Origin: Terriglobia bacterium
GTDB lineage: Bacteria > Acidobacteriota > Terriglobia > 20CM-2-55-15
Length of the DNA stretch: 64,000 nucleotides
Reading direction: 5' to 3'
NCBI GenBank assembly: GCA_965198225.1
Contig: CBDAOY010000009.1
Coordinates: 768,001-832,000 of the forward strand
Both the position numbers and the translations under genes were made by a program. Each line of letters begins with the position of its first letter. Position 1 is the first letter of the stretch. This document shows, one piece after another, positions 1 to 64,000 of the stretch. The notes beneath the pieces were generated by a model that made no database searches, was not told where the DNA came from, and saw nothing but the letters and a program-made list of their open reading frames with translations.

Positions 1-1265
1 GAGGCTGGTCACCGGACCAGTTCGTCGAAGACAAATCTCCGTTTACGCGGGACGAGCTCGACCAGTACTCGCCGGACAATCCGGTCTATCTCATATTCTC
101 CCGCTCGGACGCCTACATCAACAGCCGGGCCATCGATGCCATCGGCCTCGCAGAGATGAACGAGCCGTGGATTTACCGTGACGCCAACGGCAGAGCCACG
201 GGTCAGATTGCACCGCAGGGTGCGGGCGCCGTGAGGCGGATGGCCAACTTCATCGACGCGCCGAACGGGGCGCGGGCGAACCTGCCGATGGACGTGGTGC
301 GTTCCAGCAGCCTTGCGATGCTCCACGATCTCAACGCCGCGGGTCTGACGGCTTCAGGCGGCGCATGCCAGTGGGATGATCTCTATCGCGAGTTCCAGAA
401 AGAGGGTGTCCAGAGCATGCGGTTTTTCTGCATGCAGGGGCCGAGTGCCGGGCGCGGGCCCGATGCACCTCAGCGTTTTCTCGCCGGACTTTCGGAACTG
501 ACCTGGCACGACGGCGACGAGTGGATGGACAACACCACCCTTGGAGAGAACATTCCGGGCGGCGGTGGCGACAACCTCTACTCGGCAACCCAGGAACCCG
601 TGTCGCAGGAGCAGTGGGATCTGTTCGGTGATCTTGCGCTCGAAGTGGCAAAGACAGGCGCCCAGGCGTTGATCCACACTCAGACCGAGGTTGCGATCGA
701 AGGCAAGATGCGCCAGTTCGAGCGGATAAACGAGATCGTTCCGCTCAGATCCTTACGTTGGGGTCTCATGCATATGGAAGGCGTTACGGTCGATCAAATC
801 GAACGGCTCCGTGATCTGAACATGGTCATCGCGGTGCATCCGCGCGAGATCGTTACTGGAGGGCTGCTGCTTCGGGTATGGGGCGATAAGAAGTACGCGA
901 TGCCGCCGCTGCGAGATATTCAGAACATCGGCATCATGTGGGGCCTCGGTACCGACGCGTTCGAGGTCAATCAGTACCGTCCCTTCCAGACCCTATACTG
1001 GGCCGTGACGGGGAAGATGGTTGGCGGTGACGTAGTCAACACCCACACGGTGACGCGCGAGGAGGCCCTGATCGCCCATACGCGCAGCAACGCCTTTATC
1101 TTGTTCCGCGAGCACGATATCGGCTCGATCCAGGCGGGGCATCTAGCCGACCTGGTCGTGACCGACCGCGACTACCTGACGGTGCCGGCGGATGAGATCA
1201 AGGACATCAATCCGGTCATGACGATGGTGGGCGGCCGGATCGTCTACGATGGGAAAGGCTGGTAA
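1..1265 (+). CDS. Amidohydrolase 3 (YtcJ-like) family protein, 5' end outside window
   Basis: Frame is open from base 3 (GWSPDQFVEDK...); C-terminal motifs LGTDA, GSIQAGHLADLVV and TMVGGRIVY are typical of the family. Confidence 0.85.
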   Translation, partial: GWSPDQFVEDKSPFTRDELDQYSPDNPVYLIFSRSDAYINSRAIDAIGLAEMNEPWIYRDANGRATGQIAPQGAGAVRRMANFIDAPNGARANLPMDVVRSSSLAMLHDLNAAGLTASGGACQWDDLYREFQKEGVQSMRFFCMQGPSAGRGPDAPQRFLAGLSELTWHDGDEWMDNTTLGENIPGGGGDNLYSATQEPVSQEQWDLFGDLALEVAKTGAQALIHTQTEVAIEGKMRQFERINEIVPLRSLRWGLMHMEGVTVDQIERLRDLNMVIAVHPREIVTGGLLLRVWGDKKYAMPPLRDIQNIGIMWGLGTDAFEVNQYRPFQTLYWAVTGKMVGGDVVNTHTVTREEALIAHTRSNAFILFREHDIGSIQAGHLADLVVTDRDYLTVPADEIKDINPVMTMVGGRIVYDGKGW

Positions 1266-1290
1266 CGAATAATCGATTGACGCGAAGGCG

Positions 1291-1310
1291 GAGGGGGCTT
1301 CGGCCCCCTC
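1291..1310 (+). terminator. GC hairpin after amidohydrolase (putative terminator)
   Basis: GAGGGGGC-TTCG-GCCCCCTC perfect stem, 25 bp after the stop; weak U tract. Confidence 0.6.
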
Positions 1311-1393
1311 TCTCATTTCCGGAGTGCCGACGGACCGAATTTGGTAAGCCGGCATCGCGGTAAGGTGGTTTTTCCCGAAAACCCCGTGAATAC

Positions 1394-1477
1394 AGGTCTA
1401 TTCAGATGGCTAGGAGTCTGCGCGGAAGAACGACTTTTTCATTGTGACCACAGCATAGGTCTATTCAGATGGCTAGG
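1394..1477 (+). repeat. 21-bp perfect direct repeat x2
   Basis: AGGTCTATTCAGATGGCTAGG at 1394-1414 and 1457-1477, 42 bp apart. Confidence 0.9.
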
Positions 1478-1488
1478 CGGTTATTCAA

Positions 1489-1540
1489 CCATGTGACTGT
1501 TTGATTGCGACCAACCCCCACCTTACGTAGTATTTACCGA
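1489..1540 (+). promoter_or_regulatory. Putative sigma70 promoter, paralogous to the one upstream of kinase 2
   Basis: CCATGTGACTGTTTGATTGC.ACCAACCCC...CGTAGTATTTA matches 10719-10770; TTGCGA-17 bp-TAGTAT. Confidence 0.55.
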
Positions 1541-1634
1541 GTTCTACAGGGATAGCTCAAGACATAAGAAATGGGGCACGATCAGGCGCTCAAGCGGTTA
1601 GACGCGCCGCCTGTTCGGGCGAAAGGAGAAGAAA

Positions 1635-1850
1635 ATGGCGGAAAGTGTTTACAAGGTTATCGAGCTGGTCGGGAGCAGTTCCGAATCATGGGACAAGGCA
1701 GCCGCAGCAGCCGTCGAGTTGGCCTCGGAGAGTCTGCGGGACTTGCGTGTCGCCGAGGTCTCGCAGTTGGATTTGCAACTGGAGGACGGCAAAGTTCGTG
1801 CCTACCGGGCCAGAGTGAAAGTCTCTTTCAAATACAAAGGTGGTGACTGA
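1635..1850 (+). CDS. Dodecin family flavin-binding protein
   Basis: 71 aa; VYKVIELVGSS..SW..A and YRARVKVSFK signature; AGGAG RBS. Confidence 0.92.
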   Translation: MAESVYKVIELVGSSSESWDKAAAAAVELASESLRDLRVAEVSQLDLQLEDGKVRAYRARVKVSFKYKGGD

Positions 1851-2067
1851 GCCGGTGAGCTCATAGGTCCAGGCGCCCGGGCAAAACTCGGCTCGGGCGC
1901 TGGGCCGGCCCGAAACGAGGTCATGTTTTTCGCAGGGCTTCTTACGACAGGCGGAGGTGAATCGTATGATGACACGCTACGACGCAATCGGCGGCACAGG
2001 ACACCGGCCTTAGCGAACTTTCCCATCTACTGAAACCTCTTCCAACTTCAGTTAAGCAAACCGCCCG

Positions 2068-2177
2068 AACCCACTTGGACGTATCGTCGCCAAACCGGTA
2101 ATGTGCATCGCGGTCGAAAGCTCGCGATTCTCGACGGTTCCACTTTTCCGTATCAGCGGCACATCCACGCGCGGATT
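2068..2177. repeat. Inverted pair of palindromic spacer sites
   Basis: 2068-2109 aacccacttggacgtat-cgtcgcc-aaaccggtaatgtgcat (+); 2138-2177 reads ...gccgct-gatacggaaaagtggaa on the minus strand; followed by GATTGACC. Confidence 0.65.
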
Positions 2178-2227
2178 GACCCGGGCATTTGAACAACAGT
2201 CAATGGCCTTCAGGGGTGTGCAGTGAA

Positions 2228-4672
2228 TCAGCGCAAACGATCGGCGATTCCCTCCACGGTTCCAGAAAGTGCTAGAAACCTTGCTCGCGTCGCATCACTT
2301 TGACCCGCAACTTCTTCAGAGAGCGTATCGGCCAACGAATCGAGCTGGGTCGCGGCTGACTGGTTGCTGCCACCCCCACCGGAGAGCGTATTGTCGGCAA
2401 GATCAAGTGCCTGCCTCAATGCTCCTGACTGCTCGCTCGAAATGAGGTTGGCACGTTCAAGCTGATCGAGGTAGGCGCGTGCGACCACGGGCTCGGCCGG
2501 CCAGGTGTATCGACGTTGCGTTTGTGCATTGACGATGGCATCCGGATCCTGGAACGAGGCCGCGGCTATCTCATCTGCGCTCAGATACTCACTGGGCAGC
2601 AGGGATAATACATCGAGGCCGCGTGCTATTTCAGTTCCATAGATGAGACCACCGAACCAGTATGCGGACCAGTATCCACCCATGACCAGTTCCTCGCCAT
2701 CAATGGGACCGCGGTCAAAGAAGGCAATTTCGACGGGGTTTGAAGAGTCCGTAAAATCTATAACCGAGATGCCTCCCTGGTACCAGGCCTGAACGAAGAT
2801 GTCCCGACCGGGAACAGGTATGAGCGAGCCATTGTGGGCCACGCAGTTTTCCTGCTCCGATTGCGGCGCAGACATCTTGTAATGGCTCCGAAACTGGAGT
2901 TTGCCGTCAACGATGTCGTAGATGGCATCCGCGCCCCAGTCCTGGGGATCAGAGGCACGGCAACGCGGCCGGCCGCCACCGCCCCATTCATCGGTGAAAA
3001 GCACCTTGGTCCCATCATTGTTGAAAGTCGCCGAGTGCCAGTATGCGAATCCTGGGTCAATGACCTGATCCAGACGGACTGGATTGACCGGATCGCTGAT
3101 ATCGAGAAGGATCCCGTTACCAGCGCAGGCTCCGGCAGCCAGTCCGATTTCAGGGTAGGTCGTGATGTCGTGGCACTGGTTGGTCAGCCTCGTAGTCTGG
3201 GTGCCCTCACCGTGATCACCACCTTCCCACAGACCTGCGATGACCCCGGACTCCGGGTCCGAGAAGATGCGGGGACGGTTGACGATGCGCGCCTCTTCGG
3301 GCCGCGCCAGAGGAATCTGGATCACGTCGATACTGAACAGAGCCGTTTCGGAATCCTCAAATGGTGATTCGTCTGAACAACCCTCAAGCTCTTCACCGGA
3401 ACGAACCGAACCGGTGCCCGACGCGTAGACATAGATGCTTCCATCATTGTCAGGATCAGTCACGATGGTATGGGTATGCGATCCTCTGCAGGTTTGCACA
3501 GCCCCGACCTGCCTGGGTGCTCGAAAGTCACTGATGTCGAAGATCCGGATTCCCCGGAATCGATCAGCGCTCTCCGGTTCGGCGACGCCCTGCAGGCCAC
3601 AGTCAAGCCGCCCCCGTGTTTGCTCGACAGAAAAGATGAGGAGATTTCCGACGACCGACACATCACCCTGTCCACCAGGGCATACAACAGAACTCACCAG
3701 TTCAGGCAAGCCGGGCACCCCGATGTTATAGGCGTTGAAACCGTGATAGTTCCCTGCAACAAGCACATCGCCTGCAAAGGCCATGTCACTGTTGCCAAAA
3801 TTAAGAATGCTGGGCCGCAGCTCCTGGGCTCCACCAGCTTCCGCATCCTCTGCGCTCGATGTTTCGGCTCCCGGTTCCGGCCTGTTCAATGGCAGCCCGC
3901 CGGGATTCGAGGGATCGAAGAATCCGTCCGGTTTGGAAAGAGCAGAAACAAGTTCCATATTCATTAGAGCCTGGCCAGCATCCTCAAAACCTGCGCTCAG
4001 GTTGACTCTCGGGTCGGGAGAAAATCCAGTCAGCATGGAGAGCATGCGATCGATTTCACTGGTCTGATCCGATGTGATGTCTGCGGTAAAGGCAAAGAGC
4101 ACCGAATCCTGGGCCGACCCAGATTGATCCAGAAGATTCTCGACCATGGTCAGGGCGCCTTCATGATGCATGATCATCAGCTCAAGAAACAGGGAGTCAA
4201 ATTCGGATCCGTCGCTCTGCTCAAGTTGTTCCAGCTCGTCAACGCTCAACATGCCTGGCATCAAACGAAATCCCGGAGCAAGGTGCTCATCTACGGCGGT
4301 TACGTGGAGATTCCGATCACCCAGCCAGCCCTGCATCATGGCTATTTCGTCTTCCTGCGAAAGAGTGATGCGCTGAGACAGGAGCTCCATCGCTTCGCGG
4401 TTGGTCCTGGAATCGACAAACACCGTCATCTCCAGAGCCTGTGCATGATGGGAGATCATCCCTTGCATGAAGCGTACGTCGGCCTCGGTAAACTCGATGC
4501 TGGCGAGATCGGATGCCTCCGCCACAGAAATCTCCCGGCTTGGCTGCCCCGGAATGCCAGGCTGAATGATTGGTGCCTGTGCCATGCTTCCAGTAACCCC
4601 CAACAGAATCAGGGCAACAATGCCTACCGTGTACGTGCTCAGACGAGGGACGAATGACGAGGACTTGGTCAT
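2228..4672 (-). CDS. Secreted DUF305 (ferritin-like) plus LVIVD-repeat beta-propeller protein
   Basis: Signal peptide; FMQGMISHHAQAL and MIMHHEGAL (DUF305); CPGGQGDVSV, QTCRGSHTHT and CVAHNGS in the LVIVD region; start moved to the ATG with a GGAGA RBS. Confidence 0.85.
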   Translation of the reverse strand: MTKSSSFVPRLSTYTVGIVALILLGVTGSMAQAPIIQPGIPGQPSREISVAEASDLASIEFTEADVRFMQGMISHHAQALEMTVFVDSRTNREAMELLSQRITLSQEDEIAMMQGWLGDRNLHVTAVDEHLAPGFRLMPGMLSVDELEQLEQSDGSEFDSLFLELMIMHHEGALTMVENLLDQSGSAQDSVLFAFTADITSDQTSEIDRMLSMLTGFSPDPRVNLSAGFEDAGQALMNMELVSALSKPDGFFDPSNPGGLPLNRPEPGAETSSAEDAEAGGAQELRPSILNFGNSDMAFAGDVLVAGNYHGFNAYNIGVPGLPELVSSVVCPGGQGDVSVVGNLLIFSVEQTRGRLDCGLQGVAEPESADRFRGIRIFDISDFRAPRQVGAVQTCRGSHTHTIVTDPDNDGSIYVYASGTGSVRSGEELEGCSDESPFEDSETALFSIDVIQIPLARPEEARIVNRPRIFSDPESGVIAGLWEGGDHGEGTQTTRLTNQCHDITTYPEIGLAAGACAGNGILLDISDPVNPVRLDQVIDPGFAYWHSATFNNDGTKVLFTDEWGGGGRPRCRASDPQDWGADAIYDIVDGKLQFRSHYKMSAPQSEQENCVAHNGSLIPVPGRDIFVQAWYQGGISVIDFTDSSNPVEIAFFDRGPIDGEELVMGGYWSAYWFGGLIYGTEIARGLDVLSLLPSEYLSADEIAAASFQDPDAIVNAQTQRRYTWPAEPVVARAYLDQLERANLISSEQSGALRQALDLADNTLSGGGGSNQSAATQLDSLADTLSEEVAGQSDATRARFLALSGTVEGIADRLR

Positions 4673-4859
4673 GATTATCTCTCCAGCAGAAGTATTCATT
4701 GCGAACTTGCTACAAGACCGGCTGGGCCTTCGGTTTTTAATTTCAAAAAGAATAAAAGAGATTTAGAGTTCATGCCACCCTGTAATACCTGAAGTTCTCC
4801 CTTATCTCATTGCGACGCACAACGCCGGCGGCGAACGTGACCGTATTCGAAGGGGGCGC

Positions 4860-5020
4860 GCAACATCTCTGTGTCGACTGGGAAGCCTTCCGTCGAACGA
4901 AAAAACGCCATTCATCAAGGATCACGACTCTCGCACGAATTCCACGGACGGCAGCCGGGCGGCACGGATAGATAGCCAAGACCGCGTTGTTTTGAAGTGT
5001 CAGCGTAGCTTTCAACCTAG
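4860..5020 (-). pseudogene. Fragment resembling a phage terminase large-subunit ATPase (Walker B region)
   Basis: TLTLQNNAVLAIYPCRPAAVRGIRARVVILDEW resembles the terminase RG...hhhDE motif; no complete gene. Confidence 0.5.
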
Positions 5021-5125
5021 GAGCCCATACAGGGCAGAGAGAAACACCAGCCACAGTCGCCACGTGCTCAAGTCACGGAAGGTAGGCAATGCGCCCAGGG
5101 CGCGATCGTTTCGCCAGACTGTTTC

Positions 5126-5275
5126 AATCCGCTCGGACGTATGGTCGCCATCACGTACATGTGAAAAAGACCGGCCATAGCCTCGGTCCGACTACAGGCA
5201 GATGGAAGAGTACGCGGTTACCCAGGATGTGACCTTCTGATTGACCTCAAGTTGCTAACGTAGTTTTATTTACGG
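5126..5275 (+). promoter_or_regulatory. Kinase upstream spacer module (palindromic site plus TGATTGACC promoter-like motif)
   Basis: aatccgctcggacgtat-ggtcgcc-atcacgtacatgtgaaa at 5126-5166; gatgtgaccttctgattgacctcaa...cgtagttttatt directly before the GTG start. Confidence 0.65.
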
Positions 5276-7972
5276 GTGATCCAACCCGGCCAGAACCTCG
5301 CACACTACGAAATACTCTCCCCGCTCGGCAAAGGCGGCATGGGGGAGGTGTGGAAGGCCAAGGACACAAAACTCGGACGTGAGGTCGCCATAAAGACGCT
5401 CCCCGAAGAGTTCGCCAAAGACGAAGAACGACTGGCCCGGTCTGAACGGGAGGCCAAGCTCCTGGCGTCGTTGAACCATCCCAACATCGCTGCGATCTAC
5501 GGTTTGGAAGAAGACAACGGCACCCGTTTCCTCGTCCTCGAACTGGTTGACGGAGACACGTTGGCGGAGCGATTGAAACGCGGTGCCATCCCAGTCGAAG
5601 AGTCGCTCAAACTCGGACTTCAAATCGCAGAAGCACTCGAAGCAGCACATGAAAAGGGCGTCATCCATCGTGATCTAAAACCGGCAAATATCAAGGTCAC
5701 ACCCGAGGGCAAGCTGAAGGTGCTGGACTTCGGGTTGGCGAAGGTGTTTGCGGAGGGCCAGGCTGATTTGAACCTGTCTCAGTCACCGACGTTGAGCATG
5801 GCCGTGACACAGCAAGGTGTGATCCTGGGGACAGCGGCGTACATGAGTCCCGAACAGGCACGGGGCAAGACTGTGGACACACGTGCGGACATCTGGGCCT
5901 TCGGGTGCGTGCTTTATGAGATGCTCACCGGCCGCCAGACGTGGGGCGGCGAAACCTTGACAGATATGATTGCTGCCGCCGTCGCGAAGGATCCCAACTG
6001 GAACGTTCTCCCTGTGGATCTCCATGCAAGAGTTCAAGAGCTACTCCGACGCTGTCTGGAGAAGGAAGCGAAGAACCGGTGGCAGGCTTCCGGGGATGTG
6101 CGGATTGAGATTGAACAGTTGTTGAGCAATCCAAACGGTCTGTTGGTGCAGCCGATTGCTCAAGTTGTCGAGGCAGCACTCCCGTCGAAACTGCCGTGGG
6201 TCGCGGCTGCAGTCGCCACGGTCGCCGCAATCGTGTTCGGTATTGCTTTGTGGCTTCCGTCGCAGCCGGAAGACCTACCGCTTGTGCGTCTGGATGTCGA
6301 CCTGGGGCAGGAGGTTTCACTGGGTGCAATCAACGGCCGCAGCGTCATCATGACTCCTGACGGGACGCGTATCGCGTATGTGGCCAGCGTCTCGGGCGGC
6401 CAGAGGCGGCTCTATACGCGGCGTCTCGATCAAGCCGACCCGACCGAACTCTCTGGAACCGACAGCGCCACCCTACCCTTCTTTTCTCCCGACGGAAAGT
6501 GGATTGGGTTCTTTGCCTCAGGCACGCTTAACAAGATTTCGGTGGAAGGCGGCGCGGTCGTTCCCCTGCGCGACGGGCCGTTTGCTGGAGGGAGCTGGGG
6601 AGAGGACGGAATCATCGTCTTCAGCCAGCCGCTCCCCGGGGGTCTCATGGCGATTCCCGAGGACGGGGGCGATGTCACGAGTCTGACGCCTCTGGATCAG
6701 GGAGAATTGGCCTTCGCCGAGCCGCAGATCCTGCCGGGTGGCCAGGCCGTATTGTTCTCGACCGCGGGATTCTCAGGCGGCGACCGCAATGTCGAGATCT
6801 TCTCTTTCGCTGACGGGGTTCGCAAGACCCTCGTCCGGGGAGCGACGAGCCCGGCGTATCTTCCCAGCGGCCATCTGGTGTACAACAGCGGCGGTACGCT
6901 GTTTGCCACACTGTTTGATCTGGACGCTCTGGAGACTCTTGGCTCCAGAGTGCCGGTTCTTGGTGACTTGGGAACTGATCCAAGCGGCGATACCTCGATG
7001 ACTTTCTCTCGAGACGGCGCCGTTGTGTACCGGAGCGGTGGTGAAGCGGCGGCGAAGTTCGCTCAGAGTACAGTCGAATGGCTCGACAGTGAAGGCAACC
7101 GCGACCCCCTGATCTCGACCGCCGGCGGATATCTGACCCCGCGGCTCTCACCGGACGCCGAGCAGGTGGTACTGACAACCATCGAAGGAAGCGACGTACG
7201 CGTATCGGTCTACGACCTCGAACGCGACAATATGACGCGATTGACGTTTGACGACGGCTTTTATTCCTCGCCCGTCTGGAGCCCCGACCAGCAAAACGTT
7301 GTTTTTGGGGCGATGGGAGTCGGTCTCCTCCAGGCGCGGGTGGACGGAGCCGGCCCACCCCAGCCGCTGTTGGAAACAAACGTAGCATTACTCCCGTTTT
7401 CATTCGCCCCTGACCAGCGACTGGCATATTTCGAGGCAGGTGAAGGAGGAGGCGACATTCGAACCGTAGCCGTGGAGGACAACGGCAATCGGTTGACGGC
7501 GGGTGAGCCCGAGGCGTTTCTAGCCACCCCTTTTAACGAGGCTCCAAACAGGTTTTCCCCCGACGGGCGGTGGCTGGCGTATCAATCGAACGAGTCGGGC
7601 CAGAACGAAGTGAGTGTGCGAGCCTTTCCGCCGCCGTCTTCGGGGGAAGGCGCTCGGTTTCCGATCTCTAACGGCGGTGGGTACTTTGCGGTATGGTCGC
7701 CCAACTCTCCTGAACTCTTCTACCGTTCCCTTGAAGACCAGATCATGGTCGTCGACTGGCGGGTGGAGGGCGACCGGTTCATCGCCGACCGGCCCCGCGT
7801 GTGGGCGGCAGACCCCGGCGGGCAGTTCTGGGACATGGCCCCGGACGGACGGGCATTGCTGACGGTCCGCGTAGAAACGGACGAAGCACAGGAAGAACCC
7901 GAGGCGGACCATCACGTCGTGTTCTTGGGGAACTTCTTCGACTATCTTCGCCGCGAAGTGCCGGTGCCTTAG
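5276..7972 (+). CDS. Receptor-type Ser/Thr protein kinase with TM and TolB-like (PD40) beta-propeller (kinase 1)
   Basis: GKGGMG, VAIK, HRDLKPAN, DFG, YMSPE; TM WVAAAVATVAAIVFGIALW; repeated FSPDG/WSPD motifs. Confidence 0.95.
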   Translation: MIQPGQNLAHYEILSPLGKGGMGEVWKAKDTKLGREVAIKTLPEEFAKDEERLARSEREAKLLASLNHPNIAAIYGLEEDNGTRFLVLELVDGDTLAERLKRGAIPVEESLKLGLQIAEALEAAHEKGVIHRDLKPANIKVTPEGKLKVLDFGLAKVFAEGQADLNLSQSPTLSMAVTQQGVILGTAAYMSPEQARGKTVDTRADIWAFGCVLYEMLTGRQTWGGETLTDMIAAAVAKDPNWNVLPVDLHARVQELLRRCLEKEAKNRWQASGDVRIEIEQLLSNPNGLLVQPIAQVVEAALPSKLPWVAAAVATVAAIVFGIALWLPSQPEDLPLVRLDVDLGQEVSLGAINGRSVIMTPDGTRIAYVASVSGGQRRLYTRRLDQADPTELSGTDSATLPFFSPDGKWIGFFASGTLNKISVEGGAVVPLRDGPFAGGSWGEDGIIVFSQPLPGGLMAIPEDGGDVTSLTPLDQGELAFAEPQILPGGQAVLFSTAGFSGGDRNVEIFSFADGVRKTLVRGATSPAYLPSGHLVYNSGGTLFATLFDLDALETLGSRVPVLGDLGTDPSGDTSMTFSRDGAVVYRSGGEAAAKFAQSTVEWLDSEGNRDPLISTAGGYLTPRLSPDAEQVVLTTIEGSDVRVSVYDLERDNMTRLTFDDGFYSSPVWSPDQQNVVFGAMGVGLLQARVDGAGPPQPLLETNVALLPFSFAPDQRLAYFEAGEGGGDIRTVAVEDNGNRLTAGEPEAFLATPFNEAPNRFSPDGRWLAYQSNESGQNEVSVRAFPPPSSGEGARFPISNGGGYFAVWSPNSPELFYRSLEDQIMVVDWRVEGDRFIADRPRVWAADPGGQFWDMAPDGRALLTVRVETDEAQEEPEADHHVVFLGNFFDYLRREVPVP

Positions 7973-8380
7973 GCTCTCCGTCTCGCTGGCCGAACTCCGA
8001 GCACGGTTGTAGGAATTCCACTTGGCCGTATGGTCGTTAGCGTTCATCGGAAGTGCCGCGGCGAGCGCGGCCACAGGATGAGCGAGAAGTTCCCACCGCG
8101 GCAGTTTCGATAACAAGACTTGAAGGAGGGCGCTGGCCGAATGCGGCGGACGCGGTGGGCTATGGAGAAAGTAGCCGGAAGCGGGCCGGATCTGGAGTGG
8201 CGTTGGGGCGAGGAGGGGGACCGGCGGTCGATGACCGCGTCGATGGTGTGAATCGGAAAGCAGTTGGGTCGGGGAATCGGTGGGTTGAAAGGACGGGATC
8301 TGAGGGGATTTTGCAGCGGAGGCACACTCCGGCGAGGACGTGGCTGAACCGCACGTCGGTCGTCGGTTTGTGAAGGAGGA

Positions 8381-9550
8381 TTAGGACGTATCGCATTGGA
8401 AGGCGAGCCTCGCTACGAGTTGCAGAGCGGTGAAGCGTTGGATGAGAGTCATCGGTCCCTGACAGTGCGGACACGACCAGGAAGAGTTCGAGGTGGTGGT
8501 TTCGTCAGATTCGACCCTCGGCATGGCATCGAGGAGTTGGCGACAGAGAGCGAAGGCGGCCGACCGGCGGTAGTTGGCCATGAATCCGAAGTGTCGGATG
8601 CGGACGAAGCCCTTCGGCAGAACGTGCAATAAGAACCGTCGGATGAACTCGTCGGCCGCGAGTGTCATGATGCGACTCTTGTTGCCATTGCGGTAATCCC
8701 GCCAACGGAACCGGACCCGGTTACCGTCAAACGAGATCAATCGATGGTTGGAGATGGCGACCCGATGGGTGTAGCGGCCCAGGTAGCGGAGCACCTGTTC
8801 GGGGCCACCAAAGGGTCGTTTGATATAGACGACCCAGTTGCGGGAATGGATCTGGCGGCGGAACCGCCGAAAGTGTTGCGGTTCGCCGAAGGGTCGAATC
8901 GAGCCGGACAGTTCGAGCGAACCGTCGGCGATCGCTCGCCCGAGCCCGTCGATGAACTTGCCACGGAAGACTCGGGCGAGCACCTGCTTGGGGAGGAAGA
9001 AGCGCCCAGAACCCGGAATCCAACGGGACTGATCCGGAGCCAGTCCGCCGGCCGGTACCACGCAGTGGATGTGGGGATGGAACTCCAGGTTCTGACTCCA
9101 GGTATGCAGGATGCCGAAGAAGCCGATCCGGGCGCCGAGTCGTTTCGGATTGGCCGCCACCTCGATCATCGTGTCGGCCACGCTGCGAAACAGCAGGCTG
9201 TAGAGTAGGGCAGGGTTGTGGAAGAAGAACGGATGGAACTGGTGCGGGACGGTGAACACGACGTGGAAGTAGGGGGTGGGCAGCAGTTCGGCTTCTCGTG
9301 CTTCGAGCCACCGTCGTCGGGCCTGGGTCTGACACTTCGGGCAGTGGCGGTTGCGGCAGGAGTTGAACGAGATTCCGGACTCCCGGCCACAATCGGCACA
9401 CCGGTCGATGTGGCCACCCAGAGCCGCAGTACGACAGTTCAGGATGGCGCGCAGGACCTTGAGCTTCTGGATGCCGAGGCGGTGACGCTGGAGGAAACCT
9501 CGAACCCGGGCGCGGACGATGTCGGCCACCTCGACGGCGGGCCGGCTCAT
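8381..9550 (-). CDS. IS91 family (HUH, Y2) transposase
   Basis: Cys-rich zinc-binding N-terminus (SCRNRHCPKC), HPHIH HUH motif, YLGRY; start overlaps the integrase stop (ATGA). Confidence 0.93.
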   Translation of the reverse strand: MSRPAVEVADIVRARVRGFLQRHRLGIQKLKVLRAILNCRTAALGGHIDRCADCGRESGISFNSCRNRHCPKCQTQARRRWLEAREAELLPTPYFHVVFTVPHQFHPFFFHNPALLYSLLFRSVADTMIEVAANPKRLGARIGFFGILHTWSQNLEFHPHIHCVVPAGGLAPDQSRWIPGSGRFFLPKQVLARVFRGKFIDGLGRAIADGSLELSGSIRPFGEPQHFRRFRRQIHSRNWVVYIKRPFGGPEQVLRYLGRYTHRVAISNHRLISFDGNRVRFRWRDYRNGNKSRIMTLAADEFIRRFLLHVLPKGFVRIRHFGFMANYRRSAAFALCRQLLDAMPRVESDETTTSNSSWSCPHCQGPMTLIQRFTALQLVARLAFQCDTS

Positions 9551-10437
9551 TCGCCTTTCTTCTTTCTCAGACGGGGAGACGGTCCCAGATCGGGAACCGG
9601 AAGAGAATCGATCGGGTTCACCACGCGCTGCATGTGCGCCTGAGACAAATGGAGATAGAGGGTCGTCGCTTCCAGATCGACATGACCCAACAGGAGCTGG
9701 ATGGTTCGCAGGTCGGTTCCCCTCTCCAGCAGGTGGGTGGCCCAGCTGTGGCGCAGCGTATGTGGGGATACTTTCTTTTTGATGCCGGCACGTTGGGCGG
9801 CTTGTTGGACGGCGTACCAAACCGTCTTCACATCGATGGGCTGTCCGGGCCGGGTCCGGAGCAAACTGGGGAAGAGGTACTCGCCGGGTTTCCGCCAACG
9901 CCAGTAGTCGCGCAGGACTTCCAGCAGTTTCGGTGACAGCGGCACGTCGCGGTCGCGATTGCCTTTACCCTGCCTCACATGGATCACCATGCGTTCGCTA
10001 TCGACGTCCTCGACCTTCAGACGACACAGCTCGGCCCGCCGCAGTCCCGTCGAATACAAGGTCATCAGGATGACGAAGTGATAGGCACTGTTGGCGGAGG
10101 CCAGCAGTTGCGCCACTTCCTCTTCGCTCAGAATCGTGGGCAACCGGGACGGCTGTTTCGGATAGACCAGATCGACCTGGTGATAGGGACGGCGAAGCAC
10201 CTTCACGTAGAAGAACCGGAGTGCGGCGATCCGTCCGATGATGGTGTCGACAGCGAGCTTGCGCTCCTGAAGCAGATGCAGCTGGTACTGCCGCATCTGT
10301 TCCTGTTCGAGCTTGTCGGGGGACTTCCCGAAGTAGCGGGCGAAGTCTTCGACCGCGTGAAGATACAGCCGAATCGTAGCGGGTGAGTAGTTCCGGCGCT
10401 GGAGTTCCTCCAGCATCCGTTGTCGCAGCTTCGTCAT
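9547..10437 (-). CDS. Tyrosine recombinase/integrase
   Basis: SAM-like N-terminus; GLRRAE, HTLRHSWATH, LLGH and TTLY catalytic motifs; GGAGG RBS. Confidence 0.95.
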   Translation of the reverse strand: MTKLRQRMLEELQRRNYSPATIRLYLHAVEDFARYFGKSPDKLEQEQMRQYQLHLLQERKLAVDTIIGRIAALRFFYVKVLRRPYHQVDLVYPKQPSRLPTILSEEEVAQLLASANSAYHFVILMTLYSTGLRRAELCRLKVEDVDSERMVIHVRQGKGNRDRDVPLSPKLLEVLRDYWRWRKPGEYLFPSLLRTRPGQPIDVKTVWYAVQQAAQRAGIKKKVSPHTLRHSWATHLLERGTDLRTIQLLLGHVDLEATTLYLHLSQAHMQRVVNPIDSLPVPDLGPSPRLRKKKGE

Positions 10438-10620
10438 GTGAGCCTCCTTGTGAGGCTCACACTCTATCGGGGGCTCATCACTCTTCGCTCAGCACACGCG
10501 TAGCGTCCGCCGCGCCAGCGGCTTCGTTCAAGTCGCCGATACGGAAAAGTGAATCGACCACGGCAAGATCGAGACGCTAGCGATACGCTTCTCGCCGATG
10601 TCTGATCGCAACAAGTGGGT

Positions 10621-10770
10621 CATCCACATTCCCTATCGTCGATACTTCCATGTAGATCTCGTCGAAAAGCCCCGTCTTACCTCGGTTTTTCCACTCTTCC
10701 GACCAGGCGGTGATACATCCATGTGACTGTTTGATTGCTACCAACCCCTTCCTGCCGTAGTATTTACGCA
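10621..10770 (+). promoter_or_regulatory. Spacer module: inverted palindrome pair plus promoter of kinase 2
   Basis: catccacattccctatcgtcgatacttccatgtagat (10621-10657); inverted copy at 10689-10727; TTGCTA-17 bp-TAGTAT. Confidence 0.6.
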
Positions 10771-10844
10771 AGTTTCAGCAAATTCGCGAAGTAATGCTCT
10801 GTAGTGGGGGTCTATGACCGCCGGCCTTTAGTTGGAGGCAACCC

Positions 10845-13469
10845 GTGTCGCTCGCAGCAGGCACACGCCTGGGTCCATACGAAATCGCCGACCAACTCGG
10901 TGCGGGCGGTATGGGAGAGGTGTATCGCGCCACCGACACCCGCCTCGACCGAACTGTAGCCATCAAAGTCCTGCCTGAACACCTCGCCTCCGACCCGCAA
11001 CGTCGGGAGCGCTTCGAGCGTGAAGCCAAAGCCGTCAGCAGCCTGAACCACCCGCACATCTGCACGCTCCACGACATCGGCGAACAGGACGGCATCCACT
11101 ACCTCGTCATGGAGTTGGTGGAGGGCGAGACGCTCCAGCAACGCTTGGAGAAAGGACGCCTGCCGCTCGATCAGGCACTGGAATACGCCATCCAGATCGC
11201 CGACGCCCTGGACAAAGCCCACCGGCAGGGCGTGGTCCACCGGGATCTGAAACCCGGAAACATCATGATCACGAAGTCGGCCGGTGTGAAGCTGCTCGAC
11301 TTCGGGCTGGCAAAGTTGAAGGGCGATGCTGCTGAAGTCTCACCACTGTCCCAGATGCCCACCCAGGACCCATCAGCACCCCTCACAGCCGAAGGGACCA
11401 TCATCGGCACGCTCCAGTACATGGCTCCCGAGCAATTGGAGGGTAAGGAAGCCGATGCCCGGACGGACATCTTCGCGTTCGGTGCTGTCGTGTACGAGAT
11501 GATCACGGGCAAGAAAGCGTTTGAGGGAGCGAGTCAGGCGAGTTTGGTCGGCGCGATTATGAATCAACAGCCAGCGCCGGTCACCGAGGTTCAGCCCGTT
11601 TCGCCACCTATGCTCGATCACGTCATCACGGCATGTCTCGCCAAGAATCCTGAAGATCGCTGGCAAACCGGTACGGACCTCGGGCGTGAACTCAAGTGGA
11701 TCGACGAAGTCGGAGCCCAGAACGGAACCGTTGCCGTCGAAACCGGGCACGGCGGTCGGGAGCGGGTCGCGTGGGTCGCGGCTACTGCCGTCCTGTTGAT
11801 CGCTTTGCTCATTCTGGTCACCACGAGAGTTGAGCCCCCAGCTGGAGCACCCGAAGCGGTTCGCTTTGCACTTTCCTTGCCGCCCGAGACCGTTCCCACC
11901 TCGACCCGGATCTCTCCCGACGGCAGCCGTCTGGCATACATCGCGCCGCGGTCTGACGGTACGAAAGTCGTATGGGTCCGTGCTCTGGGTTCTGTGGAGG
12001 CTCAACCGCTCGCGGGCACGGAGGGTGCCGGCAGTCTTTTCTGGTCGTCGGACAGCGCCCGACTGGGTGTAAATGTTTTGGGGCAGTTGCAGTCAATCGA
12101 CCTTGCCGTGGGGTCTCCCCAGACGGTGCACGACGGCATCTTCTCCCATGGAATTTGGAACGGTGACGGCGTCATCGTCTTCCGTGATCAGACTCAAAGG
12201 CAAATGTACCGCGCTCGGTCTGGAGGCGGCGAAGTCACGCTGTTGGACGTGGGCAACGGACTGGGAATCCCCATGGACTTTCTGCCAGACGAGGATCACT
12301 TCCTCTATAGGGCGGGTCCTTCTGTCTACATTGGTTCGCTCGAATCCGGGGAATCAAGCTTCCTATTCGACAGCCCATCCCCCGTCCTGTACTCCGACGG
12401 CTACCTCCTGTTTGTCCGGGGTGGAGCGTTGATGGCGCAACGTTTCGATCCAATCCAACTGAAGGTGGATGGGGAACCACAAGTCATCGACCAGCAGGTG
12501 GTTTCCCCGGACGTCACCCGACGCTACGACACGGCGTTCTCCGTTTCGCAGGACGGGACGTTGGCTTTTCGGCCCGGGACGGGTGTGGATGGACAATTGG
12601 TCTGGTCCGATCGCACGGGAGGCGAACTGGGTCGGATACAACAGCCACAATCGGGCGAGTATGTGAATCCATCGATCTCGCCGGACGGTCGACAGATTGC
12701 CGTGAACCGCAAGGACCCGTCGTCCGGGAACGTGGATATCTGGTTGATCGACGCGGAACGGGGCAGTCCTGAACGCTTTACGACGGACCCATCCTTCGAT
12801 GGGGATGCAGTCTGGTCCCCAGACGGCCGTCGGATTGCATTTAGCTCGAACCGAAGCGCACGGTGGGGCATCTGGGTGAAGGACGTCGCCGGGGGGGATG
12901 CGGAGTTACTAACGGATGTAGGGGTCCGCCGAATCACGCACTGGTCGAAGGACGGGCAGTTCATTCTTTACGATCACACCAGTTCCGATCGCGATGGTGA
13001 CGTGTGGGTACTGCCGGTTTCCGGAGAAGAGGAGCCGTGGCCCCTGTTGGATTCCGAGTTCATCGAGTATGGAGCGCGTTTCTCGCCGGACGGGAGTTGG
13101 GTTGCCTACAACTCCACCGAAACGGGCAAGTATGAAGTCCATGTCGCGAGCTTCCCGGGTGGCCGGGACAGACAACGTATCTCGCCTGGCGGAGGGGTTC
13201 ACCCGAGGTGGCAGGGCGATGGCAGCCGGCTGTTCTACGACAGCAGGAGTTTCGTGATGAGTGTCGCCATGGAAGTCGATTCTTCCGGACTTCAGATCGG
13301 TGTCTCTGAAGTGGCCATCGAGCCAAGGATCATGTTCTTAAGTGACAGTCGGAACCATTACGCAGTCACTCCTGACGGCGAGCGCCTCCTGTTGCGACGA
13401 CCAAGCCTCGATCCCCCACCGACCACCATCATCACCAACTGGACCTCCCTCCTCGAAGAAAACCAATGA
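10845..13469 (+). CDS. Receptor-type Ser/Thr kinase with TM and PD40 beta-propeller (kinase 2)
   Basis: GAGGMG, HRDLKPGN, DFG, YMAPE; TM segment; SPDG repeats; GGAGG RBS. Confidence 0.95.
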   Translation: MSLAAGTRLGPYEIADQLGAGGMGEVYRATDTRLDRTVAIKVLPEHLASDPQRRERFEREAKAVSSLNHPHICTLHDIGEQDGIHYLVMELVEGETLQQRLEKGRLPLDQALEYAIQIADALDKAHRQGVVHRDLKPGNIMITKSAGVKLLDFGLAKLKGDAAEVSPLSQMPTQDPSAPLTAEGTIIGTLQYMAPEQLEGKEADARTDIFAFGAVVYEMITGKKAFEGASQASLVGAIMNQQPAPVTEVQPVSPPMLDHVITACLAKNPEDRWQTGTDLGRELKWIDEVGAQNGTVAVETGHGGRERVAWVAATAVLLIALLILVTTRVEPPAGAPEAVRFALSLPPETVPTSTRISPDGSRLAYIAPRSDGTKVVWVRALGSVEAQPLAGTEGAGSLFWSSDSARLGVNVLGQLQSIDLAVGSPQTVHDGIFSHGIWNGDGVIVFRDQTQRQMYRARSGGGEVTLLDVGNGLGIPMDFLPDEDHFLYRAGPSVYIGSLESGESSFLFDSPSPVLYSDGYLLFVRGGALMAQRFDPIQLKVDGEPQVIDQQVVSPDVTRRYDTAFSVSQDGTLAFRPGTGVDGQLVWSDRTGGELGRIQQPQSGEYVNPSISPDGRQIAVNRKDPSSGNVDIWLIDAERGSPERFTTDPSFDGDAVWSPDGRRIAFSSNRSARWGIWVKDVAGGDAELLTDVGVRRITHWSKDGQFILYDHTSSDRDGDVWVLPVSGEEEPWPLLDSEFIEYGARFSPDGSWVAYNSTETGKYEVHVASFPGGRDRQRISPGGGVHPRWQGDGSRLFYDSRSFVMSVAMEVDSSGLQIGVSEVAIEPRIMFLSDSRNHYAVTPDGERLLLRRPSLDPPPTTIITNWTSLLEENQ

Positions 13470-16135
13470 CCCCCGGCAGCCAACTCGGCAGCTACGAGAT
13501 CCTGTCCCCGCTCGGAAAGGGCGGTATGGGCGAGGTGTGGCGTGCTCGGGACTCGAAGCTCGGACGCGAAGTCGCCATCAAGACGTTGCCTGAAGAGTTC
13601 GCTCAAGACGAAGAACGTCTGGCTCGGTTTGAGCGTGAAGCAAAGCTGCTGGCGTCGTTGAACCATCCGAACATCGCAGCCATCTACGGTCTGGAAGAAC
13701 ACAACGGCACGCGGTTCCTCGTCCTCGAACTGGTTGAAGGTGACACGCTAGCGGATCGGCTGAAGCACGGTGCCATTCCGGTTGAAGAATCCCTCAAGCT
13801 CGCCCTCCAGATTGCTGAAGCCCTTGAGGCCGCGCACGAGAAGGGCGTCATTCACCGCGATCTCAAGCCGTTGAACATCAAGGTCACTCCCGAGGGCAAG
13901 GTGAAGGTGCTGGACTTCGGGCTGGCCAAGGCGTTCATGGGCGACGGGGAGGATGTGAATCTGTCGCAGTCACCGACGCTGAGTATGCAGGCAACCGCGC
14001 AGGGAGTGATTCTTGGCACCGCCGCGTACATGTCGCCTGAGCAGGCGCGTGGCGTAACGGTAGACAAGAGGGCCGACATCTGGGCGTTCGGGTGTGTCCT
14101 GTACGAGATGCTCACGGGCCGCCAGGTGTTCAAGGGTGAGTTGATGTCGGATGTAATGGCGTCGGTATTGAAGTCCGACCCCGACTACAAGGGTTTACCG
14201 CCTGCAATTCATCCGCAACTACGAGCGGTCTTGCGACGATGTCTGGAGAAGGAACCGAAGCAGCGGTGGCATGACGTTGGCGATGTGCGGATCGAGCTGG
14301 AGCAGGTATCAGCAGACCCGAGCGGGACGCTGGTCGTCCAGCCCGTTGCCGAGACGCTTGCAACGCAATCGAAACTGCCGTGGGTCGCTGCGATGGTTGT
14401 AGTGGCTTTCATCGCCGGCATAGCCGCCTGGACCCTGAAACCAGTCCCGCCACCCGACCCCCGGCCGGTGAGTCGCCACAGGCACGACCTCCCCGAGGGG
14501 ATCGATACCGGTGTGAACACCATCGCCGTGTCACCGGACGGCCAATACTATGTCTACAAGGGCACGGATGCACTCTACCTGCGATCCAGGAACGAACTGG
14601 AAGCCCTCGTGATCGCAGGAACCGAAGGTAATGTGTACAACCCGTTTTTCTCCCACGACAGCCAGTCGGTGGGTTTCTGGAACCGGGAGGGCCGGATCGA
14701 AAAGATCGCCATCAGCGGCGGCACGCCGATTCCGATCGGCCCTGCCCCCCAGAATCCACAAGGAATCAGCTGGGGGGCGGACGACATCGTTCTCTTTTCC
14801 CAACGCGACGGGATCTATAGCGTCTCGGCCAACGGCGGCACGCCAGATCGGATCATTGAGGCCCGGGACGGTGAACGGTTGAGCAGCCCCACGGTCCTGC
14901 CCAGCTGGCGGGAAATCCTGTTCACCTCACACCCCCCCGGTGTTCGGTGGGACAACGCCGAAATCGTCGTCGCGTCGTTGGACGCAACCGAGGATCGAAC
15001 GGTGGTGTGGAACGGAAGCGCGGCCAGCTACGCACCGACCGGACATTTGATCTACGCCCTGGGCAATGACCTGTTTGCGATCGCATTTGATCCAGACACG
15101 CTGGAAACTTCCGGGACAGCGGTGTCATTAGAACAGGGACTGGCGAGGGCGACATTCGGTGGTGATAGTGCGAACTACGGTATATCTGAGGACGGTTCGC
15201 TGGTGTACCGGGCGGACCCTGGGCCAATTCAACAGCGAGTCCTGGTATGGGTGGACGCCGAAGGCAACGAGACGCCGGTGGGCGCGCCGATTGATGATTA
15301 CCGTCATACCTCGGTTTCCCCGGACGGGAGTCGCGTGGCTCTGACGATCAACGATGGCACACAGAGTGACATCTATGTCTGGAACTTCGCCCGCCAGACC
15401 CCGACCCGGTTGACGTTCGATGAAGCAGACGACGGCCGTCCGATTTGGACGCCGGATAGTGATCAGATCATCTTCCGATCTCTGCGGGACGGTTCAGGCA
15501 ACATTTACCGCAGACGCGCCGACGGAACCGGAACCGTGGAACAACTCACCGAAGGCACCCTCAACAAGGTTCCTCGATCCTTGTCGTCGGACGGGGCGAC
15601 TCTGGCGTTCCACCAAACCGGCGGGCCCGCGGCGAATGACATTCTGATGCTGGACCTCGGTTCAGGCACGTCCGGTGAAGCAAACCGAGAACCTGTGATG
15701 TGGTTGCAGACGGAGTTCGGCGAGGCGGATCCGATGATTTCTCCCGATGGACAATGGGTCGCCTACAATTCCATTGAGTCGGGACGCAACGAGATCCATG
15801 TACGGCCGTTTGCCGATGCGGGTCAATGGCAGGTTTCGAGGGCCGGGGGCGGCAACCCCCTGTGGTCGCCCGACGGCCAGTGGCTGTACTACCGTTCTCC
15901 CCCTACCGGAGGCATCAACCAGATGATGCGGGTCGCCATTGACGCGGATACGGCGTTTGAGTTCGGCAACCCGGAACCCCTGTTTGACTATCCCATCTCT
16001 GGTGCGGGGATCTCACCCGATGGCCGCTTCCTGCTGATGAGGGATGTCGAAGTCGAAACCGAACCCTTCCGCCCCCACATCATCACCGTCCTGAACTGGT
16101 TCGAAGAACTGAAGGAACGGGTGCCGGTGCCTTAA
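13466..16135 (+). CDS. Receptor-type Ser/Thr kinase with TM and PD40 beta-propeller (kinase 3)
   Basis: Full set of kinase motifs; ATGA-coupled to kinase 2; ends VLNWFEELKERVPVP. Confidence 0.95.
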   Translation: MTPGSQLGSYEILSPLGKGGMGEVWRARDSKLGREVAIKTLPEEFAQDEERLARFEREAKLLASLNHPNIAAIYGLEEHNGTRFLVLELVEGDTLADRLKHGAIPVEESLKLALQIAEALEAAHEKGVIHRDLKPLNIKVTPEGKVKVLDFGLAKAFMGDGEDVNLSQSPTLSMQATAQGVILGTAAYMSPEQARGVTVDKRADIWAFGCVLYEMLTGRQVFKGELMSDVMASVLKSDPDYKGLPPAIHPQLRAVLRRCLEKEPKQRWHDVGDVRIELEQVSADPSGTLVVQPVAETLATQSKLPWVAAMVVVAFIAGIAAWTLKPVPPPDPRPVSRHRHDLPEGIDTGVNTIAVSPDGQYYVYKGTDALYLRSRNELEALVIAGTEGNVYNPFFSHDSQSVGFWNREGRIEKIAISGGTPIPIGPAPQNPQGISWGADDIVLFSQRDGIYSVSANGGTPDRIIEARDGERLSSPTVLPSWREILFTSHPPGVRWDNAEIVVASLDATEDRTVVWNGSAASYAPTGHLIYALGNDLFAIAFDPDTLETSGTAVSLEQGLARATFGGDSANYGISEDGSLVYRADPGPIQQRVLVWVDAEGNETPVGAPIDDYRHTSVSPDGSRVALTINDGTQSDIYVWNFARQTPTRLTFDEADDGRPIWTPDSDQIIFRSLRDGSGNIYRRRADGTGTVEQLTEGTLNKVPRSLSSDGATLAFHQTGGPAANDILMLDLGSGTSGEANREPVMWLQTEFGEADPMISPDGQWVAYNSIESGRNEIHVRPFADAGQWQVSRAGGGNPLWSPDGQWLYYRSPPTGGINQMMRVAIDADTAFEFGNPEPLFDYPISGAGISPDGRFLLMRDVEVETEPFRPHIITVLNWFEELKERVPVP

Positions 16136-16150
16136 GCGGCCCGGATCTGC

Positions 16151-16187
16151 ACTCCAACTCCCGATAAGCCTTCTCGGAGATGTGGAT
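16151..16187 (+). repeat. Palindromic spacer site (unoccupied)
   Basis: actccaactcccgata-agcctt-ctcggagatgtggat, 15 bp after the kinase 3 stop. Confidence 0.55.
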
Positions 16188-16335
16188 TCTGACTGATACG
16201 CGCAGAGAAAATGAAAGTCTTGTAGCCCAACGGCCGCGAACACCACTTGCGCAACAGCGGCCGCACATATCGTATTGACCGCCTCTGTGGACGTGATAGC
16301 AAGCCCGGCCAAGCTTCGTAGCAACAAATTGCCAT

Positions 16336-16611
16336 CTAGAGTCCTGAGTCAGAAATACGTTCACTATCTCCGATGGATGTTGCCAGCTGCCCGGGGGGCG
16401 TTGAATCGATCGACAACGGGGGCATGCACGCGACCGGCTCGGCCCTCACGACCCGCAACTTCCATCGGCCCTGCGGGTTCGGGCGGAACGGCGCCGTCTT
16501 TGGAGTCGCTCCTCCTCGCAATGAATGAGCATTGGCTCGTCGTCGCTCCGCCAAATCCAGCGTCGTTGCGCTCCGAAATATAGCAACCGTATTTCTGACT
16601 CAGGACACTAG
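16336..16611. mobile_element. MITE-like element A
   Basis: Terminal inverted repeats GTCCTGAGTCAGAAATACG / CGTATTTCTGACTCAGGAC flanked by CTAG; no credible ORF; interior similar to 39709-39980. Confidence 0.8.
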
Positions 16612-16710
16612 TAACCCCTTCACTGTTTGACACTTGCTCCATTGGTGGTGTGCTTACGAAGCCTGGACAGGCCGGGTTTGGAGTGCGATACGGAACCAGC
16701 TAATACTAAG

Positions 16711-17001
16711 TTAGGCGACTTGCGACCGGCGGGAGGACTTCATTACGACACGGACTTCAACGCCAAAACTGGCAAGCATGTCGATGAGCATATCGGTACT
16801 GAACAGATCCAGGCGCCCCTGGAGTAGGTTGCTGACGCGCGGCTGGCTGACTCCGAGGACCTCAGCGACCTCCCCTTGTTTCAGGCGGCGTGAGGCAATT
16901 CGTTTTTGAAGCTCAACCATGAGTTCTGCCCGAACCAGAAGGTGTTCTGACTTTTCATTGCTCGCTCTTCTGGTCGATTTCGCGCTATTTTTTCGAGGCA
17001 T
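16711..17001 (-). CDS. XRE-family HTH antitoxin (HigA-like)
   Basis: KQGEVAEVLGVSQPRVSNLLQG HTH; lies downstream of and overlaps a RelE-like toxin. Confidence 0.85.
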   Translation of the reverse strand: MPRKNSAKSTRRASNEKSEHLLVRAELMVELQKRIASRRLKQGEVAEVLGVSQPRVSNLLQGRLDLFSTDMLIDMLASFGVEVRVVMKSSRRSQVA

Positions 17002-17335
17002 TCTTACTCCGTCGTCTGTCAAGCAAGGCGCGGTAGCGCTCGCGGGCTAGATCCAATTGTCGCTTCGGCGTCTTCTGGGATTTCTTTTCGAATGCATGCA
17101 GTACATAAATTGCCTCGGCAAAACTCGCCGTGTAGAGCACTCGATGCTCCCGACCAGTACGAATTCGAATCTCCCTTACGCCAGAACCCACGGTGGACAT
17201 CGGCTTCCAGTCATTCGGAACAAGACCTTGCTGGACCCGGTAGAGCTGCAAACCGAGGACTTGGCGGGCAGCACTGGGAAAGGCCCGCACATCGCGTCGC
17301 GAAGAGCCGAGCCACTCAATTGGTTTGTCCGACAC
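16985..17335 (-). CDS. RelE/HigB-like (Gp49-like) toxin
   Basis: KPIEWLGSS, DWKPM..VGSGVREIRI and YVLHAFEKKSQKTP signature. Confidence 0.9.
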   Translation of the reverse strand: MSDKPIEWLGSSRRDVRAFPSAARQVLGLQLYRVQQGLVPNDWKPMSTVGSGVREIRIRTGREHRVLYTASFAEAIYVLHAFEKKSQKTPKRQLDLARERYRALLDRRRSKNASKK

Positions 17336-17340
17336 GACGT

Positions 17341-17369
17341 ATTATACAAGTATTAGTATATTCAGGCAA
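17341..17369 (-). promoter_or_regulatory. Sigma70 promoter/operator of the toxin-antitoxin pair (probably leaderless)
   Basis: Minus strand TTGCCT-17 bp-TATAAT, 5 nt before the GTG; TATAC...GTATA inverted repeat inside. Confidence 0.75.
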
Positions 17370-17370
17370 G

Positions 17371-17955
17371 TCGTCTGCGCATTGGGACCACGTCGAGGGA
17401 CACGCGGCTATGAAGCGAATGACCGGTGCGCAGGTTGTTGCGCTCGGCGGCGACGCTGTGGCGCTCCAATCAGGCAAGGACAACTCGGCCCTCGGGGCCC
17501 GAGGCTGGGAGCCTGTCACGGTGGATCGCGTGGTCGAGGACGGTGACACGGTTGCGCTGGGTGGAGTGACGTTGCGCGCCCTCTGGACGGGGGGCCACAC
17601 GCAAGGAGCAACGATGTGGATGACAACCGTCCAGGAGGGTGGGGACACCTACTCGGTCGCCTTCCGCGGCGGCGAAATTCCGAACCCGGGGGTTCAGCTC
17701 TTCAACAATCCCCGGCACCCGACGGTTGTCGCCGACACGCAGAGGACGCTTCAAAGGCTGAAGGAGCTCAAACCTCCCGACCTCTTCCTCCACAATCACC
17801 CGCAGAATCCGCCCCGCGAGTTGGACCCGGCTCTTCCTGTCGACCCGAGGTGTGTAACCTGCTTTGACGCGGAAGGGTGGAGGAGTCTCGTGGCGCGTGT
17901 CGAAGCCAGATTCGAAGCGATGCTCCGGGAAGCGGGGGGCCGACCGGACCGTTAG
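17371..17955 (+). pseudogene. 5'-truncated subclass B3-like metallo-beta-lactamase fold protein
   Basis: AHWDHVEG (HxHxDH lacking its first His), DGDTVALGGVTLRA..TGGHTQG; the N-terminus is replaced by the TA promoter. Confidence 0.7.
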
Positions 17956-18011
17956 GGTGAGAGTTGCCACCGGGGCGCCGGCCAGTCGACACCGAAACCG
18001 CCGCGACCGCT

Positions 18012-18071
18012 CCGATCCTCGTCCAGAACTTCTTCGAAGAGTTGAAGCGTCTGGTTCCGACGGACAATTAG
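18012..18071 (+). pseudogene. Kinase 3'-tail remnant
   Basis: Translates PILVQNFFEELKRLVPTDN*, matching the kinase C-terminal motif. Confidence 0.8.
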
Positions 18072-18159
18072 CAGCAATATCCCGGGCACCGCGCGCGGCA
18101 GCTAACGAAGGACTGTCTCCGGCCGGCGATCCGTGTCCCGATCCACGTAATGTCAGTGA

Positions 18160-19149
18160 TCAGGGCGTGCCGCGCAGCCGGGGCGCGCCTTCGGGCAGCT
18201 TGCCTTTCGGAACGCTGATATAACCCCGAACCCAGTCGGGTTTGTTCGTGATCTCGTTCAGAACCAGTTCATAGGGAATTCGATCCGTACCGACGTAGAA
18301 GTTCACCGGCGTGTTTTGAGGAATATCCTTGCGTTCCACCCCGGTGTCATCGGCATAGATGCGAATGTCCGCATCGGGGGCATCGCCTCCATCGGTATCC
18401 CGCAGTTCCAGAACAATGCCGGCCACTGGTGTCCGGACATTCTTTTGCAAATCCACGGTCGCATAGTCACGCTCCCCGCGGCGGCGCAGCTCTTCGACTC
18501 CCGTCATGTTGGTCGCGACCATTTGCCCCTGCTCGTTCACCTCGACGCCTAAACTCGAGAGTTCCGCCATGGTGTCGATGAGGTCCTGACGGGTGCTCTG
18601 GACGTCCCCCTTCACGGTCGTGATTTCCTGATCGACATCTTCAAACCGTTGTCCCGATTCCCGTTCGAGGTCAACCACTTCCTCGAGACTGGCTTTGCGC
18701 TCGATTTCACGCGCGAGGGCCTCGACATTGCGGTCCTGCTCCTCCTTTAATCGATCCGCCAGGGCCCGGGCCCTCCCCAGCTCCGTCTGGGTGACTCCGA
18801 CTCGATCCATCGTCACCTGAATCTGGGATCCCAGCGTCGCCATCCGATCACCACTTTCCGTGAGCCTGCTTCCGACGACTTCGAGTGACTGGTCCAGAGC
18901 GTCCATTCGAGTTTCGAAATCCTCTCTCAGGAGCGCCTGCTCCTCACTCATCTGCTCACTCAGCTGATTGACGCCGTATGCAAGCCCCGCTCCAAGAATC
19001 AACGCGGCGACAGCGATCGCCGTCACCGTCCAAAAGGCTCTCTTCGAAACGAGCGGATTCGAACTTTCGTTTGCGGATGGCTGATGCTTGGGCGGCACGG
19101 AATCGTCCAGGTTCAGGGGGGCCTTCGATGAGTTGTCTTTGTCTGCCAT
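18160..19149 (-). CDS. Membrane-anchored coiled-coil hypothetical protein
   Basis: Single TM (FWTVTAIAVAALILGAGLAYGV), long heptad-rich region, beta-rich C-terminus; GAGGAG RBS. Confidence 0.75.
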   Translation of the reverse strand: MADKDNSSKAPLNLDDSVPPKHQPSANESSNPLVSKRAFWTVTAIAVAALILGAGLAYGVNQLSEQMSEEQALLREDFETRMDALDQSLEVVGSRLTESGDRMATLGSQIQVTMDRVGVTQTELGRARALADRLKEEQDRNVEALAREIERKASLEEVVDLERESGQRFEDVDQEITTVKGDVQSTRQDLIDTMAELSSLGVEVNEQGQMVATNMTGVEELRRRGERDYATVDLQKNVRTPVAGIVLELRDTDGGDAPDADIRIYADDTGVERKDIPQNTPVNFYVGTDRIPYELVLNEITNKPDWVRGYISVPKGKLPEGAPRLRGTP

Positions 19150-19517
19150 TCTCGTTCGCTCCTCAAACGGAGGCTGCAATCGGTTGTCGTTTCCCTGTCT
19201 TTCGTGCAGGGCTGGGACCGCGGTTCGAATACGCGCTTACTGGAAACCTGACGGCCCAGGGTCTGGAGCCCGGCAGGTGTCACGATCATCGATCCAATCC
19301 TGATGTACGACGACGATGTCACTCCCCGGCTTCAGAATCCAGCGGAAAACCGCCGGCCCGAGGGTCCGGTTGACAGTATTCGTACTGGAACTTCATTTTG
19401 GGAGGCGAGGGATCCTACTGTGTGTCAGGTGTCCGGTTACCTGGCCTTACAACCGAGTGGTTGCCTGATGTGCCATTCTGATTGACCTCAAATCCCGCCT
19501 GTCGTTTCATTCATCCA

Positions 19518-19637
19518 ATGCAACCCGGCACGCAGCTTGGCCATTACGAGATCCTGTCCGCGCTCGGCAAGGGCGGGATGGGGGAGGTGTGGCGAGCGCG
19601 GGACTCCAAACTCGGACGTGAAGTCGCTATCAAGGTA
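19518..19637 (+). pseudogene. Kinase 5'-head remnant with its upstream TGATTGACC motif
   Basis: [40 protein letters not shown], then homology stops abruptly. Confidence 0.9.
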
Positions 19638-19899
19638 GTCCACCGCCGATCCATCCAGCCCGTTGACCCCGTTCAGGCCAACTGAACGGACCCTCGTGTT
19701 TTTCCTGTCCGCTCCCAGTTGTTGTGTGGTAGTGGTACAGGTCAACAAAGTTTTTAATAATCCACAAGAAGAGGGCGAGGACCGGTGGGTGGCGTTTCCT
19801 AGACCCACGTGATCTTCCAGTACTCCATTAATTTATGGTGCGCTGAATCTATTCAATAGAAGATCAAATAAAAAATGTATCTCAAACCGTGAGGTAGTT

Positions 19900-20994
19900 G
19901 TGGACTTAAGGCGTAGAGATTTTCTGAAAATTATGCCTCTCAGTGTACTTGTGCCGGGACAATTTCAATCCGGAGAGCTCAAAAGCCAGGACTCGAATCA
20001 AATTGAACAGCTTTACGAAAAAGCCATTGTAATAGATGCCCTCATCTCAGCCCGGGATTGGGATGAAGATTGGTTGAAGGCTGTCGAGCAGTCAGGTTAT
20101 ACCGGGCTTCTGACTTCTCTTTCTACTGGGAATTTGACAGCTGCCCTTAGAGATTTGGCCACGTGGGATCAGCGTATTCAAGATAACCCCGACAAGCTTG
20201 TCAGAGCTGTTTCTGCAGCAGATTTCGAACGCGCAAAGCGTGATGGCAAGCTGGCGATGATGTTCGGTTTTCAAAATGCCACGATGATTGGAAATGAAAT
20301 AGATAATTTAGAAAACTTGTACGAGAACGGCACCCGCTGGATTCAGTTGACGTACAACGAACGAAACCTCCTTGGTGATGGCTGCACAGAGCGTACGAAC
20401 GCCGGACTGTCTGATTTTGGTGTTGCTGTGGTCGAGCGGATGAATCAATTGGGTATTATCGTGGATTTGTCACACTGCGGCCGCCAGACAACAATGGACG
20501 GCATACAATTCAGCAATCCCGGGCCGTGTTTCAACCATACTATGTGTGAGGCCCTGTACCCTGATCATCCTCGTGCCAAGACAGATGAGCAGATACGGGC
20601 AATGGCTGATAAAGGCGGGGTAATGGGAATTATCGCGCTCGGCTATATGATCGGCCCGGATCCGGGTGGAGAGACGACAATCGAAACTCATGCTGACCAT
20701 ATCGATCATGCGGTGAAGGTCGCAGGTATCGATCACGTGGGCCTGTCATCAGATTTTACAATCCGTGGGATTTCACGCGGGGTCACCCGTGAAAGCTGGT
20801 ATGTACCCCGTCTGACAAGTTTTAAGCCGTCTTATCAGGTCCGGTGGCCTCCGTGGATTCCTGAGTTGGAATCGCCTGAACGGTACAAGAATGTAGCTCG
20901 CGTGTTGGACCGCCGTGGTTATCGATCCGGTGATATTGAAAAAATATTAGGACTAAACTGGCTCCGGTTCTATCGCGAAGTATTGAAACCCTGA
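19900..20994 (+). CDS. Membrane dipeptidase (peptidase M19), Tat-exported
   Basis: RRRDFLK Tat motif; QLTYNERN, DLSHC and DHVGLSSDF motifs; visibly more AT-rich than its neighbours. Confidence 0.9.
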   Translation: MDLRRRDFLKIMPLSVLVPGQFQSGELKSQDSNQIEQLYEKAIVIDALISARDWDEDWLKAVEQSGYTGLLTSLSTGNLTAALRDLATWDQRIQDNPDKLVRAVSAADFERAKRDGKLAMMFGFQNATMIGNEIDNLENLYENGTRWIQLTYNERNLLGDGCTERTNAGLSDFGVAVVERMNQLGIIVDLSHCGRQTTMDGIQFSNPGPCFNHTMCEALYPDHPRAKTDEQIRAMADKGGVMGIIALGYMIGPDPGGETTIETHADHIDHAVKVAGIDHVGLSSDFTIRGISRGVTRESWYVPRLTSFKPSYQVRWPPWIPELESPERYKNVARVLDRRGYRSGDIEKILGLNWLRFYREVLKP

Positions 20995-21042
20995 TTAATA
21001 AGGTTAGGAAGGCCTATCCAGGCACCGGAGGGGTAAATAACC

Positions 21043-21076
21043 GAAAGAACTGAAGGAACGGTCGCCGGTGCCGTAG
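21043..21076 (+). pseudogene. Kinase 3'-tail remnant
   Basis: gaaagaactgaaggaacggtcgccggtgccgtag versus kinase 3 end gaagaactgaaggaacgggtgccggtgccttaa. Confidence 0.8.
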
Positions 21077-21167
21077 CCTTCGCTGAGCGACCTTCCAACC
21101 ACCGCAACTCTCTTCCGACTACAGGAATCAGCAGTCCTCGACAATCCACGGGGATGTATGGCCGCCG

Positions 21168-21785
21168 ACACTCCAAGCTCGGACGTGAAGTCGCCATCAA
21201 GACCCTCCCCGAGGAGTTTGCCAATGACGGGGAGCGACTGGCCCTCTTTGAGCGTGAAGCGAAGCTACTCGCCTCGTTGAACCATCCGAACATCGCCACG
21301 TTCCACGGTTTGGAAGAAGACAACGGTACCCGGTTTCTCGTCTTGGAACTCGTTGAAGGCGACACGCTGGCGTACAGGCTGAAGCGCGGCGCCATCCCCG
21401 TCGAAGAATCCCTCAAGCTCGCGCTCCAGATCGCCGAAGCGCTCGAAGCCGCTCACGAGAAGGGCATCATCCTCCGGGTCCTGAAACCCGCAAAAATAAA
21501 AGTCACACCCGACGGCAAGCTGAAGGTCCTGGATTTCGGTCTGGCGAAGGCATTTGCGGGGGATGGTTCCGACGTGAACTTGTCGCACTCCCCAACGATT
21601 AGCATGGCGGCGACGCAGCAGGGCACGATTCTCGGAACGGCCGCATACATGTCCCCCGAGCAAGCCAAGGGACGCGAGATCGACAAGAGGACCGACATAT
21701 GGGCCTTTGGCTGCGTGCTCTACGAAATGCTCATAGGCCGATCCGCCTTTGGCGGTGAAGACGTTGCGGATACGCTTGCGTTCGT
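21168..21785 (+). pseudogene. Degenerate kinase catalytic-domain fragment
   Basis: Starts at [10 protein letters not shown] (no P-loop); HRDLKPAN changed to LRVLKPAK; homology ends near EDVADTLA. Confidence 0.88.
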
Positions 21786-22014
21786 GGGGATAAGTAAAAT
21801 AGGAGGGGTTGGCAGTGTAGGGTGTGTGGGAAGCGCAGCCGAGGCCAACCTGGTGCCGGAGGCTCGCGGCCGGGTGGTTTCCCAGCCCGGCATACTGGTT
21901 TCACAGGCGGTTCCAACGCATGGACACGTTGATTTGCACGGGCCAGTACGCTACTTTTGAATGTCGTTTTTTCGATATGGATTACAGAGCGCGATATCAA
22001 AGAAAGACCAACCT

Positions 22015-22782
22015 ATGACACCCATTCTGCGTCTATTTCGAATCCTGCTGCCGGGCATCATAGTGGGCATCGCTTTGAATGCGGCATTCCAGACCAGCGC
22101 GTACAGTCAAGCCCCAGAAGGGTCACCTACAAGAGCGTATAAGCCGCGCCCGCCGGAAGGTAAAGTTCCCATTCTCTGGATTGGTGGTGGCGACTGGCAC
22201 GATACATTGAATAACGCCGGTATCCTGCGATGGTACCTTGAAGCAGCGGGTCCTTACCACATCACTTACACCGAGGATTATGACGTGTTCACCCGCCTGC
22301 GCCCATATCGCGTGGTCGTGATGCATCACCAGGCCCGCAGTATCACAAATGCTGAAGAGCGTGCCCTGCTGGATGCGGTTTCAGCAGGGAAGCCGGTCGT
22401 GGCCCTGCACTCCAGCACGGCGGCGCTCCGGGTTGAAGGGCACGAGCGTCCCAAATATCACGCACTGCTGGGCGCGCGGTTTCTCAAACACCCTCCCCAA
22501 CACGACTTTCGCGTAACGCTGACCGACCGCGCTCATCCCATCCTCAGCGGGCTGGACGATTTCAACATCTGGGACGAGCTCTATATGTTTGACAGTCTCC
22601 AGCCCGATCGCCATGTGTTGATGACCGCGGACTTTGAGGGAACTACCTATCCTATCGCCTGGACCCGGCAGCATGGAAAGGGGAAGGTGTTCTACACGGC
22701 ACTGGGGCACGGCGTCGAGGCCAACAGCAACCCACACTTTCAGCGCCTCGTCCACCAGGCAATCGAATGGGCCCTGGAGTAA
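22015..22782 (+). CDS. ThuA-like (class I GATase-like fold) exported protein
   Basis: GGGDWHD, VALHSS, WDELY, PIAWTRQHGKGKVFYTALGH; hydrophobic N-terminus. Confidence 0.85.
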   Translation: MTPILRLFRILLPGIIVGIALNAAFQTSAYSQAPEGSPTRAYKPRPPEGKVPILWIGGGDWHDTLNNAGILRWYLEAAGPYHITYTEDYDVFTRLRPYRVVVMHHQARSITNAEERALLDAVSAGKPVVALHSSTAALRVEGHERPKYHALLGARFLKHPPQHDFRVTLTDRAHPILSGLDDFNIWDELYMFDSLQPDRHVLMTADFEGTTYPIAWTRQHGKGKVFYTALGHGVEANSNPHFQRLVHQAIEWALE

Positions 22783-22829
22783 GGATCGTGGTCCGGCCGT
22801 AGCAGGAGTAATTGCATGGCTGGCTCAGA

Positions 22830-22927
22830 CCACGCCGCGGCCGGACAGCCAGTCAAATCCTTCACTGCAGATCAACGTCGTCTTGAACTGGACGGAAGAA
22901 CTAAAGGAACGGGTGCCGGTGCCCTAT
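22830..22927 (+). pseudogene. Kinase 3'-tail remnant
   Basis: Translates ...QINVVLNWTEELKERVPVP. Confidence 0.9.
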
Positions 22928-23343
22928 TCGCCGCCACCGAACCTCCCCGACAGCGTCTCGGTTTGCCACTCTGTTTCAATCCACATGCTCGAAAAGTCGT
23001 TAGCGTTCATCGGAAGTGCCGCGGCGAGCGCGGCCACAGGATGAGCGAGAAGTTCCCACCGCGGCAGTTTCGATAACAAGACTTGAAGGAGGGCGCTGGC
23101 CGAATGCGGCGGACGCGGTGGGCTATGGAGAAAGTAGCCGGAAGCGGGCCGGATCTGGAGTGGCGTTGGGGCGAGGAGGGGGACCGGCGGTCGATGACCG
23201 CGTCGATGGTGTGAATCGGAAAGCAGTTGGGTCGGGGAATCGGTGGGTTGAAAGGACGGGATCTGAGGGGATTTTGCAGCGGAGGCACACTCCGGCGAGG
23301 ACGTGGCTGAACCGCACGTCGGTCGTCGGTTTGTGAAGGAGGA

Positions 23344-24513
23344 TTAGGACGTATCGCATTGGAAGGCGAGCCTCGCTACGAGTTGCAGAGCGGTGAAGCG
23401 TTGGATGAGAGTCATCGGTCCCTGACAGTGCGGACACGACCAGGAAGAGTTCGAGGTGGTGGTTTCGTCAGATTCGACCCTCGGCATGGCATCGAGGAGT
23501 TGGCGACAGAGAGCGAAGGCGGCCGACCGGCGGTAGTTGGCCATGAATCCGAAGTGTCGGATGCGGACGAAGCCCTTCGGCAGAACGTGCAATAAGAACC
23601 GTCGGATGAACTCGTCGGCCGCGAGTGTCATGATGCGACTCTTGTTGCCATTGCGGTAATCCCGCCAACGGAACCGGACCCGGTTACCGTCAAACGAGAT
23701 CAATCGATGGTTGGAGATGGCGACCCGATGGGTGTAGCGGCCCAGGTAGCGGAGCACCTGTTCGGGGCCACCAAAGGGTCGTTTGATATAGACGACCCAG
23801 TTGCGGGAATGGATCTGGCGGCGGAACCGCCGAAAGTGTTGCGGTTCGCCGAAGGGTCGAATCGAGCCGGACAGTTCGAGCGAACCGTCGGCGATCGCTC
23901 GCCCGAGCCCGTCGATGAACTTGCCACGGAAGACTCGGGCGAGCACCTGCTTGGGGAGGAAGAAGCGCCCAGAACCCGGAATCCAACGGGACTGATCCGG
24001 AGCCAGTCCGCCGGCCGGTACCACGCAGTGGATGTGGGGATGGAACTCCAGGTTCTGACTCCAGGTATGCAGGATGCCGAAGAAGCCGATCCGGGCGCCG
24101 AGTCGTTTCGGATTGGCCGCCACCTCGATCATCGTGTCGGCCACGCTGCGAAACAGCAGGCTGTAGAGTAGGGCAGGGTTGTGGAAGAAGAACGGATGGA
24201 ACTGGTGCGGGACGGTGAACACGACGTGGAAGTAGGGGGTGGGCAGCAGTTCGGCTTCTCGTGCTTCGAGCCACCGTCGTCGGGCCTGGGTCTGACACTT
24301 CGGGCAGTGGCGGTTGCGGCAGGAGTTGAACGAGATTCCGGACTCCCGGCCACAATCGGCACACCGGTCGATGTGGCCACCCAGAGCCGCAGTACGACAG
24401 TTCAGGATGGCGCGCAGGACCTTGAGCTTCTGGATGCCGAGGCGGTGACGCTGGAGGAAACCTCGAACCCGGGCGCGGACGATGTCGGCCACCTCGACGG
24501 CGGGCCGGCTCAT
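23344..24513 (-). CDS. IS91 family transposase
   Basis: Translation identical to 8381-9550. Confidence 0.93.
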   Translation of the reverse strand: MSRPAVEVADIVRARVRGFLQRHRLGIQKLKVLRAILNCRTAALGGHIDRCADCGRESGISFNSCRNRHCPKCQTQARRRWLEAREAELLPTPYFHVVFTVPHQFHPFFFHNPALLYSLLFRSVADTMIEVAANPKRLGARIGFFGILHTWSQNLEFHPHIHCVVPAGGLAPDQSRWIPGSGRFFLPKQVLARVFRGKFIDGLGRAIADGSLELSGSIRPFGEPQHFRRFRRQIHSRNWVVYIKRPFGGPEQVLRYLGRYTHRVAISNHRLISFDGNRVRFRWRDYRNGNKSRIMTLAADEFIRRFLLHVLPKGFVRIRHFGFMANYRRSAAFALCRQLLDAMPRVESDETTTSNSSWSCPHCQGPMTLIQRFTALQLVARLAFQCDTS

Positions 24514-25400
24514 TCGCCTTTCTTCTTTCTCAGACGGGGAGACGGTCCCAGATCGGGAACCGGAAGAGAATCGATCGGGTTCACCACGCGCTGCATGTGC
24601 GCCTGAGACAAATGGAGATAGAGGGTCGTCGCTTCCAGATCGACATGACCCAACAGGAGCTGGATGGTTCGCAGGTCGGTTCCCCTCTCCAGCAGGTGGG
24701 TGGCCCAGCTGTGGCGCAGCGTATGTGGGGATACTTTCTTTTTGATGCCGGCACGTTGGGCGGCTTGTTGGACGGCGTACCAAACCGTCTTCACATCGAT
24801 GGGCTGTCCGGGCCGGGTCCGGAGCAAACTGGGGAAGAGGTACTCGCCGGGTTTCCGCCAACGCCAGTAGTCGCGCAGGACTTCCAGCAGTTTCGGTGAC
24901 AGCGGCACGTCGCGGTCGCGATTGCCTTTACCCTGCCTCACATGGATCACCATGCGTTCGCTATCGACGTCCTCGACCTTCAGACGACACAGCTCGGCCC
25001 GCCGCAGTCCCGTCGAATACAAGGTCATCAGGATGACGAAGTGATAGGCACTGTTGGCGGAGGCCAGCAGTTGCGCCACTTCCTCTTCGCTCAGAATCGT
25101 GGGCAACCGGGACGGCTGTTTCGGATAGACCAGATCGACCTGGTGATAGGGACGGCGAAGCACCTTCACGTAGAAGAACCGGAGTGCGGCGATCCGTCCG
25201 ATGATGGTGTCGACAGCGAGCTTGCGCTCCTGAAGCAGATGCAGCTGGTACTGCCGCATCTGTTCCTGTTCGAGCTTGTCGGGGGACTTCCCGAAGTAGC
25301 GGGCGAAGTCTTCGACCGCGTGAAGATACAGCCGAATCGTAGCGGGTGAGTAGTTCCGGCGCTGGAGTTCCTCCAGCATCCGTTGTCGCAGCTTCGTCAT
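24510..25400 (-). CDS. Tyrosine recombinase/integrase
   Basis: Translation identical to 9547-10437. Confidence 0.95.
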   Translation of the reverse strand: MTKLRQRMLEELQRRNYSPATIRLYLHAVEDFARYFGKSPDKLEQEQMRQYQLHLLQERKLAVDTIIGRIAALRFFYVKVLRRPYHQVDLVYPKQPSRLPTILSEEEVAQLLASANSAYHFVILMTLYSTGLRRAELCRLKVEDVDSERMVIHVRQGKGNRDRDVPLSPKLLEVLRDYWRWRKPGEYLFPSLLRTRPGQPIDVKTVWYAVQQAAQRAGIKKKVSPHTLRHSWATHLLERGTDLRTIQLLLGHVDLEATTLYLHLSQAHMQRVVNPIDSLPVPDLGPSPRLRKKKGE

Positions 25401-25629
25401 GTGAGCCTCCTTGTGAGGCTCACACTCTATCGGGGGCTCATCACTCTTCGCTCAGCACACGCGTAGCGTCCGCCGCGCCAGCGGCTTCGTTCAAGTCGCC
25501 TATGCTCCCATGTGGATCTTGCCAGAAAGGCCCCGTTTCAGGCGCTTCGCAGGTTTCTCCGTATCGGCGGCGTTACAGGATATTGCCTTCCTGATTGACC
25601 CCAAGTCCGTTCCGTAGTCTGATCTAGGC

Positions 25630-25719
25630 GTGATCCAACCCGGTTCAGCGCTCGCGCACTATGAAGTCGTTTCTGCCCTCGGCAAGGGCGGCATGGGCGA
25701 GGTGTAGAAAGCCCGGGAA
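25630..25719 (+). pseudogene. Kinase 5'-head remnant with nonsense codon
   Basis: [28 protein letters not shown] (TGG->TAG), preceded by ctgattgacc...cgtagtct. Confidence 0.9.
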
Positions 25720-25858
25720 AATCCACTTTGACAACGGATGCGACGGTTCAAGTCTGCATGAGTTGACCAGCGGGGCCGACAGCGAGGCCCAGCGACACCG
25801 ACCGGACTGCTGAAACAGTTTTGTGGTGCCTATCGCGTAGAAGGTACGCGACAAAGAC

Positions 25859-26695
25859 ATGAGTGGCAAACGCCAGATCGACTACGGGGAGGTTCGGCGC
25901 TACTTTGCTCAAGCTGGCGCCGACACGGCGGCTTGTGCGAGCTACATGGCCCACGCACAAGACTTGCCCGAAAACGCTGTTCGTTATCGCTTCCGGAAGG
26001 AAGGCGCAGCGATACGCGACTGGCTCGATGTCGGGGGGCCGCAAGCGCGGGTACTCGACTTGGGCTGTGGGTCGGGGACCTGGACCGAGCTCTTCGCTCA
26101 GCGCTTCGGCAGCGTCATCGGGATCGAACAGAGCCCTGCGATGCTGGTCGCTGCAAAAACGAAACTCATGGGACGGTCGAACGTGGAGCTTCTGAACCAG
26201 GACGTTCGAGAGCCATTGCCACCGGGGCCATTTGATCTCGTCTTTTTAGGAGGGATCTGCATGTACCTGAGCGACGCTGACACGATCGCGCTCGTTCAAG
26301 CAGTTATCGAACGTCTCGGTGATCGAGGGCGGGTCGTTTTACGGGAGACTACCGTTGCGAACGGATACGAGCACGTAGAGGGCGAGTATCATGCGATCTA
26401 TCGCAGCGTCGACGTTTACCGAAGGCTCTTTCGAGAGGCTGGCTTGTCGCGCGTCGACACACGTCGAAACTACGCCTATACCTATATGGAGATCGCAGTC
26501 GAACTCGTCGAACTGCGACGCCGCTACCTGCGTATGCTGCCGTACACGTCACCTTTTCTTGGCGCTTTGACCTGGTGGTCGCTACGGGCTACGTCGCCCG
26601 TATGCTTCGCGCTTCTTCCCCGAGCGGCGGCGTGGCTTCGTGTGTGTTGGCCAAAGCTCCAGAACCATTTTTTTATGCTAGAGAATGCAAGTTGA
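25859..26695 (+). CDS. Class I SAM-dependent methyltransferase (phosphoethanolamine N-methyltransferase-like)
   Basis: VLDLGCGSG motif I; DLVF...MYLSD, LRET and YR motifs. Confidence 0.85.
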   Translation: MSGKRQIDYGEVRRYFAQAGADTAACASYMAHAQDLPENAVRYRFRKEGAAIRDWLDVGGPQARVLDLGCGSGTWTELFAQRFGSVIGIEQSPAMLVAAKTKLMGRSNVELLNQDVREPLPPGPFDLVFLGGICMYLSDADTIALVQAVIERLGDRGRVVLRETTVANGYEHVEGEYHAIYRSVDVYRRLFREAGLSRVDTRRNYAYTYMEIAVELVELRRRYLRMLPYTSPFLGALTWWSLRATSPVCFALLPRAAAWLRVCWPKLQNHFFMLENAS

Positions 26696-26722
26696 CGCTC
26701 TGGCAGATTCAGAGAGATCTAC

Positions 26723-28585
26723 GTGAAAACCGACCGATGGAATCTCACGCCCAATAAGCGCCCTGAAAGTATCCGCAAAGCGGTGATTCTCGCCGCCGGT
26801 GTTGGCAACCGGCTTCGTCCATTCACCAACAAGCTTCCAAAATGCCTGGTTCAGGTGGCCGGTGTTCCCATCCTGGACAATACACTCGCGCATCTGGCCG
26901 CGCTCGGTACCGAGGAAATCGCTATCGTCGTCGGCCACCACAAGGAGATCATCATCGAGCGGTTCGGCGCGAGTTACCTCGGAATGTCGATGACCTACGT
27001 CGTGTCGGAGGACTACGAGAAAACCAACAACATCTATTCGTTATGGCTCGCCCGTGATCATCTCACTCAAGACGTACTGCTGCTGGAGGCAGATGTTTTT
27101 TTCGAGCGCGCGGTTTTGGAGCGACTACTTTTGCAGAGTGGCGGCAACCTGGCCATCGTGTCGCGGCACCAGAGTTGGATGTCTGGCACGGTCGTCAGTG
27201 TGGATGCTCGTGGTCGCATCCAGGCAACGATCGACTCCCAGAATCAAGAGGATGGCTTCGATTATGCAAAGTTCTTCAAGACGGCCAACATCTACCTCTT
27301 TCGTCAGGACTTCCTCAACCGGTATTTCCTGCCGCAGCTGGAAGCCTACATCACGTCTAGAGACTACGACGAATACTACGAATCGATTCTCATCACGCTG
27401 GGGCACCGAGGCAAGAACAACCTCGTCGCTGTGGATTGTGACGACCTGAAGTGGTACGAGATCGATGATGAAAGCGACCGATTGGCGGCTGAGTATCTAT
27501 TCAACTCAGGCGAGGAGCGTTACGACCACGTCCAGAGCCAACACGGGGGGTATTGGCGCTTTGGGTTTGCCGATCACGCTTACTTGTACAATCCGTATTA
27601 CCCGCCTAAGCCGATGTTCGCGGATTTTGAGAACAACCTGCGCGAGCTGGTGCTCAACTATCCTCCCGGACAGGAGGTTGTCGCCCGGCTCGCCGGCACT
27701 TTGATCGGGCAACCTTCCTCTCGCATTCTGGTTGGAAACGGGGCTTCGGAACTGATTAAGATCATCTCTGGCCGCCTTCCCGGACCGATCGCCTGTCCTG
27801 TACCCTCGTTCAACGAGTACGAGGACGCTGCGCGAGCGGGGGCCTTCGTCCCGTTCGAACTGCCCTCTCCCACTTTCGAACTCGACGTAGATGCCTTTGC
27901 CCAACGGGTTCTCGCGACCGAGGCAAGACTGGCCATCGTAGTGACACCTAACAATCCCACCTCGTTGGCGGTGCCCAGAACAGACATCTTGCGCCTTGCC
28001 GCGAAACTCGAATCGACCGAATGCATGCTGGTTGTCGATGAATCCTTCATCGACTTTGCATACGACTATCAGGAGTTGAGCGTGGAGGGTTGGGTTGACA
28101 GCGTTCCTAACCTCGCGGTCCTCAAGAGCTTGAGCAAGTCCTTCGGGATCGGCGGACTGCGGCTGGGCTATCTCCTGACGGCCAATGAGGGACTCGCGAA
28201 CGCGGTGCGCGCCGAGTTGCACATCTGGAACATCAACGGTTTCGCGGAAGCCTTCCTGCGCCAGGCACCGCGCTGGCGCAAGGCGTTCAGGCAGAGTTGC
28301 GCTCTGGTTCGCGACCACTGCGATGAGCTCTACGAAGGGTTGAACGAGATCCCCGGAATGACAGCATATCGACCTCAGGCTAACTTCGTATTGTGTCGTC
28401 TCCCAGCTCCAGGCCCATCCGGTCCGGTCATCGCGAAACGGCTCTTCGTGGAGAACAACATCTTCGTCAAGCACTGCGCTGGTAAGCACATGTCGGATGC
28501 GGATCGGTATCTGCGCATCGCCAGCAGGACGGCCGCGGACAACCATATGCTCGTCGAAGCGATGCGGCAATGCCTGACCCAATGA
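26723..28585 (+). CDS. Fusion of LicC-like cytidylyltransferase and PLP-dependent class I/II (CobD/HisC-like) enzyme
   Basis: AVILAAGVGNRLRP..PKCL, TNNIYSL, WYEIDD; then GNGASE, PNNPT, VDESF, SLSKSFGIGGLRLG. Confidence 0.9.
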   Translation: MKTDRWNLTPNKRPESIRKAVILAAGVGNRLRPFTNKLPKCLVQVAGVPILDNTLAHLAALGTEEIAIVVGHHKEIIIERFGASYLGMSMTYVVSEDYEKTNNIYSLWLARDHLTQDVLLLEADVFFERAVLERLLLQSGGNLAIVSRHQSWMSGTVVSVDARGRIQATIDSQNQEDGFDYAKFFKTANIYLFRQDFLNRYFLPQLEAYITSRDYDEYYESILITLGHRGKNNLVAVDCDDLKWYEIDDESDRLAAEYLFNSGEERYDHVQSQHGGYWRFGFADHAYLYNPYYPPKPMFADFENNLRELVLNYPPGQEVVARLAGTLIGQPSSRILVGNGASELIKIISGRLPGPIACPVPSFNEYEDAARAGAFVPFELPSPTFELDVDAFAQRVLATEARLAIVVTPNNPTSLAVPRTDILRLAAKLESTECMLVVDESFIDFAYDYQELSVEGWVDSVPNLAVLKSLSKSFGIGGLRLGYLLTANEGLANAVRAELHIWNINGFAEAFLRQAPRWRKAFRQSCALVRDHCDELYEGLNEIPGMTAYRPQANFVLCRLPAPGPSGPVIAKRLFVENNIFVKHCAGKHMSDADRYLRIASRTAADNHMLVEAMRQCLTQ

Positions 28586-29214
28586 CGAGTCCATGCAGCC
28601 GACGAAGCGCCCTGTCTTTTGTCTACGACAGAGCCAACCTGCTGACGTTGGCGGGGCTAGTGTGCGGAATCCTGGCTATTTGGTTCAGCGCGCGCGGCGC
28701 CTATCCCGCCGCCACCACAGCCCTGCTGTGGGCGCTGTTTTGCGATTGGTTCGATGGTCCGCTGGCTCGGCGAATGACCGACCGGACCGACGAGGACCGG
28801 GCCTTCGGCGCACAACTCGACTCCCTGACCGATATCGTATCCAGCGGCGTCGCTCCCGCGGTGCTCCTGATCAGCATTGGCAACTTCGACCCCTGGTTTC
28901 TACCAGGCGCTTTTCTGCTGGTGGTCGCGGGAGCGATTCGGCTGGCTCACTTCAACATTTTTGGCACCGACGGTGGCGCATACAGCGGCCTGCCGATCGA
29001 CAGCAATATCATCGTTGTGACGGCTCTGTTTCCTTTCCGTGAGCTGCTCGGGCACGCCACGTTCTCGTGGGCTCTTTACGTTGCGGTCGCCACACTCGCC
29101 ATCCTAAACGTTGCCCCCTTTCGGATGCCGAAGCTGGTGGGTGGCTGGTACTACATTGTCGCGATCTACGTCGTTGCCATGACCGCACTGAACCTGAGCT
29201 CATTAACGCGCTGA
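28582..29214 (+). CDS. CDP-alcohol phosphatidyltransferase
   Basis: ANLLTL and DWFDGPLARR...FGAQLDSLTD signature; multiple TM segments. Confidence 0.92.
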   Translation: MTSPCSRRSALSFVYDRANLLTLAGLVCGILAIWFSARGAYPAATTALLWALFCDWFDGPLARRMTDRTDEDRAFGAQLDSLTDIVSSGVAPAVLLISIGNFDPWFLPGAFLLVVAGAIRLAHFNIFGTDGGAYSGLPIDSNIIVVTALFPFRELLGHATFSWALYVAVATLAILNVAPFRMPKLVGGWYYIVAIYVVAMTALNLSSLTR

Positions 29215-29257
29215 GCTGGACTCAAAAGTCGCGGCATGATTCCAGTGAATCAACATT

Positions 29258-29290
29258 GAAGCACTGAAGGAACGGGTGCCGGTGCCATGA
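29258..29290 (+). pseudogene. Kinase 3'-tail remnant
   Basis: EALKERVPVP* (gaagcactgaaggaacgggtgccggtgccatga). Confidence 0.85.
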
Positions 29291-29351
29291 CCTGTGAGAC
29301 TCCCCCAAAAATCTCCTCAGCGGTGTTTCTGAGAATCCACATCCCCGAGAA

Positions 29352-30139
29352 GTCGTTAGCGTTCATCGGAAGTGCCGCGGCGAGCGCGGCCACAGGATGA
29401 GCGAGAAGTTCCCACCGCGGCAGTTTCGATAACAAGACTTGAAGGAGGGCGCTGGCCGAATGCGGCGGACGCGGTGGGCTATGGAGAAAGTAGCCGGAAG
29501 CGGGCCGGATCTGGAGTGGCGTTGGGGCGAGGAGGGGGACCGGCGGTCGATGACCGCGTCGATGGTGTGAATCGGAAAGCAGTTGGGTCGGGGAATCGGT
29601 GGGTTGAAAGGACGGGATCTGAGGGGATTTTGCAGCGGAGGCACACTCCGGCGAGGACGTGGCTGAACCGCACGTCGGTCGTCGGTTTGTGAAGGAGGAT
29701 TAGGACGTATCGCATTGGAAGGCGAGCCTCGCTACGAGTTGCAGAGCGGTGAAGCGTTGGATGAGAGTCATCGGTCCCTGACAGTGCGGACACGACCAGG
29801 AAGAGTTCGAGGTGGTGGTTTCGTCAGATTCGACCCTCGGCATGGCATCGAGGAGTTGGCGACAGAGAGCGAAGGCGGCCGACCGGCGGTAGTTGGCCAT
29901 GAATCCGAAGTGTCGGATGCGGACGAAGCCCTTCGGCAGAACGTGCAATAAGAACCGTCGGATGAACTCGTCGGCCGCGAGTGTCATGATGCGACTCTTG
30001 TTGCCATTGCGGTAATCCCGCCAACGGAACCGGACCCGGTTACCGTCAAACGAGATCAATCGATGGTTGGAGATGGCGACCCGATGGGTGTAGCGGCCCA
30101 GGTAGCGGAGCACCTGTTCGGGGCCACCAAAGGGTCGTT
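29352..30139 (-). mobile_element. Truncated copy 3 of the IS91/recombinase element (3' part of transposase only)
   Basis: Matches 8033-8820, then stops at an internal GTCGTT. Confidence 0.9.
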
Positions 30140-30919
30140 AGGGTGGCCGAAGAACAGGAGCTTCTGACCTGGCCCGACCTCCCCATGCGCTACGTGCCCC
30201 GCCCGACTTGGGCGCGGAGTGCGGCGCCCTACTTGTATTTTCTCTCCTACCGGGCCCCGGCGGTCTTCGGCCGGCCACCCGTGCACGACTACCTGGTGAG
30301 AGCGATCGACGCTGGCCAGCCGGCGGACCTCCAGGAGGAGTTACTCCGGAGTTACAACGACGGCGTCATCAAGCTCAACCACGTCATCCACCACGGGCAC
30401 CTCGGCCACCACGGCCAGAACTGGCACGCCTACCGAGCGGCATCCCAGATCGGTCAGATTGCTGCCGTGGATTGCGCTTCCCGCATCGCCATGGTCTGCG
30501 GGGGCACCATGGCCGAGGGCTGGGCATCCTACTCCACTCACCTCATGCGCGAGGTCGGCGCTCTCACCCCTCGGGAGGAGCTGTGGGAACTGAACGACCG
30601 GCTGCGCATGTACGCACGGGCCGTCGTGGACATCCGCCTGCACCAGGGTCGGTACACCCTCGACGAGGCCATCGAGCACTACGAGCGGGAGGCGAACATG
30701 ACCCCCGGATCGGCCCGTGGCGAGGCGATCAGAAACAGCATGTTCCCCGGTGCGGCCGTCATGTACATGCTGGGTAAGGAAGAGATCCTTCGATTGAGGC
30801 GGGAGATGCAGCAACGCCAGGGAGACCGCTTCAGCCTTCGACGCTTCCATGACGACCTCCTGTCGTACGGATCCATCCCGGTCTCTCTGATCGGAGCCTC
30901 TATGAGAGAGAGGGAGTAG
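30140..30919 (+). pseudogene. 5'-truncated DUF885-family protein
   Basis: HHGHLGHH, AEGWASY, RAVVDIRLH, YMLGK, FHDDLLSYGSIP; begins exactly at the IS junction and is much shorter than typical DUF885 proteins. Confidence 0.75.
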
Positions 30920-31268
30920 TCGCGGGATGAGCAACGGCCCGGCCCGGGCTTCTAGTGGCCTGTAACAGTATGAATGTACGATGCCACCACATCCTTTACA
31001 CATGACGTCAGGACATCCTTTTCAGGTTTGGAGTGGAATCAGTTGACACAGCTTCGGCAAGCGAAACTCTAGGATTGGGTGTAGGGGCGCTCTATGAGCG
31101 CACAGATTCCAGCCAAACCACTGTGGCGTGTAACAGTGCCTTTTTCGTTTTACACACATGATTGGAACCGCCTCGGGAGGGCAGTGTCTACTTGCTATCT
31201 GGTTCCGTATGTAATAGAAAGATAGGCAGGATAATTACGTATACCTGACTGAACCGGACAAGACAATT

Positions 31269-33647
31269 GTGAAAAAATCGTTCATTCCGATCCTCTTGGT
31301 GTTGCTGGTAGGTGCGGTTCTGGCTCTCGGGCAATCCGAAAGCCCCGTGGAATCTCAACGAGCCGTCGTGAACAGCTATTGCGTCGTTTGTCACGACGAC
31401 GACACCAGCTCCGGAGGCTTTTCCTGGGAAAGCGTCGATCTGACGCGCCCCGAAATGCACACCCGGGAACTGGAAATGGTCATTCGTAAGGTCCGGGCGG
31501 GCATGATGCCGCCGGTCGGTATGCCGCGCCCCGATGCGAAAGCCCTCGACGCCTTCGTCACGGGATTGGAATCGCGCATCGACCGTGTCGCTGCCCAGAA
31601 TCCGAATATGAAGCCGCCGCCGCTGCATCGGCTGAACCGAACCGAGTACCGCAATTCCGTGCGGGAGCTGCTGGACTACGATGTCGACGTGTCGGGGCTT
31701 TTGCCGGCCGACCCCAAAGCGGGCAGTTTCGATAATCTGGCCGACGCCCTGACGATAACCCCCGCGCTGATGCAGGGCTACGTTCGCGCCGCCGAGAAAA
31801 TCAGCCGCGAAGCCGTGGGAGATCCCAACACCTCGTCGGCCATGGTCGGATACAACGATGTGAATCAGGTCGGCAAGGCCGCCAATCAGTTCCGGCGCGT
31901 CCCGGGTGCGCCATTCGGCACCCGCGGCGGTATATCCGTGATCCATAACTTCCCCGCCGACGGCGAATACATTTTCAAGGCGGCCCTGGCCTATCACCCG
32001 CAGGGCCAGCTCATCGGCGCCCGGCTTCCGGATTCGATCAAGGACCAGCAACTGGAAGTTTCCATCGACGGCGAGCGGGCCCACCTGTTCACGATCGATC
32101 CGGAAGTCAAGGAATACGAAGGCGACCTCTTCACGCCTCCGATCAAGGTCGAAGCGGGTCCTCGTCGCGTCTCCGTGGTGTTCCTGAAAAAGTTTGATGG
32201 CCCCGTGCAGGACCAGTTCTGGCTGATCGAACAACTGTTGCTGGACGCGACCGTCTCGGGTCACCCCGAAATGACCGCGTTGCCGCACCTGAAGAATTTC
32301 TGGATTACGGGTCCGATGGACGTGACCGGCATTGCCGAAACACCCAGCCGTCGGAAAATCTTCAGCTGTCGGCCGGCCACGCCCAGCGGGGAACCCGCCT
32401 GTGCGGCCGAGATCATTTCCCGTCTCGCCGGCCAGGCGTACCGCCGGCCCGCGACTCCGGAGGATCTGGAAGCCCTGATGCCGCAATACGAGGTGGGGCG
32501 GAGCAACGGGACCTTCGACAGCGGAATCCAGACGGCGCTGCAGGCGATACTGCTGAACATGGAATTCATTTTCCGGTTCGAACGCACTCCGCCAGGAGTC
32601 GGTCCCGGCGAAGCGTACCGCATCAGCGATCTGGAACTGGCCTCGCGCCTGTCCTACTTCCTCTGGAGCAGCAGCCCGGACGACGAACTCATCACGCTGG
32701 CTAGCGAAGGCAAACTCAAGGACCCGGCCGTGCTCGAGCAGCAGGTCCAGCGGATGCTGAAGGATCCGCGATCTTCATCGCTTGTGGAAAACTTCGCGGG
32801 ACAATGGCTGCGTCTGGGCGGCCTCATCGAAATCACGCCCGAATCCCTCATCTACCCGAACTTCACGCGAAATCTCGCCCATTCCATGCGGCGCGAGGTG
32901 GAAATGCTTTTCGACAGCGTGATTCGCGAAGACCGCAACATTCTCGACCTGATGACGGCGGATTACACCTTCGTGGATGAGGTGCTGGCCCAACACTATG
33001 GTATCCCGAATATTGTCGGACCCCGATTCCAGCGCGTGACGTTGACCGATCCGAACCGGTTTGGACTGCTGGGAAAGGGGGGCATTCTGGTCATGACGGC
33101 ACTGCCCAACCGAACGTCCCCGGTGATAAGGGGTAAATACGTCCTGGAAGTCCTGCTTGGGACGCCTCCGCCGCTTCCGCCGGCGAATGTGCCGCCCTTT
33201 AAGGAAGCCGGTGATTTCGAGACAGTACAATCCGTGCGCGCTCGACTCGAACAGCACCGCGAAGTAGAGCCTTGCCAGTCATGCCATCAGATCATGGATC
33301 CGATCGGCATCGCGATGGAGAATTTCGATCCGGTCGGACTGTGGCGCACGAAAGATCACGGCAATGTCATCGATCCGGCCGACACGATGTATGACGGAAC
33401 ACCGCTCTCCGGACCCGTCAGCGTTCGGGACGCGGTTCTCAAGCATTCGGATCTCTTTGACTTGAACTTTGCGGAGCAGCTCCTGACCTACGGGTTGGGC
33501 CGCGTGGTGGATTACCGGGATCAGCCGGTCATCCGCTCAATCACGCGGGATGCGGCAAGAAACGGCAATCGATTCTCGGCCTTCGTCATGGGCGTGATCA
33601 AGAGCCCATCGTTCCAGATGTCGAGACGCGAGCAAACCGAACAATGA
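31269..33647 (+). CDS. DUF1592/1588/1587/1595/1585 domain cytochrome c-like protein
   Basis: Signal peptide; CVVCH and CQSCH heme motifs; RLNRTEYRN, ELASRLSYFLWSS.PD, RTSPVIRG. Confidence 0.9.
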   Translation: MKKSFIPILLVLLVGAVLALGQSESPVESQRAVVNSYCVVCHDDDTSSGGFSWESVDLTRPEMHTRELEMVIRKVRAGMMPPVGMPRPDAKALDAFVTGLESRIDRVAAQNPNMKPPPLHRLNRTEYRNSVRELLDYDVDVSGLLPADPKAGSFDNLADALTITPALMQGYVRAAEKISREAVGDPNTSSAMVGYNDVNQVGKAANQFRRVPGAPFGTRGGISVIHNFPADGEYIFKAALAYHPQGQLIGARLPDSIKDQQLEVSIDGERAHLFTIDPEVKEYEGDLFTPPIKVEAGPRRVSVVFLKKFDGPVQDQFWLIEQLLLDATVSGHPEMTALPHLKNFWITGPMDVTGIAETPSRRKIFSCRPATPSGEPACAAEIISRLAGQAYRRPATPEDLEALMPQYEVGRSNGTFDSGIQTALQAILLNMEFIFRFERTPPGVGPGEAYRISDLELASRLSYFLWSSSPDDELITLASEGKLKDPAVLEQQVQRMLKDPRSSSLVENFAGQWLRLGGLIEITPESLIYPNFTRNLAHSMRREVEMLFDSVIREDRNILDLMTADYTFVDEVLAQHYGIPNIVGPRFQRVTLTDPNRFGLLGKGGILVMTALPNRTSPVIRGKYVLEVLLGTPPPLPPANVPPFKEAGDFETVQSVRARLEQHREVEPCQSCHQIMDPIGIAMENFDPVGLWRTKDHGNVIDPADTMYDGTPLSGPVSVRDAVLKHSDLFDLNFAEQLLTYGLGRVVDYRDQPVIRSITRDAARNGNRFSAFVMGVIKSPSFQMSRREQTEQ

Positions 33648-33761
33648 TCGGTTGGCAGGCAGCAACGGTTGATAACGGAACCAGAAACGTGAAACATCGC
33701 GGTTTTTCCTGCGGCGTTTTGCTGAACCGAGTAAACCAAACAAACGGAAACGGCTAGACCA

Positions 33762-35132
33762 ATGTTCATAACGAAGAAGCACATCTCCAGGCGCGCGGTC
33801 CTCAGGGGCACGGGCGCGATGATTTCTCTGCCGCTGTTGGAAGCCATGGTGCCGGCTCAGACTCCACTGAACCGGACGGCGGCGTCTCCGAAAAGCCGTC
33901 TGGCCTGCATCGAGATCGTCCATGGCGATGCCGGCAGTACCAGTTACGGCACCGATAACAACCTCCGCATGCCGGCGAAGGAAGGTCGGGATTTCGAGTT
34001 TACGAAGATTCTCGAGCCGCTCGAGCCGTTTCGCGATGACCTTACCGTCGTCAGCATGATGAACTGCGATCCGGCCGACCCGATGATGCCCGAGGAGGTC
34101 GGCGCCGACCATTTCCGATCATCGGCCGTCTTCCTGACGGCGAGTCACCCGAAACAAACGATGGGGTCCGACGTGTATTGCGGACCGTCCGTCGATCAGC
34201 TCTATGCACAGACGTTCGGCCAGGACACACCGCTTCCGTCAATGCTCCTTCAGGTGGAGAATGAGGATGCCACGGGAGCCTGCTTCTACAACTACAGTTG
34301 TGTGTACATGAACACGATCAGCTGGGCGAGCGCGACACAGCCGCTGCCCATGACATACAACCCCCGTATGGCATTCGAGGAACTGTTCGGCAGTGGCGGC
34401 TCGGAAGCAGAGCGTGCCGAGCGCCGCAGGATCAACCGCAGTATTCTCGACGGACTGTCGCGCAGCGCCGCCAGCCTGACGCGAGGCCTGGGGCCGGCCG
34501 ACCGTGCACGCCTGGACAGCTACCTGGATAACGTTCGGGAAATCGAACGGCGCATCCAGGCCATCGAGGCCTACAACGCCAGCCATCCCGACCGGAACTT
34601 GCCGAACGCGCCCATCGGCGTGCCCGATTCCTGGGAAGAGCACGTGAAGCTGATGCTGGACCTTCAGGTACTGGCGTTCTCCGCGGAAGTCACGCGCGTT
34701 TCGGCGATGAAGTTCAGCCGTGACGTCTCGAATCGCGTATTTACTGAAAGCGGATCGAAAGCCGCGTTCCACGTCGCCTCGCATCATCAGTCCGTGGCGA
34801 AGTCGATCGAGGAACTGGCCCTCATCAACACGTACCATCATAGCCTCGTCGCCTACTTCGCCGACAAACTGAAGAACACGCCCGACGGCGACGGCAATCT
34901 GCTGGATCACTCTCTGGTTCTTTACGGCAGCTCGATGGGCGATTCGAACGTTCACGGTCACAAGCGTGTGCCATTCCTCCTGCTCGGCCACGCCGGCGGC
35001 TCGGTGAAGGGCAATCTTCACCTCAAGACTCCCGAAGGGACCCCGCAGGCCAACGGGTTGTTAACCATCCTTCAGAAGCTCGGAATGGACATCGACCAGT
35101 TTGGCGACAGCACGGGAACCATTTCAATCTGA
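33762..35132 (+). CDS. DUF1552 (HXXSHH) protein, Tat-like signal
   Basis: SRRAVLRG...LPLLEAM; HVASHH; DGNLLDHS. Confidence 0.9.
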   Translation: MFITKKHISRRAVLRGTGAMISLPLLEAMVPAQTPLNRTAASPKSRLACIEIVHGDAGSTSYGTDNNLRMPAKEGRDFEFTKILEPLEPFRDDLTVVSMMNCDPADPMMPEEVGADHFRSSAVFLTASHPKQTMGSDVYCGPSVDQLYAQTFGQDTPLPSMLLQVENEDATGACFYNYSCVYMNTISWASATQPLPMTYNPRMAFEELFGSGGSEAERAERRRINRSILDGLSRSAASLTRGLGPADRARLDSYLDNVREIERRIQAIEAYNASHPDRNLPNAPIGVPDSWEEHVKLMLDLQVLAFSAEVTRVSAMKFSRDVSNRVFTESGSKAAFHVASHHQSVAKSIEELALINTYHHSLVAYFADKLKNTPDGDGNLLDHSLVLYGSSMGDSNVHGHKRVPFLLLGHAGGSVKGNLHLKTPEGTPQANGLLTILQKLGMDIDQFGDSTGTISI

Positions 35133-35151
35133 CGTCGCAGAGGAGAATTCA

Positions 35152-36723
35152 ATGTTCGGTCAAAGCGTCACTAGCGTCGTTCTCGGAATTTTGCTCGCGT
35201 CATCCGCCGGCGACGTCCGCATCGCGGACGCCGCCATGGAGCGCGATCACGCTACCGTCCAGTCGCTGTTGAAACAGAAAGCCGACGTCAATGCCGCACA
35301 AGGCGACGGCACGACGGCCCTGCACTGGTCGGCCTACCACGACGATCTCGAAATGATGCAGTGGTTGATCGAGGCCGGGGCCGACCTGAGCGCCACCACT
35401 CGTCTGGGGGCGATGACGCCGCTCGCCATCGCCGCCACCAACGGCAATGCCGCCACGGTCCAGCTATTGCTCGAAGCGGGCGCCGACCCGGATGCGGCCA
35501 ACAGCAACGGCACCACTCCGCTGATGGTGGCTGCAGCCGCCGGAAAACCGGAGGCGATCGAGCTGCTACTGGATGCGGGTGCGGATCCGAATGCGCGCGA
35601 GCTGACCAACGGCCAGACAACGGTCATGTTTGCCGCCGCGCTGAATCGCAGCGAAGCGATCCGCCTGCTTGCCGGGCGCGGCGCCGACGTGGATGTGTTG
35701 AGCGCCGTCTCCGAAGCCAAGGCCAATAAATCCTCCCATGACGCGCAGCGCGCCAAAAGCGTTGCCACCGTGGGGGGGAATGCCGCGCTTCACTTTGCGG
35801 CGAGAGAAGGCCAGTTCGACGCGGTTCGGGCGCTTCTGAAGGCCGGTGCGGACGTGAACCGGATCAGCAGCGCGAGCGACGGGATGACGCCCCTGGTGCA
35901 GGCCATCGTCAACGGCCGGTTCGATGTCGCCGAGGTCCTCCTGAAACAGGGTGCAGATCCGAACATCACATCGACCGCCTCCGGTGTCACCGCGCTTTGG
36001 GCTGTCCTGGATGCCCGGTATGCCCCGCGCGCATGGTATCCCTCGCCCAGCGTCGCCGAGGAAGAAACGAGTCACCTGGATCTGCTGAACGAACTGCTGG
36101 CCCACGGCGCCGACGTCAATGCGCGCCTGATCGTCAAGCCCTGGTTCAGGACCTTTGGCGACAGCAGACAACCGAATCCGGCCGGTGCAACCGCCTTCTA
36201 CCGGGCCGCACAAGCCAACGATGTGCCGGCGCTGAAGATTCTGCTGGACGCGGGCGCGAACCCGACGATCCCGACAACCGGCGGGACGGAACCGATCGTG
36301 GTCGCCGCGGGCCTGAACCAGGATTTTCAGGGCGCCCACTTCGTGCCGGAGTCGCGACTGGAAACGATCCGCTTTCTTGTCGAAGAGGCCGGCGCCGACG
36401 TCAAAGCCAGCGACTTGCTCGGCTATTCGGTCCTGCATGCCGCGGCCTACATCGGCCGTAACGACATCATCGAATATCTGGTGACGCATGGTGCGGACGT
36501 GAGTCGCCGCGCAAACCAGATCAGCAGCGGTAGTTCAGCTCAGACGGCAGAGCCCGGTCAGGGCGACACCGTCGCGGATATGGCCAACGGCTGGGTGGAA
36601 AAGACGCTTCAGTTTCCAGAGACCGTCAATCTGTTGATCGAGCTCGGTTCTGACTTTTCCAATACCTGCTGGGCGTCGGTGTGCGTCAACCCGCGGACCG
36701 ACAAGAAACCCACGAACCGCTGA
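35152..36723 (+). CDS. Ankyrin-repeat protein
   Basis: Repeated GxTPL/ALH..A..G...LL..GAD motifs; GAGGAG RBS. Confidence 0.9.
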   Translation: MFGQSVTSVVLGILLASSAGDVRIADAAMERDHATVQSLLKQKADVNAAQGDGTTALHWSAYHDDLEMMQWLIEAGADLSATTRLGAMTPLAIAATNGNAATVQLLLEAGADPDAANSNGTTPLMVAAAAGKPEAIELLLDAGADPNARELTNGQTTVMFAAALNRSEAIRLLAGRGADVDVLSAVSEAKANKSSHDAQRAKSVATVGGNAALHFAAREGQFDAVRALLKAGADVNRISSASDGMTPLVQAIVNGRFDVAEVLLKQGADPNITSTASGVTALWAVLDARYAPRAWYPSPSVAEEETSHLDLLNELLAHGADVNARLIVKPWFRTFGDSRQPNPAGATAFYRAAQANDVPALKILLDAGANPTIPTTGGTEPIVVAAGLNQDFQGAHFVPESRLETIRFLVEEAGADVKASDLLGYSVLHAAAYIGRNDIIEYLVTHGADVSRRANQISSGSSAQTAEPGQGDTVADMANGWVEKTLQFPETVNLLIELGSDFSNTCWASVCVNPRTDKKPTNR

Positions 36724-36944
36724 TTCTCTTCCCCAGGCTGCCGGGCGCCGGAGCATAGACAAAATAAGTGGCCGCCCACGAATAGTTTCGGCTGCGGCGC
36801 GAGCTGGCAGGTGCCCGGTCGGCGTCGGCGTGCTGTGTGCGAGGCGAGATCTGGGATCGCTACCTCTAGAAGCAGCACGTATCGCCACCCCCCAGCGGGG
36901 GCCTAGCTCGGCCAAGGCGGAGACGCATCCGAGAGAAGTCTGTT

Positions 36945-37382
36945 ATGGAGTACTTGAGGCTCTGCGCGGCCATCGTCGGGGCACTTCTGTTGCTGGGTTG
37001 TTCCAGTGCTGAGGAGAGTCGTTCCGTGAACCTGAACGCCGATCAATCGGCCGAAGATGCGCTGGCAGAGACGCGAGCGGAAGGCGAGGTATCGGCCGTG
37101 AGTGTCCTGAGAATCCTGAATACGGCCGCAGTGGCGTACTTTGCAAGGAACGGGCGTTACCCAAGCCTCGAAGAATTAACCGAGGCGGGGTTGGTGAACC
37201 TGGAGGATGCTGGGGATTCACAAGGACCGTATCAGTACAGCCTCTCCGAAACGGAGGCCGGATATGAGATAGTCGCCCGCCCGGAAGAGGAGTCTTGGGC
37301 CTACTTTTATTGTGACGAGACGGGCATCATCCGTTCCGAAATCGGGCGGCCTGCCAATGCGGAGAGTGCTCCAGCGAATTAG
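36945..37382 (+). CDS. Putative lipoprotein with pilin-like C-terminal segment
   Basis: LLLGC lipobox; AVSVLRILNTAAVAY...GRYPSL.EL and YFYCDETGIIR. Confidence 0.6.
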   Translation: MEYLRLCAAIVGALLLLGCSSAEESRSVNLNADQSAEDALAETRAEGEVSAVSVLRILNTAAVAYFARNGRYPSLEELTEAGLVNLEDAGDSQGPYQYSLSETEAGYEIVARPEEESWAYFYCDETGIIRSEIGRPANAESAPAN

Positions 37383-37438
37383 GCGGTCACGGCGCACGCG
37401 ACTCGTGACACTTTCTACTTGGTTCGCCTAAGAGGTCT

Positions 37439-37530
37439 GAAGAACTGAAGTAACGGGTGCCAGCACCGTACTGTGGCCCGGATTTGCAATTCTCAACTCC
37501 CACTAAGTCGCCTACACGGAAACGTGGAAT
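37439..37530 (+). pseudogene. Kinase 3'-tail remnant plus unoccupied palindromic site
   Basis: EELK*RVPAP; next bases match the region after kinase 3 (ggcccggat.tgca..c.caactccc); then aagtcgcctacacggaaacgtggaat. Confidence 0.8.
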
Positions 37531-37651
37531 CATCAGGTTCATTGTCGGGTTCCGTTTGTGCTCCATTAAGAGTCGAGACTCGGAAACACCATTGTTTCTA
37601 TTAGAAGGAATCGACGCCAATTTGACAGTTTACGATTCAGGGTTAGTTTCG

Positions 37652-37690
37652 CAAGCTAGACGTCGCGGGTTCGATCCCCGTCTCCCGCTC
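37652..37690 (+). other. 3' half of tRNA-Gly (att-like remnant)
   Basis: CAAGCTAGACGTCGCGGGTTCGATCCCCGTCTCCCGCTC contains the T-arm and Gly-type acceptor 3' strand; no D-arm upstream. Confidence 0.8.
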
Positions 37691-37708
37691 TTTAATCAAT
37701 GACTTACG

Positions 37709-37732
37709 GGCCGGTCTTCCGGCCTGTTTTTT
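37709..37732 (+). terminator. Rho-independent terminator after the tRNA remnant
   Basis: GGCCGG-TCTT-CCGGCC-TGTTTTTT. Confidence 0.7.
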
Positions 37733-37891
37733 CTGTAATTCGCCAGGCACACCCCAGCGGCGACATTCCTGCTGTGCGCCTTGCCTCCCGCAGTTCTTCA
37801 ATCCCCACCTATTTCACGTATCCGCTGCGACAGGGCGGCCGGATATGCGATTATGAACCGACGATTCGGGTGCCGCGAAGGGGGGAGGCGG

Positions 37892-39706
37892 ATGACGAGG
37901 AGAATAGCGATGACGAGAAGGGGGTTTGGGCTGGCCGTTGCGATTCTGCTCGCCGTGACGTCGGGCTGCGGTGGCGGCGATTCGCGGGAGGGTCTGAAGG
38001 TCTACCGCCATTCCGAGAACGGATCACCGACCAATATCGATCCGATTCGGTCCAATACAGTCTATGCGAACATCATCACCGTCAACGTCTACGACACACT
38101 CTACCGCTACAAGTATCTCGCGCGGCCTTACGAGCTCATACCCAACCTCGCTGTCGGCATGCCCGAGGTTTCGGACGACGGCCTGAACTATACGATCGGG
38201 ATAAGACAGGGCGTCGAGTTCATCGACGACGAAGCCTTTCCGGACGGAGTTGGAAGGGAGGTTGTTGCCGGCGATTTCGTCTACTCGATCAAACGGCATT
38301 TCCATCCGGAGAACATCTCTACGGGCGCCTGGCTCTGGGATGGCCGGATCGAAGGCATGGACCAATGGATAGAGGCCGGTGGCGATTACGACGCCCCGGT
38401 ATCCGGTTTGACCGCGCCAGACGACTATACGATCCGGATTCGACTGACCCGGCCGTTTCCCCAGCTGACCTACACGTTTGCTATGGGCTTCTCAGCCTTC
38501 GTGCCGTATGAGGCCGTCGAATATCACGGCACCGCGTTCGGCCGGCGCGCCGTGGGCTCGGGTCCCTATCGGCTCATCGCTTTCAACACGACGCGCGCCG
38601 TCTTCGAAGCCAACGAGAAATACCGTGAAGAGCCGCTGGACCTGGCCTACGAGGGCTACGATCCCGACGTGCACGGACATCTCGGTATCGAAACGCTGGC
38701 CGGTCTCGCGCCTCCCTATGTGGATCGTCTCGAGATCGATTTCATCGAGGAAACTTCCTCACGCTGGGCCTCGTTTACATCGGGCCGCGAGATTCAATAT
38801 GCGACCGTGCCGCCCGAACAAGTGCCGTCCGTACTGGCATCGAGGAATCCGGTCACACTCAACCCTGAGTTCGCCGACCGCTACCATATGATCTCGACGC
38901 CCGAAACCGGTCTCGTGTTCACGGTCTTCAACATGGACGATCCCGTGATCGGTGTAAACGACGATCCCGAGCGCAATCGGATGAATCGGGAGCTCCGCTG
39001 TTCCGTTCGCGATGCGTTCAGCTGGCAGCAGCGCAACGAGCGTTTCTATGCCGGTCTCGGCGTCGTCTTTCCCGGCATGATCCCGCCCGTGGTGCCCGAG
39101 TTCGACGCCGGCATGGACCAGGACTCCGTGACCCAGAATGCGGATCGCGCGCGCCGGCGGCTCGCGGATGCGGGCTGGACGGCTGCGAGCCTGCCCGAAC
39201 TCGAGTACGGTTCGACGGCGAATACGATCAACCGCGAGATGTACGAGCAGTTTCGCGGCAATCTCACGAACGTCGGTTATCCGCAGGACAAGATCTCCAT
39301 TCGAACGTTCGCGAACTTCGGCGATTTCAACGAGGCCATGAGGAACAGGGAGCTCATGATCATGGGCTACGGCTGGGGCATGGACTATCCCGATGCCGAG
39401 AACACACTGCAACTCTTCTACGGACCCAACGGCTCGCCGGGTTCGAACGCCTCGAATTACAGCAATCCCGAATACGATGCCCTGTACGAACAGGCGGCCG
39501 TGATGCAGCCCTCACCGGAACGCACGGCGATATTCCAGCGCATGAACCAGATGCTGATCGACGACTGCGTCGGGCTCATGGCACTGTCGCGCCAGAGCGT
39601 GTTCGTCTGGCACAAGGACGTGATCGGCCAGCCGGACCGTGAAGTCCTCGGCGGTTTCTGGCTGCGCTTTGTCGGCGTCCCCGACGTTGCCGGCTCGACC
39701 GACTGA
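37892..39706 (+). CDS. Peptide ABC transporter substrate-binding lipoprotein (family 5, OppA/DppA-like)
   Basis: Lipobox TSGC; YDTLY, PNLA..MPEVSDDG..YT, GSGPY, WGMDYPD. Confidence 0.9.
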   Translation: MTRRIAMTRRGFGLAVAILLAVTSGCGGGDSREGLKVYRHSENGSPTNIDPIRSNTVYANIITVNVYDTLYRYKYLARPYELIPNLAVGMPEVSDDGLNYTIGIRQGVEFIDDEAFPDGVGREVVAGDFVYSIKRHFHPENISTGAWLWDGRIEGMDQWIEAGGDYDAPVSGLTAPDDYTIRIRLTRPFPQLTYTFAMGFSAFVPYEAVEYHGTAFGRRAVGSGPYRLIAFNTTRAVFEANEKYREEPLDLAYEGYDPDVHGHLGIETLAGLAPPYVDRLEIDFIEETSSRWASFTSGREIQYATVPPEQVPSVLASRNPVTLNPEFADRYHMISTPETGLVFTVFNMDDPVIGVNDDPERNRMNRELRCSVRDAFSWQQRNERFYAGLGVVFPGMIPPVVPEFDAGMDQDSVTQNADRARRRLADAGWTAASLPELEYGSTANTINREMYEQFRGNLTNVGYPQDKISIRTFANFGDFNEAMRNRELMIMGYGWGMDYPDAENTLQLFYGPNGSPGSNASNYSNPEYDALYEQAAVMQPSPERTAIFQRMNQMLIDDCVGLMALSRQSVFVWHKDVIGQPDREVLGGFWLRFVGVPDVAGSTD

Positions 39707-39708
39707 GG

Positions 39709-39980
39709 TAGTGGTCCCCGCCAGAGATAACGTTACTATCTCCGAAGGAGGTTGCGAGCGGACTGGGTGAAATCCACTGTGATGTATGTGTGTGCTTTCG
39801 ACGGTGTTGAGTGTTCATGAGGGGCAACCTCCATCGGCCCTGCGGGTTCGGGCGGAACGGTGCCGTCTTTGGCGTCGCTCCTCTTCACAATGTCGAAGCA
39901 TTGGCTCCTCGTCGCTCCCCCAAATCCGGTGCCGTTGCACTCCGAAATCTAGTAACGCTATCTCTGGCGGGGACCACTAG
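39709..39980. mobile_element. MITE-like element B
   Basis: Inverted termini TGGTCCCCGCCAGAGATA / TATCTCTGGCGGGGACCA flanked by TAG; interior homologous to element A. Confidence 0.8.
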
Positions 39981-40016
39981 GACAAAATCCTTGAGCCACG
40001 AGACGCGTGAGGCGCG

Positions 40017-40970
40017 ATGGACCTTTTAGGGTTTGCGCTCCGGAAACTGCTCTACGGCATCCCGCTGATCCTCGGTGTGAGCTTCGTGAGCTTTCTGCTC
40101 ATGGTTTACTTCGGACCCGACCTGACCTTCCAGCTCGTCGGACGCAATCCCAGCGTCGAGCAGCTCGAACGGGCGCGTGAGCTGCTCGGCTACAACGATC
40201 CGTTCCTGCTTCGCTATCTCGATTATCTGCGTGAGCTCGCAACGCTCGATTTCGGCGAGTCGCTTTCGACGGGCGAGCCGGTCCGAGAGCTGCTCGCGCG
40301 GACGGTGCCGAACTCGATCCTCGTCACGCTGCCCGGATTCGTCATCGGCAACCTTCTCGGGATCGGGCTCGCGCTCGTCGCGGGTTGGTTCCGCGGCGGC
40401 ATCGCCGACAAGCTGATCATGGCCGCCGCAGTCGTCGGCATGAGCATCAGCTTTCTGATCATCATCATCGCCTTCCAGCTCTTCTTCTCGTCGCGTTACG
40501 GACTCAACTATTTCCCGGTGCTCGGCTGGGAAGTCTCGAATCTCGGCAACTACATTTACTATGTCACGGTGCCGACGCTCGCGATCGTCTTCATCTCGCT
40601 CGGCTACAACACGCGCTTCTATCGCGCCGTCGTCGTCGAGGAGATGAGCCGGGACTACGTACGCACGGCGCGCGCCTATGGCGCCGGTGCCGGGCATATC
40701 CTGTTCCGGCATGTGCTGAAGAACAGCATGATTCCGATCATCACACGAATCATGTTTTCGATTCCGTCGATCATCATCGGCGGCAGTCTGCTCATCGAGG
40801 CGTATTTCGGGATTCCGGGCGTCGGCGCGGCCGCTTACGACGCGATCACGACCGGCGATCAGCCGGTGCTCAAGGCCGTGGTTGGTTTGACGGCCGTTCT
40901 CTTCGCGCTCGTCATTATAGTGAACGACGTGCTCTATCGTGTCGTCGACCCTCGGGTGTCCGTCAAATGA
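40017..40970 (+). CDS. Peptide ABC transporter permease (OppB/DppB-like)
   Basis: DFGES, DYVRTARAYG (EAA loop), IEAYFGIPGVG. Confidence 0.92.
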   Translation: MDLLGFALRKLLYGIPLILGVSFVSFLLMVYFGPDLTFQLVGRNPSVEQLERARELLGYNDPFLLRYLDYLRELATLDFGESLSTGEPVRELLARTVPNSILVTLPGFVIGNLLGIGLALVAGWFRGGIADKLIMAAAVVGMSISFLIIIIAFQLFFSSRYGLNYFPVLGWEVSNLGNYIYYVTVPTLAIVFISLGYNTRFYRAVVVEEMSRDYVRTARAYGAGAGHILFRHVLKNSMIPIITRIMFSIPSIIIGGSLLIEAYFGIPGVGAAAYDAITTGDQPVLKAVVGLTAVLFALVIIVNDVLYRVVDPRVSVK

Positions 40971-41860
40971 GCGTCGCCGCCGAATCGCTGCCCGCGGCGG
41001 GCATCCGGTCGGACTCGCTCTGGCGCAAGGGCCTGAGGAAGCTCGCGCACGACCGGTTCGGGGTCGCAGCACTGGCCATCGTCCTCGCCTATCTGCTCAT
41101 TGCCGCCTGCGTCTGGCTCGGGCTGCTCGGGCAGGACTGGTTCGTGACGACCGACTCGAGTTTTGCGCCTGCGTCGGCCGAGCACTGGTTCGGCACGACG
41201 CGAAACGGGCAGGACATATTCGATCGCGCCATCTTCTCGACCAAGACGGCCTTCGAGATCGGTCTGCTCGTAGCGCTGTTCACAACGGCGATCGGCGGTG
41301 TCCTCGGCGCCATCTCCGGATTCTATGCCGGCGGTTGGATCGATGAAGTGCTGCTCTGGTTCATGGGCGTGCTCGACGCGATTCCGTTCTACCTGTTCGT
41401 CGCCGCCGTCGCCTACGCGATGCAGGGACATCCGCTCGGCATGCACGCGGCTCTGATCGCCACGCTCTGGACGACGACTGGCCGCATCATCCGCGGCGAA
41501 GTCATGAAGCTCAGGAGTCTCGAGTTCGTCGAGGCCGCGCGGGCCGTCGGCGTGGGGAACCTGCTCGTGATTTTCCGGCACATCCTGCCGAATACTTCTC
41601 ACATTCTGCTGGTGCAGGCGACGATCGTTTTCGTCACGGCGATCAAGGTCGAGGTGATCCTGTCTTTCCTCGGCATCGGCACGCAGGATGGCGTGAGCTG
41701 GGGGCTCATGATCTCGCAGTCGACGAACGAGGTGACGGCCGGCTTCTTCAATAACTTCATCGCGGCATCAGCGTTCATGTTCGTGCTCGTCCTTGCATTC
41801 AATCTGTTTTCGGATGCGCTGCAGGATGCGCTCGATCCGAAGAAGGTGACGGGGGACTGA
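40967..41860 (+). CDS. Peptide ABC transporter permease (OppC/DppC-like)
   Basis: HWFGT..NGQDI, EFVEAARAVG, RHILPN, DALQDALDP; start at the ATGA overlap. Confidence 0.92.
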   Translation: MSVAAESLPAAGIRSDSLWRKGLRKLAHDRFGVAALAIVLAYLLIAACVWLGLLGQDWFVTTDSSFAPASAEHWFGTTRNGQDIFDRAIFSTKTAFEIGLLVALFTTAIGGVLGAISGFYAGGWIDEVLLWFMGVLDAIPFYLFVAAVAYAMQGHPLGMHAALIATLWTTTGRIIRGEVMKLRSLEFVEAARAVGVGNLLVIFRHILPNTSHILLVQATIVFVTAIKVEVILSFLGIGTQDGVSWGLMISQSTNEVTAGFFNNFIAASAFMFVLVLAFNLFSDALQDALDPKKVTGD

Positions 41861-41865
41861 GGCCC

Positions 41866-42846
41866 ATGAGCGAATCGCCAATCCTCGAAATCGAGGATCT
41901 CGTCGTCGAGTTCGCGACCGAGGATGGCGCCGTGCGTGCCGTCGACGGGCTTTCGCTCTCGATCGGCGCCAGCGAGATCGTCGGTCTCGTCGGCGAATCC
42001 GGCTGCGGCAAGAGCGTGACGGCGCTCGCGCTGCTCGGCCTCGTACCGTCGCCGCCCGGCCGCGTATCTGCGGGGTGTCTGCGTTTTGACGGTCAGGAAT
42101 TGCATCAGCTCGACGAGGCGGGGCTCCGAAAACTGCGCGGCGCCGGTATCGCGATGATCTTCCAGGAACCAATGACGGCCCTGAATCCGGTGTTCACGGT
42201 GGCGAGCCAGATGACAGAAGTGCTTAGACGCCAGCGCGGCCTCGAGGCAGCGGCTGCGCGTGCCAGCGCGGCCGAGTGGCTCGATCGCGTCGGCATACCC
42301 GAGCCGGAGCAACGCCTCGGCGATTATCCGCACGAGCTCTCGGGCGGCATGCGCCAGCGCGTCATGATCGCAATGGCGCTCGCCTGCGAACCGAAGCTTC
42401 TGATCGCAGACGAACCGACGACCGCCCTCGACGTGACGATTCAGGCCCAGGTGCTCGAGCTCATGCTGTCGCTGGCGCGCGAGACGGGCACGGCCATGCT
42501 GCTGATCACCCACGATCTTGGCGTCGTCGCCGAGACCTGCGATCGGGCCTGCGTCATGTACTGCGGCCGGCTCGTCGAGGCCGCGTCCGTCGAAGATCTC
42601 TTTGCGGCGCCTCGACATCCCTATTCGGCAGGTCTGCTGGCTTCGGTGACGCGCGTCAGGGCCGAGCGGCTCGCGACGTTGCCGACGATCCCCGGCGTCG
42701 TGCCGGATCCGGCGCACCTACCGAGCGGCTGCACATTTCGTGACCGCTGCGCCAACCGAGAGGCGCGCTGCGCCGAAGAGCAACCCGAATTGCACGAGCT
42801 CGGGCCGGCACGCGTTGCCTGCCACTACCCGGTAGCGGTCCCGTGA
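41866..42846 (+). CDS. Peptide ABC transporter ATPase (OppD/DppD-like)
   Basis: [25 protein letters not shown]; C-terminal Cys cluster. Confidence 0.95.
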
Positions 42847-43817
42847 CCGGCCTGCTCGAGGTCCGGAATCTGAAAAAGTACTTTCCCGTGCGCGGCGGCG
42901 TACTCCGCCGAGTCGTCGCCCAGGTCCGAGCCGTCGATGACGTGAGCTTTTCGATCGGTCGCGGCCGGACGCTCGGGCTCGTTGGCGAATCGGGTTGCGG
43001 CAAATCGACCCTCGGCCGTGCCGTGCTTCGCCTGCATGAGCCGACCGCAGGGGAGGTCGTCCTCGATGGGCGCCCGGTGACTGGCCTGAAGGCACGTGAG
43101 CTCAGGGAGCGCCGGCGGGAAATGCAGATCGTGTTTCAGGATCCCTATGCGTCGCTGAATCCGCGCCGAACTGTGCTCCAGACGCTACGGGAGCCGCTCG
43201 ACCTGCATGCAATCGGTACGCGCGCCGAGCGGCGCCGCCGTGTCGAGGAGCTGCTCGAGATCGTCGGACTCAGGGCCCAAGTCGCGTCCCGCTACCCGCA
43301 CGAGTTTTCGGGCGGACAACGCCAGCGCATCGGCATCGCGCGGGCGCTCGCACTCGATCCGAAGCTCATCGTCGCCGATGAGGCCGTCTCGGCGCTCGAC
43401 GTGTCTGTGCAGGCGCAAGTGCTCAATCTGATTTCGGATCTACAGCGACGACTCGGAATCTCGTTCCTGTTTATCTCCCACGATCTTGCCGTCATCCAGC
43501 ATGTCTCGCACGACGTCTGCGTCATGTATCTGGGTAAGCTCGTCGAAACGGGATCGGCCGACAGCGTCTATGCCGAACCGAAGCATCCGTATACGCGCGC
43601 GCTGTTTTCCGCCGTGCCGGTTCCGGATCCGCTTCGAAAGTCACGCCGCATCGTGCTGCCCGGCGACGTCCCGTCGCCGGCCAATCCCCCGCCGGGCTGC
43701 CCGTTTCACACGCGGTGCCCGGAAGTGCGGCCCGAGTGCCGGCGGCTCATGCCGGCCACGATCGACGTCGGCAGCGGCGCCACGCCGCATCGGGTGGCCT
43801 GTCATCTATACACCTGA
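42843..43817 (+). CDS. Peptide ABC transporter ATPase (OppF/DppF-like)
   Basis: [33 protein letters not shown]. Confidence 0.95.
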
Positions 43818-44285
43818 CTCGGGCTGCTATAGAAAGGTGTGCGTGAAAACGAGCGATACCGAATCTGCGGAATCGCCGAGAATCTCGAAGCGCTCGTATT
43901 CGAGGCTGTCCTGGCGAATTGCTAATTGGCCTCGCAATCCGTTGAAAGATATCCGATCTTCTGATTGCGGTAGAGACAGCTTCAATTGTCCGAATCGCGT
44001 GCTTGGGAATACTTCCGTTTACTCCAAATAAGCGACGTACTCCGCCCCGAATCCCTTCCCTACGTCCGACACCCCTTGAACGAAATCAACGACTTGGACC
44101 ATGGGCCGGGAGCCCTTTAGGTGACGGCCATTCCGCTAAGCTGGACGTCGATCATCCAGAGGGTTGATGGAGATTTCGGCGGGCAGCCACCGCCGCATGA
44201 AACGAGGGCAGATCTCCGAGTATGCGGTTTACCAGGACTTGAGCTTCTGATTGACGCCAACTCCCTCCTGTAGTCTTATTTAGGC

Positions 44286-46991
44286 GTGATCGAGCCCGGC
44301 TCAAGACTTGCACACTACGAAGTCGTTTCCGCCCTTGGCAAGGGCGGCATGGGCGAGGTGTGGCGTGCGCGTGACACAAAATTGCGGCGCGATGTTGCGA
44401 TCAAGGTCCTGCCGGACGCGGTCGCACGGGAACCCGAGCACCTGTCCCGCTTCCGGCGTGAAGCACGAGCCTTGGCCGCGCTGAATCATCCGAACATTTC
44501 GGCCATCTACGGTCTGGAAGAACACGATCAGATTCATTTCCTCGTCCTGGAACTGGTTGAAGGCGACACCCTCTCGGACCTGCTCGCGGGCGGCCCCTTT
44601 CCGATTACTGAATCCCTTCGTATCGGTGCCCAAATCGCCGAGGCCCTCGGAGCGGCCCACGACAAAGGGATCGTGCACCGGGACCTGAAGCCGGCGAACA
44701 TCAAAGTCACACCTGACGGTCAGGTCAAGGTCCTCGACTTTGGGCTGGCAAAGGCGTTTTCCGGCGAGGGCGACGCCGACCTGTCGTGGGCTTTAACCAT
44801 CACGGAAACCGTCGAAAGCCGGAAAGGGAGGTTGGTCGGAACGCCAGCCTACATGAGCCCTGAACAGGCGCAAGGTCAGCAGATCGACAAGCGAACTGAC
44901 ACCTGGGCTTTCGGCTGTGTGCTCTTCGAGATGCTGGTTGGCAAGCGCCCATTTGCAGGAATTACCCTGTCCGACACGATCGCCCGAGTACTGGAGCGGG
45001 ACCCTGACTGGGATGCGTTGCCCAAGGGAACGCCAGCGAGGATGCGTGATCTGCTGGAACGTTGCCTGGAAAAGGATGCTCGAAACCGGCAACGGGATTT
45101 TGGGGATGTGCGGATCGAGATCGAGCGCGCTCTGTCGGAGACGGTGATCCCGTCACACGAAGTTTCCTCGGCATCGGGACTGCCATTGAACCGGGTGATC
45201 TCAGCCGTGGTTGTCGTTGGATTGATAAGCGTCGCGACCGGCCTCATCATCTGGAATTCCGGGTCGCCGGGGTTGGAGACGGTTTCCGGACCACCCCGAC
45301 TGGAGAACATCGAACGCCTCACCAGTCTGCCGGGAAACGAAAGCCAACCGGCCTGGTCTCCAGATGCGCAATTCGTAGCTTTTACTTCAGGAACATCCGG
45401 AAACAGAGACATCTGGATCAAGGCGGTCAGCGGAGGTGAACCGATCCAACTGACCCACCATGAGGCTGATGACTACACTCCGGACTGGTCGCCTGACGGA
45501 AAGCAGATCGTATTCCGTTCGAACCGTACAAATGGTGGGCTGTACACAATAGATGCTTTTGGGGGCGATGCGCGGCGCATTGCCGATTTCGGCTACCGGC
45601 CCCGTTGGTCACCGGACGGTCGGCAGGTTGTCTTTCAGCTGCGAGGCGGAACCCTGATACCCAACGAGATCTATGTCTTGGATTATCCGCCCGACGAACC
45701 GCCTCAGAAGTTACTGGCATGGGAAGACGGTCAAGATCCATATACCAACGCCGACTGGTCGCCCGACGGCGAGTATCTCGTTTACCGAACCGGCCAATAT
45801 GTGGCCGGGCCAGGTGTTGCCATCGCGGCCGTAGAGAATCCCAGCGATCAGTTCTTCCTGGAAGTTGACGGCGAGAAACTTAGGTTCGCGCAACCAGTTT
45901 GGGCCAGGGACGGCAGAGGAATCATTGGTGTGCGCAGTTCCGGTCGGACTGGTGGCGCCTTGTGGTACGCCGGGCTGGACCAAAATCGCCGAGCCACTTC
46001 AATTTCGCGGTTGACCACCGGGGTGGGGGATGGCAACCCCGATGTTACACGGGATGGAAAGCGGCTCGCATACACAACCGCTGCCGGCCACTTTGACATT
46101 TGGAAAGTAGAGCTGGATCTCAGATCGGGTCAGCCTGCCGGAGATCCGAAGCCGTTGATCGGGAGCCCGTCAAACGATGAGTTCCCGGCCATTCTCCCTG
46201 ACGACCGCCACGTACTCTTCATTTCGGATCGGGCCAACGAGCGGCATCTATACGTTTCCGATCCCGAAGGTGGCGACGTCCGCCTGGTCGACAACAGCCG
46301 AGACTGGGGGCGCATCCCTTCGGTTTCGCCCGACGGCAGATGGGTCGCCTTGCAGGTTGGACCGCCTACTGAAACCTATCTGATTCCGTTCGATCCGGTA
46401 ACCCAGCAGGCCTTAGGTTCGCCTAGAAGTGTCGGCGTACAGGCCGCGTCCAACTGGTCGCCGGATGGGAAGTACCTTTTGTTTACAGGTTCCGATGTGC
46501 TTGGATCTGGGGGAATCGATGTGCTGGACCTGTCTGGCAGTGAAGCGAAGAAAGTCTTCTGGCCTTTCAGTGCTGGCTTCCTGGAGAAGTATCCGAGGAA
46601 GATCATTGGCTATTTCTCCCGCGACGGTAACTGGATCGCGTTCGGCGCGTACAAAGAGCGCGACAAACCCGCAATCTTCGTTGTCAGACCCGGGTCGACC
46701 GAGCCGCACTTGATCTGGGAAGGGGCCGCAAACCCGATGTGGGGGCCAACCATGGAAAAGATCTATATGTGGTCGGAGCGTCCGGATGAAACTCAGGGCA
46801 GACTGGGCTTTGTTGTATTCGATACAGAGACAGGGGCACCGACGAGCGACTTCCAGCCTTTGAACCTGGAACAAAGTGCACGATCGGGCTACAGTGCGGC
46901 GTCGATAAGCAGTGATGGAAAGTGGTTAGTCTATTTCTCCGAAACGGTCGAAGGCGACATCTATGTTGCCGATCTCGTGCCCTCAAGTTGA
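44286..46991 (+). CDS. Receptor-type Ser/Thr kinase with TM and PD40 repeats (kinase 4)
   Basis: Full kinase motifs, TM, many WSPDG repeats; preceded by the same ttctgattgacgccaa...tagtcttatt motif. Confidence 0.95.
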   Translation: MIEPGSRLAHYEVVSALGKGGMGEVWRARDTKLRRDVAIKVLPDAVAREPEHLSRFRREARALAALNHPNISAIYGLEEHDQIHFLVLELVEGDTLSDLLAGGPFPITESLRIGAQIAEALGAAHDKGIVHRDLKPANIKVTPDGQVKVLDFGLAKAFSGEGDADLSWALTITETVESRKGRLVGTPAYMSPEQAQGQQIDKRTDTWAFGCVLFEMLVGKRPFAGITLSDTIARVLERDPDWDALPKGTPARMRDLLERCLEKDARNRQRDFGDVRIEIERALSETVIPSHEVSSASGLPLNRVISAVVVVGLISVATGLIIWNSGSPGLETVSGPPRLENIERLTSLPGNESQPAWSPDAQFVAFTSGTSGNRDIWIKAVSGGEPIQLTHHEADDYTPDWSPDGKQIVFRSNRTNGGLYTIDAFGGDARRIADFGYRPRWSPDGRQVVFQLRGGTLIPNEIYVLDYPPDEPPQKLLAWEDGQDPYTNADWSPDGEYLVYRTGQYVAGPGVAIAAVENPSDQFFLEVDGEKLRFAQPVWARDGRGIIGVRSSGRTGGALWYAGLDQNRRATSISRLTTGVGDGNPDVTRDGKRLAYTTAAGHFDIWKVELDLRSGQPAGDPKPLIGSPSNDEFPAILPDDRHVLFISDRANERHLYVSDPEGGDVRLVDNSRDWGRIPSVSPDGRWVALQVGPPTETYLIPFDPVTQQALGSPRSVGVQAASNWSPDGKYLLFTGSDVLGSGGIDVLDLSGSEAKKVFWPFSAGFLEKYPRKIIGYFSRDGNWIAFGAYKERDKPAIFVVRPGSTEPHLIWEGAANPMWGPTMEKIYMWSERPDETQGRLGFVVFDTETGAPTSDFQPLNLEQSARSGYSAASISSDGKWLVYFSETVEGDIYVADLVPSS

Positions 46992-47452
46992 GGTTACAGG
47001 GATAGTGATGTGCTGTGCCGGCTCTGCGACTTCCGTCACCAGAAGAAAGAGTACAAATGATCCGAACCAGAGGTCTGCCATCGCGAGCTTCAGATGCCCG
47101 TATAGTCGTTAGCGTTCATCGGAAGTGCCGCGGCGAGCGCGGCCACAGGATGAGCGAGAAGTTCCCACCGCGGCAGTTTCGATAACAAGACTTGAAGGAG
47201 GGCGCTGGCCGAATGCGGCGGACGCGGTGGGCTATGGAGAAAGTAGCCGGAAGCGGGCCGGATCTGGAGTGGCGTTGGGGCGAGGAGGGGGACCGGCGGT
47301 CGATGACCGCGTCGATGGTGTGAATCGGAAAGCAGTTGGGTCGGGGAATCGGTGGGTTGAAAGGACGGGATCTGAGGGGATTTTGCAGCGGAGGCACACT
47401 CCGGCGAGGACGTGGCTGAACCGCACGTCGGTCGTCGGTTTGTGAAGGAGGA

Positions 47453-48622
47453 TTAGGACGTATCGCATTGGAAGGCGAGCCTCGCTACGAGTTGCAGAGC
47501 GGTGAAGCGTTGGATGAGAGTCATCGGTCCCTGACAGTGCGGACACGACCAGGAAGAGTTCGAGGTGGTGGTTTCGTCAGATTCGACCCTCGGCATGGCA
47601 TCGAGGAGTTGGCGACAGAGAGCGAAGGCGGCCGACCGGCGGTAGTTGGCCATGAATCCGAAGTGTCGGATGCGGACGAAGCCCTTCGGCAGAACGTGCA
47701 ATAAGAACCGTCGGATGAACTCGTCGGCCGCGAGTGTCATGATGCGACTCTTGTTGCCATTGCGGTAATCCCGCCAACGGAACCGGACCCGGTTACCGTC
47801 AAACGAGATCAATCGATGGTTGGAGATGGCGACCCGATGGGTGTAGCGGCCCAGGTAGCGGAGCACCTGTTCGGGGCCACCAAAGGGTCGTTTGATATAG
47901 ACGACCCAGTTGCGGGAATGGATCTGGCGGCGGAACCGCCGAAAGTGTTGCGGTTCGCCGAAGGGTCGAATCGAGCCGGACAGTTCGAGCGAACCGTCGG
48001 CGATCGCTCGCCCGAGCCCGTCGATGAACTTGCCACGGAAGACTCGGGCGAGCACCTGCTTGGGGAGGAAGAAGCGCCCAGAACCCGGAATCCAACGGGA
48101 CTGATCCGGAGCCAGTCCGCCGGCCGGTACCACGCAGTGGATGTGGGGATGGAACTCCAGGTTCTGACTCCAGGTATGCAGGATGCCGAAGAAGCCGATC
48201 CGGGCGCCGAGTCGTTTCGGATTGGCCGCCACCTCGATCATCGTGTCGGCCACGCTGCGAAACAGCAGGCTGTAGAGTAGGGCAGGGTTGTGGAAGAAGA
48301 ACGGATGGAACTGGTGCGGGACGGTGAACACGACGTGGAAGTAGGGGGTGGGCAGCAGTTCGGCTTCTCGTGCTTCGAGCCACCGTCGTCGGGCCTGGGT
48401 CTGACACTTCGGGCAGTGGCGGTTGCGGCAGGAGTTGAACGAGATTCCGGACTCCCGGCCACAATCGGCACACCGGTCGATGTGGCCACCCAGAGCCGCA
48501 GTACGACAGTTCAGGATGGCGCGCAGGACCTTGAGCTTCTGGATGCCGAGGCGGTGACGCTGGAGGAAACCTCGAACCCGGGCGCGGACGATGTCGGCCA
48601 CCTCGACGGCGGGCCGGCTCAT
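47453..48622 (-). CDS. IS91 family transposase
   Basis: Translation identical to copy 1. Confidence 0.93.
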   Translation of the reverse strand: MSRPAVEVADIVRARVRGFLQRHRLGIQKLKVLRAILNCRTAALGGHIDRCADCGRESGISFNSCRNRHCPKCQTQARRRWLEAREAELLPTPYFHVVFTVPHQFHPFFFHNPALLYSLLFRSVADTMIEVAANPKRLGARIGFFGILHTWSQNLEFHPHIHCVVPAGGLAPDQSRWIPGSGRFFLPKQVLARVFRGKFIDGLGRAIADGSLELSGSIRPFGEPQHFRRFRRQIHSRNWVVYIKRPFGGPEQVLRYLGRYTHRVAISNHRLISFDGNRVRFRWRDYRNGNKSRIMTLAADEFIRRFLLHVLPKGFVRIRHFGFMANYRRSAAFALCRQLLDAMPRVESDETTTSNSSWSCPHCQGPMTLIQRFTALQLVARLAFQCDTS

Positions 48623-49509
48623 TCGCCTTTCTTCTTTCTCAGACGGGGAGACGGTCCCAGATCGGGAACCGGAAGAGAATCGATCGGGTTCACCACGCGC
48701 TGCATGTGCGCCTGAGACAAATGGAGATAGAGGGTCGTCGCTTCCAGATCGACATGACCCAACAGGAGCTGGATGGTTCGCAGGTCGGTTCCCCTCTCCA
48801 GCAGGTGGGTGGCCCAGCTGTGGCGCAGCGTATGTGGGGATACTTTCTTTTTGATGCCGGCACGTTGGGCGGCTTGTTGGACGGCGTACCAAACCGTCTT
48901 CACATCGATGGGCTGTCCGGGCCGGGTCCGGAGCAAACTGGGGAAGAGGTACTCGCCGGGTTTCCGCCAACGCCAGTAGTCGCGCAGGACTTCCAGCAGT
49001 TTCGGTGACAGCGGCACGTCGCGGTCGCGATTGCCTTTACCCTGCCTCACATGGATCACCATGCGTTCGCTATCGACGTCCTCGACCTTCAGACGACACA
49101 GCTCGGCCCGCCGCAGTCCCGTCGAATACAAGGTCATCAGGATGACGAAGTGATAGGCACTGTTGGCGGAGGCCAGCAGTTGCGCCACTTCCTCTTCGCT
49201 CAGAATCGTGGGCAACCGGGACGGCTGTTTCGGATAGACCAGATCGACCTGGTGATAGGGACGGCGAAGCACCTTCACGTAGAAGAACCGGAGTGCGGCG
49301 ATCCGTCCGATGATGGTGTCGACAGCGAGCTTGCGCTCCTGAAGCAGATGCAGCTGGTACTGCCGCATCTGTTCCTGTTCGAGCTTGTCGGGGGACTTCC
49401 CGAAGTAGCGGGCGAAGTCTTCGACCGCGTGAAGATACAGCCGAATCGTAGCGGGTGAGTAGTTCCGGCGCTGGAGTTCCTCCAGCATCCGTTGTCGCAG
49501 CTTCGTCAT
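48619..49509 (-). CDS. Tyrosine recombinase/integrase
   Basis: Translation identical to copy 1. Confidence 0.95.
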   Translation of the reverse strand: MTKLRQRMLEELQRRNYSPATIRLYLHAVEDFARYFGKSPDKLEQEQMRQYQLHLLQERKLAVDTIIGRIAALRFFYVKVLRRPYHQVDLVYPKQPSRLPTILSEEEVAQLLASANSAYHFVILMTLYSTGLRRAELCRLKVEDVDSERMVIHVRQGKGNRDRDVPLSPKLLEVLRDYWRWRKPGEYLFPSLLRTRPGQPIDVKTVWYAVQQAAQRAGIKKKVSPHTLRHSWATHLLERGTDLRTIQLLLGHVDLEATTLYLHLSQAHMQRVVNPIDSLPVPDLGPSPRLRKKKGE

Positions 49510-49824
49510 GTGAGCCTCCTTGTGAGGCTCACACTCTATCGGGGGCTCATCACTCTTCGCTCAGCACACGCGTAGCGTCCGCCGCGCCAGCGGCTTCGTT
49601 CAAGTCGCCTATGCTCCCATGTGGATCTTGCCAGAAAGGCCCCATTTCAGGCGGTTTCCAGTTTTCCGTATCGGAGGTCTATGAGGACCTGCTTCTGTTG
49701 TTGCTTCCAAACTTCCCACCTAGATAGACTTACCAGAATTTCGTAACCGGGTAAGACGCCTCGCGACCTAGGATCACACTGGAGGTCCGGCCGGAAAAGG
49801 TCGAGGGCCGGCGCATAAGGCACC

Positions 49825-50130
49825 ATGGAAAGCAAAGCTTCAGGCGATCGGATCGCCGTCAAGTTCAAGCGAAAGATCGACCTGCCATACGAGGAAGGAG
49901 CGGAACGGGCTTTTGCCGGCGCCGAGCGGCAGTGGTGGGATGAACTTGTGAGAGAGGTCGGCGCGATCCGGTTGGAGCCGCTTTTCGACATCAGGCGTGA
50001 AGCGGTCGACGCGCTGCTCGAGCTTCCGAGGACGACCTCAAAAAGTTCGTCGGCGCGACCAACAACCTGGCCACACGCCAGATCGGCTGGCTGATCTGGT
50101 ACTGGCCGCCATTCCGTCTTCTGAAGACGC
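49825..50130 (+). pseudogene. Gene fragment, possibly the N-terminal (pro)domain of a larger protein
   Basis: Protein-like IAVKFKRKIDLPYEEGAE...LEPLFD, with an apparent frameshift; family uncertain. Confidence 0.3.
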
Positions 50131-50259
50131 TCCTGTACCGGCTCACAGGGTACACGCTCAGGAAACGGTGATTCTCGTCATACCAGGTTGCGTGATATGC
50201 CTGCTTGATGTGTTCCCTGCGAGACAGGGTCTGTCAATTTCGAACTAAGGGAGAGATCA

Positions 50260-51180
50260 ATGGAACCAAAGAAGACGAAGATTCCCGCGGAAGCGGTAGA
50301 ACTGTACACCCAATACATTCACGGTGAGGTCAGTCGTCGTGACTTTTTCGCCGGAGTGAAGCGTTTCGCCGTCGGTGGTTTTACTGCCGCGGCGATCGTC
50401 GAAGCGTTGATGCCGAACTACGCGCTGGGGCAGCAGGTTCCCAAGGAGGACGAGCGGATCAGAGCGAGCTATGAGACCTTGCCCTCACCGGATGGAAATG
50501 GGTACATCCGGGGCTATCTCGTCCGACCGTTCAGCGCCGATTCACGCAGCGAGACCCCATCGCAACTGCCCGGAGTTCTCGTCGTGCACGAGAATCGGGG
50601 ACTGAATCCGCATACCGAGGACGTGGCACGGCGCTTCGCCCTGGAGAACTTCATGGCATTCGCGCCGGACGCGCTGACGACAGTCGGTGGTTATCCAAGC
50701 GACGACTACAGAGGCGGCCAGCTATTTCGCACGATCGATCGCGCCAAAATGACCCATGATTTCGTCGCCGCCGCGCAGTGGTTGAAATCACGTCCGGACT
50801 GCACGGGCAGAATCGGCGTAACGGGTTTTTGCTTCGGCGGTGGTATGTCCAATACCCTGGCTGGTCTGCTGGGGGCGGATCTGGCAGCGGCCGCTCCGTT
50901 TTATGGCGGCGGAGCCGCGCCGGAGGACGTGCCGAATATCAGCGCGGCAATGCTCATCCATCACGGCGCGCTCGATACACGCCTGGTCAACGCATATCCC
51001 GCGTACGAGGCAGAATTGCAGAAGAACAACGTCACCTACGAAGGCCACATTTATCCGAATTCTGTCCATGGTTTCTTCAATGACGCCACGCCGGAACGCT
51101 ACAACAAGGCCGCGGCGGAGCAGGCATGGACGCGCACCATTGAGTGGTTCAACCAATACGTGCGGGAAGCCTCGGCCTAA
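50260..51180 (+). CDS. Dienelactone hydrolase family protein (YghX-like)
   Basis: SRRDFF, VHENRGLNPH, GFCFGG nucleophile motif, HGFFND. Confidence 0.92.
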   Translation: MEPKKTKIPAEAVELYTQYIHGEVSRRDFFAGVKRFAVGGFTAAAIVEALMPNYALGQQVPKEDERIRASYETLPSPDGNGYIRGYLVRPFSADSRSETPSQLPGVLVVHENRGLNPHTEDVARRFALENFMAFAPDALTTVGGYPSDDYRGGQLFRTIDRAKMTHDFVAAAQWLKSRPDCTGRIGVTGFCFGGGMSNTLAGLLGADLAAAAPFYGGGAAPEDVPNISAAMLIHHGALDTRLVNAYPAYEAELQKNNVTYEGHIYPNSVHGFFNDATPERYNKAAAEQAWTRTIEWFNQYVREASA

Positions 51181-51368
51181 GCCAGGAGGGCGCGGAAACT
51201 TGCCTGGATGTTACGGGTGCCGAGTCCGGTGCCCGGCGTCATTTGGCCGTCGACTTCGGAACCACTCGACCCCTGCGGGCCATCGGTGTTCCACTCGGCA
51301 GCATGTGGTAAATCTGTCGCTCAACAGCCCTCCGACCACCAAACCATCCGATTCGCCAGGCGGGCTGG

Positions 51369-51408
51369 AATCCATATGCCTGTAGAATCGCCTACACGGA
51401 GAGTGGAT
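51369..51408 (+). repeat. Palindromic spacer site (unoccupied)
   Basis: aatccatatgcctgtag-aatcgc-ctacacggagagtggat. Confidence 0.65.
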
Positions 51409-51468
51409 GCCTGGTTCTTTGATTCACCTATTGGGTGCCTTTAGTGCGATGAGTTGTGCCGTGTGCCG

Positions 51469-52017
51469 TCAATCGAGAATGGCCTCAACATCGATCGTAA
51501 TAGAAACCTCATCGCTGACCACCAGACCCCCCTTCTCCATTTGAGCGTTCCAACTCACCCCAAAGTCCTGCCGACTGATGTTGGTTTCCGCCGTAAAGCC
51601 GGCGCGCATTTTGGGCCCTTTGTCCACCCCGTCTGCCCAAAATGGTGTTGGCCACTGCCCCAGATATCTAACGTCCAACGTCGCTGTCTTCGTGACGCCA
51701 CGAATCGTGATGTCTCCCGTCACCTTAAAGTCGTTCTCGCCGCCAACTGAAATCTCGTTGCCTTTGAAAATTATCTTTGGATGATTGTCGGCATCCAGAA
51801 AGTCACTCTGGAGCAGGTGCGCATCACGGTCGGACTCGCCAGACCAGAGGCGTCTAACGTCGATCTCAACTTCAACAGAAGAACTCGCCGGATCAGCCGG
51901 ATCAAACTCCAACTTGCCGTGCACATCCTTGAAGGCGCCACGTACCCAGCTCACCATCATGTGTCGAGCAGCAAACTGCGCCGACGTGTGCCCTGGTTCA
52001 AACGTCCACTTGGCCAC
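51469..52017 (-). CDS. YceI family (polyisoprenoid-binding) protein
   Basis: WTFEPGHT..F.ARHMMVSWVRG.F, RDAHL..DFLD, RQDFGVSWN. Confidence 0.92.
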   Translation of the reverse strand: MAKWTFEPGHTSAQFAARHMMVSWVRGAFKDVHGKLEFDPADPASSSVEVEIDVRRLWSGESDRDAHLLQSDFLDADNHPKIIFKGNEISVGGENDFKVTGDITIRGVTKTATLDVRYLGQWPTPFWADGVDKGPKMRAGFTAETNISRQDFGVSWNAQMEKGGLVVSDEVSITIDVEAILD

Positions 52018-52026
52018 AGTTCTCTC

Positions 52027-53436
52027 CTAGGGGCTCCCCCCCGAAGGGCCCCGGCTATCCGGAAAGAATGCCCGATTGAGGTGCTTCGGCGGTGACCATC
52101 CAATTTGAGGTCCGGGGCTTATGAACCGCGGTTCGCCAAGCCCAAAGGTATGGCCAAGAGCATTCATCTTGCCCGGGTCGGTGATGGCGTCCCATGTTCC
52201 CCGTTCGATGCGACGGACGACGGTCTCGACTGCCGCCGCCATTTCGGCCGTATTGAAGGTGCAGTGCCCAGGCGCGTCAATGAACGCCTGGCGGTAGTGG
52301 GAGTTCCGTCCCGCCCGCCTCACCAATTCTTCGTAAGAGGCCATGTTCGCGGCCGGGGTCCCGGCGTCCCCGATGTTCGAAGTGTGCAACATGGGAATTC
52401 CAATGATCCCAGTATGCGTCCGGGACCTCCAGTAGTTCACTGCTTCCGGAGTCGCTGCGATCCGGGTGCCCGCGTTGATGCGATCGAGGTCCGCCTCGAT
52501 GTCCATCCTGGCTTGAACATACAAGTCCTGAACGATCTGCTTGTGATTTGGATCGGCATTGGCATAGAACTCCCTGTAGTTGACGTCGGTGTTCCATGAC
52601 ATCAGCCCTGCAGGTTGGTCCCACTGTGGACGGGAAGTCACCGCCCGTCTAGCGCCGTCGACTACAACTTTCAGCAGCGCCTCCTGCACAGCTGCCTTGT
52701 CCTCGGGCTCAGGCTTTGGAACGGGGTCCGCATTACTGCCCCAGGTGGGGTACTGAGCGAGCACGCCCGCCAAGGCCATCCGAGCACGCCCCTCAGCCGT
52801 TGCCTGAGCGGCTGCGAGGAAGTTGACCCAGGCGGTATCGGCTGGGCCGGTTGGTCGAGACGTGACGATGAGTGGCAGTTGGTCGTTGGTGTCGAGCAGG
52901 GTCTTAAGCGCGAACGTCAGGTCGAGCCGCATGTTGGCAAGCGTAATCGGGCTGGACGCATGCATCGCAATCACCCCGTCGAATCTGTGCGGGTGGTCTT
53001 CGGCCACGCTGAGAGCAACCGAACCACCGCCGGAGCACCCGAACTGAATAGTATGCTCGGGCCGGCCAAACTCCGCCTCGAATAGGTCCAGCACCTTTAC
53101 CATGTTGTTGGACTCAGCGCGTGGGTCCCAATTGGTGCCTCGATCAGGATGACGTCGCGTGCCGGTGTAGGCGTAACCCCGCGGGAGTAAGAAGTCGGCT
53201 CGTTCCGGGCGGCTCCTTATCCGGTCTAGGTCGTTGATGACCGTCCCGTTCCAGTTCGCCGGTACGGTAATCTGCCACTCTTGACCATCCGGGAAGACGC
53301 CCGTGCGATCAGCAAGTGGCAGGTGGGATTGGCCGGACGCTCCCGGTGTGGCCGCAACGATCGCCGACGCCAGTACTGCCGCTGACAACGCGGCGCCGGC
53401 CCGCCCACACACGACGTTTCTCATGATCCCTCTCAT
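52027..53436 (-). CDS. Secreted alpha/beta hydrolase-fold protein
   Basis: Signal peptide; GCSGGG elbow; GD and PGHC catalytic-type motifs; GAGGAG RBS. Confidence 0.75.
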   Translation of the reverse strand: MRGIMRNVVCGRAGAALSAAVLASAIVAATPGASGQSHLPLADRTGVFPDGQEWQITVPANWNGTVINDLDRIRSRPERADFLLPRGYAYTGTRRHPDRGTNWDPRAESNNMVKVLDLFEAEFGRPEHTIQFGCSGGGSVALSVAEDHPHRFDGVIAMHASSPITLANMRLDLTFALKTLLDTNDQLPLIVTSRPTGPADTAWVNFLAAAQATAEGRARMALAGVLAQYPTWGSNADPVPKPEPEDKAAVQEALLKVVVDGARRAVTSRPQWDQPAGLMSWNTDVNYREFYANADPNHKQIVQDLYVQARMDIEADLDRINAGTRIAATPEAVNYWRSRTHTGIIGIPMLHTSNIGDAGTPAANMASYEELVRRAGRNSHYRQAFIDAPGHCTFNTAEMAAAVETVVRRIERGTWDAITDPGKMNALGHTFGLGEPRFISPGPQIGWSPPKHLNRAFFPDSRGPSGGSP

Positions 53437-54173
53437 CTCATCTCCTCGGTCGCTCTTCGATCCTGGCCGGCCAACTAATATTGGACGGAACTTCGTAGCA
53501 ACATGAACCACGCGATTCTGCTGCCTGACAACGCTTTCCTGATTGAGGCTGATCCAATGGATGTGGTGCTTTCATGAACGAATGATTCTGAGCGCTATGC
53601 TGACCGATCCGACGGTCTATGTCCATCAAATCGGCTTTAGCCGAAGCCGGTCGATGGAAGGACCAGATGACTGTAAGACGTGCCAGCTCAACCGGTCGAC
53701 GCAGCACAAGTATTGAATCGTTAAGCGGGGGATGGCACTTACCCCGGCATCACGTAACGTGAGCAACGTTCGACGAGCGTCGCCATGTAGCTGTTCTTCG
53801 ACCCGACCAGCGGGTCGCCTTCCCAATGCCCGGCCGAAAGCTTACTTTTCGTAGCTTTCACGTTTCGATGCCGGCGAAGAATCCGGATTCGAACGTGAAG
53901 CCCCGACTCTGCTCAACAAATCATCCGTTGGGAGGACGCTCGAGTTCATGCCGGAAGATTCTTTGGGCTTTTGGGAATCTTATGGATATCACCGGCATGG
54001 GGATCACAGTCGGCCTGCTGTGGCAGACACGCACCGAGTGCTGGTCCGGAATGAAGTCGAAGGCAGCGATTGTCGGTAGTGTCCTATTAGTGTGATGGGA
54101 CACTACCCGATCGTCTTGACGGTTGAGGGTGTACGCGGGAAGGCTCTATACTGCCGTCTTCAGGAGAAACCGG

Positions 54174-55175
54174 GTGAGACGAATGGCTGCCTTGGCGATC
54201 ACCGGAGCCTTGCTTGTTGCGGGGACGTTGTCCGCCCAGAGTTCGAAGATTCCACAGGACACCGCAATTCAGCATGCCGTGGAGCGGAGCCTTCCCCTGC
54301 TGCAGAAATCCGGCATGACCTCTATAGAGAAGTCCCGGTGCATCTCATGTCATCACAACTCTCTGACCGCCATGACCGTTGCGCTGGCCCGCGACAAAGG
54401 CATCCGGGTCGATGACTACCTTGCCGGCGAGCAATTGAAGGCAGCGGCCCGGTTTGCGGAAGACTGGCGGATACGTCTCCAGGCCGGTTTCGGTATTCCG
54501 GGAGGGGCGGATGCCGTCAGCTATCTGCTGATCGGGCTCGGAGCGGACGAACATCCGGCAGACCCGGCGACGGATCTGATGGCGCTGTTCCTGAAACGAG
54601 CGCAACAGCCCGATGGCCGATGGCGAATTAGTGCGGACCGGCCTCCGATGGAATACTCGGATATCACGGTGACGGCAACATCGCTCCGTGCGCTTCAGCT
54701 CTATTCACCCGAGGGCGAGAAGTTGGATTACGACATGGCCGTGGGGAAGGCCGCCGAATGGATCTTCGGCGCCTCTGCCCGGTCCAGCGAAGAGCATGCG
54801 TTCCGGCTGCTGGCACTGACGTGGGTGAACGCTCCACCCGAGATGATTCGTAGTACAACGCACGAAGCTCTGGCCCAGCAGAAGCCCGATGGTGGCTGGT
54901 CCCAGCTTTCCGACATGCCGAGCGACGTCTACGCGACCGGCCAGATGTTGGTGGCGCTGGACGCAGCCGGTCTACCCGCACACGATGACGCGTACCGTCG
55001 CGGCATCCGATTTCTTCTCGACACCCAACTCGACGACGGTTCGTGGCGTGTCACGACGCGGTCGCTTCCGTTTCAACCGTACTTCGAGACCGACTTCCCC
55101 CACGGCGATGACCAGTGGATTTCTGCCGCCGCTTCCAACTGGGCCACCATGGCGCTGCTGCACTCACTCCCCTAA
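54174..55175 (+). CDS. Exported prenyltransferase/squalene-cyclase repeat protein with CxxCH motif
   Basis: QW-like repeats QQPDGRW, QKPDGGW, QLDDGSW; CISCHH; signal peptide. Confidence 0.8.
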   Translation: MRRMAALAITGALLVAGTLSAQSSKIPQDTAIQHAVERSLPLLQKSGMTSIEKSRCISCHHNSLTAMTVALARDKGIRVDDYLAGEQLKAAARFAEDWRIRLQAGFGIPGGADAVSYLLIGLGADEHPADPATDLMALFLKRAQQPDGRWRISADRPPMEYSDITVTATSLRALQLYSPEGEKLDYDMAVGKAAEWIFGASARSSEEHAFRLLALTWVNAPPEMIRSTTHEALAQQKPDGGWSQLSDMPSDVYATGQMLVALDAAGLPAHDDAYRRGIRFLLDTQLDDGSWRVTTRSLPFQPYFETDFPHGDDQWISAAASNWATMALLHSLP

Positions 55176-55480
55176 CGTCCTTCCATCGGCGACGAGACGG
55201 GACAGCACCCGCAAGGCCCATCGGCGATGCTGTCACTATCTCTGTTACAGGCTACTAGTCGCGTTCCGGAGCTTAAGTGGATCCCGCCAGGCGCCAGCAG
55301 TCTCATGGCTGGACTTAACCTTGCCGTATCGTGTTGATGGCGGTTGTTCGAAGCAACATGATGGCAGGGCTGCCACGCTGGCGACGCGCCCGCTTTCGGG
55401 ACTGGAGTAGAACGCTGGCTCCCATGGCTTTGATTGGGTCTGAATGAGGGACTGAAAGCCAACGTTCCCCCCTGGAGAGT

Positions 55481-55516
55481 TTGCCGCATACACCAATTCA
55501 TACTATATTGGTGTAT
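55481..55516 (+). promoter_or_regulatory. vapBC promoter with operator palindrome
   Basis: TTGCCG-17 bp-TATATT; perfect inverted repeat ATACACCAAT-9 nt-ATTGGTGTAT. Confidence 0.7.
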
Positions 55517-55536
55517 AGGGGAAGGTGGCTCGGATT

Positions 55537-55749
55537 ATGGGGCGAACCAATATCGAGATCGACGATGGACTGGTCGAAAAGGCGATGCGGCTGACCGGCG
55601 CACGGACGAAACGTGAAGTTGTGGACCTTGCATTGCGGCGCCTGGTGGAGAAGGGACAATTGTATAGGTCGATTCGCCGTCTTCGGGGCCGGCTCAGCTG
55701 GCAAGGGAACATCGATGTCTGGCGCTCATCGCGCACCGTTCGAAAGTGA
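55537..55749 (+). CDS. vapB: VapB-family antitoxin
   Basis: RTNIEIDD.L..AM......TKREVV..AL ribbon-helix-helix; overlaps vapC. Confidence 0.88.
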   Translation: MGRTNIEIDDGLVEKAMRLTGARTKREVVDLALRRLVEKGQLYRSIRRLRGRLSWQGNIDVWRSSRTVRK

Positions 55750-56156
55750 TCATCGTCGACTCCAACACCTGGGCAGACTTTTTCAACGGAGCTCCGACGC
55801 CTCACGTAGAACGCCTCGAACTCGCGCTTCAGGAGGAGGAGGACATTGCCGTTCTTCCCATAGTCATTACAGAGGTTCTTCAGGGATTTCGCTCCGATTC
55901 TGGGTTTCGAAAGGCGGAGCGCGTTCTCACTGCTCTGCCAGTCATTAGTCCCGATGTGGCCTGTCATGTCCGCGCGGCACGGCTGTTCCGTCGATTGAGG
56001 GCAAAAGGGACTACGGTACGCGGCGCCGTCGACTGCATCATCGCCCAGACGTGTCTTGATGCCGGCGCCCAGCTATTGAGTCCCGATGGTGACTTCGCAG
56101 AGATCGCGCGCCACACGTCGCTCCGTTTGTGGCAGGCGCGGGGGCCGGACGACTGA
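55746..56156 (+). CDS. vapC: VapC PIN-domain toxin
   Basis: IIVDSN, TEVLQG, VDCIIA and DGDF acidic PIN residues. Confidence 0.9.
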   Translation: MIIVDSNTWADFFNGAPTPHVERLELALQEEEDIAVLPIVITEVLQGFRSDSGFRKAERVLTALPVISPDVACHVRAARLFRRLRAKGTTVRGAVDCIIAQTCLDAGAQLLSPDGDFAEIARHTSLRLWQARGPDD

Positions 56157-56389
56157 GGGGGCGTTCCGGCACGGACCGCCGCTTTCCCAGAACCTACGAC
56201 GACGCTAGAGTGTCGTTGACGGCGCTTCGAAGCATCTGTTCGCATCCAAGGTGGCTTGCACCTGCTGTCTGTGGCAGTAACTACTTTATCTAGAGTATTT
56301 TATCAACGTGTACCACTAGTCCGATCAGACCCTGGTGATCGGAACCGTCCTGCCCGGGTTTCATTTGCAGCAGTCGTGCGTATATCTTT

Positions 56390-57214
56390 GTGCTTGTCTT
56401 GAGCACGACGAGCCCATCCGAATCGCCAGCACGCAACCCAAGCACTCTCGAGACCGTCTTCTGGTGGCTTTTTGTCGCCACATACTCCGTCTCAATCGTC
56501 CTGCTGCACCGTCAGGGTAATCTGATATTCGGTCGGCTCAGCGAATCCCTCGGAATGCCGGTGTATCTGTTCGCCGCACGCGTCATCGCAGGAGCCAGCG
56601 GTATATTGATCCTGCTTGTGCTGATTCGCGGCCTCATCCAGAGCCGTCAGAAACTCAGGGCATTCCTGCTGTTTCTTCCCGTGATGCTCCTGTTCGATCA
56701 AACGTTGATCTCCGTGCCGATCGAGAGGATCCACTACCCGCAGTACGGCTTTCTCGCGTTGATCGCCTATATGGCCACGCGAAATCAGTACACGGCGGTC
56801 TTGATCGCTTTCGTGGTCGGCTACGTGGACGAGGCCTTTCAGTACTGGGTGCTGTATGCAGCCGACCGCTTCGTCTATTTCGACTGGAACGACATCATCC
56901 TGAACCTGATCGGGGCAGTGGGCGTATTCCTGTTTTTCATGCCTCCGGCGGAACCGGCGCGCAGATTTGCGAAGAAGCACATCCTGGCGGCCGTCGGCGC
57001 CTGGGCTGTGAGTGTCGGTGTGGTGACCTCGCTCTGGGATCCCGATCGGTGGCTGCTGGGCAATCAGGGTGACGCATTCTGGATCGTCACGAACATCGAA
57101 ACGACGTATCACGTCATGAAAGCCGACGAGGGCCTGCTCGTGCTGGGCACATTCTTCATCGTGTCCGTGGGATACTATTTCCCGGGTCGATCACGACCCC
57201 TCGACTTCAGTTGA
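56390..57214 (+). CDS. VanZ-like multi-pass membrane protein
   Basis: ERIHYPQYG, VDEAFQ, FDWNDIILN; start uncertain. Confidence 0.7.
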   Translation: MLVLSTTSPSESPARNPSTLETVFWWLFVATYSVSIVLLHRQGNLIFGRLSESLGMPVYLFAARVIAGASGILILLVLIRGLIQSRQKLRAFLLFLPVMLLFDQTLISVPIERIHYPQYGFLALIAYMATRNQYTAVLIAFVVGYVDEAFQYWVLYAADRFVYFDWNDIILNLIGAVGVFLFFMPPAEPARRFAKKHILAAVGAWAVSVGVVTSLWDPDRWLLGNQGDAFWIVTNIETTYHVMKADEGLLVLGTFFIVSVGYYFPGRSRPLDFS

Positions 57215-57218
57215 GCTG

Positions 57219-59489
57219 ATGTACAGATTCGGACGAGTCCTGGTTTGCGCGGTCGCGGTCACCCTGGTGCCGCCCGGCCAGGCTCAGGAGACCGGGCCCA
57301 CCCCCTGGATTGGAATCGGATACACCGTCGATCCGGAAACGCCCGGGGTGCGAGTCGTATCGCTGCCTTACCGCTCACCCGCAGAGGATGCCGGCGTGCG
57401 GCTGGACGATCTAATCGTGGGAATGGACGGCCACGATTTTGACGACTCTTCCGACCTCGGAACAACCTTCCGGGAATCGATCGCCGAGCGTGATGTCGGG
57501 TCCCGGGTCGTACTGCGAGTCGTTCGTGCCGGGGAGACGCCCATCGATATCCCTGTCGAGATCGGAGAGCGCCCGGCAGGAATCGGTGGGATCAAGGAGT
57601 TCTCCTCATTTGAAGACGTGGAGAACGAGTACCCGACCGCGATTCAGCCCGGAGAGGAGCTGGCTCAGAGTCTGATCGAGGCATTCGGAATCGAAGACGA
57701 TTACGAGGATCTCCGCTCAAGGCTGGCGCGCCTCAGCGACCGAAGCGACCTGTTCCGTCTGTCGCGCGTGGCGTATATCCAGCACGAACCATTTCAGTTG
57801 CAGACGGTCGGCGAAAAGACTTTGGACGAAATTCAAACGGCCATGACCCGCTGGGAGCCTTCATCAATCGTGGGCTTGGCCGCGCAATGGCTCGACGCCG
57901 GAGGGGACACACCCACGCCACTTGAGACCGGTCTCAGCCTTGAAGCGCACCTGGAACAACTTACCCGCCTGCTGTCCCGGATGCAGGCCTCTCGCGAAGC
58001 GGCATTCAGCGGGCTGAGCATGGAGGACCGGCAGTACGTCGAAGACAATCTCGACGATCTGTTTGCCACCTTCGCCAACCAGATCGACATTCAAGCCGAC
58101 CAGGATCGCGAGAGATGGAAACAGAATGCCCGCGTGTTGGAGCTCGTCGACCAGGTGGACCTCGTCAAGCTTGCAGAAGGCGCCGCACTCCTGTCCTCGG
58201 TTGCTGACGATTCATATCTCGAAGAACTGGAGTCGGCGGTGAGAACTGCCTGGGAAGCCGCGGGAAGCCCGGAAGGGATTTTCATCAACAGGGCCTCCGC
58301 CATCGGACAGATTATCGTGGGAGGAACCGGATCGACCTGGTACGACCGGGACGCCACGATTCTTCTCGATCTCGATGGAAGGGATTTCTATACGAACAAC
58401 GCCGGGTCGCCGCGGGCCGACGACATGCCTGCGGCTCTCTTGATCGATTTCGCGGGCGACGACGCGTACGAGGCGACCCTCGACTGGACCCAGGGCGCGG
58501 CACGCATGGGCTATGGTCTTCTGATCGACCGCGATGGGAACGATAACTATTTGGGGCAGGACTGGGCGCAGGGCGCGGCCGTTTTGGGCGCTTCCCTGTT
58601 TGTCGACGAGGCCGGCGACGACGTGTATCGTTCCCGCCAGTATGCACAGGGCGCAGCCGCGTGGGGCGTGGCGCTGCACATCGACCGTGAAGGCGACGAC
58701 CGCTACGATGCGGGCCAACTGGCTCAGGGCCTGGGAATGCCAGGCGGCGCCGGCTGGCTGTTGAACGCCGAAGGCAACGACACGTACTACGCAAAGGGCC
58801 TCCGTCCGACGGGATATGGCGATCCCGGCATCTTCGACAGTTGGTCGCAGGGTTCCGGCGTCGGCTTCCGCGGCCTGTACTCCGGCGGCGCCGCGATCCT
58901 CTATGACGGCGGGGGACGAGACCGCTACGAGGCGGGCAACTTTTCCCAGGGTGGTGGCTACTACTTCGGCGTCGGCTTCCTACACGACCACGGCGGTGAC
59001 GACGACACTTACATCGGATCCCGTTACAACCAGGGCTTTGCCGCCCATCAAGCCATCGGATACTTCAACGATTCAGGGGGCAACGATTACTACACGACCC
59101 GCCATGCCGTGGCCCAGGGCATCGCATGGGACGAAGCCATCGTCCTGTTCATCGACCGCGGTGGCGACGACGTCTACGAGGGTGCGCAGAGTTTTTCTCA
59201 GGGCGCCAGCGCCCACAACGGGTTCTGTGTGTTCCTGGATCTGGGCGGACACAACCGTTTCGATTACAACACGTCCCAAGCTTCAGCGGGACCGAACGAC
59301 TACCACGGGGGTACCAGCTTCTCGTTGTTTGTTGCAGCCGATGGGGACGACAACGTTTACGACTCGGGCATGGATCCTTCGAGCATCCGCCTGACCGGCG
59401 AACACGGTGTTTTCGCGGACCTACCGGGTTCTATTGATGAGGCCCTAGATTCAGAGATCTGGCGTGACCTGATCGATACGCCCCGTTAG
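57219..59489 (+). CDS. Exported PDZ-domain protein with Gly/Asp-rich tandem repeats
   Basis: WIGI..SPAEDAGVRLDDLIV (PDZ); repeated D..G.D.Y....QG motifs. Confidence 0.8.
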   Translation: MYRFGRVLVCAVAVTLVPPGQAQETGPTPWIGIGYTVDPETPGVRVVSLPYRSPAEDAGVRLDDLIVGMDGHDFDDSSDLGTTFRESIAERDVGSRVVLRVVRAGETPIDIPVEIGERPAGIGGIKEFSSFEDVENEYPTAIQPGEELAQSLIEAFGIEDDYEDLRSRLARLSDRSDLFRLSRVAYIQHEPFQLQTVGEKTLDEIQTAMTRWEPSSIVGLAAQWLDAGGDTPTPLETGLSLEAHLEQLTRLLSRMQASREAAFSGLSMEDRQYVEDNLDDLFATFANQIDIQADQDRERWKQNARVLELVDQVDLVKLAEGAALLSSVADDSYLEELESAVRTAWEAAGSPEGIFINRASAIGQIIVGGTGSTWYDRDATILLDLDGRDFYTNNAGSPRADDMPAALLIDFAGDDAYEATLDWTQGAARMGYGLLIDRDGNDNYLGQDWAQGAAVLGASLFVDEAGDDVYRSRQYAQGAAAWGVALHIDREGDDRYDAGQLAQGLGMPGGAGWLLNAEGNDTYYAKGLRPTGYGDPGIFDSWSQGSGVGFRGLYSGGAAILYDGGGRDRYEAGNFSQGGGYYFGVGFLHDHGGDDDTYIGSRYNQGFAAHQAIGYFNDSGGNDYYTTRHAVAQGIAWDEAIVLFIDRGGDDVYEGAQSFSQGASAHNGFCVFLDLGGHNRFDYNTSQASAGPNDYHGGTSFSLFVAADGDDNVYDSGMDPSSIRLTGEHGVFADLPGSIDEALDSEIWRDLIDTPR

Positions 59490-59693
59490 AGTCTCGACCA
59501 GATAGACTTGCCAGAATCTTGTAGTTCGTATTCTGAATGTTTCGAGGAGCTTTGATGAACCTGACCCGCCGGTAGTCGCATATCCGAAGGGTTGAGCTTG
59601 GTAAGTCGCCAACGGAATGGTGGCGGTTGTCCAATAGCCCAGGCGGCAGGCTTGTCCATTGAGTATCCGAGCCGTCTTGGAGAAAAGACGCCC

Positions 59694-61130
59694 ATGAAAC
59701 ACGTTTTGAGCCAACTAGCGCTGATTATCCCGCTAGCGCTACTTGTTGAGCCCGGTGCGAGCAGCCAGTCCATCGTGACCCCAACTTTGACTGGGATCAC
59801 TCCTGTCGGCATCCCTGCTGGACTAAATTCAGCGGCTGCGTCCGCGACCGGCCGCGCCGAGTGGCCGCAGTGGCGCGGTCCCGGCGGCCGGGCGATATCC
59901 GGCGAGACAGGCCTGCCGCTGAGCTGGAGCGACACCGAAAACCTGGCCTGGAAGGTAGAGATCGAGGGCAGGGGACACTCTTCTCCCAGCGTATGGGGTA
60001 ACCGGGTGTTCCTCACGACCGCGGTGCAAGGCGAGGAGGTCCCCGGCGCCGAGCCGCCCGTCCACACCTATGCAGGCGAAGTGTTCCTCCACCCCGATTC
60101 CATGGGCGCAAACTTTAGCCACACGTTGAAGGTCGTGGCCTTCGACGCCACCACCGGCGAAAGGGCCTGGGAGCAGGTCGCGTACGAGGGCCGGGTCTTC
60201 GACGACCGCCACCGTATGGGCTCCTACGCCAACGCCACCGTCGCGACCGACGGCGAGTACGTCTACGCCTACTTCGGCCCCGAGGGGCTCTACTGCTACG
60301 ACTTCGACGGGAACCTCGTCTGGCAGGCCGAGATTGGCAAGATCAAGACTGAAGGCCTCGGTACCGGCACCTCGCCGGTGATCTATGAGAACCTGGTCAT
60401 TATCGCGGCCGACGAGGACGAGGGCGCGGAGTCTTTCATCGTCGCCCTCGACCGCTTCACCGGCGAGGAAGTGTGGAAAGAATCGCGACCGGTGCAGGCG
60501 AGCTGGGCGACGCCGCTGCTGGTCGTGGACCCCAACGATCGAACCCAGCTCGTGGCCAGCGGTAACGAGCTCTTGCTCTCCTACGACCCGGCGACCGGGG
60601 AAGAGCTGTGGCGCGCCGAGGGGCTGATGAGCCACGCCATTCACACCCCCCTGACCGCCGGGGAGATGGTCTACCTGACGTCGGGCTTCCCCAGCAAGGT
60701 CCTCCAGGCCTTTCGCCTGGGCGCTTACGGTGACCTGAGCGGGAGCGAGAGCCTCGTGTGGGAATACAACAAGGGAATGGCGTACGTCACTTCGAACATC
60801 GTGTATGGGGGGCACGTCTACCTGTTCAACGATGGTGGAGTCGTGACCTGCCTCGACGCCCTCACCGGTGAGATCGTCTACGAGGGCGGCAGGCCCCCTG
60901 TACCGGGGAGCTTCAAATCGTCTCCGGTGGCCTACGACGGCAAGATCCTCATCGCCAGCGAGGAGGGCGACCTGTTCGTGATCAAGGCGGGGCCCGAGTT
61001 CGAGGTGCTCGTCACCAACTCGATGAACGAGGTCGTCTGGGCATCGCCGGCAATTTCCCACGGAAAGATCTTCATCCGCGGCGACCGGCATCTGTTCGCG
61101 GTCGGCCAGGCGCAAGGGAACGAGGATTAG
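59694..61130 (+). CDS. PQQ-like beta-propeller (BamB-like) exported protein
   Basis: WPQWRGP, GHSSP.VWG..VFLT, DA.TGE..W repeats; start at MKHVLSQ. Confidence 0.9.
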   Translation: MKHVLSQLALIIPLALLVEPGASSQSIVTPTLTGITPVGIPAGLNSAAASATGRAEWPQWRGPGGRAISGETGLPLSWSDTENLAWKVEIEGRGHSSPSVWGNRVFLTTAVQGEEVPGAEPPVHTYAGEVFLHPDSMGANFSHTLKVVAFDATTGERAWEQVAYEGRVFDDRHRMGSYANATVATDGEYVYAYFGPEGLYCYDFDGNLVWQAEIGKIKTEGLGTGTSPVIYENLVIIAADEDEGAESFIVALDRFTGEEVWKESRPVQASWATPLLVVDPNDRTQLVASGNELLLSYDPATGEELWRAEGLMSHAIHTPLTAGEMVYLTSGFPSKVLQAFRLGAYGDLSGSESLVWEYNKGMAYVTSNIVYGGHVYLFNDGGVVTCLDALTGEIVYEGGRPPVPGSFKSSPVAYDGKILIASEEGDLFVIKAGPEFEVLVTNSMNEVVWASPAISHGKIFIRGDRHLFAVGQAQGNED

Positions 61131-61202
61131 GGCGCTGCCGCAAGGGCTGTCTGGTTCACGTTTCTAGGTTTTCAGTTACTGGACAGGGTAAGAGGAGGTT
61201 TG

Positions 61203-61412
61203 ATGGCGTTTTGCGCGATATGCGGAAGAGATCATCCGGTTGGACCCTGCGCTGGCAACCCTATCGAACCTCCGCTCGGTTCTCGTGGAAAACTGAAGCG
61301 CAGTTTTGATCCCGAGTTTGCAAGGACTGTCAGGAAGAAGGAAAGGCTTTTGCTGCTGGCCGGGCTGGCAGTGATCGCCTTGGCAATAGCCGTGATTGCT
61401 CTGATTACGTGA
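61203..61412 (+). CDS. Small membrane protein with a putative zinc knuckle
   Basis: CAICGRDH...C plus C-terminal TM; GAGGAGG RBS. Confidence 0.55.
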   Translation: MAFCAICGRDHPVGPCAGNPIEPPLGSRGKLKRSFDPEFARTVRKKERLLLLAGLAVIALAIAVIALIT

Positions 61413-61533
61413 GTTGAGTCTCGCCCCAACAAAGGACTCTCAACACTCCAGAAATCTTGTCGCCGAACTTCTGAAAGCGCACCCGGGACTCTAAGTGCGC
61501 GAGATCGCGATCAGGCCCGAGGAGTCCGCCAAG

Positions 61534-61923
61534 CTATATACCGCCGGCAGCCTCAGACAGGGGATCGGCTAGGGCAAGGATGTGATTCTGCTGCTCGTGA
61601 GTGATCGGCACCCTCACTCGAAAGTTGGTCACGCCCGACAAGTGTTTTCGACACAATTCGAGGTAAGGCTGCGATGCTCCGCAGTTGACTGTGATGACCA
61701 TAGCCACCGATCCGCCCTGCAGGATCGCAGCACCATCATATCGGGTGACGTCCGCAACCGGGTCGCGATGCCGGGTCAGCCTGCCTACCGTGATGCGGTC
61801 ACGACCGACCTCGATGTGCAGTTGAGGGGGATCGCTGGAGTCTTCGCGACGAACGGTGACGACAGGGTCGCTACCGACGACGCATGCGGCTGACGATGAG
61901 ATCAACGGAGTATGAGTAATCAT
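61534..61923 (-). CDS. Hypothetical protein coupled to the TPR gene
   Basis: ATG overlaps the TPR stop (ATGA at 61923-61920). Confidence 0.45.
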   Translation of the reverse strand: MITHTPLISSSAACVVGSDPVVTVRREDSSDPPQLHIEVGRDRITVGRLTRHRDPVADVTRYDGAAILQGGSVAMVITVNCGASQPYLELCRKHLSGVTNFRVRVPITHEQQNHILALADPLSEAAGGI

Positions 61924-63710
61924 GTTCCTTTGAAGGATTGGCTCGAATACCGGCAGGATAGTCTCCATTCGGCAATCTTTTGGCACGCACGCAAACTGCG
62001 CAATGTAGTCTTCGCAATGTAGTCTTCCAGGGCCCGCTTCAGGAGGGTATGTTCGCCGCGCTTTTCCCTCTTGGCGCCGGCTGCCAGTGACTCGCCACGG
62101 AACCGCATGGCCTCGGCAACGTACTGTCTGGCCTCTTCATCCCGCAATGTTTCGTCCGGACTCATGATCCTGCAGAGAGCCAGTGCGATGTAGGCCTTCG
62201 AGAGATCATCGAGAGCCTCCGTGTACGTTGGTTTCTGAGACAGCGCAAGCCGGTAATACCGGATCGAACGACGTAGTCGCTTGATTGCGCGTCGAGAGTG
62301 GGTATGTCTCGCATACACCACCTCTACGTTCCCAAGGTTGTCATACGCATGCTGATACGACGGGTCACTACGGATCGACTTCTTGATGTATCTTCGGGCG
62401 CTCCGCAGATCGGCGTAGGCAGCCGCAGAGTCAGTGGTCTTTGCCGCTCGATTCAGGTAAAGGTACCCCAGGTTGTTATACGCCACGGTGAACTCCCGAT
62501 TAAGCCTGGTCGCTTCCACGTAGAGTTCGATGGCACGATTTTCGTACGCGAGTCGCTCTCGTTCGTTGTCTGCCAGGTCGGCACGATTCTCTGCCTGCAC
62601 TTGGTTGGCGTAGGCGAGGGCTTTCACGACCGACGCCCGGGCTCGAGCCGGCGCAAACCGTCGGTGGATGCGCGCCCCAAGCGACCGTATCCTTGCGACA
62701 AACTTCCCTATCACGACCGGCGCCTCCGCCCCGAACTCGGTCTCGTACGCCCGTTGGGCACAGTGAAGCGCCTGCACGAGGGTGTCGTCGTTTCCTTGCT
62801 TGTGGCGTTGCCGCTCCTGACAAAACGCGTTGGCCAGCCCGCCGAACGCCTGTGCCCTGAGGGCCACGTCCGCTGACTGGCACTTCACCGCTGCCTGGAA
62901 AGCGGAGATTGCGGCCCTATTGGCCTTGGGCTCGTACTGTGTATAGAGAATGACTGCCTTGTTGAACAGCGATGCCGCGTTCGACGGGTCCTCTTCGAGT
63001 ACCTGATCGTATTGATCGATCGCGGCATTCGCCTGGTCCCGAGCCCGTCCGGTCTCCCAGGTGAGGTGACGCTCCAGCGCTTCGGTGAAGTCCGCGAAGC
63101 TCTCGGTGGACCTGAAGGTTTCGACGCCGGCCAGGTTGAGAAACACCTCGTGCGCAAACAGTCTAACGTAGCTGGGATACCGTTCGGGATTGTGAACGGG
63201 CCGGTCGAAAGACACCATGATGATCGGCCGCACACCGATCCACGGCTTGCGTGCGTTCTCGACGGCGATTTGTAACCGCAGCCTGCTCCCGAACCGATGA
63301 ATGCTTCCCCGCACGGTCGCCGCGGGCGCAAACAGTGGCAAAACACCGATGGCTTTGACGAACCATCCGGGACCGCCGAGTCGTTCCAGGTGACGAATCG
63401 CGGTGGGAAGTCCGTCGCTACTTCGCTCGAGAAAAGGAAGCTTCACGCGATCGTTCCAGAGCCCGGGATTCCGGTAAGCGGCCTCGTGGATCTTTCGCAC
63501 GCGCTCGATCTCGGCTACAAATATTTCGGACAGGCTCGCGCCGATGTCGAGGTTGTGATCGGTGGAGAGGTTTTCCCACGGCAGGAAGTACAGGCGGCGT
63601 CGAACGTGCCATCCAAACCATCCACCCACGAGGACGAGCAGACCAGCGAACGGCCAGGCTGGAATCGCCTGGATCACCTCGATCACTTCGACAAAACTTG
63701 ACACCGGCAA
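61920..63710 (-). CDS. Membrane-anchored tetratricopeptide-repeat protein
   Basis: N-terminal TM; AYNNLGYLY, AYDNLGNV and SLFNKA TPR motifs. Confidence 0.8.
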   Translation of the reverse strand: MPVSSFVEVIEVIQAIPAWPFAGLLVLVGGWFGWHVRRRLYFLPWENLSTDHNLDIGASLSEIFVAEIERVRKIHEAAYRNPGLWNDRVKLPFLERSSDGLPTAIRHLERLGGPGWFVKAIGVLPLFAPAATVRGSIHRFGSRLRLQIAVENARKPWIGVRPIIMVSFDRPVHNPERYPSYVRLFAHEVFLNLAGVETFRSTESFADFTEALERHLTWETGRARDQANAAIDQYDQVLEEDPSNAASLFNKAVILYTQYEPKANRAAISAFQAAVKCQSADVALRAQAFGGLANAFCQERQRHKQGNDDTLVQALHCAQRAYETEFGAEAPVVIGKFVARIRSLGARIHRRFAPARARASVVKALAYANQVQAENRADLADNERERLAYENRAIELYVEATRLNREFTVAYNNLGYLYLNRAAKTTDSAAAYADLRSARRYIKKSIRSDPSYQHAYDNLGNVEVVYARHTHSRRAIKRLRRSIRYYRLALSQKPTYTEALDDLSKAYIALALCRIMSPDETLRDEEARQYVAEAMRFRGESLAAGAKREKRGEHTLLKRALEDYIAKTTLRSLRACQKIAEWRLSCRYSSQSFKGT

Positions 63711-63864
63711 TGATACCTCGCTCCGTCTCTTGTTACTCGACCACCCTTTCGACTTCCGCTGGCAATGCCCTGCTCTTGGACACGTTACCGCCCGTGACGT
63801 GGCAGCCGCGAATCAGCCCGAGCCGCGAATCATGGCTGTCGGCCGCGAAGGATGACGGTGCCTT

Positions 63865-63958
63865 GCAGGTGCGAGCCGGGCGCCTTATGGAACTCGGCCA
63901 TTCCACGGGCGCCAATCTGATCGACGATCTCGGTTGGGCCGAAGCGTATCCCCGGTCT
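63865..63958 (-). pseudogene. Degenerate kinase 5'-head remnant
   Basis: Minus strand RPGIRFGPTEIVDQIGARGMAEFHKA versus kinase 2 AGTRLGPYEIADQLGAGGMGEVYRA. Confidence 0.75.
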
Positions 63959-64000
63959 GGTCGTGGTTGAAGTTCGTAACAAAAGCTGCTTGGTATCATA

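Follow-up and report, generated by a model that had tools for sequence, protein, structure and literature searches.

Why should unrelated genes in the genome of a soil bacterium be framed on both sides by the ends of Ser/Thr-kinase genes? The question is raised by a 64,000-nucleotide stretch of DNA (hereafter the window) from a Terriglobia (Acidobacteriota) soil bacterium, whose genome comprises nine contigs with 60% GC and is labelled G000 in our comparisons. A preliminary description had proposed that kinase ends and a palindromic spacer act here as a gene-capture platform. Our analysis suggests that the window is probably a plasticity zone on a much enlarged Ser/Thr-kinase/TolB-propeller gene family, and not a dedicated cassette machine.

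The four kinases described as intact (K1 to K4, Table 1) were all found to be open frames. They belong to a large family: a tblastn search with K3 as the query gave 158 HSPs in the genome, and DNA profile analysis revealed 46 full-length-like kinase loci along with dozens of partial ones; many of these loci form head-to-tail arrays. The stop codon overlaps the start of the next gene (ATGA) in 16 of 31 full-length kinase genes (by eye; 17 with one doubtful case), and the tail codons are nearly invariant among the paralogues. Heads and tails, i.e., the 5′ and 3′ stumps of kinase genes, were detected with an nhmmer DNA profile made from 31 full-length kinase genes. Three heads had been placed at 19518, 25630 and 63958; the first two were confirmed, with matches at 19521–19637 (E 2e-27; by eye the head spans 19515–19640, with the upstream motif before it) and at 25636–25721 (E 2e-13; the alignment stretches it to about 25755), whereas the third is marginal. 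Among the tails placed at 18012, 21043, 22830, 29258 and 37439, four were recovered by profile, the one at 22830 about 25 nt off, and that at 21043 was recognized only as a repeat of family D11. The unrelated genes between the stumps (dipeptidase, ThuA, lipid operon) lie at or near the positions given for them, and the kinase fragment noted near 21168 before ThuA, directly after the tail at 21039, has a detectable Pkinase domain in 21154–21960 (profile positions 19–204 of 263). The basic observation thus held for the intact kinases, the orphan stumps and the cargo, but not for the details of the spacer or the extent of the frames: instead of an array across 1470–63958, half of the window is without frames, and from about 30 kb to 64 kb no head/tail frame was found except the tail at 37434 and the marginal head at 63954. 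By crude ORF calls at 60% GC, the largest ORF 3′ of an orphan head was co-oriented with it in 13 of 17 cases (one of 18 heads had no ORF), as was the ORF 5′ of an orphan tail in 14 of 19.

Table 1. Features of the window (IS, insertion sequence; E values from nhmmer where so marked).
Feature	Position	Strand	Remarks
Weak upstream motif copy without head (promoter-only remnant?)	1491..1540	+	E 0.03
Intact inverted repeat (empty IS target)	5126..5166	.	upstream of K1
Upstream motif TTGACC-N17-TTTTAT	5226..5275	+	ends ~8 nt before K1 GTG; repeat D16
K1, intact kinase	5276..7972	+	898 aa; Pkinase + PD40 (TolB propeller); GTG start
IS copy 1	8033..10535	-	GTCG at each end; within inverted repeat, 60 nt from end of K1
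IS copy 1, IS91 Y2 transposase	8381..9898	-	
IS copy 1, tyrosine recombinase	9547..10437	-	
Intact inverted repeat	10622..10657	.	upstream of K2
K2, intact kinase	10845..13469	+	874 aa; Pkinase + PD40; TGA stop overlaps K3 ATG
K3, intact kinase	13466..16135	+	889 aa; kinase and TolB-propeller model matches; C-terminus ...NWFEELKERVPVP*
Intact inverted repeat	16151..16188	.	after K3
Orphan tail	17995..18064	+	...FFEELKRLVPTDN* type; just 3′ of B3 metallo-beta-lactamase-like ORF; E 1e-6 (nhmmer)
Upstream motif + orphan head	19467..19640	+	~first 40 codons, to VAIK codons
Cargo: M19 membrane dipeptidase	19900..20994	+	
Orphan tail	21039..21075	+	37 nt; repeat families D11, D13; 76%-identical member of D11; below profile threshold
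Kinase pseudogene	21082..21960	+	degenerate head + kinase domain to ~profile nt 700; abuts ThuA start
Cargo: ThuA-domain protein	21961..22782	+	
Orphan tail	22855..22929	+	75 nt; E 4e-15 (nhmmer)
IS copy 2	22996..25498	-	between tail 22855 and head 25630
Upstream motif + orphan head	25580..25755	+	in-frame TAG; 5′ 79 nt paralogue-like, 3′ 57 nt travel with cargo
Cargo: methyltransferase; NTP-transferase + aminotransferase; CDP-alcohol phosphatidyltransferase (three-gene lipid operon)	25859..29214	+	
Orphan tail	29253..29290	+	~37 nt; E 9e-4 (nhmmer match 29256–29290)
IS copy 3	29352..30139	-	truncated after 788 nt; joined to 5′-truncated DUF885 gene (30143–30919)
Orphan tail	37434..37472	+	E 8e-4 (nhmmer); downstream homology to K3 3′ flank
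Intact inverted repeat	37492..37531	.	after tail 37434
K4, intact kinase	44286..46991	+	901 aa; atypical C-terminus; tblastn and DNA profile matches only
IS copy 4	47105..49607	-	~110 nt after K4; then degenerate upstream motif + head
Marginal head-like stretch	63860..63954	-	E 7e-3 only (nhmmer)

The repeating unit proposed earlier is real in outline: a tail is followed by ~45–60 nt, a ~40-bp imperfect inverted repeat, another ~50–60 nt, the motif TTGACC-N17-TCTTAT and the start codon; its "palindrome" and "inverted palindrome", however, turned out to be the arms of a single inverted repeat. The upstream motif is conserved directly 5′ of the kinase start codon and also precedes very short or absent heads, with only ~30 nt of head left at C4:62233 and C6:641692 and none at C5:162281, C6:306568, C6:327408 and C6:827592. 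The motif of K1 is probably the promoter of a leaderless mRNA; a simple scan of 4700–5400 found no sigma-70 promoter. The stretch 1493–1566 resembles, at 80%, DNA that precedes a kinase head in the relative G002.

The centre of the spacer is occupied by a mobile element absent from the preliminary description, a 2.5-kb IS91-family insertion sequence that carries an Xer/integron-integrase-like recombinase gene and sits at a GTCG there. Three inverted repeats of the window are split by full IS copies, and a fourth adjoins the truncated one. Genome-wide, 10 left and 7 right IS ends were found, with GTCG at all of them (10/10 left junctions, 7/7 right ends) and subterminal hairpins near the ends; the copies are 98.9–100% identical. 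An arm related to the ~40-bp inverted repeat was recognized by eye in all 10 left flanks, and the arms belong to the target rather than to the IS, because they vary from copy to copy. The Pfam domains of the IS are Y2_Tnp plus Zn_Tnp_IS91 and Phage_integrase. In NCBIfam, NF033538 (431 bits, cutoff 125) and NF040815 (223 bits, cutoff 220) were passed, whereas the integron-integrase models TIGR02249 (203 vs. 265) and NF011946 (135 vs. 435) stayed below cutoff for the recombinase. Its gene lies within the multi-copy IS and not beside an array, and recombinase and transposase genes are paired likewise at 21 of 24 related loci, which span several phyla. The spacer is a specific site for a mobile element encoding an Xer/IntI-like recombinase. 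Truncated IS copies mark some junctions; a truncated IS and a truncated DUF885 gene are joined at 30139/30140, and the G002 homologue of block 31146–36839 adjoins an IS fragment. As most orphan stumps lack an IS in their vicinity, the element accounts for some of the junctions only.

Kinase termini are preferentially kept, as had been described: isolated short fragments in the genome comprise 19 N-terminal and 8 C-terminal ones, with ~11 further tails seen with a tail profile only, against 1–3 family-specific internal fragments. In a detection control, intact internal 90-nt windows were found in 26–96% of trials, while all 90-nt windows in the first 360 nt of the kinase gene and the last window in 74% of genes were detected. 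Since internal windows are detectable, the excess of terminal stumps is not only search bias. The accompanying argument, by which random decay would not be expected to spare both termini, did not hold, given that one internal replacement leaves both ends, whereas an isolated internal fragment needs two events. Nor are head and tail a fixed unit. The head stumps vary continuously in length, from 0 and ~30 nt to 265 nt or more, with break points at ~nt 75–135 in roughly 10 cases and at ~nt 155–265 in roughly 7–8; tail stumps range from 33 to ~480 nt; and the stumps are decaying, with stops and indels in the orphan heads. Uniform random breakpoints would not give so many heads ending in the first 10% of the gene, which implies that an explanation by decay would need selection or repeated deletion.

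Five relatives were closely compared in parts, and two modules were comparable between genomes. Cargo order varies, as expected from the capture idea, with blocks of the window at dispersed places in G002, G003, G012 and G015. The spacer, which had been expected to be the breakpoint, is mostly not where cargo homology blocks end; they end near the stumps, between stump and cargo. One break in G000/G002 synteny, near C6:341451, falls at a repeat. The dipeptidase is 89.7% identical to its G003 homologue over 19891–20999 only, and no kinase head, tail or inverted repeat was found within ~9 kb of that homologue. The ThuA region 22495–22810 matches a G002 fragment at 97% identity; in G002, a whole kinase also stands upstream of an SBP gene homologous to that by the tail at 37434.

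With its head and tail, the lipid module is 93% identical to its counterparts in G012 and G015, two genomes of other genera in which the surroundings differ, and it is flanked by inverted repeats in both G000 and G012. Against G012, the three genes are identical at 3135 of 3329 positions and the neighbouring non-coding gaps at 94/103 and 36/38, whereas the head reaches just 105/126 and the tail 30/37, the stumps diverging faster than the cargo. Identity steps down from ~94% in the cargo to 83% (G012) and 71% (G015) in the head, and to 74% and 66% in the upstream motif. The 5′ 79 nt of the head match G012, G015 and G002 at 61, 47 and 58 of 79 positions and a paralogue in the same genome (C6_320290) at 65/73; the 3′ 57 nt match the modules of G012, G015 and G002 at 52/57, 50/57 and 47/57. 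The second module, with an FGE-sulfatase domain (C6:633.6–635.8k), is 92% identical to G003, where it is also arranged as head, cargo and tail, but with ends of another subtype and length. In both comparable modules (2/2), the same cargo stands in different kinase frames, which fits use in exchange at least as well as passive decay. Because conserved cargo carries chimeric or non-orthologous heads in these two modules, kinase ends do recombine.

These findings do not support a dedicated site-specific cassette system: the stumps form a length continuum, decay and diverge, the cargo blocks end off the spacer, and half of the window is frameless. The kinase-framed cargo is most likely due to gene-family decay, promoter reuse and an active mobile element rather than to a gene-capture machine. 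We propose that genes insert inside kinase genes because array members abut through ATGA overlaps, the arrays offering almost no intergenic DNA. Deletion would then strip the dead kinase body and halt at the parts still needed, namely, at one end, the promoter, which would now drive the co-oriented cargo, and, at the other, the translation-coupling/3′-end region, so that only heads and tails are left. The IS, moving by rolling-circle transposition if its behaviour is that of IS91, would contribute insertions and truncations as well as repeats on which rearrangement can act. RecA-type recombination would reshuffle the frames, the heads and tails of the ~50 paralogues being highly similar.

That last step could be given a larger role, in which the head (with its promoter) and the tail are portable homology arms and RecA-type recombination moves cargo among the ~50 paralogous loci. 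The first 360 nt, easiest to recognize at the DNA level, the often detectable last window and the nearly invariant tail codons would suit such arms. The lipid module shared across genera, its stepwise drop in identity, the 5′ part of its head, closer to a same-genome paralogue than to the same module elsewhere, and the second module's cargo under a different head subtype in G003 also point this way. Gene conversion of the stumps by intact paralogues after inheritance or transfer would, however, yield the same chimeras without a platform role. Moreover, the arms are short (tails of 33–75 nt) and only ~80–90% identical, which should make recombination inefficient, the G003 dipeptidase has no frame, the first entry of cargo into a frame is left unexplained, and the comparison is limited to two modules. 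We regard this explanation as rather unlikely.

Alternatively, one-ended rolling-circle transposition, in which the IS carries along its flank (right repeat half, motif and variable head), might be the main source of orphan heads and moved cargo. In the IS91 family, termination fails in 1–14% of events and neighbouring DNA is then moved (PMC13181058). The heads lie on the side upstream of the IS genes, IS copies 2 and 4 share ~67 nt beyond their common end, and a ~470-nt unit starting at the IS right flank, with an orphan tail, occurs in three copies at 97% identity, one by an IS and two without. However, heads adjoining different IS copies differ from one another, GTCG-like surrogate termination sites are not where the heads end, most orphan heads lie away from any IS, and tails, being on the opposite IS side, would stay unexplained, so that we consider this route improbable.

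The cassette reading itself, in which the recombinase of the IS or the host Xer recombines the ~40-bp inverted repeats and moves the segments between them, appears very improbable. The recombinase does just exceed the cutoff of NF040815 ("site-specific tyrosine recombinase/integron integrase"), the repeat is repeatedly used as a specific site, repeats lie on both sides of the lipid module, and the one synteny break at a repeat would fit. Set against this are the integron-integrase scores below cutoff and the IS junctions, whose tetranucleotide at both ends is as expected of an IS91-type transposase and not of a crossover between like sites. High-identity cargo blocks stop near stumps, not repeats; and a tail lies no more than 160 nt upstream of only 8 of the 26 non-overlapping repeat matches (E<0.01), the remaining 18 including some right halves beside an IS. 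Conservation of the repeats is also poor, and their folding does not exceed that of shuffled sequences (z −0.3 to −1.3). That the mosaic is a mis-joined metagenome assembly over repeated kinase and IS sequence is hardly credible: the genome is repeat-rich and in nine contigs, and a near relative is labelled a metagenome-assembled genome, but the stretch 19000–23023 (head, dipeptidase, tail, kinase fragment, ThuA, tail, IS edge) lies in a single contig of one run with zero differences and is recovered as two pieces separated by a 45-nt gap from a second run and as separate pieces from a third; the source sample may be among these runs. Modules of the same kinds are also present in G012 and in two single-contig genomes, G002 and G003.

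Among known systems, ISfinder includes a subgroup of IS91 whose members have an integrase-like ORF; a literature search for this subgroup found no passage on it. Like IS91/ISCR elements, the present IS has a Y2 HUH transposase above the NCBIfam equivalog cutoff, a tetranucleotide that adjoins the end 3′ of the transposase gene and recurs at the opposite terminus, and subterminal hairpins, and the family co-mobilizes adjoining DNA (PMC13181058). It differs in carrying a tyrosine recombinase gene in the position of IS91 orf121, upstream of the transposase gene, in its tetranucleotide (GTCG, not CTTG, GTTC or GTCC) and in its strong preference for the centre of a ~40-bp inverted repeat. With integrons the locus shares an Xer/IntI-like recombinase, recurring imperfect inverted repeats near gene-sized units and cargo co-oriented with a predicted upstream promoter; unlike in integrons, the integron-integrase models fall below cutoff, the recombinase lies inside a multi-copy IS, the repeats do not bound the units, each unit has its own stump predicted to bear a promoter, and junctions vary. 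The pdif modules of Acinetobacter plasmids have short dif-like inverted-repeat sites between modules whose order differs among relatives. Such sites between modules of differing order are found here as well, but the repeat is ~40 bp long, degenerate and without the 11-6-11 XerC/XerD layout, the modules are not consistently repeat-bounded, and an IS uses the repeat as its target. In Rhs/CDI toxin loci, conserved gene segments provide homology for swapping the variable part, and displaced "orphan" ends remain. The present locus resembles them in its conserved segments and leftover pieces; there, a homologous toxin tip and immunity gene are replaced, whereas here whole unrelated genes replace the kinase body and both ends stay put. 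IS1397 and ISKpn1 are examples of palindrome-targeting insertion sequences. Elements targeting REP/BIME-type palindromes (PMC3333891) likewise insert at a fixed position in a repeated intergenic palindrome, but the element here is of the IS91 family with a recombinase, and its repeat is a small family (~26 matches) tied to kinase arrays, not a genome-wide REP. Candidatus Solibacter usitatus, also of the Acidobacteria, has large groups of Ser/Thr-kinase paralogues and 123 mobile-element genes, integrases and transposases included, in groups of 97–100% identity, whereas kinase end stumps, frames and an IS target site go unreported in the excerpt concerned (PMC3174227).

Thus, the capture-platform idea survives in one part, the recombination of kinase ends, and is not supported as a dedicated cassette system. 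If homology-arm exchange were true, the kinase family would be a recombination-based gene-exchange platform, also across genomes after DNA uptake.

The kinase stumps said to frame cargo genes in the preliminary description are real. Head and tail DNA profiles, built from 135 nt at the start and 81 nt at the end of 31 full-length paralogues, matched orphan 5′ ends (heads) and 3′ ends (tails) of kinase genes in the window, and the cargo identities were borne out as well: an M19 dipeptidase, a ThuA protein, and a methyltransferase/NTP-transferase-aminotransferase/CDP-alcohol phosphatidyltransferase operon. Directly after the tail at 21039 lies a decayed head, followed by a kinase domain that halts at the ThuA start. 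The intact genes K1 to K3 belong to the eukaryote-like Ser/Thr kinases with a TolB-type propeller, in which Pkinase is followed by PD40, and K4 is placed with them by tblastn and DNA profile. A profile of the whole 2.66-kb gene revealed 46 full-length-like kinase loci in the source genome (G000; 6.4 Mb, 60% GC, 9 contigs), and stop and next start overlap as ATGA in 16 of 31 full-length kinase genes, as counted by eye. In G000 coordinates the window is C9:768001-832000. A tRNA scan found no tRNA gene in the window, and an Rfam scan found no Rfam family there. Several kinase arrays or stumps of G000 adjoin tRNA genes (contig:position C6:7900, C6:142377, C7:932451, C8:126419 and C9:700694), and a 43-nt stretch of the window (37652-37694) shares 97.7% identity with the 3′ end of tRNA-Gly(CCC) at C8:126419-126491 and resembles what an integrative element would leave behind at its attachment site. 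A 287-aa ORF at 17092-17955 stops 40 nt ahead of the orphan tail at 17995; over residues 93-280 it scores below cutoff (136 bits vs 240) against models of subclass B3 metallo-beta-lactamases, and 17376-17974 is 94.7% identical to the relative G002.

Features of the window and their matches in related genomes
Feature	Position	Strand	Evidence or remark
Kinase K1	5276-7972		open frame; Pkinase then PD40 repeats (Pfam)
Kinase K2	10845-13469		open frame; Pkinase then PD40 repeats (Pfam)
Kinase K3	13466-16135		open frame; kinase and TolB-propeller model matches
Kinase K4	44286-46991		open frame; matched by tblastn and DNA profile only
Head	19521-19637	+	head profile E 2e-27
Head	25636-25721	+	head profile E 2e-13
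Head, marginal	63954-63860	minus	head profile E 7e-3
Tails	17995-18064, 22855-22929, 29256-29290, 37434-37472		tail profile E 1e-6 to 9e-4
Tail	21039-21075		seen only as 76% member of repeat family
Upstream motif	5226-5275, 19467-19514, 25580-25629, 44236-44285		
IS91-family element, 2.5 kb	8033-10535, 22996-25498, 47105-49607	genes on minus	
IS91-family element, truncated	29352-30139		788 nt
Inverted repeat, uninterrupted	5126-5166, 10622-10657, 16151-16188, 37492-37531		~40 bp, imperfect
Block (dipeptidase)	19891-20999		G003, 89.7%; no kinase remnant or repeat within ~9 kb there
Block	30140-30932		G002 at 1.13 Mb (95%); G003 at 2.53 Mb (97%)
Block	31146-36839		G002 at 0.44 Mb; G003 at 0.68 Mb (95%)
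Block	37734-43824		G002 at 5.05 Mb (95-98%)

Among isolated kinase fragments of at most 310 nt in G000, the whole-gene profile found 19 N-terminal and 8 C-terminal ones, and about 11 extra tails were detected by the tail profile only. It also gave 88 "internal" matches, most of them at profile positions 1800-2450, which were read as generic PD40 repeats of other proteins; after PD40-type matches were set aside, one to three family-specific internal fragments were left. To check detection, the profile was run on intact 90-nt windows taken out of the 31 full-length genes. This control, a generous one in that its 31 genes also trained the profile, detected 100% of windows within the first 360 nt and 94-96% of those up to nt 720; the rate was 74% for the last window and 26-82% at the other positions. 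Because intact internal windows were detectable, the excess of terminal stumps is real, and internal fragments are not as frequent as terminal ones. The preliminary description had argued that random decay should not preferentially keep both termini. That argument fails: any single replacement within a gene leaves both ends, and two events are required for an isolated internal piece.

Stump length is a continuum. Genome-wide, heads break at about nt 75-135 in some 10 cases and at about nt 155-265 in some 7-8, and tails range from 33 to about 480 nt; longer N-terminal fragments are also numerous in G000 by the whole-gene profile, and a profile of the motif upstream of the heads found some copies with only about 30 nt of head behind them and others directly before other genes. 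The stumps contain stops and indels, and their truncation points vary. When the lipid module (the cargo operon at 25859-29214 plus its stumps) was compared with that of G012, identity dropped toward the frame, from 3135/3329 in the three cargo genes and 94/103 and 36/38 in the non-coding gaps beside them to 105/126 in the head, 37/50 in the upstream motif and 30/37 in the tail. The stumps are thus less conserved than the cargo, and part of their faster divergence is due to recombination. Disabling stops and indels, variable truncation and faster evolution are the features of multigene-family pseudogene remnants. Two other readings of the ends were rejected. The head ends are not surrogate termination or target sites of the insertion element at GAAGTCGCC in the VAIK codons: the heads at 19515 and 25630 continue beyond GAAGTCGCC through ATCAAG, and other heads stop elsewhere. 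The lipid-cargo junctions at 25715-25760 and 29215-29250, which by eye gave the impression of half sites (scars of the repeat or of element ends), proved in alignment with other kinases to be degenerate kinase head and tail sequence.

Every frame has its own upstream motif, TTGACC-N17-T(C/T)TTAT, which stops 6-8 nt short of a start codon (GTG or ATG) that lacks a Shine-Dalgarno sequence. Such a layout points to leaderless mRNAs at the first genes of kinase arrays, and the motif is taken as a candidate promoter on conservation and position only; a simple sigma-70 consensus scan of 4700-5400 gave no promoter-like site. The largest ORF after an orphan head was co-oriented with it in 13 of 17 cases and the ORF ahead of an orphan tail in 14 of 19, which fits reuse of the kinase promoter by the cargo.

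The preliminary description overlooked a 2.5-kb repeated element (IS) in the window. Its genes lie on the minus strand and specify a tyrosine recombinase (296 aa) and an IS91-family transposase (505 aa) of the Y2 HUH rolling-circle class (Pfam Y2_Tnp, 211 bits; Zn_Tnp_IS91, 105 bits; NF033538, 431 bits vs cutoff 125). The recombinase passes the broader model NF040815 (223 bits vs cutoff 220) and falls below the integron-integrase cutoffs (TIGR02249, 203 vs 265; NF011946, 135 vs 435); its gene lies inside all 7 complete IS copies and some truncated ones, and 21 of 24 related loci, with Verrucomicrobiota and Anaerolineales among them, retain the recombinase-transposase pair; related two-gene elements are present in several phyla. 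A literature search found no account of IS91 elements with an integrase gene, and we make no claim that the element is undescribed. G000 holds 10 left and 7 right IS ends, the copies are 98.9-100% identical, and the IS is apparently active. All 10 left ends adjoin GTCG and all 7 right ends terminate with it, the pattern of an IS91 tetranucleotide downstream of tnpA with a related one at the other terminus. IS91-family elements have a tetranucleotide target beside one end with no duplication, and failed termination carries neighbouring DNA along (PMC13181058); the features of the IS fit the family as presented in that paper. Uninterrupted repeats carry a single GTCG, and the pair flanking the IS is also what a 4-bp duplication would give. 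For subterminal hairpins, the predicted fold of the tnpA-distal end has -13.2 kcal/mol (z -2.0; equalled by 5 of 200 shuffles), and that of the other end is a 5-bp stem (z -1.4).

In the neighbourhood of IS sequences, a diverged relative (C6:643616-644952; 70-82% identity) adjoins a head-ORF-tail module at C6:641900-643006. A unit of about 470 nt occurs three times at 97% identity (C9:766819-767288, C6:341539-342010 and C6:632820-633291), once beside the IS and twice without it; it begins at the IS right flank, includes IS-left-end-like sequence and ends just past a 76-nt orphan tail, and could be a flank carried by read-through transposition. The DUF885 gene at 30143-30919 is a C-terminal part only (profile 365-530 of 532), fused to the truncated IS at 30139/30140, and no other copy of it was found in G000 at ≥85% identity.

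The 20-25 nt just outside one IS end mirror those outside the other as an inverted repeat, and their sequence varies among copies, which marks them as target and not as part of the IS. The "palindromic spacer" of the preliminary description does exist as an imperfect inverted repeat with GTCG at its centre, but it is this IS target, and it was rejected as a stable hairpin or terminator since it folds no better than shuffled sequence. G002 has a related IS, 85% identical, at 9 loci; 5 of them lie inside such inverted repeats, and some immediately precede the upstream motif and head of a kinase.

Judged by its matches in relatives, the window is a mosaic, and the cargo blocks are not bounded by the repeat but end elsewhere. 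In G002, a tail precedes the homologue of the block at 31146 and an IS fragment abuts it, and a whole kinase precedes the SBP gene homologous to 37781-39706; the tail at 37434 may be the leftover of that kinase's counterpart. Genes at 50-61 kb, which adjoin IS copy 4, have matches of 86-90% that are differently arranged in G002 and G003. The arrangement at 19000-23023 is not an assembly error, because one contig of one public run spans it with no differences, and contigs of two further runs from other studies cover most of it in pieces. Among public-run contigs over 19000-29330, paralogous kinases or the IS copy at 29333 account for the joints that were listed (15 of 25), and these included neither an empty site nor a circle joint; such assembled contigs are blind to rare forms. 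MITE-like elements of about 276 nt, with 30-32-nt terminal inverted repeats (88-97% complementary), lie at 16336-16611 and 39709-39979; at least 5 further copies occur in G000 at 91-93% and dozens in G001, G002, G003 and G012, and the copy at 39709-39980 is missing from the otherwise contiguous G002 homologue. The block at 31269-36723, 95% identical to G002 and G003, encodes a DUF1592/DUF1588/DUF1587/DUF1585/DUF1595 protein, a DUF1552 protein and a 540-aa ankyrin-repeat protein; its DUF1592-type and DUF1552 genes form many 65-70% paralogous pairs in relatives.

From upstream motif to tail (25587-29284), the lipid module shares 93% identity with G012 and G015, two members of other genera, and part of it is present in G002. 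Its head is chimeric: the 5′ 79 nt match other modules at 61/79, 47/79 and 58/79 and a same-genome paralogue at 65/73, and the 3′ 57 nt match other modules at 52/57, 50/57 and 47/57. Another module, carrying an FGE-sulfatase-domain gene (C6), is 92% identical to G003, where it is also framed by head and tail, of another subtype and length. Since the lipid head is chimeric and the FGE-sulfatase cargo sits in a frame of another subtype, kinase ends recombine. The module at C6:641900-643006 (head, 262-aa ORF, tail) has no Pfam family and, with no counterpart among 20 relatives at E≤1e-80, offered nothing to compare. It is conceivable, though rather unlikely, that the some 50 kinase paralogues of these Terriglobia form a recombination-based platform exchanging modules between loci and genera, in which a gene replacing a kinase body would keep the promoter-bearing head and the tail as portable homology arms, and breaks or single-stranded copies beside the frames would come from the palindrome-targeting IS91/Xer-like element. 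Head and tail are the two most conserved stretches of the kinase gene; however, plain gene conversion from intact paralogues gives recombining ends too, and the only two comparable modules fit either process and cannot settle between them.

Known cassette systems differ from this arrangement. The IS recombinase is not the IntI-type integrase of the integron class by integron-integrase models. Whereas an integron has one integrase gene, attI and a promoter heading an array of attC-bounded promoterless cassettes, here a recombinase gene lies within each IS, cargo blocks are not repeat-bounded, and each frame has its own upstream motif. Modules of the pdif type are bounded by 28-bp XerC-spacer-XerD sites; no such bounding was found here, where the repeat measures about 40 bp and has outer arms of 6-9 bp, a tail lies just upstream in only 8 of 26 repeat matches, and blocks end elsewhere. 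Although the observation behind the preliminary description is largely confirmed, the dedicated site-specific cassette platform that it proposed is very improbable; abutting array genes, continuous stump lengths, decaying stumps and probable promoter reuse make one unnecessary.

We consider that decay of the family, reuse of its promoter, an active IS91-type element and general recombination together give the best account, and a reasonably probable one. Because many array members abut, insertions would tend to fall inside a kinase gene; dead kinase bodies would then be trimmed down to their regulatory ends, and the family promoter would be taken over by unrelated co-oriented genes. The IS itself also merits attention as an IS91-family element that has an Xer/IntI-like recombinase gene and a precise palindrome-centre target. 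If the exchange of modules through homology arms were true, a gene family would give the homology for cassette exchange with no dedicated recombinase, a mode of gene sharing distinct from integrons. If the favoured account of decay and promoter reuse holds, the locus would be a clear case of a huge paralogue family shaping genome plasticity in soil Acidobacteria, with tandem, translationally coupled arrays as landing pads.

Follow-up and report, generated by a model that had tools for sequence, protein, structure and literature searches.

RAYT-less intergenic palindromes as probable landing pads and surrogate termini for IS elements in a soil acidobacterium

A palindromic repeat of about 40 nt, located between the genes of a soil acidobacterium, was found to be a real sequence family with about 42 sites in that genome, comprising 32 intact sites and 10 sites split by an insertion sequence (IS). 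These palindromes are probably REP/BIME-like elements without a RAYT that act as landing pads and surrogate termini for IS elements. The repeat is an uncatalogued RAYT-less family of several acidobacterial genera, and it is conserved in sequence rather than in structure.

Occurrence and consensus of the palindrome family

The iterated nhmmer profile gave 20, 28, and 32 non-overlapping matches in the host genome (G000, 97% complete) at E ≤ 0.01, 0.1, and 1, respectively. The reversed genome, searched as a decoy with the same iterated profile, gave 0 matches at E ≤ 0.1 versus 29 in the real genome, so the motif proposed in the initial annotation was statistically supported. The consensus was a 41-nt dyad, ATCCAC..T...CGTA..GTCGCC..AC.CGG..A..GTGGAT, with the inner part ..CCGTATn-GTCGCC-nATACGG.., in which two mutually inverted arms, each about 11 nt long, flank an asymmetric spacer of 6 nt. 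The palindromic register was genuine, as 55.2% of the cells paired, compared with 32–40% when the partner column was slid by 1–3.

The copies were confined to islands amounting to 3.2% of the host genome and were not evenly spread, which sets the family apart from uniformly distributed REPs. Four of the 32 intact copies were internal to ORFs (three in short ORFs of 106–235 aa and one a weak match, with crude ORF calls), and the others were intergenic or touched only an ORF end, lying in 10 convergent, 13 tandem, and 5 divergent gaps. Many copies were found 15–95 nt past stop codons and were oriented like the gene before them, and minus-strand copies directly preceded the promoter-like TTGAC boxes of kinase genes.

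In the window, which is the whole 64,000-nt stretch of DNA analyzed (w denotes a position in it), the family was recovered no more than about 20 nt from the roughly 15 places first reported: nine copies were intact and called by a covariance model (CM) at E ≤ 1, four were split by an IS, and two were borderline, picked up by the first-pass HMM only. Intact plus-strand copies with the GTCG core lay at 2067..2111 (GTCG at 2086–2089; nhmmer E 2.7e-6; CM 38.1 bits) and 5125..5169 (GTCG at 5144–5147; E 4.1e-5; 34.4 bits). Further intact plus-strand copies lay at 21142..21186 with the core GCCG (nhmmer E 0.0056), at 37488..37532 with a well conserved right half (E 0.0021; CM 31 bits), and at 51368..51411 with the core ATCG (E 1.8e-5; 39.5 bits). 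A weak plus-strand copy at 16149..16190 (CM E 0.244) began 15 nt past the stop codon of a kinase gene (13466–16135), and the degenerate plus-strand copy at 10621..10661 was borderline (first-pass nhmmer E 0.91 only).

Copies of a second type lay on the minus strand, at 2135..2176 (core GCCG, without GTCG; nhmmer E 0.073; CM E 0.295), 10686..10730 (core ACCG; nhmmer E 0.0018), 25546..25590 (E 0.08), and 49653..49691 (borderline; first-pass nhmmer E 1.4). The copy at 10686 immediately preceded the promoter-like TTGAnTGC box of the kinase gene at 10845–13469, and that at 25546 lay upstream of another promoter-like box and the 5′ remnant of a kinase. The two core types formed plus/minus doublets at w2067/2135, w10621/10686, w25495/25546, and w49604/49653. 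Doublets with the second core type were also found in the related genome G048.

IS91-family element and its insertion site

The host carried a 2.5-kb IS91-family element with two genes, one for an HUH-Y2 transposase that has a zinc domain and one for a XerA-like tyrosine recombinase. All four copies in the window were on the minus strand and were delimited by blastn. Copy 1 occupied 8037..10535 (2495 nt plus the terminal GTCG; Pfam PF04986, PF14319, and PF00589), with the transposase ORF at 8381–9898 (minus strand; NCBIfam transpos_IS91, NF033538, 431 bits against a cut-off of 125) and the recombinase ORF at 9547–10437 (minus strand; XerA-type, NF040815, 223 bits). The recombinase matched PDB 4a8e at 2.9e-43, and the catalytic R, K, H-x-x-R, H, and Y were present when the alignment was read. 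Copies 2 (23000..25498; 100% identical over 2501 nt) and 4 (47109..49607) were similar in extent, and copy 3 (29356..30139) was truncated after 784 nt. Transposase–recombinase gene pairs with 43–49% identity are annotated on rhizobial plasmids.

All 10 of the IS copies in the host genome were inserted at one nucleotide, GTCG|, and in a single orientation. The left junction read ...GTCG|TTAGCG in 10 of 10 copies, and the right junction read ...GTTC(A/T)A-GTCG| in 8 of 8, followed by a palindrome right half. The flanking halves varied from copy to copy, and the IS copies themselves were 98.9–100% identical. From the junction listing of the window, the plus-strand left halves were 8016..8036 (with GTCG at its end), 22979..22999, 29335..29355, and 47088..47108; GTCG plus the right half occupied 10532..10556, 25495..25520, and 49604..49629, and the truncation of copy 3 left no right half. 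The right halves thus began at w10532, w25495, and w49604 rather than at the 10552, 25517, and 49626 first reported. Furthermore, the related genome G003 contained an unsplit palindrome with a single GTCG and with the same right half and following sequence as the w10532 site. The GTCG at both edges of the IS may be either a duplicated target or part of the element.

Some elements of sister species shared this targeting. In G002, an IS lineage with an 81% identical transposase targeted the same GTCG palindrome, and the half-site was recognizable by eye in 5 of 6 copies. Other lineages (58–59% identical) differed in both the flanking tetranucleotide and the target. In addition, a 1450-nt IS110-family element of G003 (PF02371 and PF01548) abutted GTCG, with 4 of its 7 copies in this palindrome family.

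Conservation of sequence and arm pairing

The arms had been thought to vary while keeping their complementarity, and this was not borne out. For the 27 intact copies, 55.2% of the arm positions paired compared with 57.8% after column shuffling, and 484 of 500 shuffles equaled or exceeded the observed value. With sites rebuilt across the IS included (38 copies), 287 of 466 paired against a shuffle mean of 296, and 1886 of 2000 shuffles were as high. For 36 distinct copies from other genomes, the values were 63.7% and 65.7% (474 of 500 as high). Moreover, the folding z was below −2 in just 1 of 11 host copies, most of which folded no better than shuffled sequence, and the G048 and G012 copies folded well (z of −3.3 and −2.0, respectively, with DNA parameters). 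Alignment across genera showed conservation of the palindrome and of the kinase 3′ end, but not of the 27–95 nt spacer or the downstream flank. Judged from these alignments, the conserved feature is a dyad-symmetric sequence and not a hairpin that tolerates compensating changes. Because of the missing covariation and the poor folding, a hairpin-based mechanism is unsupported, although HUH enzymes usually act on single strands.

Junctions at the palindrome cores

The IS copies at C6:348807 and C9:764324 had unrelated left flanks and shared the IS together with the adjoining 518 nt, as far as the GTCG of the following palindrome, beyond which they diverged. Other GTCGs inside the 518-nt segment were passed over. 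No other read-through event was found in the host genome. A block that was 98–99% identical in the host, G002, and G003 began at w2086, which is the first G of GTCG, and its left context differed in all three; one left half continued into one right half in G002 and into another in G003. The right end of the block was off the core, at w5110 in G003 and w5217 in G002 and not at 5147.

These junctions bear on the reading of the palindromes as true site-specific recombination sites, at which a Xer-type recombinase of the IS or the host would bind the 11-6-11 core and exchange strands within GTCGCC, making the host segments bounded by palindromes cassette-like. The inverted arms of about 11 nt and the asymmetric 6-nt spacer correspond to the layout given for dif in PMC2958812 and to that of the loxP and FRT kind of core site, with arms of 11–13 nt around an asymmetric spacer of 6–8 nt; unlike those sites, the palindromes occur in many copies per genome and have extra conserved outer boxes, CAC and GTG. 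The IS recombinase is XerA-like with its catalytic residues present, the halves were reassorted exactly at the core, and symmetric positions were conserved without covariation, as expected of a protein-binding site. The core is indeed the point at which a recombinase-encoding element breaks and joins DNA and at which homology stops, and to this extent the first interpretation stood. However, the IS junctions shared only the four bases GTCG, which matches IS91-type HUH transposition and not a tyrosine-recombinase overlap of 6–8 bp, and the IS ends, on reading their sequence, were direct repeats (CGTTCA) without inverted arms, so that the joined ends provide no matching inverted-repeat site or core. 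Besides, the right side of the 98–99% block did not end on a core, every core-precise junction could have arisen by IS insertion, read-through, or IS–IS recombination as well, and G048 kept the repeats with no IS91-type element found there. No circular or excised forms were seen in the assembled contigs. True recombination sites are therefore considered unlikely, and a REP-like repeat, which the initial annotation had offered as the alternative, fits better.

A further possibility, still more doubtful, is that the IS91-type transposase treats the palindromes as substitutes for its origin and terminus, that the XerA-like recombinase reads the sites, and that host segments between two cores are copied out and re-inserted at another. 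If true, it would amount to integron-like gene shuffling driven by a rolling-circle enzyme, and it would account for the mosaic of kinase-gene remnants and foreign gene blocks found in the islands. Integron attC sites are 57–141 nt long, have R″/R′ boxes, and close compact promoterless cassettes next to intI. An attC identity was rejected, as the sites here were 40 nt long, 3–10 kb apart, and between multi-gene blocks with promoter-like boxes, and the IS entered them at the center. The sole integron-integrase match (C6:488798–489706) had no palindrome copy (E ≤ 0.1) within about 120 kb.

Distribution in related genomes and kinase arrays

Of the 59 relatives sampled, 18 had the motif in their genomes, and two of these lacked the IS. 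G048 had near-identical copies between unrelated genes, one of them after a sigma-70 gene, and had neither an IS91 transposase nor a Y1 transposase (PF01797). PF01797 also had no match in the host genome, indicating the absence of a RAYT there.

The palindrome may instead be the site of a host DNA-binding protein, of an operator, nucleoid, or gyrase type, which the IS elements merely exploit. The dyad-symmetric sequence conserved without covariation, its retention across genera while the neighboring sequence drifts, and the minus-strand copies immediately upstream of TTGAC boxes of kinase genes are all in line with such a site. Nevertheless, 10 of the 28 intergenic copies lay between convergent genes, a setting in which promoters are not expected, and the neighbors in G048 were unrelated genes, one copy following the sigma-70 gene. 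The probability of this explanation is considered low.

The copies might also be neutral relics of intergenic DNA that was duplicated as part of the expanded kinase-PD40 gene arrays, the IS simply recognizing the sequence. In tblastn, the kinase domain matched 91 pieces of the genome, many of them arranged in tandem, and 9 of 42 palindromes followed the kinase 3′-end motif within 250 nt. The host copies were degenerate and folded poorly, and the G003 copies likewise clustered in kinase arrays. Many copies of genus g1 lie within kinase-gene arrays, and thus co-duplication accounts for part of the clustering. As a full account it is about as improbable as a host-protein site, because 33 of the 42 copies had no upstream kinase motif, many kinase clusters had no copy, the palindrome but not the adjacent spacer was conserved across genera, and the G048 copies were near-identical beside unrelated genes.

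An action in RNA, as a 3′ stabilizing hairpin or terminator, is very improbable: the positions shortly past stop codons, the gene-like orientation, and the well-folding G048 and G012 copies would suit it, but there was no covariation, most host copies folded like shuffled sequence, no T run followed the copies, and no Rfam family matched the window.

Comparison with known repeats and elements

The palindromes resemble REP/BIME in being short, imperfect, and intergenic (about 20–40 nt is the criterion, and the dyad consensus here was 41 nt) and in forming opposite-orientation doublets of two unit types. As in REP/BIME landing pads, IS insertion was precise in both its position and its orientation, the same repeat served more than one IS family, and the regions varied between genomes. 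They differ from REP/BIME in having about 42 copies within 3.2% of the genome instead of hundreds spread throughout, and in lacking a RAYT and hairpin covariation. REPs usually exceed 100 copies per genome (PMC2817692). They are known targets of IS1397, ISKpn1, IS621, ISPpu9/10, ISPa11, and ISRm22 (Tobes & Pareja 2006, PMC1525189). In the accessible part of that survey, REP targeting is listed for the IS3, IS110, IS4, IS256, and IS5 families only, and IS91 is given with 1 of 7 copies in Shigella. Unlike the landing pads described there, the main user here was an IS91-family element.

Like IS91, IS801, IS1294, and ISCR, the host element had an HUH-Y2 transposase with a zinc domain and no long terminal inverted repeats. 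As in the IS91 family, it was inserted in one orientation beside a fixed tetranucleotide that also ended the element, and read-through of its terminus carried flanking DNA. Its subgroup has an extra tyrosine-recombinase gene upstream. The canonical IS91 tetranucleotide is GTTC/CTTG, whereas the host element used GTCG, and only inside the 40-nt palindrome. For the IS91 family, PMC5714925 describes termination sites that go unrecognized.

Proposed role of the palindromes

In the preferred explanation, RAYT-less REP/BIME-like landing pads and surrogate termini, the palindromes are low-copy intergenic repeats common to several genera of this acidobacterial lineage, and their asymmetric core would be a specific point at which mobile elements dock, nick, and join. 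The IS91-family element inserts just 3′ of GTCG and in one orientation only; when its own terminus is read through, transfer would stop at the GTCG of the next palindrome and carry the flanking host DNA along. An unrelated IS110-family element uses the same core in a sister species. Through this use by IS elements, the cores would mark rearrangement junctions at which left and right halves are reassorted. We infer that the transposase nicks 3′ of GTCG; the recombinase might help to choose the target, and some host role of the palindrome presumably keeps its sequence conserved.

Beside the families named in the accessible part of PMC1525189, the rolling-circle HUH element of the IS91 family would be a sixth, mechanistically different IS family that homes on intergenic palindromes. 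Moreover, the same palindrome would be able to end rolling-circle transfer, which would provide a concrete route for moving neighboring host genes.

Palindrome family and its distribution

The source genome (G000) comprised 6.4 Mb in nine contigs with about 60% GC, and the genes of the window (C9:768001–832000) were Ser/Thr kinase-PD40 paralogues and PSD/PSCyt proteins. Reading of the sequence revealed a recurrent palindrome, imperfect and about 41 nt long. Its consensus, derived by aligning 27 intact copies, was AATCCACnTGnCTGTAnAGTCGCCnACACGGAAAnGTGGAT, which was essentially equal to that proposed in the initial annotation. An nhmmer profile, built from the window copies and then iterated, found 20, 28 and 32 non-overlapping sites in the whole genome at E ≤ 0.01, 0.1 and 1, respectively, and a covariance model recovered the same set. 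With the same profile, the reversed genome gave 0 matches at E ≤ 0.1 compared with 29 raw matches in the real one, so the motif was statistically supported. A simple pattern search for the inner arms (1 site, where chance alone predicts 1.28) was uninformative because the arms were too degenerate. The total rose to about 42 when sites interrupted by an insertion sequence were counted as well. At E ≤ 0.1, the palindromes were confined to six islands on contigs C4, C6, C7 and C9, covering 204 kb (3.2%) in total, which differs from a uniform, REP-like spread. Among the 15 sites first listed in the window, nine intact and four split ones were supported, and two were borderline.

By a crude ORF calling, only four of the 32 intact copies lay inside an ORF: three in short ORFs (106–235 aa) and one, a weak match (E 0.47), within a 1509-aa ORF. 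Of the remaining copies, which were intergenic or touched no more than the end of an ORF, 10 lay between convergent genes, 13 between tandem and 5 between divergent ones. A coding hypothesis, raised by the repeated flanks, was dropped since the copies lay outside long ORFs. The GTCG-core copies sat after genes in the same orientation as the gene. Copies of a second type, with the core (A/G)CCG, occurred in inverted orientation 30–70 nt beyond these, immediately before promoter-like boxes; one copy of each type formed a doublet.

The kinase domain gave 91 matching pieces across the genome in tblastn. Scored by a strict nucleotide motif, a kinase 3′ end was found within 250 nt upstream of only 9 of 42 palindromes, and a palindrome followed only 9 of 42 such motifs. 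A promoter-like module (..ATGTGAC..TGATTGAC/TTGC..17 nt..TAGTAT/TAGTTT) recurred in front of kinase genes and a small ORF (about 1636–1850), with copies at window positions 5226–5270, 10726–10770, 19467–19511, 25580–25624, 44236–44280 and 1490–1535. Some kinase genes were reduced to shells, in which a promoter box with about 90–120 nt of the kinase 5′ end and about 35–60 nt of its 3′ end (..EELKERVPVP*) enclosed unrelated genes. Shell parts lay at 19467–19634 with 21039–21075, at 25591–25718 with 29253–29289, and at 21154–21960, 22890–22926 and 37434–37470. Their contents were an M19 dipeptidase, a methyltransferase/NTP-transferase-aminotransferase/CDP-alcohol phosphatidyltransferase block, and ThuA behind a truncated kinase. 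The kinase 3′ remnants all started within about 20 nt of one common point. Between the palindrome at 37488 and the next conserved block, positions 37650–37700 resembled by eye a tRNA 3′ end; ARAGORN found no tRNA in the window.

The inserted IS91-family element

A 2.5-kb repeat (the IS) was present four times in the window, each time interrupting a palindrome. It encoded, on the minus strand, a tyrosine recombinase and then an IS91-family transposase, the latter matching PF04986, PF14319 and NF033538 (431 bits). The recombinase matched PF00589 and the XerA-type model NF040815 (223 bits), whereas the integron-integrase model was matched in two stretches only and at 203 bits, below the cut-off of 265. 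Among solved structures, XerA (4a8e and 5hxy) was closest to the recombinase, and the catalytic residues were present as read from the alignment. IS91 members with an integrase gene are listed in ISfinder/TnPedia. In addition, IS91-family transposase genes are annotated beside tyrosine-recombinase genes on rhizobial plasmids, with 43–49% identity.

The genome held ten copies of the IS with 98.9–100% identity (seven full, one interrupted, one rearranged and one truncated), five of them within 764–818 kb of contig C9. The interrupted copy (C6:342005–348807) carried about 4.3 kb of other DNA at IS position 2430/2431. All ten left junctions read left half-GTCG|TTAGCG, and all eight available right junctions read GTTC(A/T)A-GTCG| followed by the right half. 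The orientation of the IS relative to the asymmetric core was constant in all copies. The flanking palindrome halves differed from copy to copy, so the IS entered palindromes that already existed. All occupied sites had GTCG, while the cores of the 26 intact sites at E ≤ 0.1 were GTCG (17), ATCG (3) and (A/G)CCG (6). An unsplit palindrome in the related genome G003, matching the right half and downstream sequence at 10536–10614, had a single GTCG, which fits either a 4-bp duplication or an element-owned terminal tetranucleotide as in the IS91 family. The GTCG strand was the G-rich strand in nine of ten IS copies, with a skew that was weak and confounded by palindrome orientation. Contigs assembled from public runs broke off at the IS ends; none of them spanned an empty site or showed a circle junction, which weighs neither for nor against such forms.

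Pairing of the palindrome arms

The palindromic register was genuine, as 55.2% of cells paired compared with 32–40% when the partners were slid. The initial annotation stated that the arms vary but keep complementarity; pairing never exceeded that of column shuffles. For the 27 intact copies, no compensatory variation was found (55.2% paired against 57.8 ± 1.4%, with 484 of 500 shuffles at or above the observed value). The same was true of a set of 38 that also contained sites reconstructed across the IS (287 of 466 cells against a shuffle mean of 296; 1886 of 2000 shuffles) and of 36 distinct copies from other genomes (63.7% against 65.7%; 474 of 500 shuffles). The claim of arm complementarity was therefore unsupported. 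Folding as single-stranded DNA reached z < −2 in only one of 11 copies of the source genome; outside it, one copy from G048 had z −3.3 and one from G012 had z −2.0. In the copies of other genomes, it was symmetric positions that were conserved: CAC/GTG in 33–34 of 36 copies, an inner G-C pair in all 36, and likewise the core.

Read-through and breakpoints at the core

The IS copies at C6:348807 and C9:764324 had unrelated left flanks. They shared the IS and the next 518 nt, through the GTCG of the next palindrome, and diverged directly after it; two other GTCGs within this segment were passed over. The skipping of internal GTCGs and the stop at the next palindrome indicate that the machinery reads the palindrome rather than the tetranucleotide alone, and that a palindrome can end a transfer. 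For rolling-circle transposons, missed termination sites are described as leading to transposition of adjacent DNA in the part of the source available (PMC5714925).

The window was mostly a mosaic, with pieces mapping to distant places in the related genomes G002 and G003. A block 98–99% identical in these two and the source genome began exactly at position 2086 (the G of GTCG) and had three different left contexts, one of which was joined to this block in G002 and to another right half in G003. The G002 orthologues of the palindromes at 5126 and 2068 lay at 6.296–6.299 Mb, and two other similar G002 sites were paralogous. The right ends of the block lay off any core, and only one in-genome pair matched on one flank up to the core. 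Cassette behaviour was rejected on these grounds. Reassortment at palindrome cores, although genuine, was thus seen only rarely in these data.

The initial annotation interpreted the palindromes as recombination sites or single-stranded hairpin targets. A dif site has two arms of 11 bp and a spacer of 6 bp, as given in the part of PMC2958812 available, and the inner consensus of the palindrome resembles this layout; the likeness is in architecture only. The IS junctions shared only four bases, and the IS ends were direct, not inverted, repeats, features that point to HUH chemistry over a tyrosine-recombinase crossover. In addition, insertion of the IS, read-through or inter-IS recombination can account for the reassortment, without a dedicated recombination system. 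The recombinase-site reading is a less likely alternative, which nothing requires.

An integron reading was rejected, since the palindromes were not near the integron-integrase match of the source genome and did not qualify as attC sites. This match (C6:488798–489706, locus L001) scored 446.5 bits, above the curated cut-off, with one in-frame TGA; repeat scans of the surrounding 40 kb found no array of the palindrome motif and no obvious attC array. Furthermore, no Rfam family matched the window at gathering thresholds.

Palindromes in related genomes

A model search at E ≤ 0.01 detected the palindrome in 18 of 59 other sampled genomes: all three from the genus of the source genome, 13 of 33 from its family and both of those sampled from a different family. 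The best-scoring copies lay outside the source genome. When seven other genomes were aligned with four source copies, the gene end and the palindrome were conserved, and the 27–95-nt spacer and the downstream flank were not, so the palindrome is a discrete unit, constrained or re-inserted. In G048, near-identical palindromes occurred in doublets beside unrelated genes (an MFS transporter, an aldo-keto reductase, a PSD1/DUF1501 pair and a sigma-70 gene, the copy lying after the latter); no IS91 or Y1 transposase was found there. A RAYT partner was rejected: no Y1/RAYT transposase was found in the source genome, and those of relatives did not track the repeat. The pattern in relatives is that of a REP/BIME-like mosaic repeat, except that the copies are few and clustered and that a RAYT is missing.

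Other repeats were also seen. In G012, over 100 stretches of 180 nt, nearly identical to one another, matched the C-terminal half of the Y1 transposase model. All of them contained stop codons, and this family looks like a proliferated non-autonomous IS200/IS605 derivative. A non-coding repeat of about 275 nt, probably a MITE family, lay at 39706–39987 and 16331–16611 of the window, with dozens of copies (82–93% identity) in G002 and G003; that at 39706–39987 was missing from otherwise collinear G002 sequence.

Other insertion sequences and their targets

The IS91 transposase was found in 18 of the 59 relatives, 10 of which also had the palindrome. Among same-family genomes with at least 11 IS91 copies, the palindrome was present in seven of seven, these related genomes not being independent. 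A G002 lineage (transposase 81% identical, 2499 nt) had the same GTCG junctions, with palindrome halves recognisable by eye in five of six copies. At loci L055 and L056 of G002, a 13–15-nt mini-remnant of the first and last IS bases, ending in GTCG, directly preceded a full copy; this remnant resembles a copy that has lost its interior and whose terminal GTCG then served as an insertion site. Another lineage (about 73% DNA identity) lay in G002 at the equivalent of position 5217, within a degenerate inverted copy.

Two lineages at 58–59% identity (G002, at least 17 copies; G015, 24 matches) had another flanking tetranucleotide and another target, and were often head to tail. Such tandems, with one tetranucleotide between units, occurred at L059, L060 and L065 (G002) and L073 (G015). 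The target motif of lineages B and C was absent from the window. That of lineage B (..AACGCCGCAGTGTTTACC..) lay about 20 nt upstream of two palindromes, at L077 (about 7520–7550) and L092 (G003). This placement suggests that repeats of several types form a mosaic, with a separate IS lineage for each type.

An unrelated IS110-family element of 1450 nt (PF02371 and PF01548) abutted the same GTCG in G003. Four of its seven copies lay in the palindrome family, one of them against the junction of an IS91 copy. REPs are established targets of IS3, IS110, IS4, IS256 and IS5 elements, with IS91 represented by only one of seven copies in Shigella, according to the available part of PMC1525189. No report of an IS91-type element targeting such palindromes was found in the portions of the literature covered.

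Taken together, the palindromes form a genuine intergenic repeat family that resembles REP/BIME elements but is atypical of them. Their core is the specific site at which an IS91-type element with a XerA-like recombinase inserts, and occasionally serves it as a terminus; as a landing pad, it is common to IS91-type and IS110-type elements.

Follow-up and report, generated by a model that had tools for sequence, protein, structure and literature searches.

Insertion sequences of the IS91 type are, to our knowledge, usually seen as near-promiscuous, with a target of four bases, and the recombinase gene that some of them carry is without an assigned role. We questioned how such an element comes to lie, throughout the window analysed here (the whole 64-kb stretch of DNA), in the same kind of intergenic repeat, and which part of its machinery might read that repeat. 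The window holds three identical complete copies of an IS91-family element (2,499 bp each, with 0 mismatches among them) and one 784-bp fragment, all four in one common orientation, as an earlier reading made from the letters alone (hereafter the sequence-only reading) had noted. We explain this, with moderate confidence in the explanation as a whole, by an ISAzo26-type rolling-circle insertion sequence that targets the GTCG at the centre of a host repeat, is a recent parasite of those repeats and has a machinery that reads their sequence; direct observations are the element's anatomy, its junctions, where it inserts and that an adjacent segment moved along with it.

The element and its family

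Copy 1 occupies positions 8037-10535, counted so as to leave out the target GTCG and to take in the GTCG with which the element itself ends, copy 2 positions 23000-25498 (0 mismatches against copy 1) and copy 4, also identical to copy 1, positions 47109-49607, all with their genes on the minus strand. Copy 3 (29356-30139, minus strand) is the 784-bp origin-side (left-end) fragment, fused at 30139/30140 to unique, unrelated DNA and lacking a right junction, which leaves three restorable sites rather than the four of the sequence-only reading. Across the genome, copies are 98.9-100% identical; their placement is taken from assemblies, the contigs compared having bridged no junction at a 31-letter criterion.

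Each complete copy encodes a recombinase and a transposase. Int, a 296-aa Xer-like tyrosine recombinase (9547-10437 in copy 1, 24510-25400 and 48619-49509 in copies 2 and 4, minus strand), contains PF00589 and PF13495, matches NCBIfam NF040815 at 223 bits and has catalytic R, K, H, R, H and Y columns that are invariant in an alignment of 34 sequences. Its stop codon overlaps, as ATGA, the start of the gene for Tnp (8381-9550, 23344-24513 and 47453-48622, minus strand), a 389-aa Y2 HUH transposase of the IS91 family with PF04986 (211 bits), an N-terminal zinc-binding domain (PF14319, 105 bits), a score of 432.6 bits against NF033538 (cut-off 125) and invariant HPHxH and Y-x3-Y columns (33 sequences). 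A 505-aa open reading frame for tnp was rejected because its start lay too far upstream, and the true start was set by alignment to the B-lineage protein. Two non-coding ends complete the element: an origin-side end downstream of tnp (8037-8380 in copy 1, no strand), whose first ~145 nt are kept across lineages A, B and C, and a terminus-side end that closes in GTCG (10438-10535 in copy 1, no strand).

Sections of PMC5714925 and PMC10288648 describe IS91-type elements as having no inverted ends, no target duplication and an oriented insertion at a tetranucleotide. The same was found here: neither end is an inverted copy of the other (judged by eye), empty sites have a single GTCG, and GTCG stands at the left junction of 10/10 copies in the genome and again at the right end of 8/8. 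The zinc-binding N-terminus of the Y2 HUH transposase is shared with IS91, IS801, IS1294 and ISCR, and the tyrosine recombinase gene immediately precedes tnp, with both on one strand, which is the gene order and orientation of ISAzo26-type elements. We assign the element to the ISAzo26 type within the IS91 family, with int translationally coupled to tnp and ISAzo26 as its nearest named relative, and the pairing of tyrosine recombinase and IS91 element proposed in the sequence-only reading was borne out by Pfam, NCBIfam and the invariant catalytic columns. Int is 48.7% identical to the product of a tyrosine recombinase gene that lies directly upstream of the gene for an "IS91-like element ISAzo26 family transposase" on a plasmid of Aromatoleum aromaticum EbN1, and the pairing of a recombinase gene with an ISAzo26-type transposase recurs on a Sinorhizobium plasmid. 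ISfinder/TnPedia presumably list this subgroup, in which the transposase gene is preceded by one for a tyrosine recombinase; the literature searched yielded neither a target nor a role of Int for the ISAzo26-type subgroup, nor the name ISAzo26.

Insertion at the centre of an intergenic repeat

The repeats, here named PAL, form a diverged intergenic family with a dyad-symmetric consensus of ~45 bp, present in ~34 copies in five co-oriented clusters of the genome (42 nhmmer hits including half-sites, 23 covariance-model hits). Rfam gave 0 matches for PAL at the gathering score over the whole window and 0 at E values up to 1 for positions 1900-11000. Inverted arms, of which the outer ones read TCCAC/GTGGA, flank a centre of 6-8 nt whose asymmetry accounts for the single insertion orientation. 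A central GTCG was found in 19 of 24 aligned empty copies, and empty copies read through one GTCG without interruption. All PAL copies of the window sit between open reading frames, with empty ones on the plus strand at 2060-2120 and 5118-5178 (both with central GTCG, the latter ~100 nt upstream of the kinase gene at 5276-7972), at 10609-10669 (~70 nt past the right end of copy 1) and at 51361-51421, where the centre is ATCG and the target tetranucleotide is thus absent.

The occupied sites, likewise on the plus strand, consist of a left half with the target GTCG at 8016-8036 and a right half at 10536-10551 for copy 1, of 22980-22999 and 25499-25516 for copy 2, of a left half only (29336-29355) for copy 3, which has no right junction, and of a degenerate left half (47089-47108) and a right half (49608-49625) for copy 4. 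GTCG directly precedes the left end of 4/4 copies and forms the last bases of 3/3 complete ones, so that the sequence-only reading, which placed four of four insertions in the GTCG core, holds at every existing junction, with a PAL left half at 4/4. Excising copy 1 does restore the palindrome as written in that reading; excising copy 2, for which a restored sequence had also been given, restores 7-bp outer arms only, around a non-complementary interior, and the halves at copy 4 match at 10/16 arm positions (counted by hand).

Genome-wide, a PAL left half was found at 10/10 left ends, although five of the ten copies lie in one 50-kb cluster and two have a common right flank, which makes for fewer than 10 fully independent events. 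The genome has 113,127 GTCG sites and 17,981 sites of the form GTCG[CA]C, and 10/10 left ends against 113,127 GTCG sites exclude chance. A 12-position local consensus, built post hoc, has 259 matches in the genome, 5 of them within PAL. The sequence-only reading was right that GTCG is the target here and that it is far too common to explain the hits: it flanks the origin side, closes the element and occurs a single time in empty sites, which supports an IS91-style target and terminus tetranucleotide, as do the lineage-specific AACG, AAAC or ACCG that sister lineages have in its place. Since GTCG alone cannot account for the hits, a wider target context is needed. Insertion is directed at the GTCG in the middle of PAL and not at GTCG generally. 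Classical IS91 uses GTTC/CTTG; the present element differs in using GTCG, in its extra recombinase gene and in an effective target of ~40 bp instead of 4, and it differs from the ISAzo26-type subgroup in that its target is a defined repeat family.

The sequence-only reading had proposed to judge its claim by the flanks of further copies, and over five genomes (this one and four with close relatives) 22 of 28 A-type copies have PAL-type flanks: besides the ten here, 7/9 in G002, 1/2 in G020, 1/2 in G003 and 3/5 miniature copies in G015, with flanks outside this genome (G000) judged by eye against the consensus. Recognisable PAL flanks were absent at the other 6/28. Scored with a weight matrix derived from 21 insertions of GTCG type from other phyla, the PAL sites do not come out high (ranks 2,196 to 75,221 of 113,122), which indicates that the preference for PAL is lineage-specific.

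It had also been read that all four copies lie 60-115 bp behind the end of a kinase gene. This stands for copy 1, whose GTCG follows by 60 nt the stop codon of a Ser/Thr kinase with PD40 repeats (5276-7972, plus strand), and for copy 4, which follows a paralog (44286-46991, plus strand) by 113 nt. The claim fails for copy 2, where a 19-residue remnant of a kinase C-terminus (22868-22924, plus strand; 79% identity, E 7e-5) stands upstream and the preceding open reading frame encodes a ThuA-domain protein, and for copy 3, preceded by a CDP-alcohol phosphatidyltransferase open reading frame, where the likeness to a kinase end exists at the level of DNA motifs only and tblastn gave no match.

What reads the repeat

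We assessed how the element may move and what might recognise PAL. Head-to-tail tandem copies share a single common tetranucleotide, and gene-less miniature copies retain both ends. At two loci (copies C9a and C6b), the element and ~520 nt of its right flank recur at 97.7% identity, and this stretch passes two other GTCGs before it stops, to the base, at the one in the PAL that follows (manual scan); the 29 plus-strand GTCGs inside the element are not used as ends. The tandem copies and the co-moved segment are indirect signs of rolling-circle transposition with single-stranded circular intermediates. That the segment ends at the next PAL's GTCG points to recognition of PAL by the transposition machinery itself, although it could equally have arisen by recombination between PAL centres or by homologous exchange between copies of the element. 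Mobilisation of adjacent DNA when the terminus is missed is described for IS91-type elements in part of PMC5714925, and the ~520-nt segment resembles it.

In the mechanism that we propose, nicking of the plus strand would occur 3' of GTCG in three places, namely the origin-side junction, the terminal GTCG of the element and the target. The element would move by rolling circle without inverted ends or target duplication, and its machinery would recognise the sequence of PAL over ~40 bp, not a hairpin. Of the two proteins, the transposase is in our view the likelier reader: termination, which the IS91 model assigns to the transposase, involves the same choice. Int would then be accessory. The sequence-only reading had left undecided whether the element mobilises the array or parasitises it. 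PAL copies are diverged while those of the element are identical, which favours the element as a recent parasite of PAL, and PAL also occurs in G012 and G024, where no full A-type copy was found among five candidates scored per genome; on the mobiliser side, there is the one copy that took ~520 bases of neighbouring DNA along.

The idea put forward in the sequence-only reading, that the recombinase reads the palindrome and thereby has a function, is possible, though we think it improbable. Int would bind the dyad-symmetric arms of PAL, as Xer binds dif, and recruit or position the HUH transposase. Its Xer/IntI-like character with invariant catalytic residues, the overlap of int with tnp and the arrangement of the PAL arms around a short asymmetric centre are consistent with this, as are the flanks conserved to ~15 nt beyond the tetranucleotide in int-carrying relatives of GTCG and AAAC type, given that classical IS91 is described with a tetranucleotide in the portion of PMC10288648 that deals with it. 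However, the B lineage (G002), a sister lineage whose Int and Tnp (64% and 62% identical, respectively) are both intact, inserts at AACG mostly outside any PAL-like repeat: its 22 sites have a mean arm complementarity of 4.68 against a background of 4.67, and a 6-nt motif after AACG is common to 8/22. The presence of Int by itself does not impose palindrome targeting. Moreover, insertion occurs within the PAL centre and not at its border, and conserved catalysis suggests strand exchange rather than mere tethering. Partner sites of a tyrosine recombinase have inverted binding arms and, where exchange takes place, an identical overlap of 6-8 bp in common. When PAL was compared, as a dif-like attB, with the circle or tandem junction as attP, the two had only A+GTCG (4-5 nt) in common and the junction flanks were unlike PAL arms (by eye), so that one recombinase binding both is not evident.

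Rather less likely still, we consider, is that PAL arrays and element form a rolling-circle counterpart of the integron, in which any DNA flanked by two co-oriented PAL centres would be excised at GTCG and transferred whole to a further PAL, like the ~520-nt segment, with Int as the reader of the dyad-symmetric arms, and the clustered PAL sites with their shuffled halves and variable genes (kinases and others) would be products of the system and not mere landing pads. Integron attC sites are invaded by IS1111-attC elements and group IIC-attC introns, and PAL resembles attC in consisting of co-oriented imperfect palindromes between genes into which a mobile element inserts site-specifically. 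A split match to TIGR02249 relates Int to integron integrases, but model positions 177-237, the segment specific to integrons, have no counterpart in it. The one true intI-type gene of the genome (G000:C6:488798-489706) is separated from every PAL by more than 90 kb, the nearest being at C6:342 kb and C6:583 kb. The stem base of attC carries AAC/GTT boxes; no such boxes were seen at PAL ends (by eye), and PAL has no adjacent intI.

Doubtful to a similar or slightly greater degree is a reading of structure, in which PAL on single-stranded DNA, at forks or behind genes, would fold into a hairpin that shows GTCG in its loop to the HUH transposase. The substrate of HUH enzymes is single-stranded, and their sites generally feature hairpins, according to the relevant part of PMC10288648; the PAL consensus is dyad-symmetric, and 55.3% of cells pair, compared with 30-38% when the partner is slid. 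In favour of this reading, too, the strand that bears GTCG is the G-rich one at 8/10 copies, a weak signal with five of the eight in one cluster. However, shuffles pair as well (59.0%), no compensatory changes (covariation) between the arms were found in the present copies, 2/12 empty copies fold better as single strands than shuffles while 6/12 have positive z-scores, and palindromy is poor at occupied sites such as those of copies 2 and 4. With no covariation and only 2/12 empty copies folding better than shuffles, palindromy is probably not read, and what is read is probably the repeat sequence and not the hairpin or palindromy itself; the sequence-only claim that the palindrome supplies the specificity thus survives as a need for extended repeat context, and not for its pairing.

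That the hits are not independent, with PAL halves travelling with the element or with segmental duplication, gene conversion or homologous exchange inflating the four of four, is very unlikely: right flanks are indeed common to C9a and C6b, over 523 nt at 97.7% identity, and to copies 2 and 4, over 73 nt at 92% identity, and the flanking kinases are paralogs, but the ten 1.5-kb left flanks are unrelated past ~100 nt (sharing in 3/45 pairs only, of at most 103 nt), PAL halves vary between copies whose 2.5-kb interiors are identical, 24 empty PALs exist, and PAL was found downstream for 3/31 kinase C-terminal matches in a nearest-PAL search that missed occupied sites.

Relation to repeat-targeting elements and significance

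The co-oriented copies inside intergenic palindromic repeats resemble those of REP-targeting insertion sequences (IS1397, ISKpn1, IS621, ISPpu9/10, ISPa11, ISRm22), for which association ratios such as 7/7 and 10/10 have been reported (PMC1525189, Table 2). The families named there are IS3, IS110, IS4, IS256 and IS5, with DDE or DEDD transposases, unlike the HUH enzyme here, and IS91 appears with only 1/7 copies in one Shigella genome (PMC1525189). Targeting of the IS110 type is RNA-guided according to parts of PMC11187229 and PMC11208160; no 9-mer matching the target was found in the non-coding ends of the present element. In the literature searched, no member of the IS91 family was found to be described as targeting repeats.

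PAL itself is, like REP/BIME, a short, imperfect, extragenic palindrome, but its ~34 copies stand in five clusters and are not dispersed in numbers above 100, and a search for a RAYT (Y1 HUH) gene gave 0 matches to PF01797 in this 97%-complete genome. PAL is often followed, ~50 nt on, by an inverted copy of one arm (by eye), which resembles the alternating arrangement described for BIMEs in a section of PMC2817692.

A rolling-circle insertion sequence with an extra recombinase gene can thus far exceed the textbook four-base site specificity, one lineage inserting in a repeat- and orientation-specific manner at 10/10 copies in one genome and 22/28 over five. IS91 becomes the sixth, and a mechanistically different, family of insertion sequences that homes to palindromic intergenic repeats, and a repeat centre apparently can serve as a surrogate terminus, by which adjacent DNA may be moved. 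Among sister lineages that carry this pair of genes, the tetranucleotide and the strictness of context vary, and this natural comparative series may reveal the determinants of target choice in HUH rolling-circle transposons, and any part that the recombinase has in it.

Target sites of the element in this genome

We assessed where the ends of the element, an ISAzo26-like IS91-family insertion sequence (A-type), fall in this genome (6.4 Mb in 9 contigs) relative to PAL, a family of ~45-bp intergenic repeats with GTCG, the element's target, at the centre of a dyad-symmetric consensus. There are 10 left (origin-side) and 8 right (terminus) ends. A variant of one ~17-nt half-site plus GTCG precedes 10/10 left ends, and the matching other half follows 7/8 right ends, the eighth being degenerate. 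Because half-sites vary from copy to copy while interiors are 98.9–100% identical, and 42 of 45 pairs of 1.5-kb left flanks are unrelated (the remaining 3 share ≤103 nt), the target sites predate the insertions. Empty (uninterrupted) PAL members were found by a profile built from the restored sites; 24 were aligned, 19 with a central GTCG, and occupancy is ~10/29 usable PAL sites, with half of this genome's copies belonging to one cluster. The sequence-only reading had held GTCG to be far too common to account for the hits, and the genome-wide count of 113,127 GTCG sites bears this out, excluding chance as an explanation of the PAL hits. A strand bias following GC skew was rejected: 8/10 copies agree with it, but the skew is slight and five copies sit within a single cluster. 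One copy is split by a ~4.3 kb insert near its terminus end (contig C6, 346378–348811 with 342005–342075), and another carries an internal deletion (C4:64330–66569).

The window holds three complete copies (1, 2 and 4), with 0 mismatches among them, and a 784-bp origin-side fragment (copy 3), all co-oriented as first described; the GTCG reported at the junctions is likewise present on the left side of 4/4 copies and terminal in 3/3 complete ones. Two other early claims stood in part. Removal of the element was said to restore a palindrome, which is correct for copy 1; at copy 2 pairing is limited to 7-bp outer arms, copy 3 lacks a right junction, and copy 4 restores poorly (10/16 arm positions match between its halves, by hand count). 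All copies were placed shortly downstream of a kinase end, and two do lie 60 and 113 nt after real kinase genes; the other two follow unrelated ORFs, copy 2 being preceded by a 19-residue kinase-tail remnant and copy 3 by no more than a motif resemblance. At window 21154–22782, a ThuA-domain ORF comes directly after a stretch encoding the N-terminal 268 residues of a kinase, an arrangement that, with the kinase-tail remnant at 22868–22924, suggests a kinase gene broken by rearrangement. That copy 3 was cut short at a GTCG inside the element is unproven, as identity extends 2 nt beyond that GTCG. A 46-nt stretch (window ~31058–31103) is repeated at 93–96% identity on at least six contigs, and a 166-nt stretch overlapping it has one more copy at C9:265718. 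Copy placement relies on the assemblies. Among contigs of four public runs over 6500–12000, whose depth is not readable as copy number, the joints listed never skip the element, and no record spans a junction with 31 letters on each side. Copy 4 flanks gave only partial matches (69–81%) in same-genus genomes, with no usable synteny for orthologous empty sites.

Organisation and distribution of PAL

It is the PAL consensus that is palindromic: outer arms TCCAC/GTGGA enclose inner arms, and these flank an asymmetric 6–8-nt centre containing GTCG. PAL copies form five clusters, nearly all on one strand within a cluster, and an inverted copy of one arm often lies ~50 nt after PAL (by eye), an arrangement that recalls REP/BIME organisation. 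No Rfam family matches PAL, and no RAYT-type gene was found in this genome. The only intI-type gene of the genome is far from PAL; this integron-integrase-type gene (locus L051, C6:488798–489706, outside the window) scores 446.5 bits against TIGR02249, above cut-off, and has one in-frame TGA, and a crude pattern scan of C6:470–520 kb (20–30 kb around the gene) found no attC-like sites near it. By covariance model, PAL is present in three genera of the family (3/3, 4/5 and 2/2 genomes) and in 0/9 and 0/5 genomes of two others. It occurs in two related genomes (G012 and G024) that have no full A-type element among the five candidates scored per genome.

The sequence-only reading had looked to the palindrome for specificity. 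Matches between 16-nt arms scored 10.25 vs 8.37 for shuffles in this genome, with no excess in the sister lineages B and C. The 9-nt inner arms showed no excess in any set, and restored 60-nt sites had a mean minimum-free-energy z of -0.90 in this genome and +0.41 in the related genome G002. Simple palindrome scores (minimum free energy, 16-nt arm matches, 9-nt inner arms) were rejected as an account of targeting.

The element and its sister lineages

The element unit is 2,499 bp long, from the first base after the flanking GTCG through its own last four bases, GTCG. Both genes are on the minus strand: int encodes a 296-aa tyrosine recombinase (Int; Phage_integrase and SAM_4 domains) that clears the XerA-type NCBIfam model (223 bits) and matches the integron-integrase model only as two pieces, with positions 177–237 missing, and tnp encodes a 389-aa IS91-family transposase (Tnp; Y2_Tnp and zinc-binding domain; NF033538, 432.6 bits), the start of which is over-extended in a 505-aa ORF version. 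The stop codon of int and the start codon of tnp overlap in the sequence ATGA, and catalytic residues are invariant in alignments of 34 (Int) and 33 (Tnp) relatives. Non-coding DNA comprises ~100 nt upstream of int and ~345 nt downstream of tnp, the first ~145 nt of the latter being kept across sister lineages.

This kind of element is common among related soil Acidobacteria (some match in 42/60 genomes), and metagenomes hold thousands of homologous proteins. Close A-type relatives (85–86% identical, GTCG) occur in G002, G020 and G003, and as miniatures in G015, with PAL-type flanks in 7/9, 1/2, 1/2 and 3/5 cases, respectively. Together with this genome's 10/10, 22/28 A-type copies lie in PAL, where membership beyond this genome is a by-eye judgement and the related genomes, being kin, do not count as independent samples. 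Lineage B uses AACG and has undergone a burst in G002, with at least 31 near-identical copies there (loci L040–L050 and L094–L113; 99.7–99.9% identical), including head-to-tail pairs 2,506 bp apart. Its Int and Tnp genes are intact (64% and 62% identical to A-type). Of 31 sites retrieved, 22 are unique and complete; their arm complementarity is not above background, 8 have a common 6-nt motif following the cut, and one forms a perfect palindrome. Lineage C (AAAC, G015) has conserved, non-palindromic flanks at 10 sites of 13 fetched, the other three (two in tandem, one truncated) having been left out. Diverged copies of a further lineage (ACCG) in this genome (C6 ~643,100–645,730 and C7 ~935,270–936,620, the latter truncated; 72–80% identical) adjoin PAL halves too (by eye), and 21 GTCG-type insertions in other orders and phyla, from records titled as other taxa, have a different conserved ~15-nt flank. 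A family-wide target matrix explaining PAL was rejected, since the matrix from these GTCG-type insertions ranks PAL sites 2,196 to 75,221 of 113,122.

One GTCG-type copy from another order (L150) is frameshifted, with Int and Tnp both ~55–57% identical in fragments. In protein searches, Int relatives are continuous from 88 down to 73% identity and Tnp falls from 80% straight to 66%, which may reflect module exchange, faster Tnp change or a candidate-picking effect. In L160 (Acidobacteriota genome by record title), a full left end is preceded by several short tandem copies of the origin end's first ~25 nt.

Transposition and recognition of PAL

Junctions have neither inverted ends nor a duplication, and the same tetranucleotide stands at the origin-side flank and the terminus. 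This junction logic is the same as that of IS91, going by the passages of PMC5714925 and PMC10288648 that set out the model. Signs of rolling-circle transposition include head-to-tail tandems with one common tetranucleotide, gene-less miniatures that retain both ends, and 11-nt scars preceding two G002 copies (L038 and L039). The 11-nt remnant, ~15 nt before the left end and between two GTCGs directly ahead of a full copy, resembles the first bases of the left end fused to the last bases of the right end via a common CGTTC, and may have been left behind by excision or deletion.

The most telling sign is a pair of copies, each on its own contig, that have in common the element plus 520 nt of right flank (97.7% identity); this stretch passes over two other GTCGs and stops precisely at the next PAL's GTCG. 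Because this segment ends at a PAL GTCG and the 29 plus-strand GTCGs inside the element are never used as ends, the strand-ending machinery would make the same context-dependent choice as the machinery that picks the target; as in the IS91 model, it would be the transposase. The segment is suggestive, not proof, of a transposition machinery that chooses PAL at strand end, and it could instead have co-moved by recombination between PAL centres.

We rank the transposase complex first as the putative reader of PAL. Targeting assisted by Int, the reader proposed from sequence alone, comes second: Int resembles Xer proteins, keeps its catalytic residues and has its gene coupled to tnp, and the layout of PAL is dif-like, but lineage B combines an intact Int with no excess arm complementarity, the cut falls inside the PAL centre, and the circle junction has no likeness to PAL. 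Third is recognition of PAL as a structure (hairpin). PAL arms pair in 55.3% of cells vs 30–38% with slid partners; this reading is weakened by the lack of covariation excess (shuffles pair 59.0%) and by single-stranded folding, in which only 2/12 empty copies beat shuffled sequence. A flank mimicking the origin end, the left flank pairing with and the right flank copying a conserved box ~10 nt inside it, does not hold generally and was rejected: when local-alignment scores were set against those of random sites with the same tetranucleotide, p was 0.51/0.95 (left/right) in this genome and 0.75/0.69 in other phyla (21/8 flanks), with low values (0.008/0.02) for the AAAC lineage only. A guide sequence was also rejected, the non-coding ends containing no PAL-consensus 9-mer (1 mismatch allowed).

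A literature search outside ISfinder and TnPedia found no report of an IS91-family element targeting repeats or of a role for such an element's recombinase. The closest named element is ISAzo26, at whose locus on an Aromatoleum plasmid (L114) a perfect palindrome (15-bp stem, ~2283–2316) abuts the int-side end of the annotated element, with a repeat of one arm close to the opposite end, a hint that the palindrome association may extend to ISAzo26. Closest in behaviour are the REP-targeting insertion sequences, which PMC1525189 reports for the IS3, IS110, IS4, IS256 and IS5 families. Compared across A-type, B, C, diverged and other-phyla insertions, flank contexts indicate that an extended context beyond the tetranucleotide is common in the int-bearing group, and that its identity is lineage-specific.

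What the first reader, a model, noticed from the sequence alone, without database searches (positions are those of the whole stretch)
25859..29214. Possible bacterial phosphobase-methylation (Kennedy-like) route to methylated phospholipids
Seen: three co-oriented genes encode a methyltransferase, a cytidylyltransferase-PLP enzyme fusion and a CDP-alcohol transferase. The methyltransferase has DLVF..MYLSD...LRET...YR, recalling the plant phosphoethanolamine N-methyltransferase first domain (DLIF..MYLSD...FRES...HYR; recalled, not searched). Established: CobD-type enzymes decarboxylate Thr-phosphate (some Ser-phosphate), and LicC makes CDP-choline. Inference: phosphoserine to phosphoethanolamine to (methyl)choline phosphate to CDP-base to PC/PE-type lipid, distinct from the PmtA and Pcs routes.
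Basis: partly seen in the sequence, partly recalled or inferred. Interest (0 to 1): 0.7.

Follow-up and report, generated by a model that had tools for sequence, protein, structure and literature searches.

The report
Mobile CDP-ethanolamine lipid headgroup cassette
Three genes that move together between unrelated bacteria appear to build a membrane-lipid headgroup from phosphoserine by the CDP-activation route typical of eukaryotes and then methylate it, which, if confirmed, would be a new choline-independent way for bacteria to make phosphatidylcholine-like lipids.

Summary
Three intact co-oriented genes encode a SAM methyltransferase, a LicC/PntC-type cytidylyltransferase fused to a CobD-like PLP enzyme, and a PssA-like CDP-alcohol transferase. 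They form a conserved, mobile unit. Of 67 scorable metagenome loci, 53 have the CDP-alcohol transferase directly after the fusion and 11 have LicD instead, which points to a soluble CDP-amino-alcohol donor. I found no phosphonate, cobamide or choline-kinase link. The cytidylyltransferase has the Glu/Glu pocket of PntC, which takes a primary amine, not LicC's Asp/Asp. The methyltransferase is a PEAMT paralog outside the PEAMT-MT1 clade. It lacks several MT1 motifs and carries a basic, hydrophobic helical insert. Four related loci encode a separate PEAMT-MT1-like gene beside it. Best model, all chemistry inferred: phosphoserine → phosphoethanolamine → CDP-ethanolamine → PE-type lipid, N-methylated late at the membrane. 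This is a new variant of the Kennedy-type route, and I did not find it in ten literature searches. Substrate, lipid acceptor and degree of methylation are untested.

The parts
25859..26695 (+). SAM-dependent N-methyltransferase, a paralog of PEAMT domain 1. Invariant Y15, Y136 (aligns with AtPMT Tyr131), R162-E163-[ST]164, Y177, Y181-R182. Basic, hydrophobic helical insert at about aa 205-264.
26723..27508 (+). N-terminal domain of the fusion: LicC/PntC-type cytidylyltransferase. E122 and E220 align with Tde-PntC E104 and E196.
27509..28585 (+). C-terminal domain of the fusion: CobD-like fold-type-I PLP enzyme (invariant DESF 439-442 and KSxSK 468-472), predicted O-phosphoserine decarboxylase.
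28570..29214 (+). Six-helix membrane CDP-alcohol phosphotransferase, PssA-like fold. Family-specific invariant W54, W60, D144 and N146. Likely start 28582 (ATGA coupling).
25630..25707 (+). Relic of the 5' end of a Ser/Thr kinase gene, stopped after the glycine-rich loop, upstream of the cassette.
29249..29290 (+). Relic of a kinase-type 3' end (..LKERVPVP-stop). Found about 50 nt after the cassette in 5 of 8 relatives checked.
23344..25400 (-). IS91-family transposase plus tyrosine recombinase, left of the cassette. Multi-copy in the genome; probably incidental.
29334..30139 (-). Truncated second copy of the same element (about 99.6% identical), right of the cassette.

Best explanation
The cassette builds an amino-alcohol phosphate headgroup de novo and installs it on a membrane lipid by Kennedy-type chemistry, with methylation late. 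(1) The PLP domain decarboxylates O-phosphoserine, supplied by host SerC, to phosphoethanolamine. (2) The fused cytidylyltransferase makes CDP-ethanolamine. (3) The membrane CDP-alcohol transferase moves phosphoethanolamine to a lipid alcohol, most simply diacylglycerol. (4) The methyltransferase, held at the membrane by its basic hydrophobic insert, N-methylates after cytidylylation, on CDP-ethanolamine or on the PE-type lipid, giving N-methylated PE or PC. Shown here: genes, folds, residues, linkage, mobility and selection. Inferred: every substrate and the order of steps.
For: PLP domain: the profile scores 6OUX 188 bits, above 3FTB 151, Salmonella CobD 141 and the other histidinol-phosphate aminotransferase entries at 101 or less; NCBIfam CobD 175 versus HisC 131. 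That 6OUX is the Ser-P decarboxylase SMUL_1544 is recalled. A bacterial PLP Ser-P to Etn-P decarboxylase, Cj1436, is stated in PMC12409886 (passage). SerC is over cut-off in G000 and 4 of 5 genomes. No CbiB in 0 of 5 genomes and no choline kinase over cut-off in 0 of 5. NTase: best PDB hits are LicC 1JYK and PntC 6PD1. Glu at the two amine-pocket positions in 35 of 36 and 36 of 36 rows, as in PntC; LicC has Asp/Asp, which may give room for choline (PMC6697681 passages). Donor swap: of 67 of 80 metagenome loci with at least 250 nt downstream, 53 have the CDP-alcohol transferase next, 11 have LicD and 3 neither. LicD appears both in a deep clade and once nested among transferase loci, and again in a split-gene locus in G339. 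The MT is in 37 of 44 scorable transferase loci, in two orientations (12 upstream, 25 downstream convergent), and in 0 of 11 LicD loci. The MT insert is basic in 48 of 48 rows (net +3 to +8, median +6; 46% hydrophobic), against -4 to 0 and 29-39% for the roughly cut C-terminal lids of 7 two-domain PEAMT-like proteins. The hosts already have Psd (6 of 6), and G000 has psd-pssA adjacent, so plain PE alone would be redundant. Precedent for N-methylation of a CDP-intermediate: FtaC (10.64898/2026.02.12.704994, abstract, introduction and passages).
Against: No enzyme was assayed. The transferase's only clear solved relative is PssA, which uses CDP-DAG, not DAG (human CHPT1 E 0.2). The Glu/Asp rule rests on two solved enzymes, and that paper says sterics, not one residue pair, set selectivity. 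Two NTase-deleted copies keep the other genes intact (G353 and L070). L080 and L084 carry the MT beside fusions of about 46% identity, and L080 groups with the LicD clade; their downstream gene is not on the contig, so the MT may not be confined to the lipid branch. 7 of 44 transferase loci lack the MT nearby. The scorable set is biased toward MT-positive loci, because any locus showing the MT was counted and 11 short ones were dropped. By structure, protein N-terminal methyltransferases (Z 21.9-23.6) score above nematode PMT1 (Z 20.8) and PmtA (17.3). No DAG-generating gene recurs in the loci.
Confidence: 0.5

Rival explanations
1. One reading: the MT is a single-domain PEAMT that methylates free phosphoethanolamine to (methyl)phosphocholine, the NTase then makes CDP-choline, and the transferase makes PC.
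For: AtPMT1/2 are the top sequence hits and AtPMT2 is the top Foldseek hit. MY, RE[ST] and YR are kept. The NTase keeps aromatic residues W152, Y218 and Y219 and scores LicC (92 bits) above PntC (82). In G157, G230 and G240 the MT sits beside a stand-alone NTase with no PLP gene among the neighbours called.
Against: Glu/Glu pocket. Loss of NW and of the SG..R..NPT loop (the phosphate-binding role of S159, S164 and R169 is recalled; the paper was not held). The quick tree puts the MT in a 36-row clade (99) apart from the 12-row MT1 clade (100). A closer PEAMT homolog (E 9e-44 to AtPMT2; only 25% identical to the window MT) is added next to it in 4 loci on two branches, which suggests a different job. 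Fusing the decarboxylase to the NTase favours direct hand-over of the unmethylated product (inference).
Confidence: 0.2
2. Same logic, different chemistry: the amino alcohol is aminopropanol-phosphate (from Thr-P) or serinol-phosphate (by transamination of DHAP), and/or the acceptor is not DAG but ceramide, an ether lipid or a soluble polyol. The product would be an unusual (methylated) aminolipid or phosphodiester.
For: CobD-type enzymes act on Thr-P, and the closest curated model is CobD, though below cut-off. Serinol-P formation by Cj1437 is stated in PMC12409886. Hosts already make PE. CDP-alcohol transferases also make soluble phosphodiesters (IPCT/DIPPS; established knowledge, and 4MND appears weakly). 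9 of 11 LicD loci carry an extra class I/II aminotransferase upstream.
Against: No recurrent threonine kinase, ATP-grasp or sphingolipid gene among recurring neighbours. 6OUX outscores Salmonella CobD by 47 bits.
Confidence: 0.2
3. The transferase works like PssA or Pcs (CDP-DAG plus a free amino alcohol or serine), and the NTase is dispensable or serves another product.
For: PssA fold and best family hits. Two NTase-deleted copies exist.
Against: Below the PssA cut-off (85 against 107) and far below Pcs (35 against 350). PssA's RLARF and GLP.P become RL[SA][YH]F and GL..D.N. The NTase is under purifying selection as part of the fusion, and the LicD swap needs a soluble CDP donor. No phosphatase recurs in the loci.
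Confidence: 0.07
4. A phosphonate pathway: CMP-aminoethylphosphonate is made and methylated for a phosphonolipid, as with PntC-AEPT.
For: PntC-like pocket, and the same NTase-plus-PLP architecture as Tde1415.
Against: The PLP domain is class I/II CobD-like, while Tde1415's is class V. No PEP mutase among the 65 neighbour proteins scanned. G000's only PEP-mutase-family hit is far below the PepM cut-off (99 against 320 bits) and reads EDHVQAKH rather than the recalled PepM EDK motif.
Confidence: 0.03

Closest known systems
Treponema denticola CDP-choline pathway (LicCA + Cpt)
   Same: Soluble CDP-base donor made by a LicC-type enzyme fused to the enzyme that makes the phosphobase, then a CDP-alcohol transferase to lipid (passages of PMC8590670, PMC6805115 and PMC11409717, which calls it the only bacterial case).
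   Different: Entry is by a PLP decarboxylase, not a choline kinase, so no outside choline is needed. The pocket is primary-amine type and a methyltransferase is included. Sequence kinship to Cpt was not tested (the Cpt paper was not held).
Plant/nematode/Plasmodium phosphobase methylation (PEAMT/PMT)
   Same: MT core homologous to PMT domain 1, with MY, RE[ST] and YR motifs; same likely end product class.
   Different: Separate clade, GG for NW, no SG..R..NPT loop, basic hydrophobic insert. Phosphoethanolamine would come from Ser-P decarboxylation rather than serine decarboxylase plus kinase (established knowledge).
PntC-AEPT (Tde1415) phosphonate tailoring
   Same: Cytidylyltransferase-PLP fusion with the Glu/Glu amine pocket.
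   Different: Class I/II CobD-like PLP domain; no PepM link found.
CobD / SMUL_1544 (6OUX) / Cj1436 phospho-amino-acid decarboxylases
   Same: Fold and PLP motifs.
   Different: Fused to a cytidylyltransferase; CbiB not found in 5 of 5 carrier genomes searched.
C. difficile FtaABCD (CDP-threonine, FtaC N-methyltransferase)
   Same: Phospho-amino-acid-derived CDP intermediate, N-methylation after cytidylylation, then phosphotransfer.
   Different: No decarboxylase; the acceptor is a flagellin glycan and FtaD lacks the CDP-alcohol motif. Homology of FtaC to this MT was not tested.
PmtA and Pcs routes to PC
   Same: Possible same products; PmtA methylates at the lipid level.
   Different: PmtA (8YS9) ranks only 44th by structure (Z 17.3); the transferase scores 35 bits on Pcs against a cut-off of 350.

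Membership tests
PEAMT domain 1 (MT1) | Class I SAM fold with the MY tyrosine, RE[ST] and YR motifs | tested here: met
   Y136, R162, E163, Y181 and R182 in 48 of 48 rows; aligned to AtPMT
PEAMT domain 1 (MT1) | NW(L) after beta4 and the SG..R..NPT loop seen in MT1-type proteins | tested here: not met
   G131-G132 in 48 of 48 rows; no NPT. NW, SG and NPT are in 9 of 9 two-domain MT1-type rows. Their ligand role is recalled.
PEAMT domain 1 (MT1) | Groups with MT1 sequences in a tree | tested here: not met
   Quick IQ-TREE, 113 rows, SH-aLRT only, careful search unfinished, no one-clade test
PEAMT domain 1 (MT1) | SAM-dependent methylation of free phosphoethanolamine | not testable with these tools
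   Needs an assay
LicC phosphocholine cytidylyltransferase | Closest solved NTase relative | tested here: met
   1JYK E 3e-25, 6PD1 E 4e-22, other NTases 1e-17 or weaker
LicC phosphocholine cytidylyltransferase | Asp105/Asp192 choline pocket | tested here: not met
   Glu in 35 of 36 and 36 of 36 rows; the LicC Asp192 column lies in a weakly scored second segment
Lic pathway | LicA choline kinase present | tested here: not met
   PF01633 over cut-off in 0 of 5 genomes; one kinase-like neighbour (L058) among 65 scanned
PntC phosphonate tailoring | PepM in the cluster or genome | tested here: not met
   G000 below the TIGR02320 cut-off; none among 65 neighbours. PF13714 hits in other carriers were not resolved.
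CobD Thr-P decarboxylase (TIGR01140) | Curated score and cobamide context | tested here: not met
   175 against 290.55; CbiB in 0 of 5 genomes
Ser-P decarboxylase (SMUL_1544/Cj1436 type) | Closest solved relative is 6OUX | tested here: met
   188 bits, top of 10; the identity and activity of 6OUX are recalled
Ser-P decarboxylase (SMUL_1544/Cj1436 type) | Residues that select Ser-P over Thr-P, or decarboxylation over transamination | not tested
   Papers not held
CDP-alcohol phosphotransferase superfamily | D-xx-DG-xx-AR..G-xxx-D-xxx-D motif and six-helix membrane fold | tested here: met
PssA (TIGR00473) / Pcs (NF045884) | Curated cut-off | tested here: not met
   85 against 107, and 35 against 350
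DAG choline/ethanolamine phosphotransferase (Cpt, CEPT/CHPT) | Uses a CDP-base plus DAG; kinship to Cpt | tested here: inconclusive
   CHPT1 only E 0.2-0.4 by Foldseek; no Cpt sequence on hand

The most novel reading that the evidence does not exclude
A fully de novo, choline-independent Kennedy-type route from phosphoserine to phosphatidylcholine in bacteria. It would use a PssA-derived DAG phosphotransferase and a new membrane-bound class of N-methyltransferase descended from the PEAMT fold. In the loci that add a single-domain PEAMT-MT1 gene, it would be a bacterial version of the plant/nematode phosphobase pathway, and possibly a relative of its source.
Probability: 0.3. Interest if true: 0.8.

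Novelty: new variant of a known kind. Interest (0 to 1): 0.6.

Why it matters
PC and methylated PE in bacteria are usually predicted from pmt or pcs genes (PMC6805115, passage), and the CDP-choline route is reported only for T. denticola, which needs outside choline (PMC11409717). This cassette would add a self-sufficient, horizontally moving route. Source labels on homologs name Rhodospirillaceae, Nitrospirales, Deltaproteobacteria, Nannocystaceae, Myxococcota and Anaerolineales. It would change how headgroup capacity is read from genomes, and it supplies three small, expressible enzymes whose assays decide the question. It also exposes bacterial single-domain PEAMT-MT1 homologs that bear on the origin of the eukaryotic pathway.

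Tried and rejected
Species-genome neighbourhood scan: no result was obtained, so neighbourhoods rest on 80 of 173 confirmed metagenome loci and on genome searches inside the host's phylum. Named taxa come only from a few source labels.

Expression: four metatranscriptome assemblies hold short contigs over parts of the cassette, mostly under 99% identical. They are relatives, there was no silent-stretch control, and one run may be DNA, so I do not count them as evidence.

Promoter/terminator scan: 1 promoter-like and 5 terminator-like sites, at shuffle level.

IS91 as the carrier: rejected as likely incidental. The element has many copies in G000, and of the 12 related loci compared only L103 has a similar element, distant (63%) and on the other side.

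Protein N-terminal methyltransferase: the best Z by structure, rejected on gene context.

Rosetta-stone fusions: P0319 (CDP-alcohol transferase plus MT) and P0374 (NTase plus MT) exist among distant MT hits. P0319's transferase shares only the motif with the window's (hhalign probability 1.6%) and P0374 is a long branch, so they are weak support.

ESM Atlas gave only generic names. Earlier scan findings: nothing. No PEAMT-MT1-like gene was found in G000 with the L037 query (no positive control).

Literature: ten searches listed no paper on this cassette or on a bacterial Ser-P to CDP-ethanolamine lipid route. Only listings and abstract starts were seen for most hits, and the library lacks most subscription journals. 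Key primary papers (AtPMT structures, SMUL_1544, Cj1436/1437, Cpt) were not held. The bioRxiv supplement on Fta homologs could not be seen and might list related clusters. No complex prediction was run.
Full report
1. Observation. The three ORFs are present, intact and co-oriented: methyltransferase (MT) 25859-26695, fusion 26723-28585 and CDP-alcohol phosphotransferase (CAP) 28570-29214. The gap between MT and fusion is 27 nt, and an in-frame ATG at 28582 overlaps the fusion's stop. No curated NCBIfam cut-off is reached among the families shown (CobD 175/291, PssA 85/107, Pcs 35/350). The quoted MT motifs align with Arabidopsis PMT domain 1, with Y136 on Tyr131. A rough dN/dS of 0.13-0.45 in 21 of 21 comparisons shows selection on all three proteins.

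2. A conserved mobile unit. Close full-length homologs exist for each gene: the best 120 fusion hits are 55-98% identical, and the MT has about 100 clear family members among 109 hits. In the host's class, the fusion profile matches 8 of 300 genomes including G000; one of these lacks the NTase and one has split genes. Only 1 of 3 other genomes of the same genus matches, and that is the split LicD type. The MT profile matches 5 of 301 genomes of the phylum. Copies in five genomes of the class, one from another family, are 92-95% identical in DNA, and similarity stops within about 270 nt upstream and 80 nt downstream of the three genes. The cassette lies between relics of the head and tail of a Ser/Thr kinase gene. 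The tail relic follows the cassette in 5 of 8 relatives, and G000 has 58 head-like and 69 tail-like motifs. The flanking IS91 element is multi-copy and probably incidental.

3. Neighbourhoods. I analysed the best 80 of 173 confirmed metagenome loci (62 clusters at 95% identity, 27 at 80%). Of 67 with at least 250 nt after the fusion match, 53 have CAP next, 11 have LicD and 3 neither (one partial fusion match, one with CAP upstream, one short). CAP is seen after the fusion in 55 loci in all. Of those, 37 show the MT (12 upstream co-oriented, 25 downstream convergent), 7 with adequate flanks lack it, and 11 were too short to score. No LicD locus shows the MT (0 of 11; only 3 have 5 kb on both sides), but L080 and L084 have an MT beside a deep-branching fusion whose downstream gene is off the contig. 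LicD occurs in a deep clade, once nested among CAP loci, and after split NTase and PLP genes in G339. G619 has a more distant four-gene version: NTase and PLP on +, CAP on -, MT on +. G157, G230 and G240 have a stand-alone NTase plus MT, followed in two loci by a different CAP. The only other gene recurring widely next to the core is a class I/II aminotransferase, upstream in 9 of 11 LicD loci. No PepM, Ppd or choline kinase was seen among 65 neighbour proteins that I selected for scanning. LicD transfers the phosphobase from CDP-choline to glycans (PMC10434233, passages), so its exchange with CAP argues that the fusion makes a soluble CDP-amino-alcohol.

4. PLP domain. It has invariant DESF and KSxSK motifs. 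The best solved relative is 6OUX (188 bits), ahead of 3FTB (151), Salmonella CobD (141) and the other histidinol-phosphate aminotransferase entries (101 or less). That 6OUX is the Ser-P decarboxylase SMUL_1544 is recalled; I saw only the 2016 paper's title in a reference list. Cj1436 as a Ser-P decarboxylase and Cj1437 as a serinol-P-forming enzyme are stated in PMC12409886 (passages). SerC is present in 4 of 5 carriers. CbiB and choline kinase were not found in the 5 genomes searched for each. Ser-P decarboxylation is therefore the most economical reading. Thr-P or transamination is not excluded.

5. Cytidylyltransferase. LicC and PntC are the closest solved enzymes. [quoted passage not shown] The window's E122 and E220 align with E104 and E196 and are Glu in 35 of 36 and 36 of 36 rows. 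This favours CDP-ethanolamine over CDP-choline. The same paper warns that aromatic-box residues do not decide selectivity.

6. Methyltransferase. By sequence profile the best solved relatives are PEAMTs, and by Foldseek E-value AtPMT2. By the wider structural search, N-terminal protein methyltransferases lead (Z 21.9-23.6), then nematode PMT1 (20.8), with PmtA at 17.3. All of these are amine N-methyltransferases. Against nine two-domain PEAMT-like proteins (unnamed, judged by architecture and motifs), the family keeps MY, RE[ST] and YR, but replaces NW by GG and lacks the SG..R..NPT loop. The AlphaFold model (pLDDT 83.8) shows two long helices (205-223, 232-259) inserted before the last strand. 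The segment 216-264 is basic and hydrophobic in 48 of 48 rows, unlike the soluble lids of PEAMT second domains. A quick tree separates the family from the MT1 clade. Four loci (three clusters at 80% identity, two branches) carry an extra gene next to it that does group with MT1 (support 100; E 9e-44 to AtPMT2), although it too lacks a clear Arg169 equivalent. I infer that the window MT is not the free-phosphobase enzyme and acts later, at the membrane. FtaC shows that N-methylation of a CDP-intermediate occurs in bacteria (10.64898/2026.02.12.704994; abstract, introduction, passages).

7. Transferase. It has a six-helix fold (pLDDT 91.7). PssA is the only confident match, with family-specific invariant W54, W60, D144 and N146 and loss of PssA's RLARF arginine. 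An acidic and aromatic pocket would suit an amine-bearing CDP donor (inference). The acceptor is unknown. DAG is the default by analogy with T. denticola Cpt, which carries the same domain (PMC6805115, passage). G000 already has psd-pssA, and 5 of 5 other carriers have Psd, so the cassette probably adds something beyond PE. Its MT-less versions (7 loci) may simply make PE or another unmethylated lipid.

8. Results against my reading. CAP's kinship is with CDP-DAG-using enzymes. Two NTase-deleted copies exist. The MT may accompany LicD-clade fusions (L080, L084). Stand-alone NTase plus MT loci lack a decarboxylase nearby. No DAG source is linked. All chemistry is inferred.

9. Known versus new. 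It works like the T. denticola CDP-choline route and the eukaryotic phosphobase route, but fails membership of PEAMT-MT1, LicC, CobD, PssA, Pcs and PntC clusters on the features tested. Reviews of bacterial PC routes that I saw as passages (PMC8590670, PMC10434233, PMC6805115, PMC11409717) list Pmt, Pcs, CDP-choline and acylation routes only. Ten searches found no description of this cassette, within a library that lacks most subscription papers. PMC13261664 (passages) added only that Tyr131 lies in the AtPMT1 pocket.

10. Verdict. A real, mobile, conserved biosynthetic cassette and a new variant of the CDP-amino-alcohol pathway. Interest 0.6.

Noticed in passing
L037:6422-7105, L047:6572-7255, L051:6877-7518, L057:3587-4252 (all minus strand): Single-domain methyltransferases in these metagenome loci that group with eukaryote-type PEAMT domain 1 (E 9e-44 to AtPMT2 for L037), each next to the cassette's own MT. 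Candidate true bacterial PEAMTs.
   Followed up: partly
window 25630-25707 and 29249-29290; also 21045-21079 and 22896-22930: Cargo genes sit between relics of Ser/Thr kinase gene heads and tails. G000 has 58 head-like and 69 tail-like motifs. The kinase paralogs may act as recombination sites for cargo.
   Followed up: partly
L075, L076, L078, L079, L081, L082, L083, L086, L087: Deep-clade operon: class I/II aminotransferase, then the fusion, then LicD. The role of the extra aminotransferase is unexplained (possibly precursor supply).
   Followed up: partly
L107 (G353) and L070: Two different in-frame deletions remove the NTase domain and leave the PLP domain open, with MT and CAP sequence beside it.
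   Followed up: partly
L089, L090, L091, L092, L093: Stand-alone NTase plus MT, in L089 and L090 followed by a different CDP-alcohol transferase and a convergent MFS transporter, with no decarboxylase nearby. G230 has three copies, two with a truncated MT. Possibly a salvage version.
   Followed up: partly
window 23344-25400 and 29334-30139: IS91-family transposase plus tyrosine recombinase element with about ten near-identical full or partial copies in G000, three of them (one partial) in this window.
   Followed up: partly
P0319, P0331, P0374: Distant MT relatives fused to a CDP-alcohol transferase, a TagF-like glycerophosphotransferase (two MT domains) or an NTP transferase. This MT superfamily is repeatedly tied to CDP chemistry.
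   Followed up: partly
L106 (G360), between MT and fusion: A 2.6-kb insertion separates the MT from the fusion.
   Followed up: no
L058:3668-4225: An EcKL/APH-like kinase gene directly after CAP in one locus.
   Followed up: no
L115:3043-4650 (G009): A more distant NTase-PLP fusion, cut by the contig end, so the architecture extends beyond this family.
   Followed up: no
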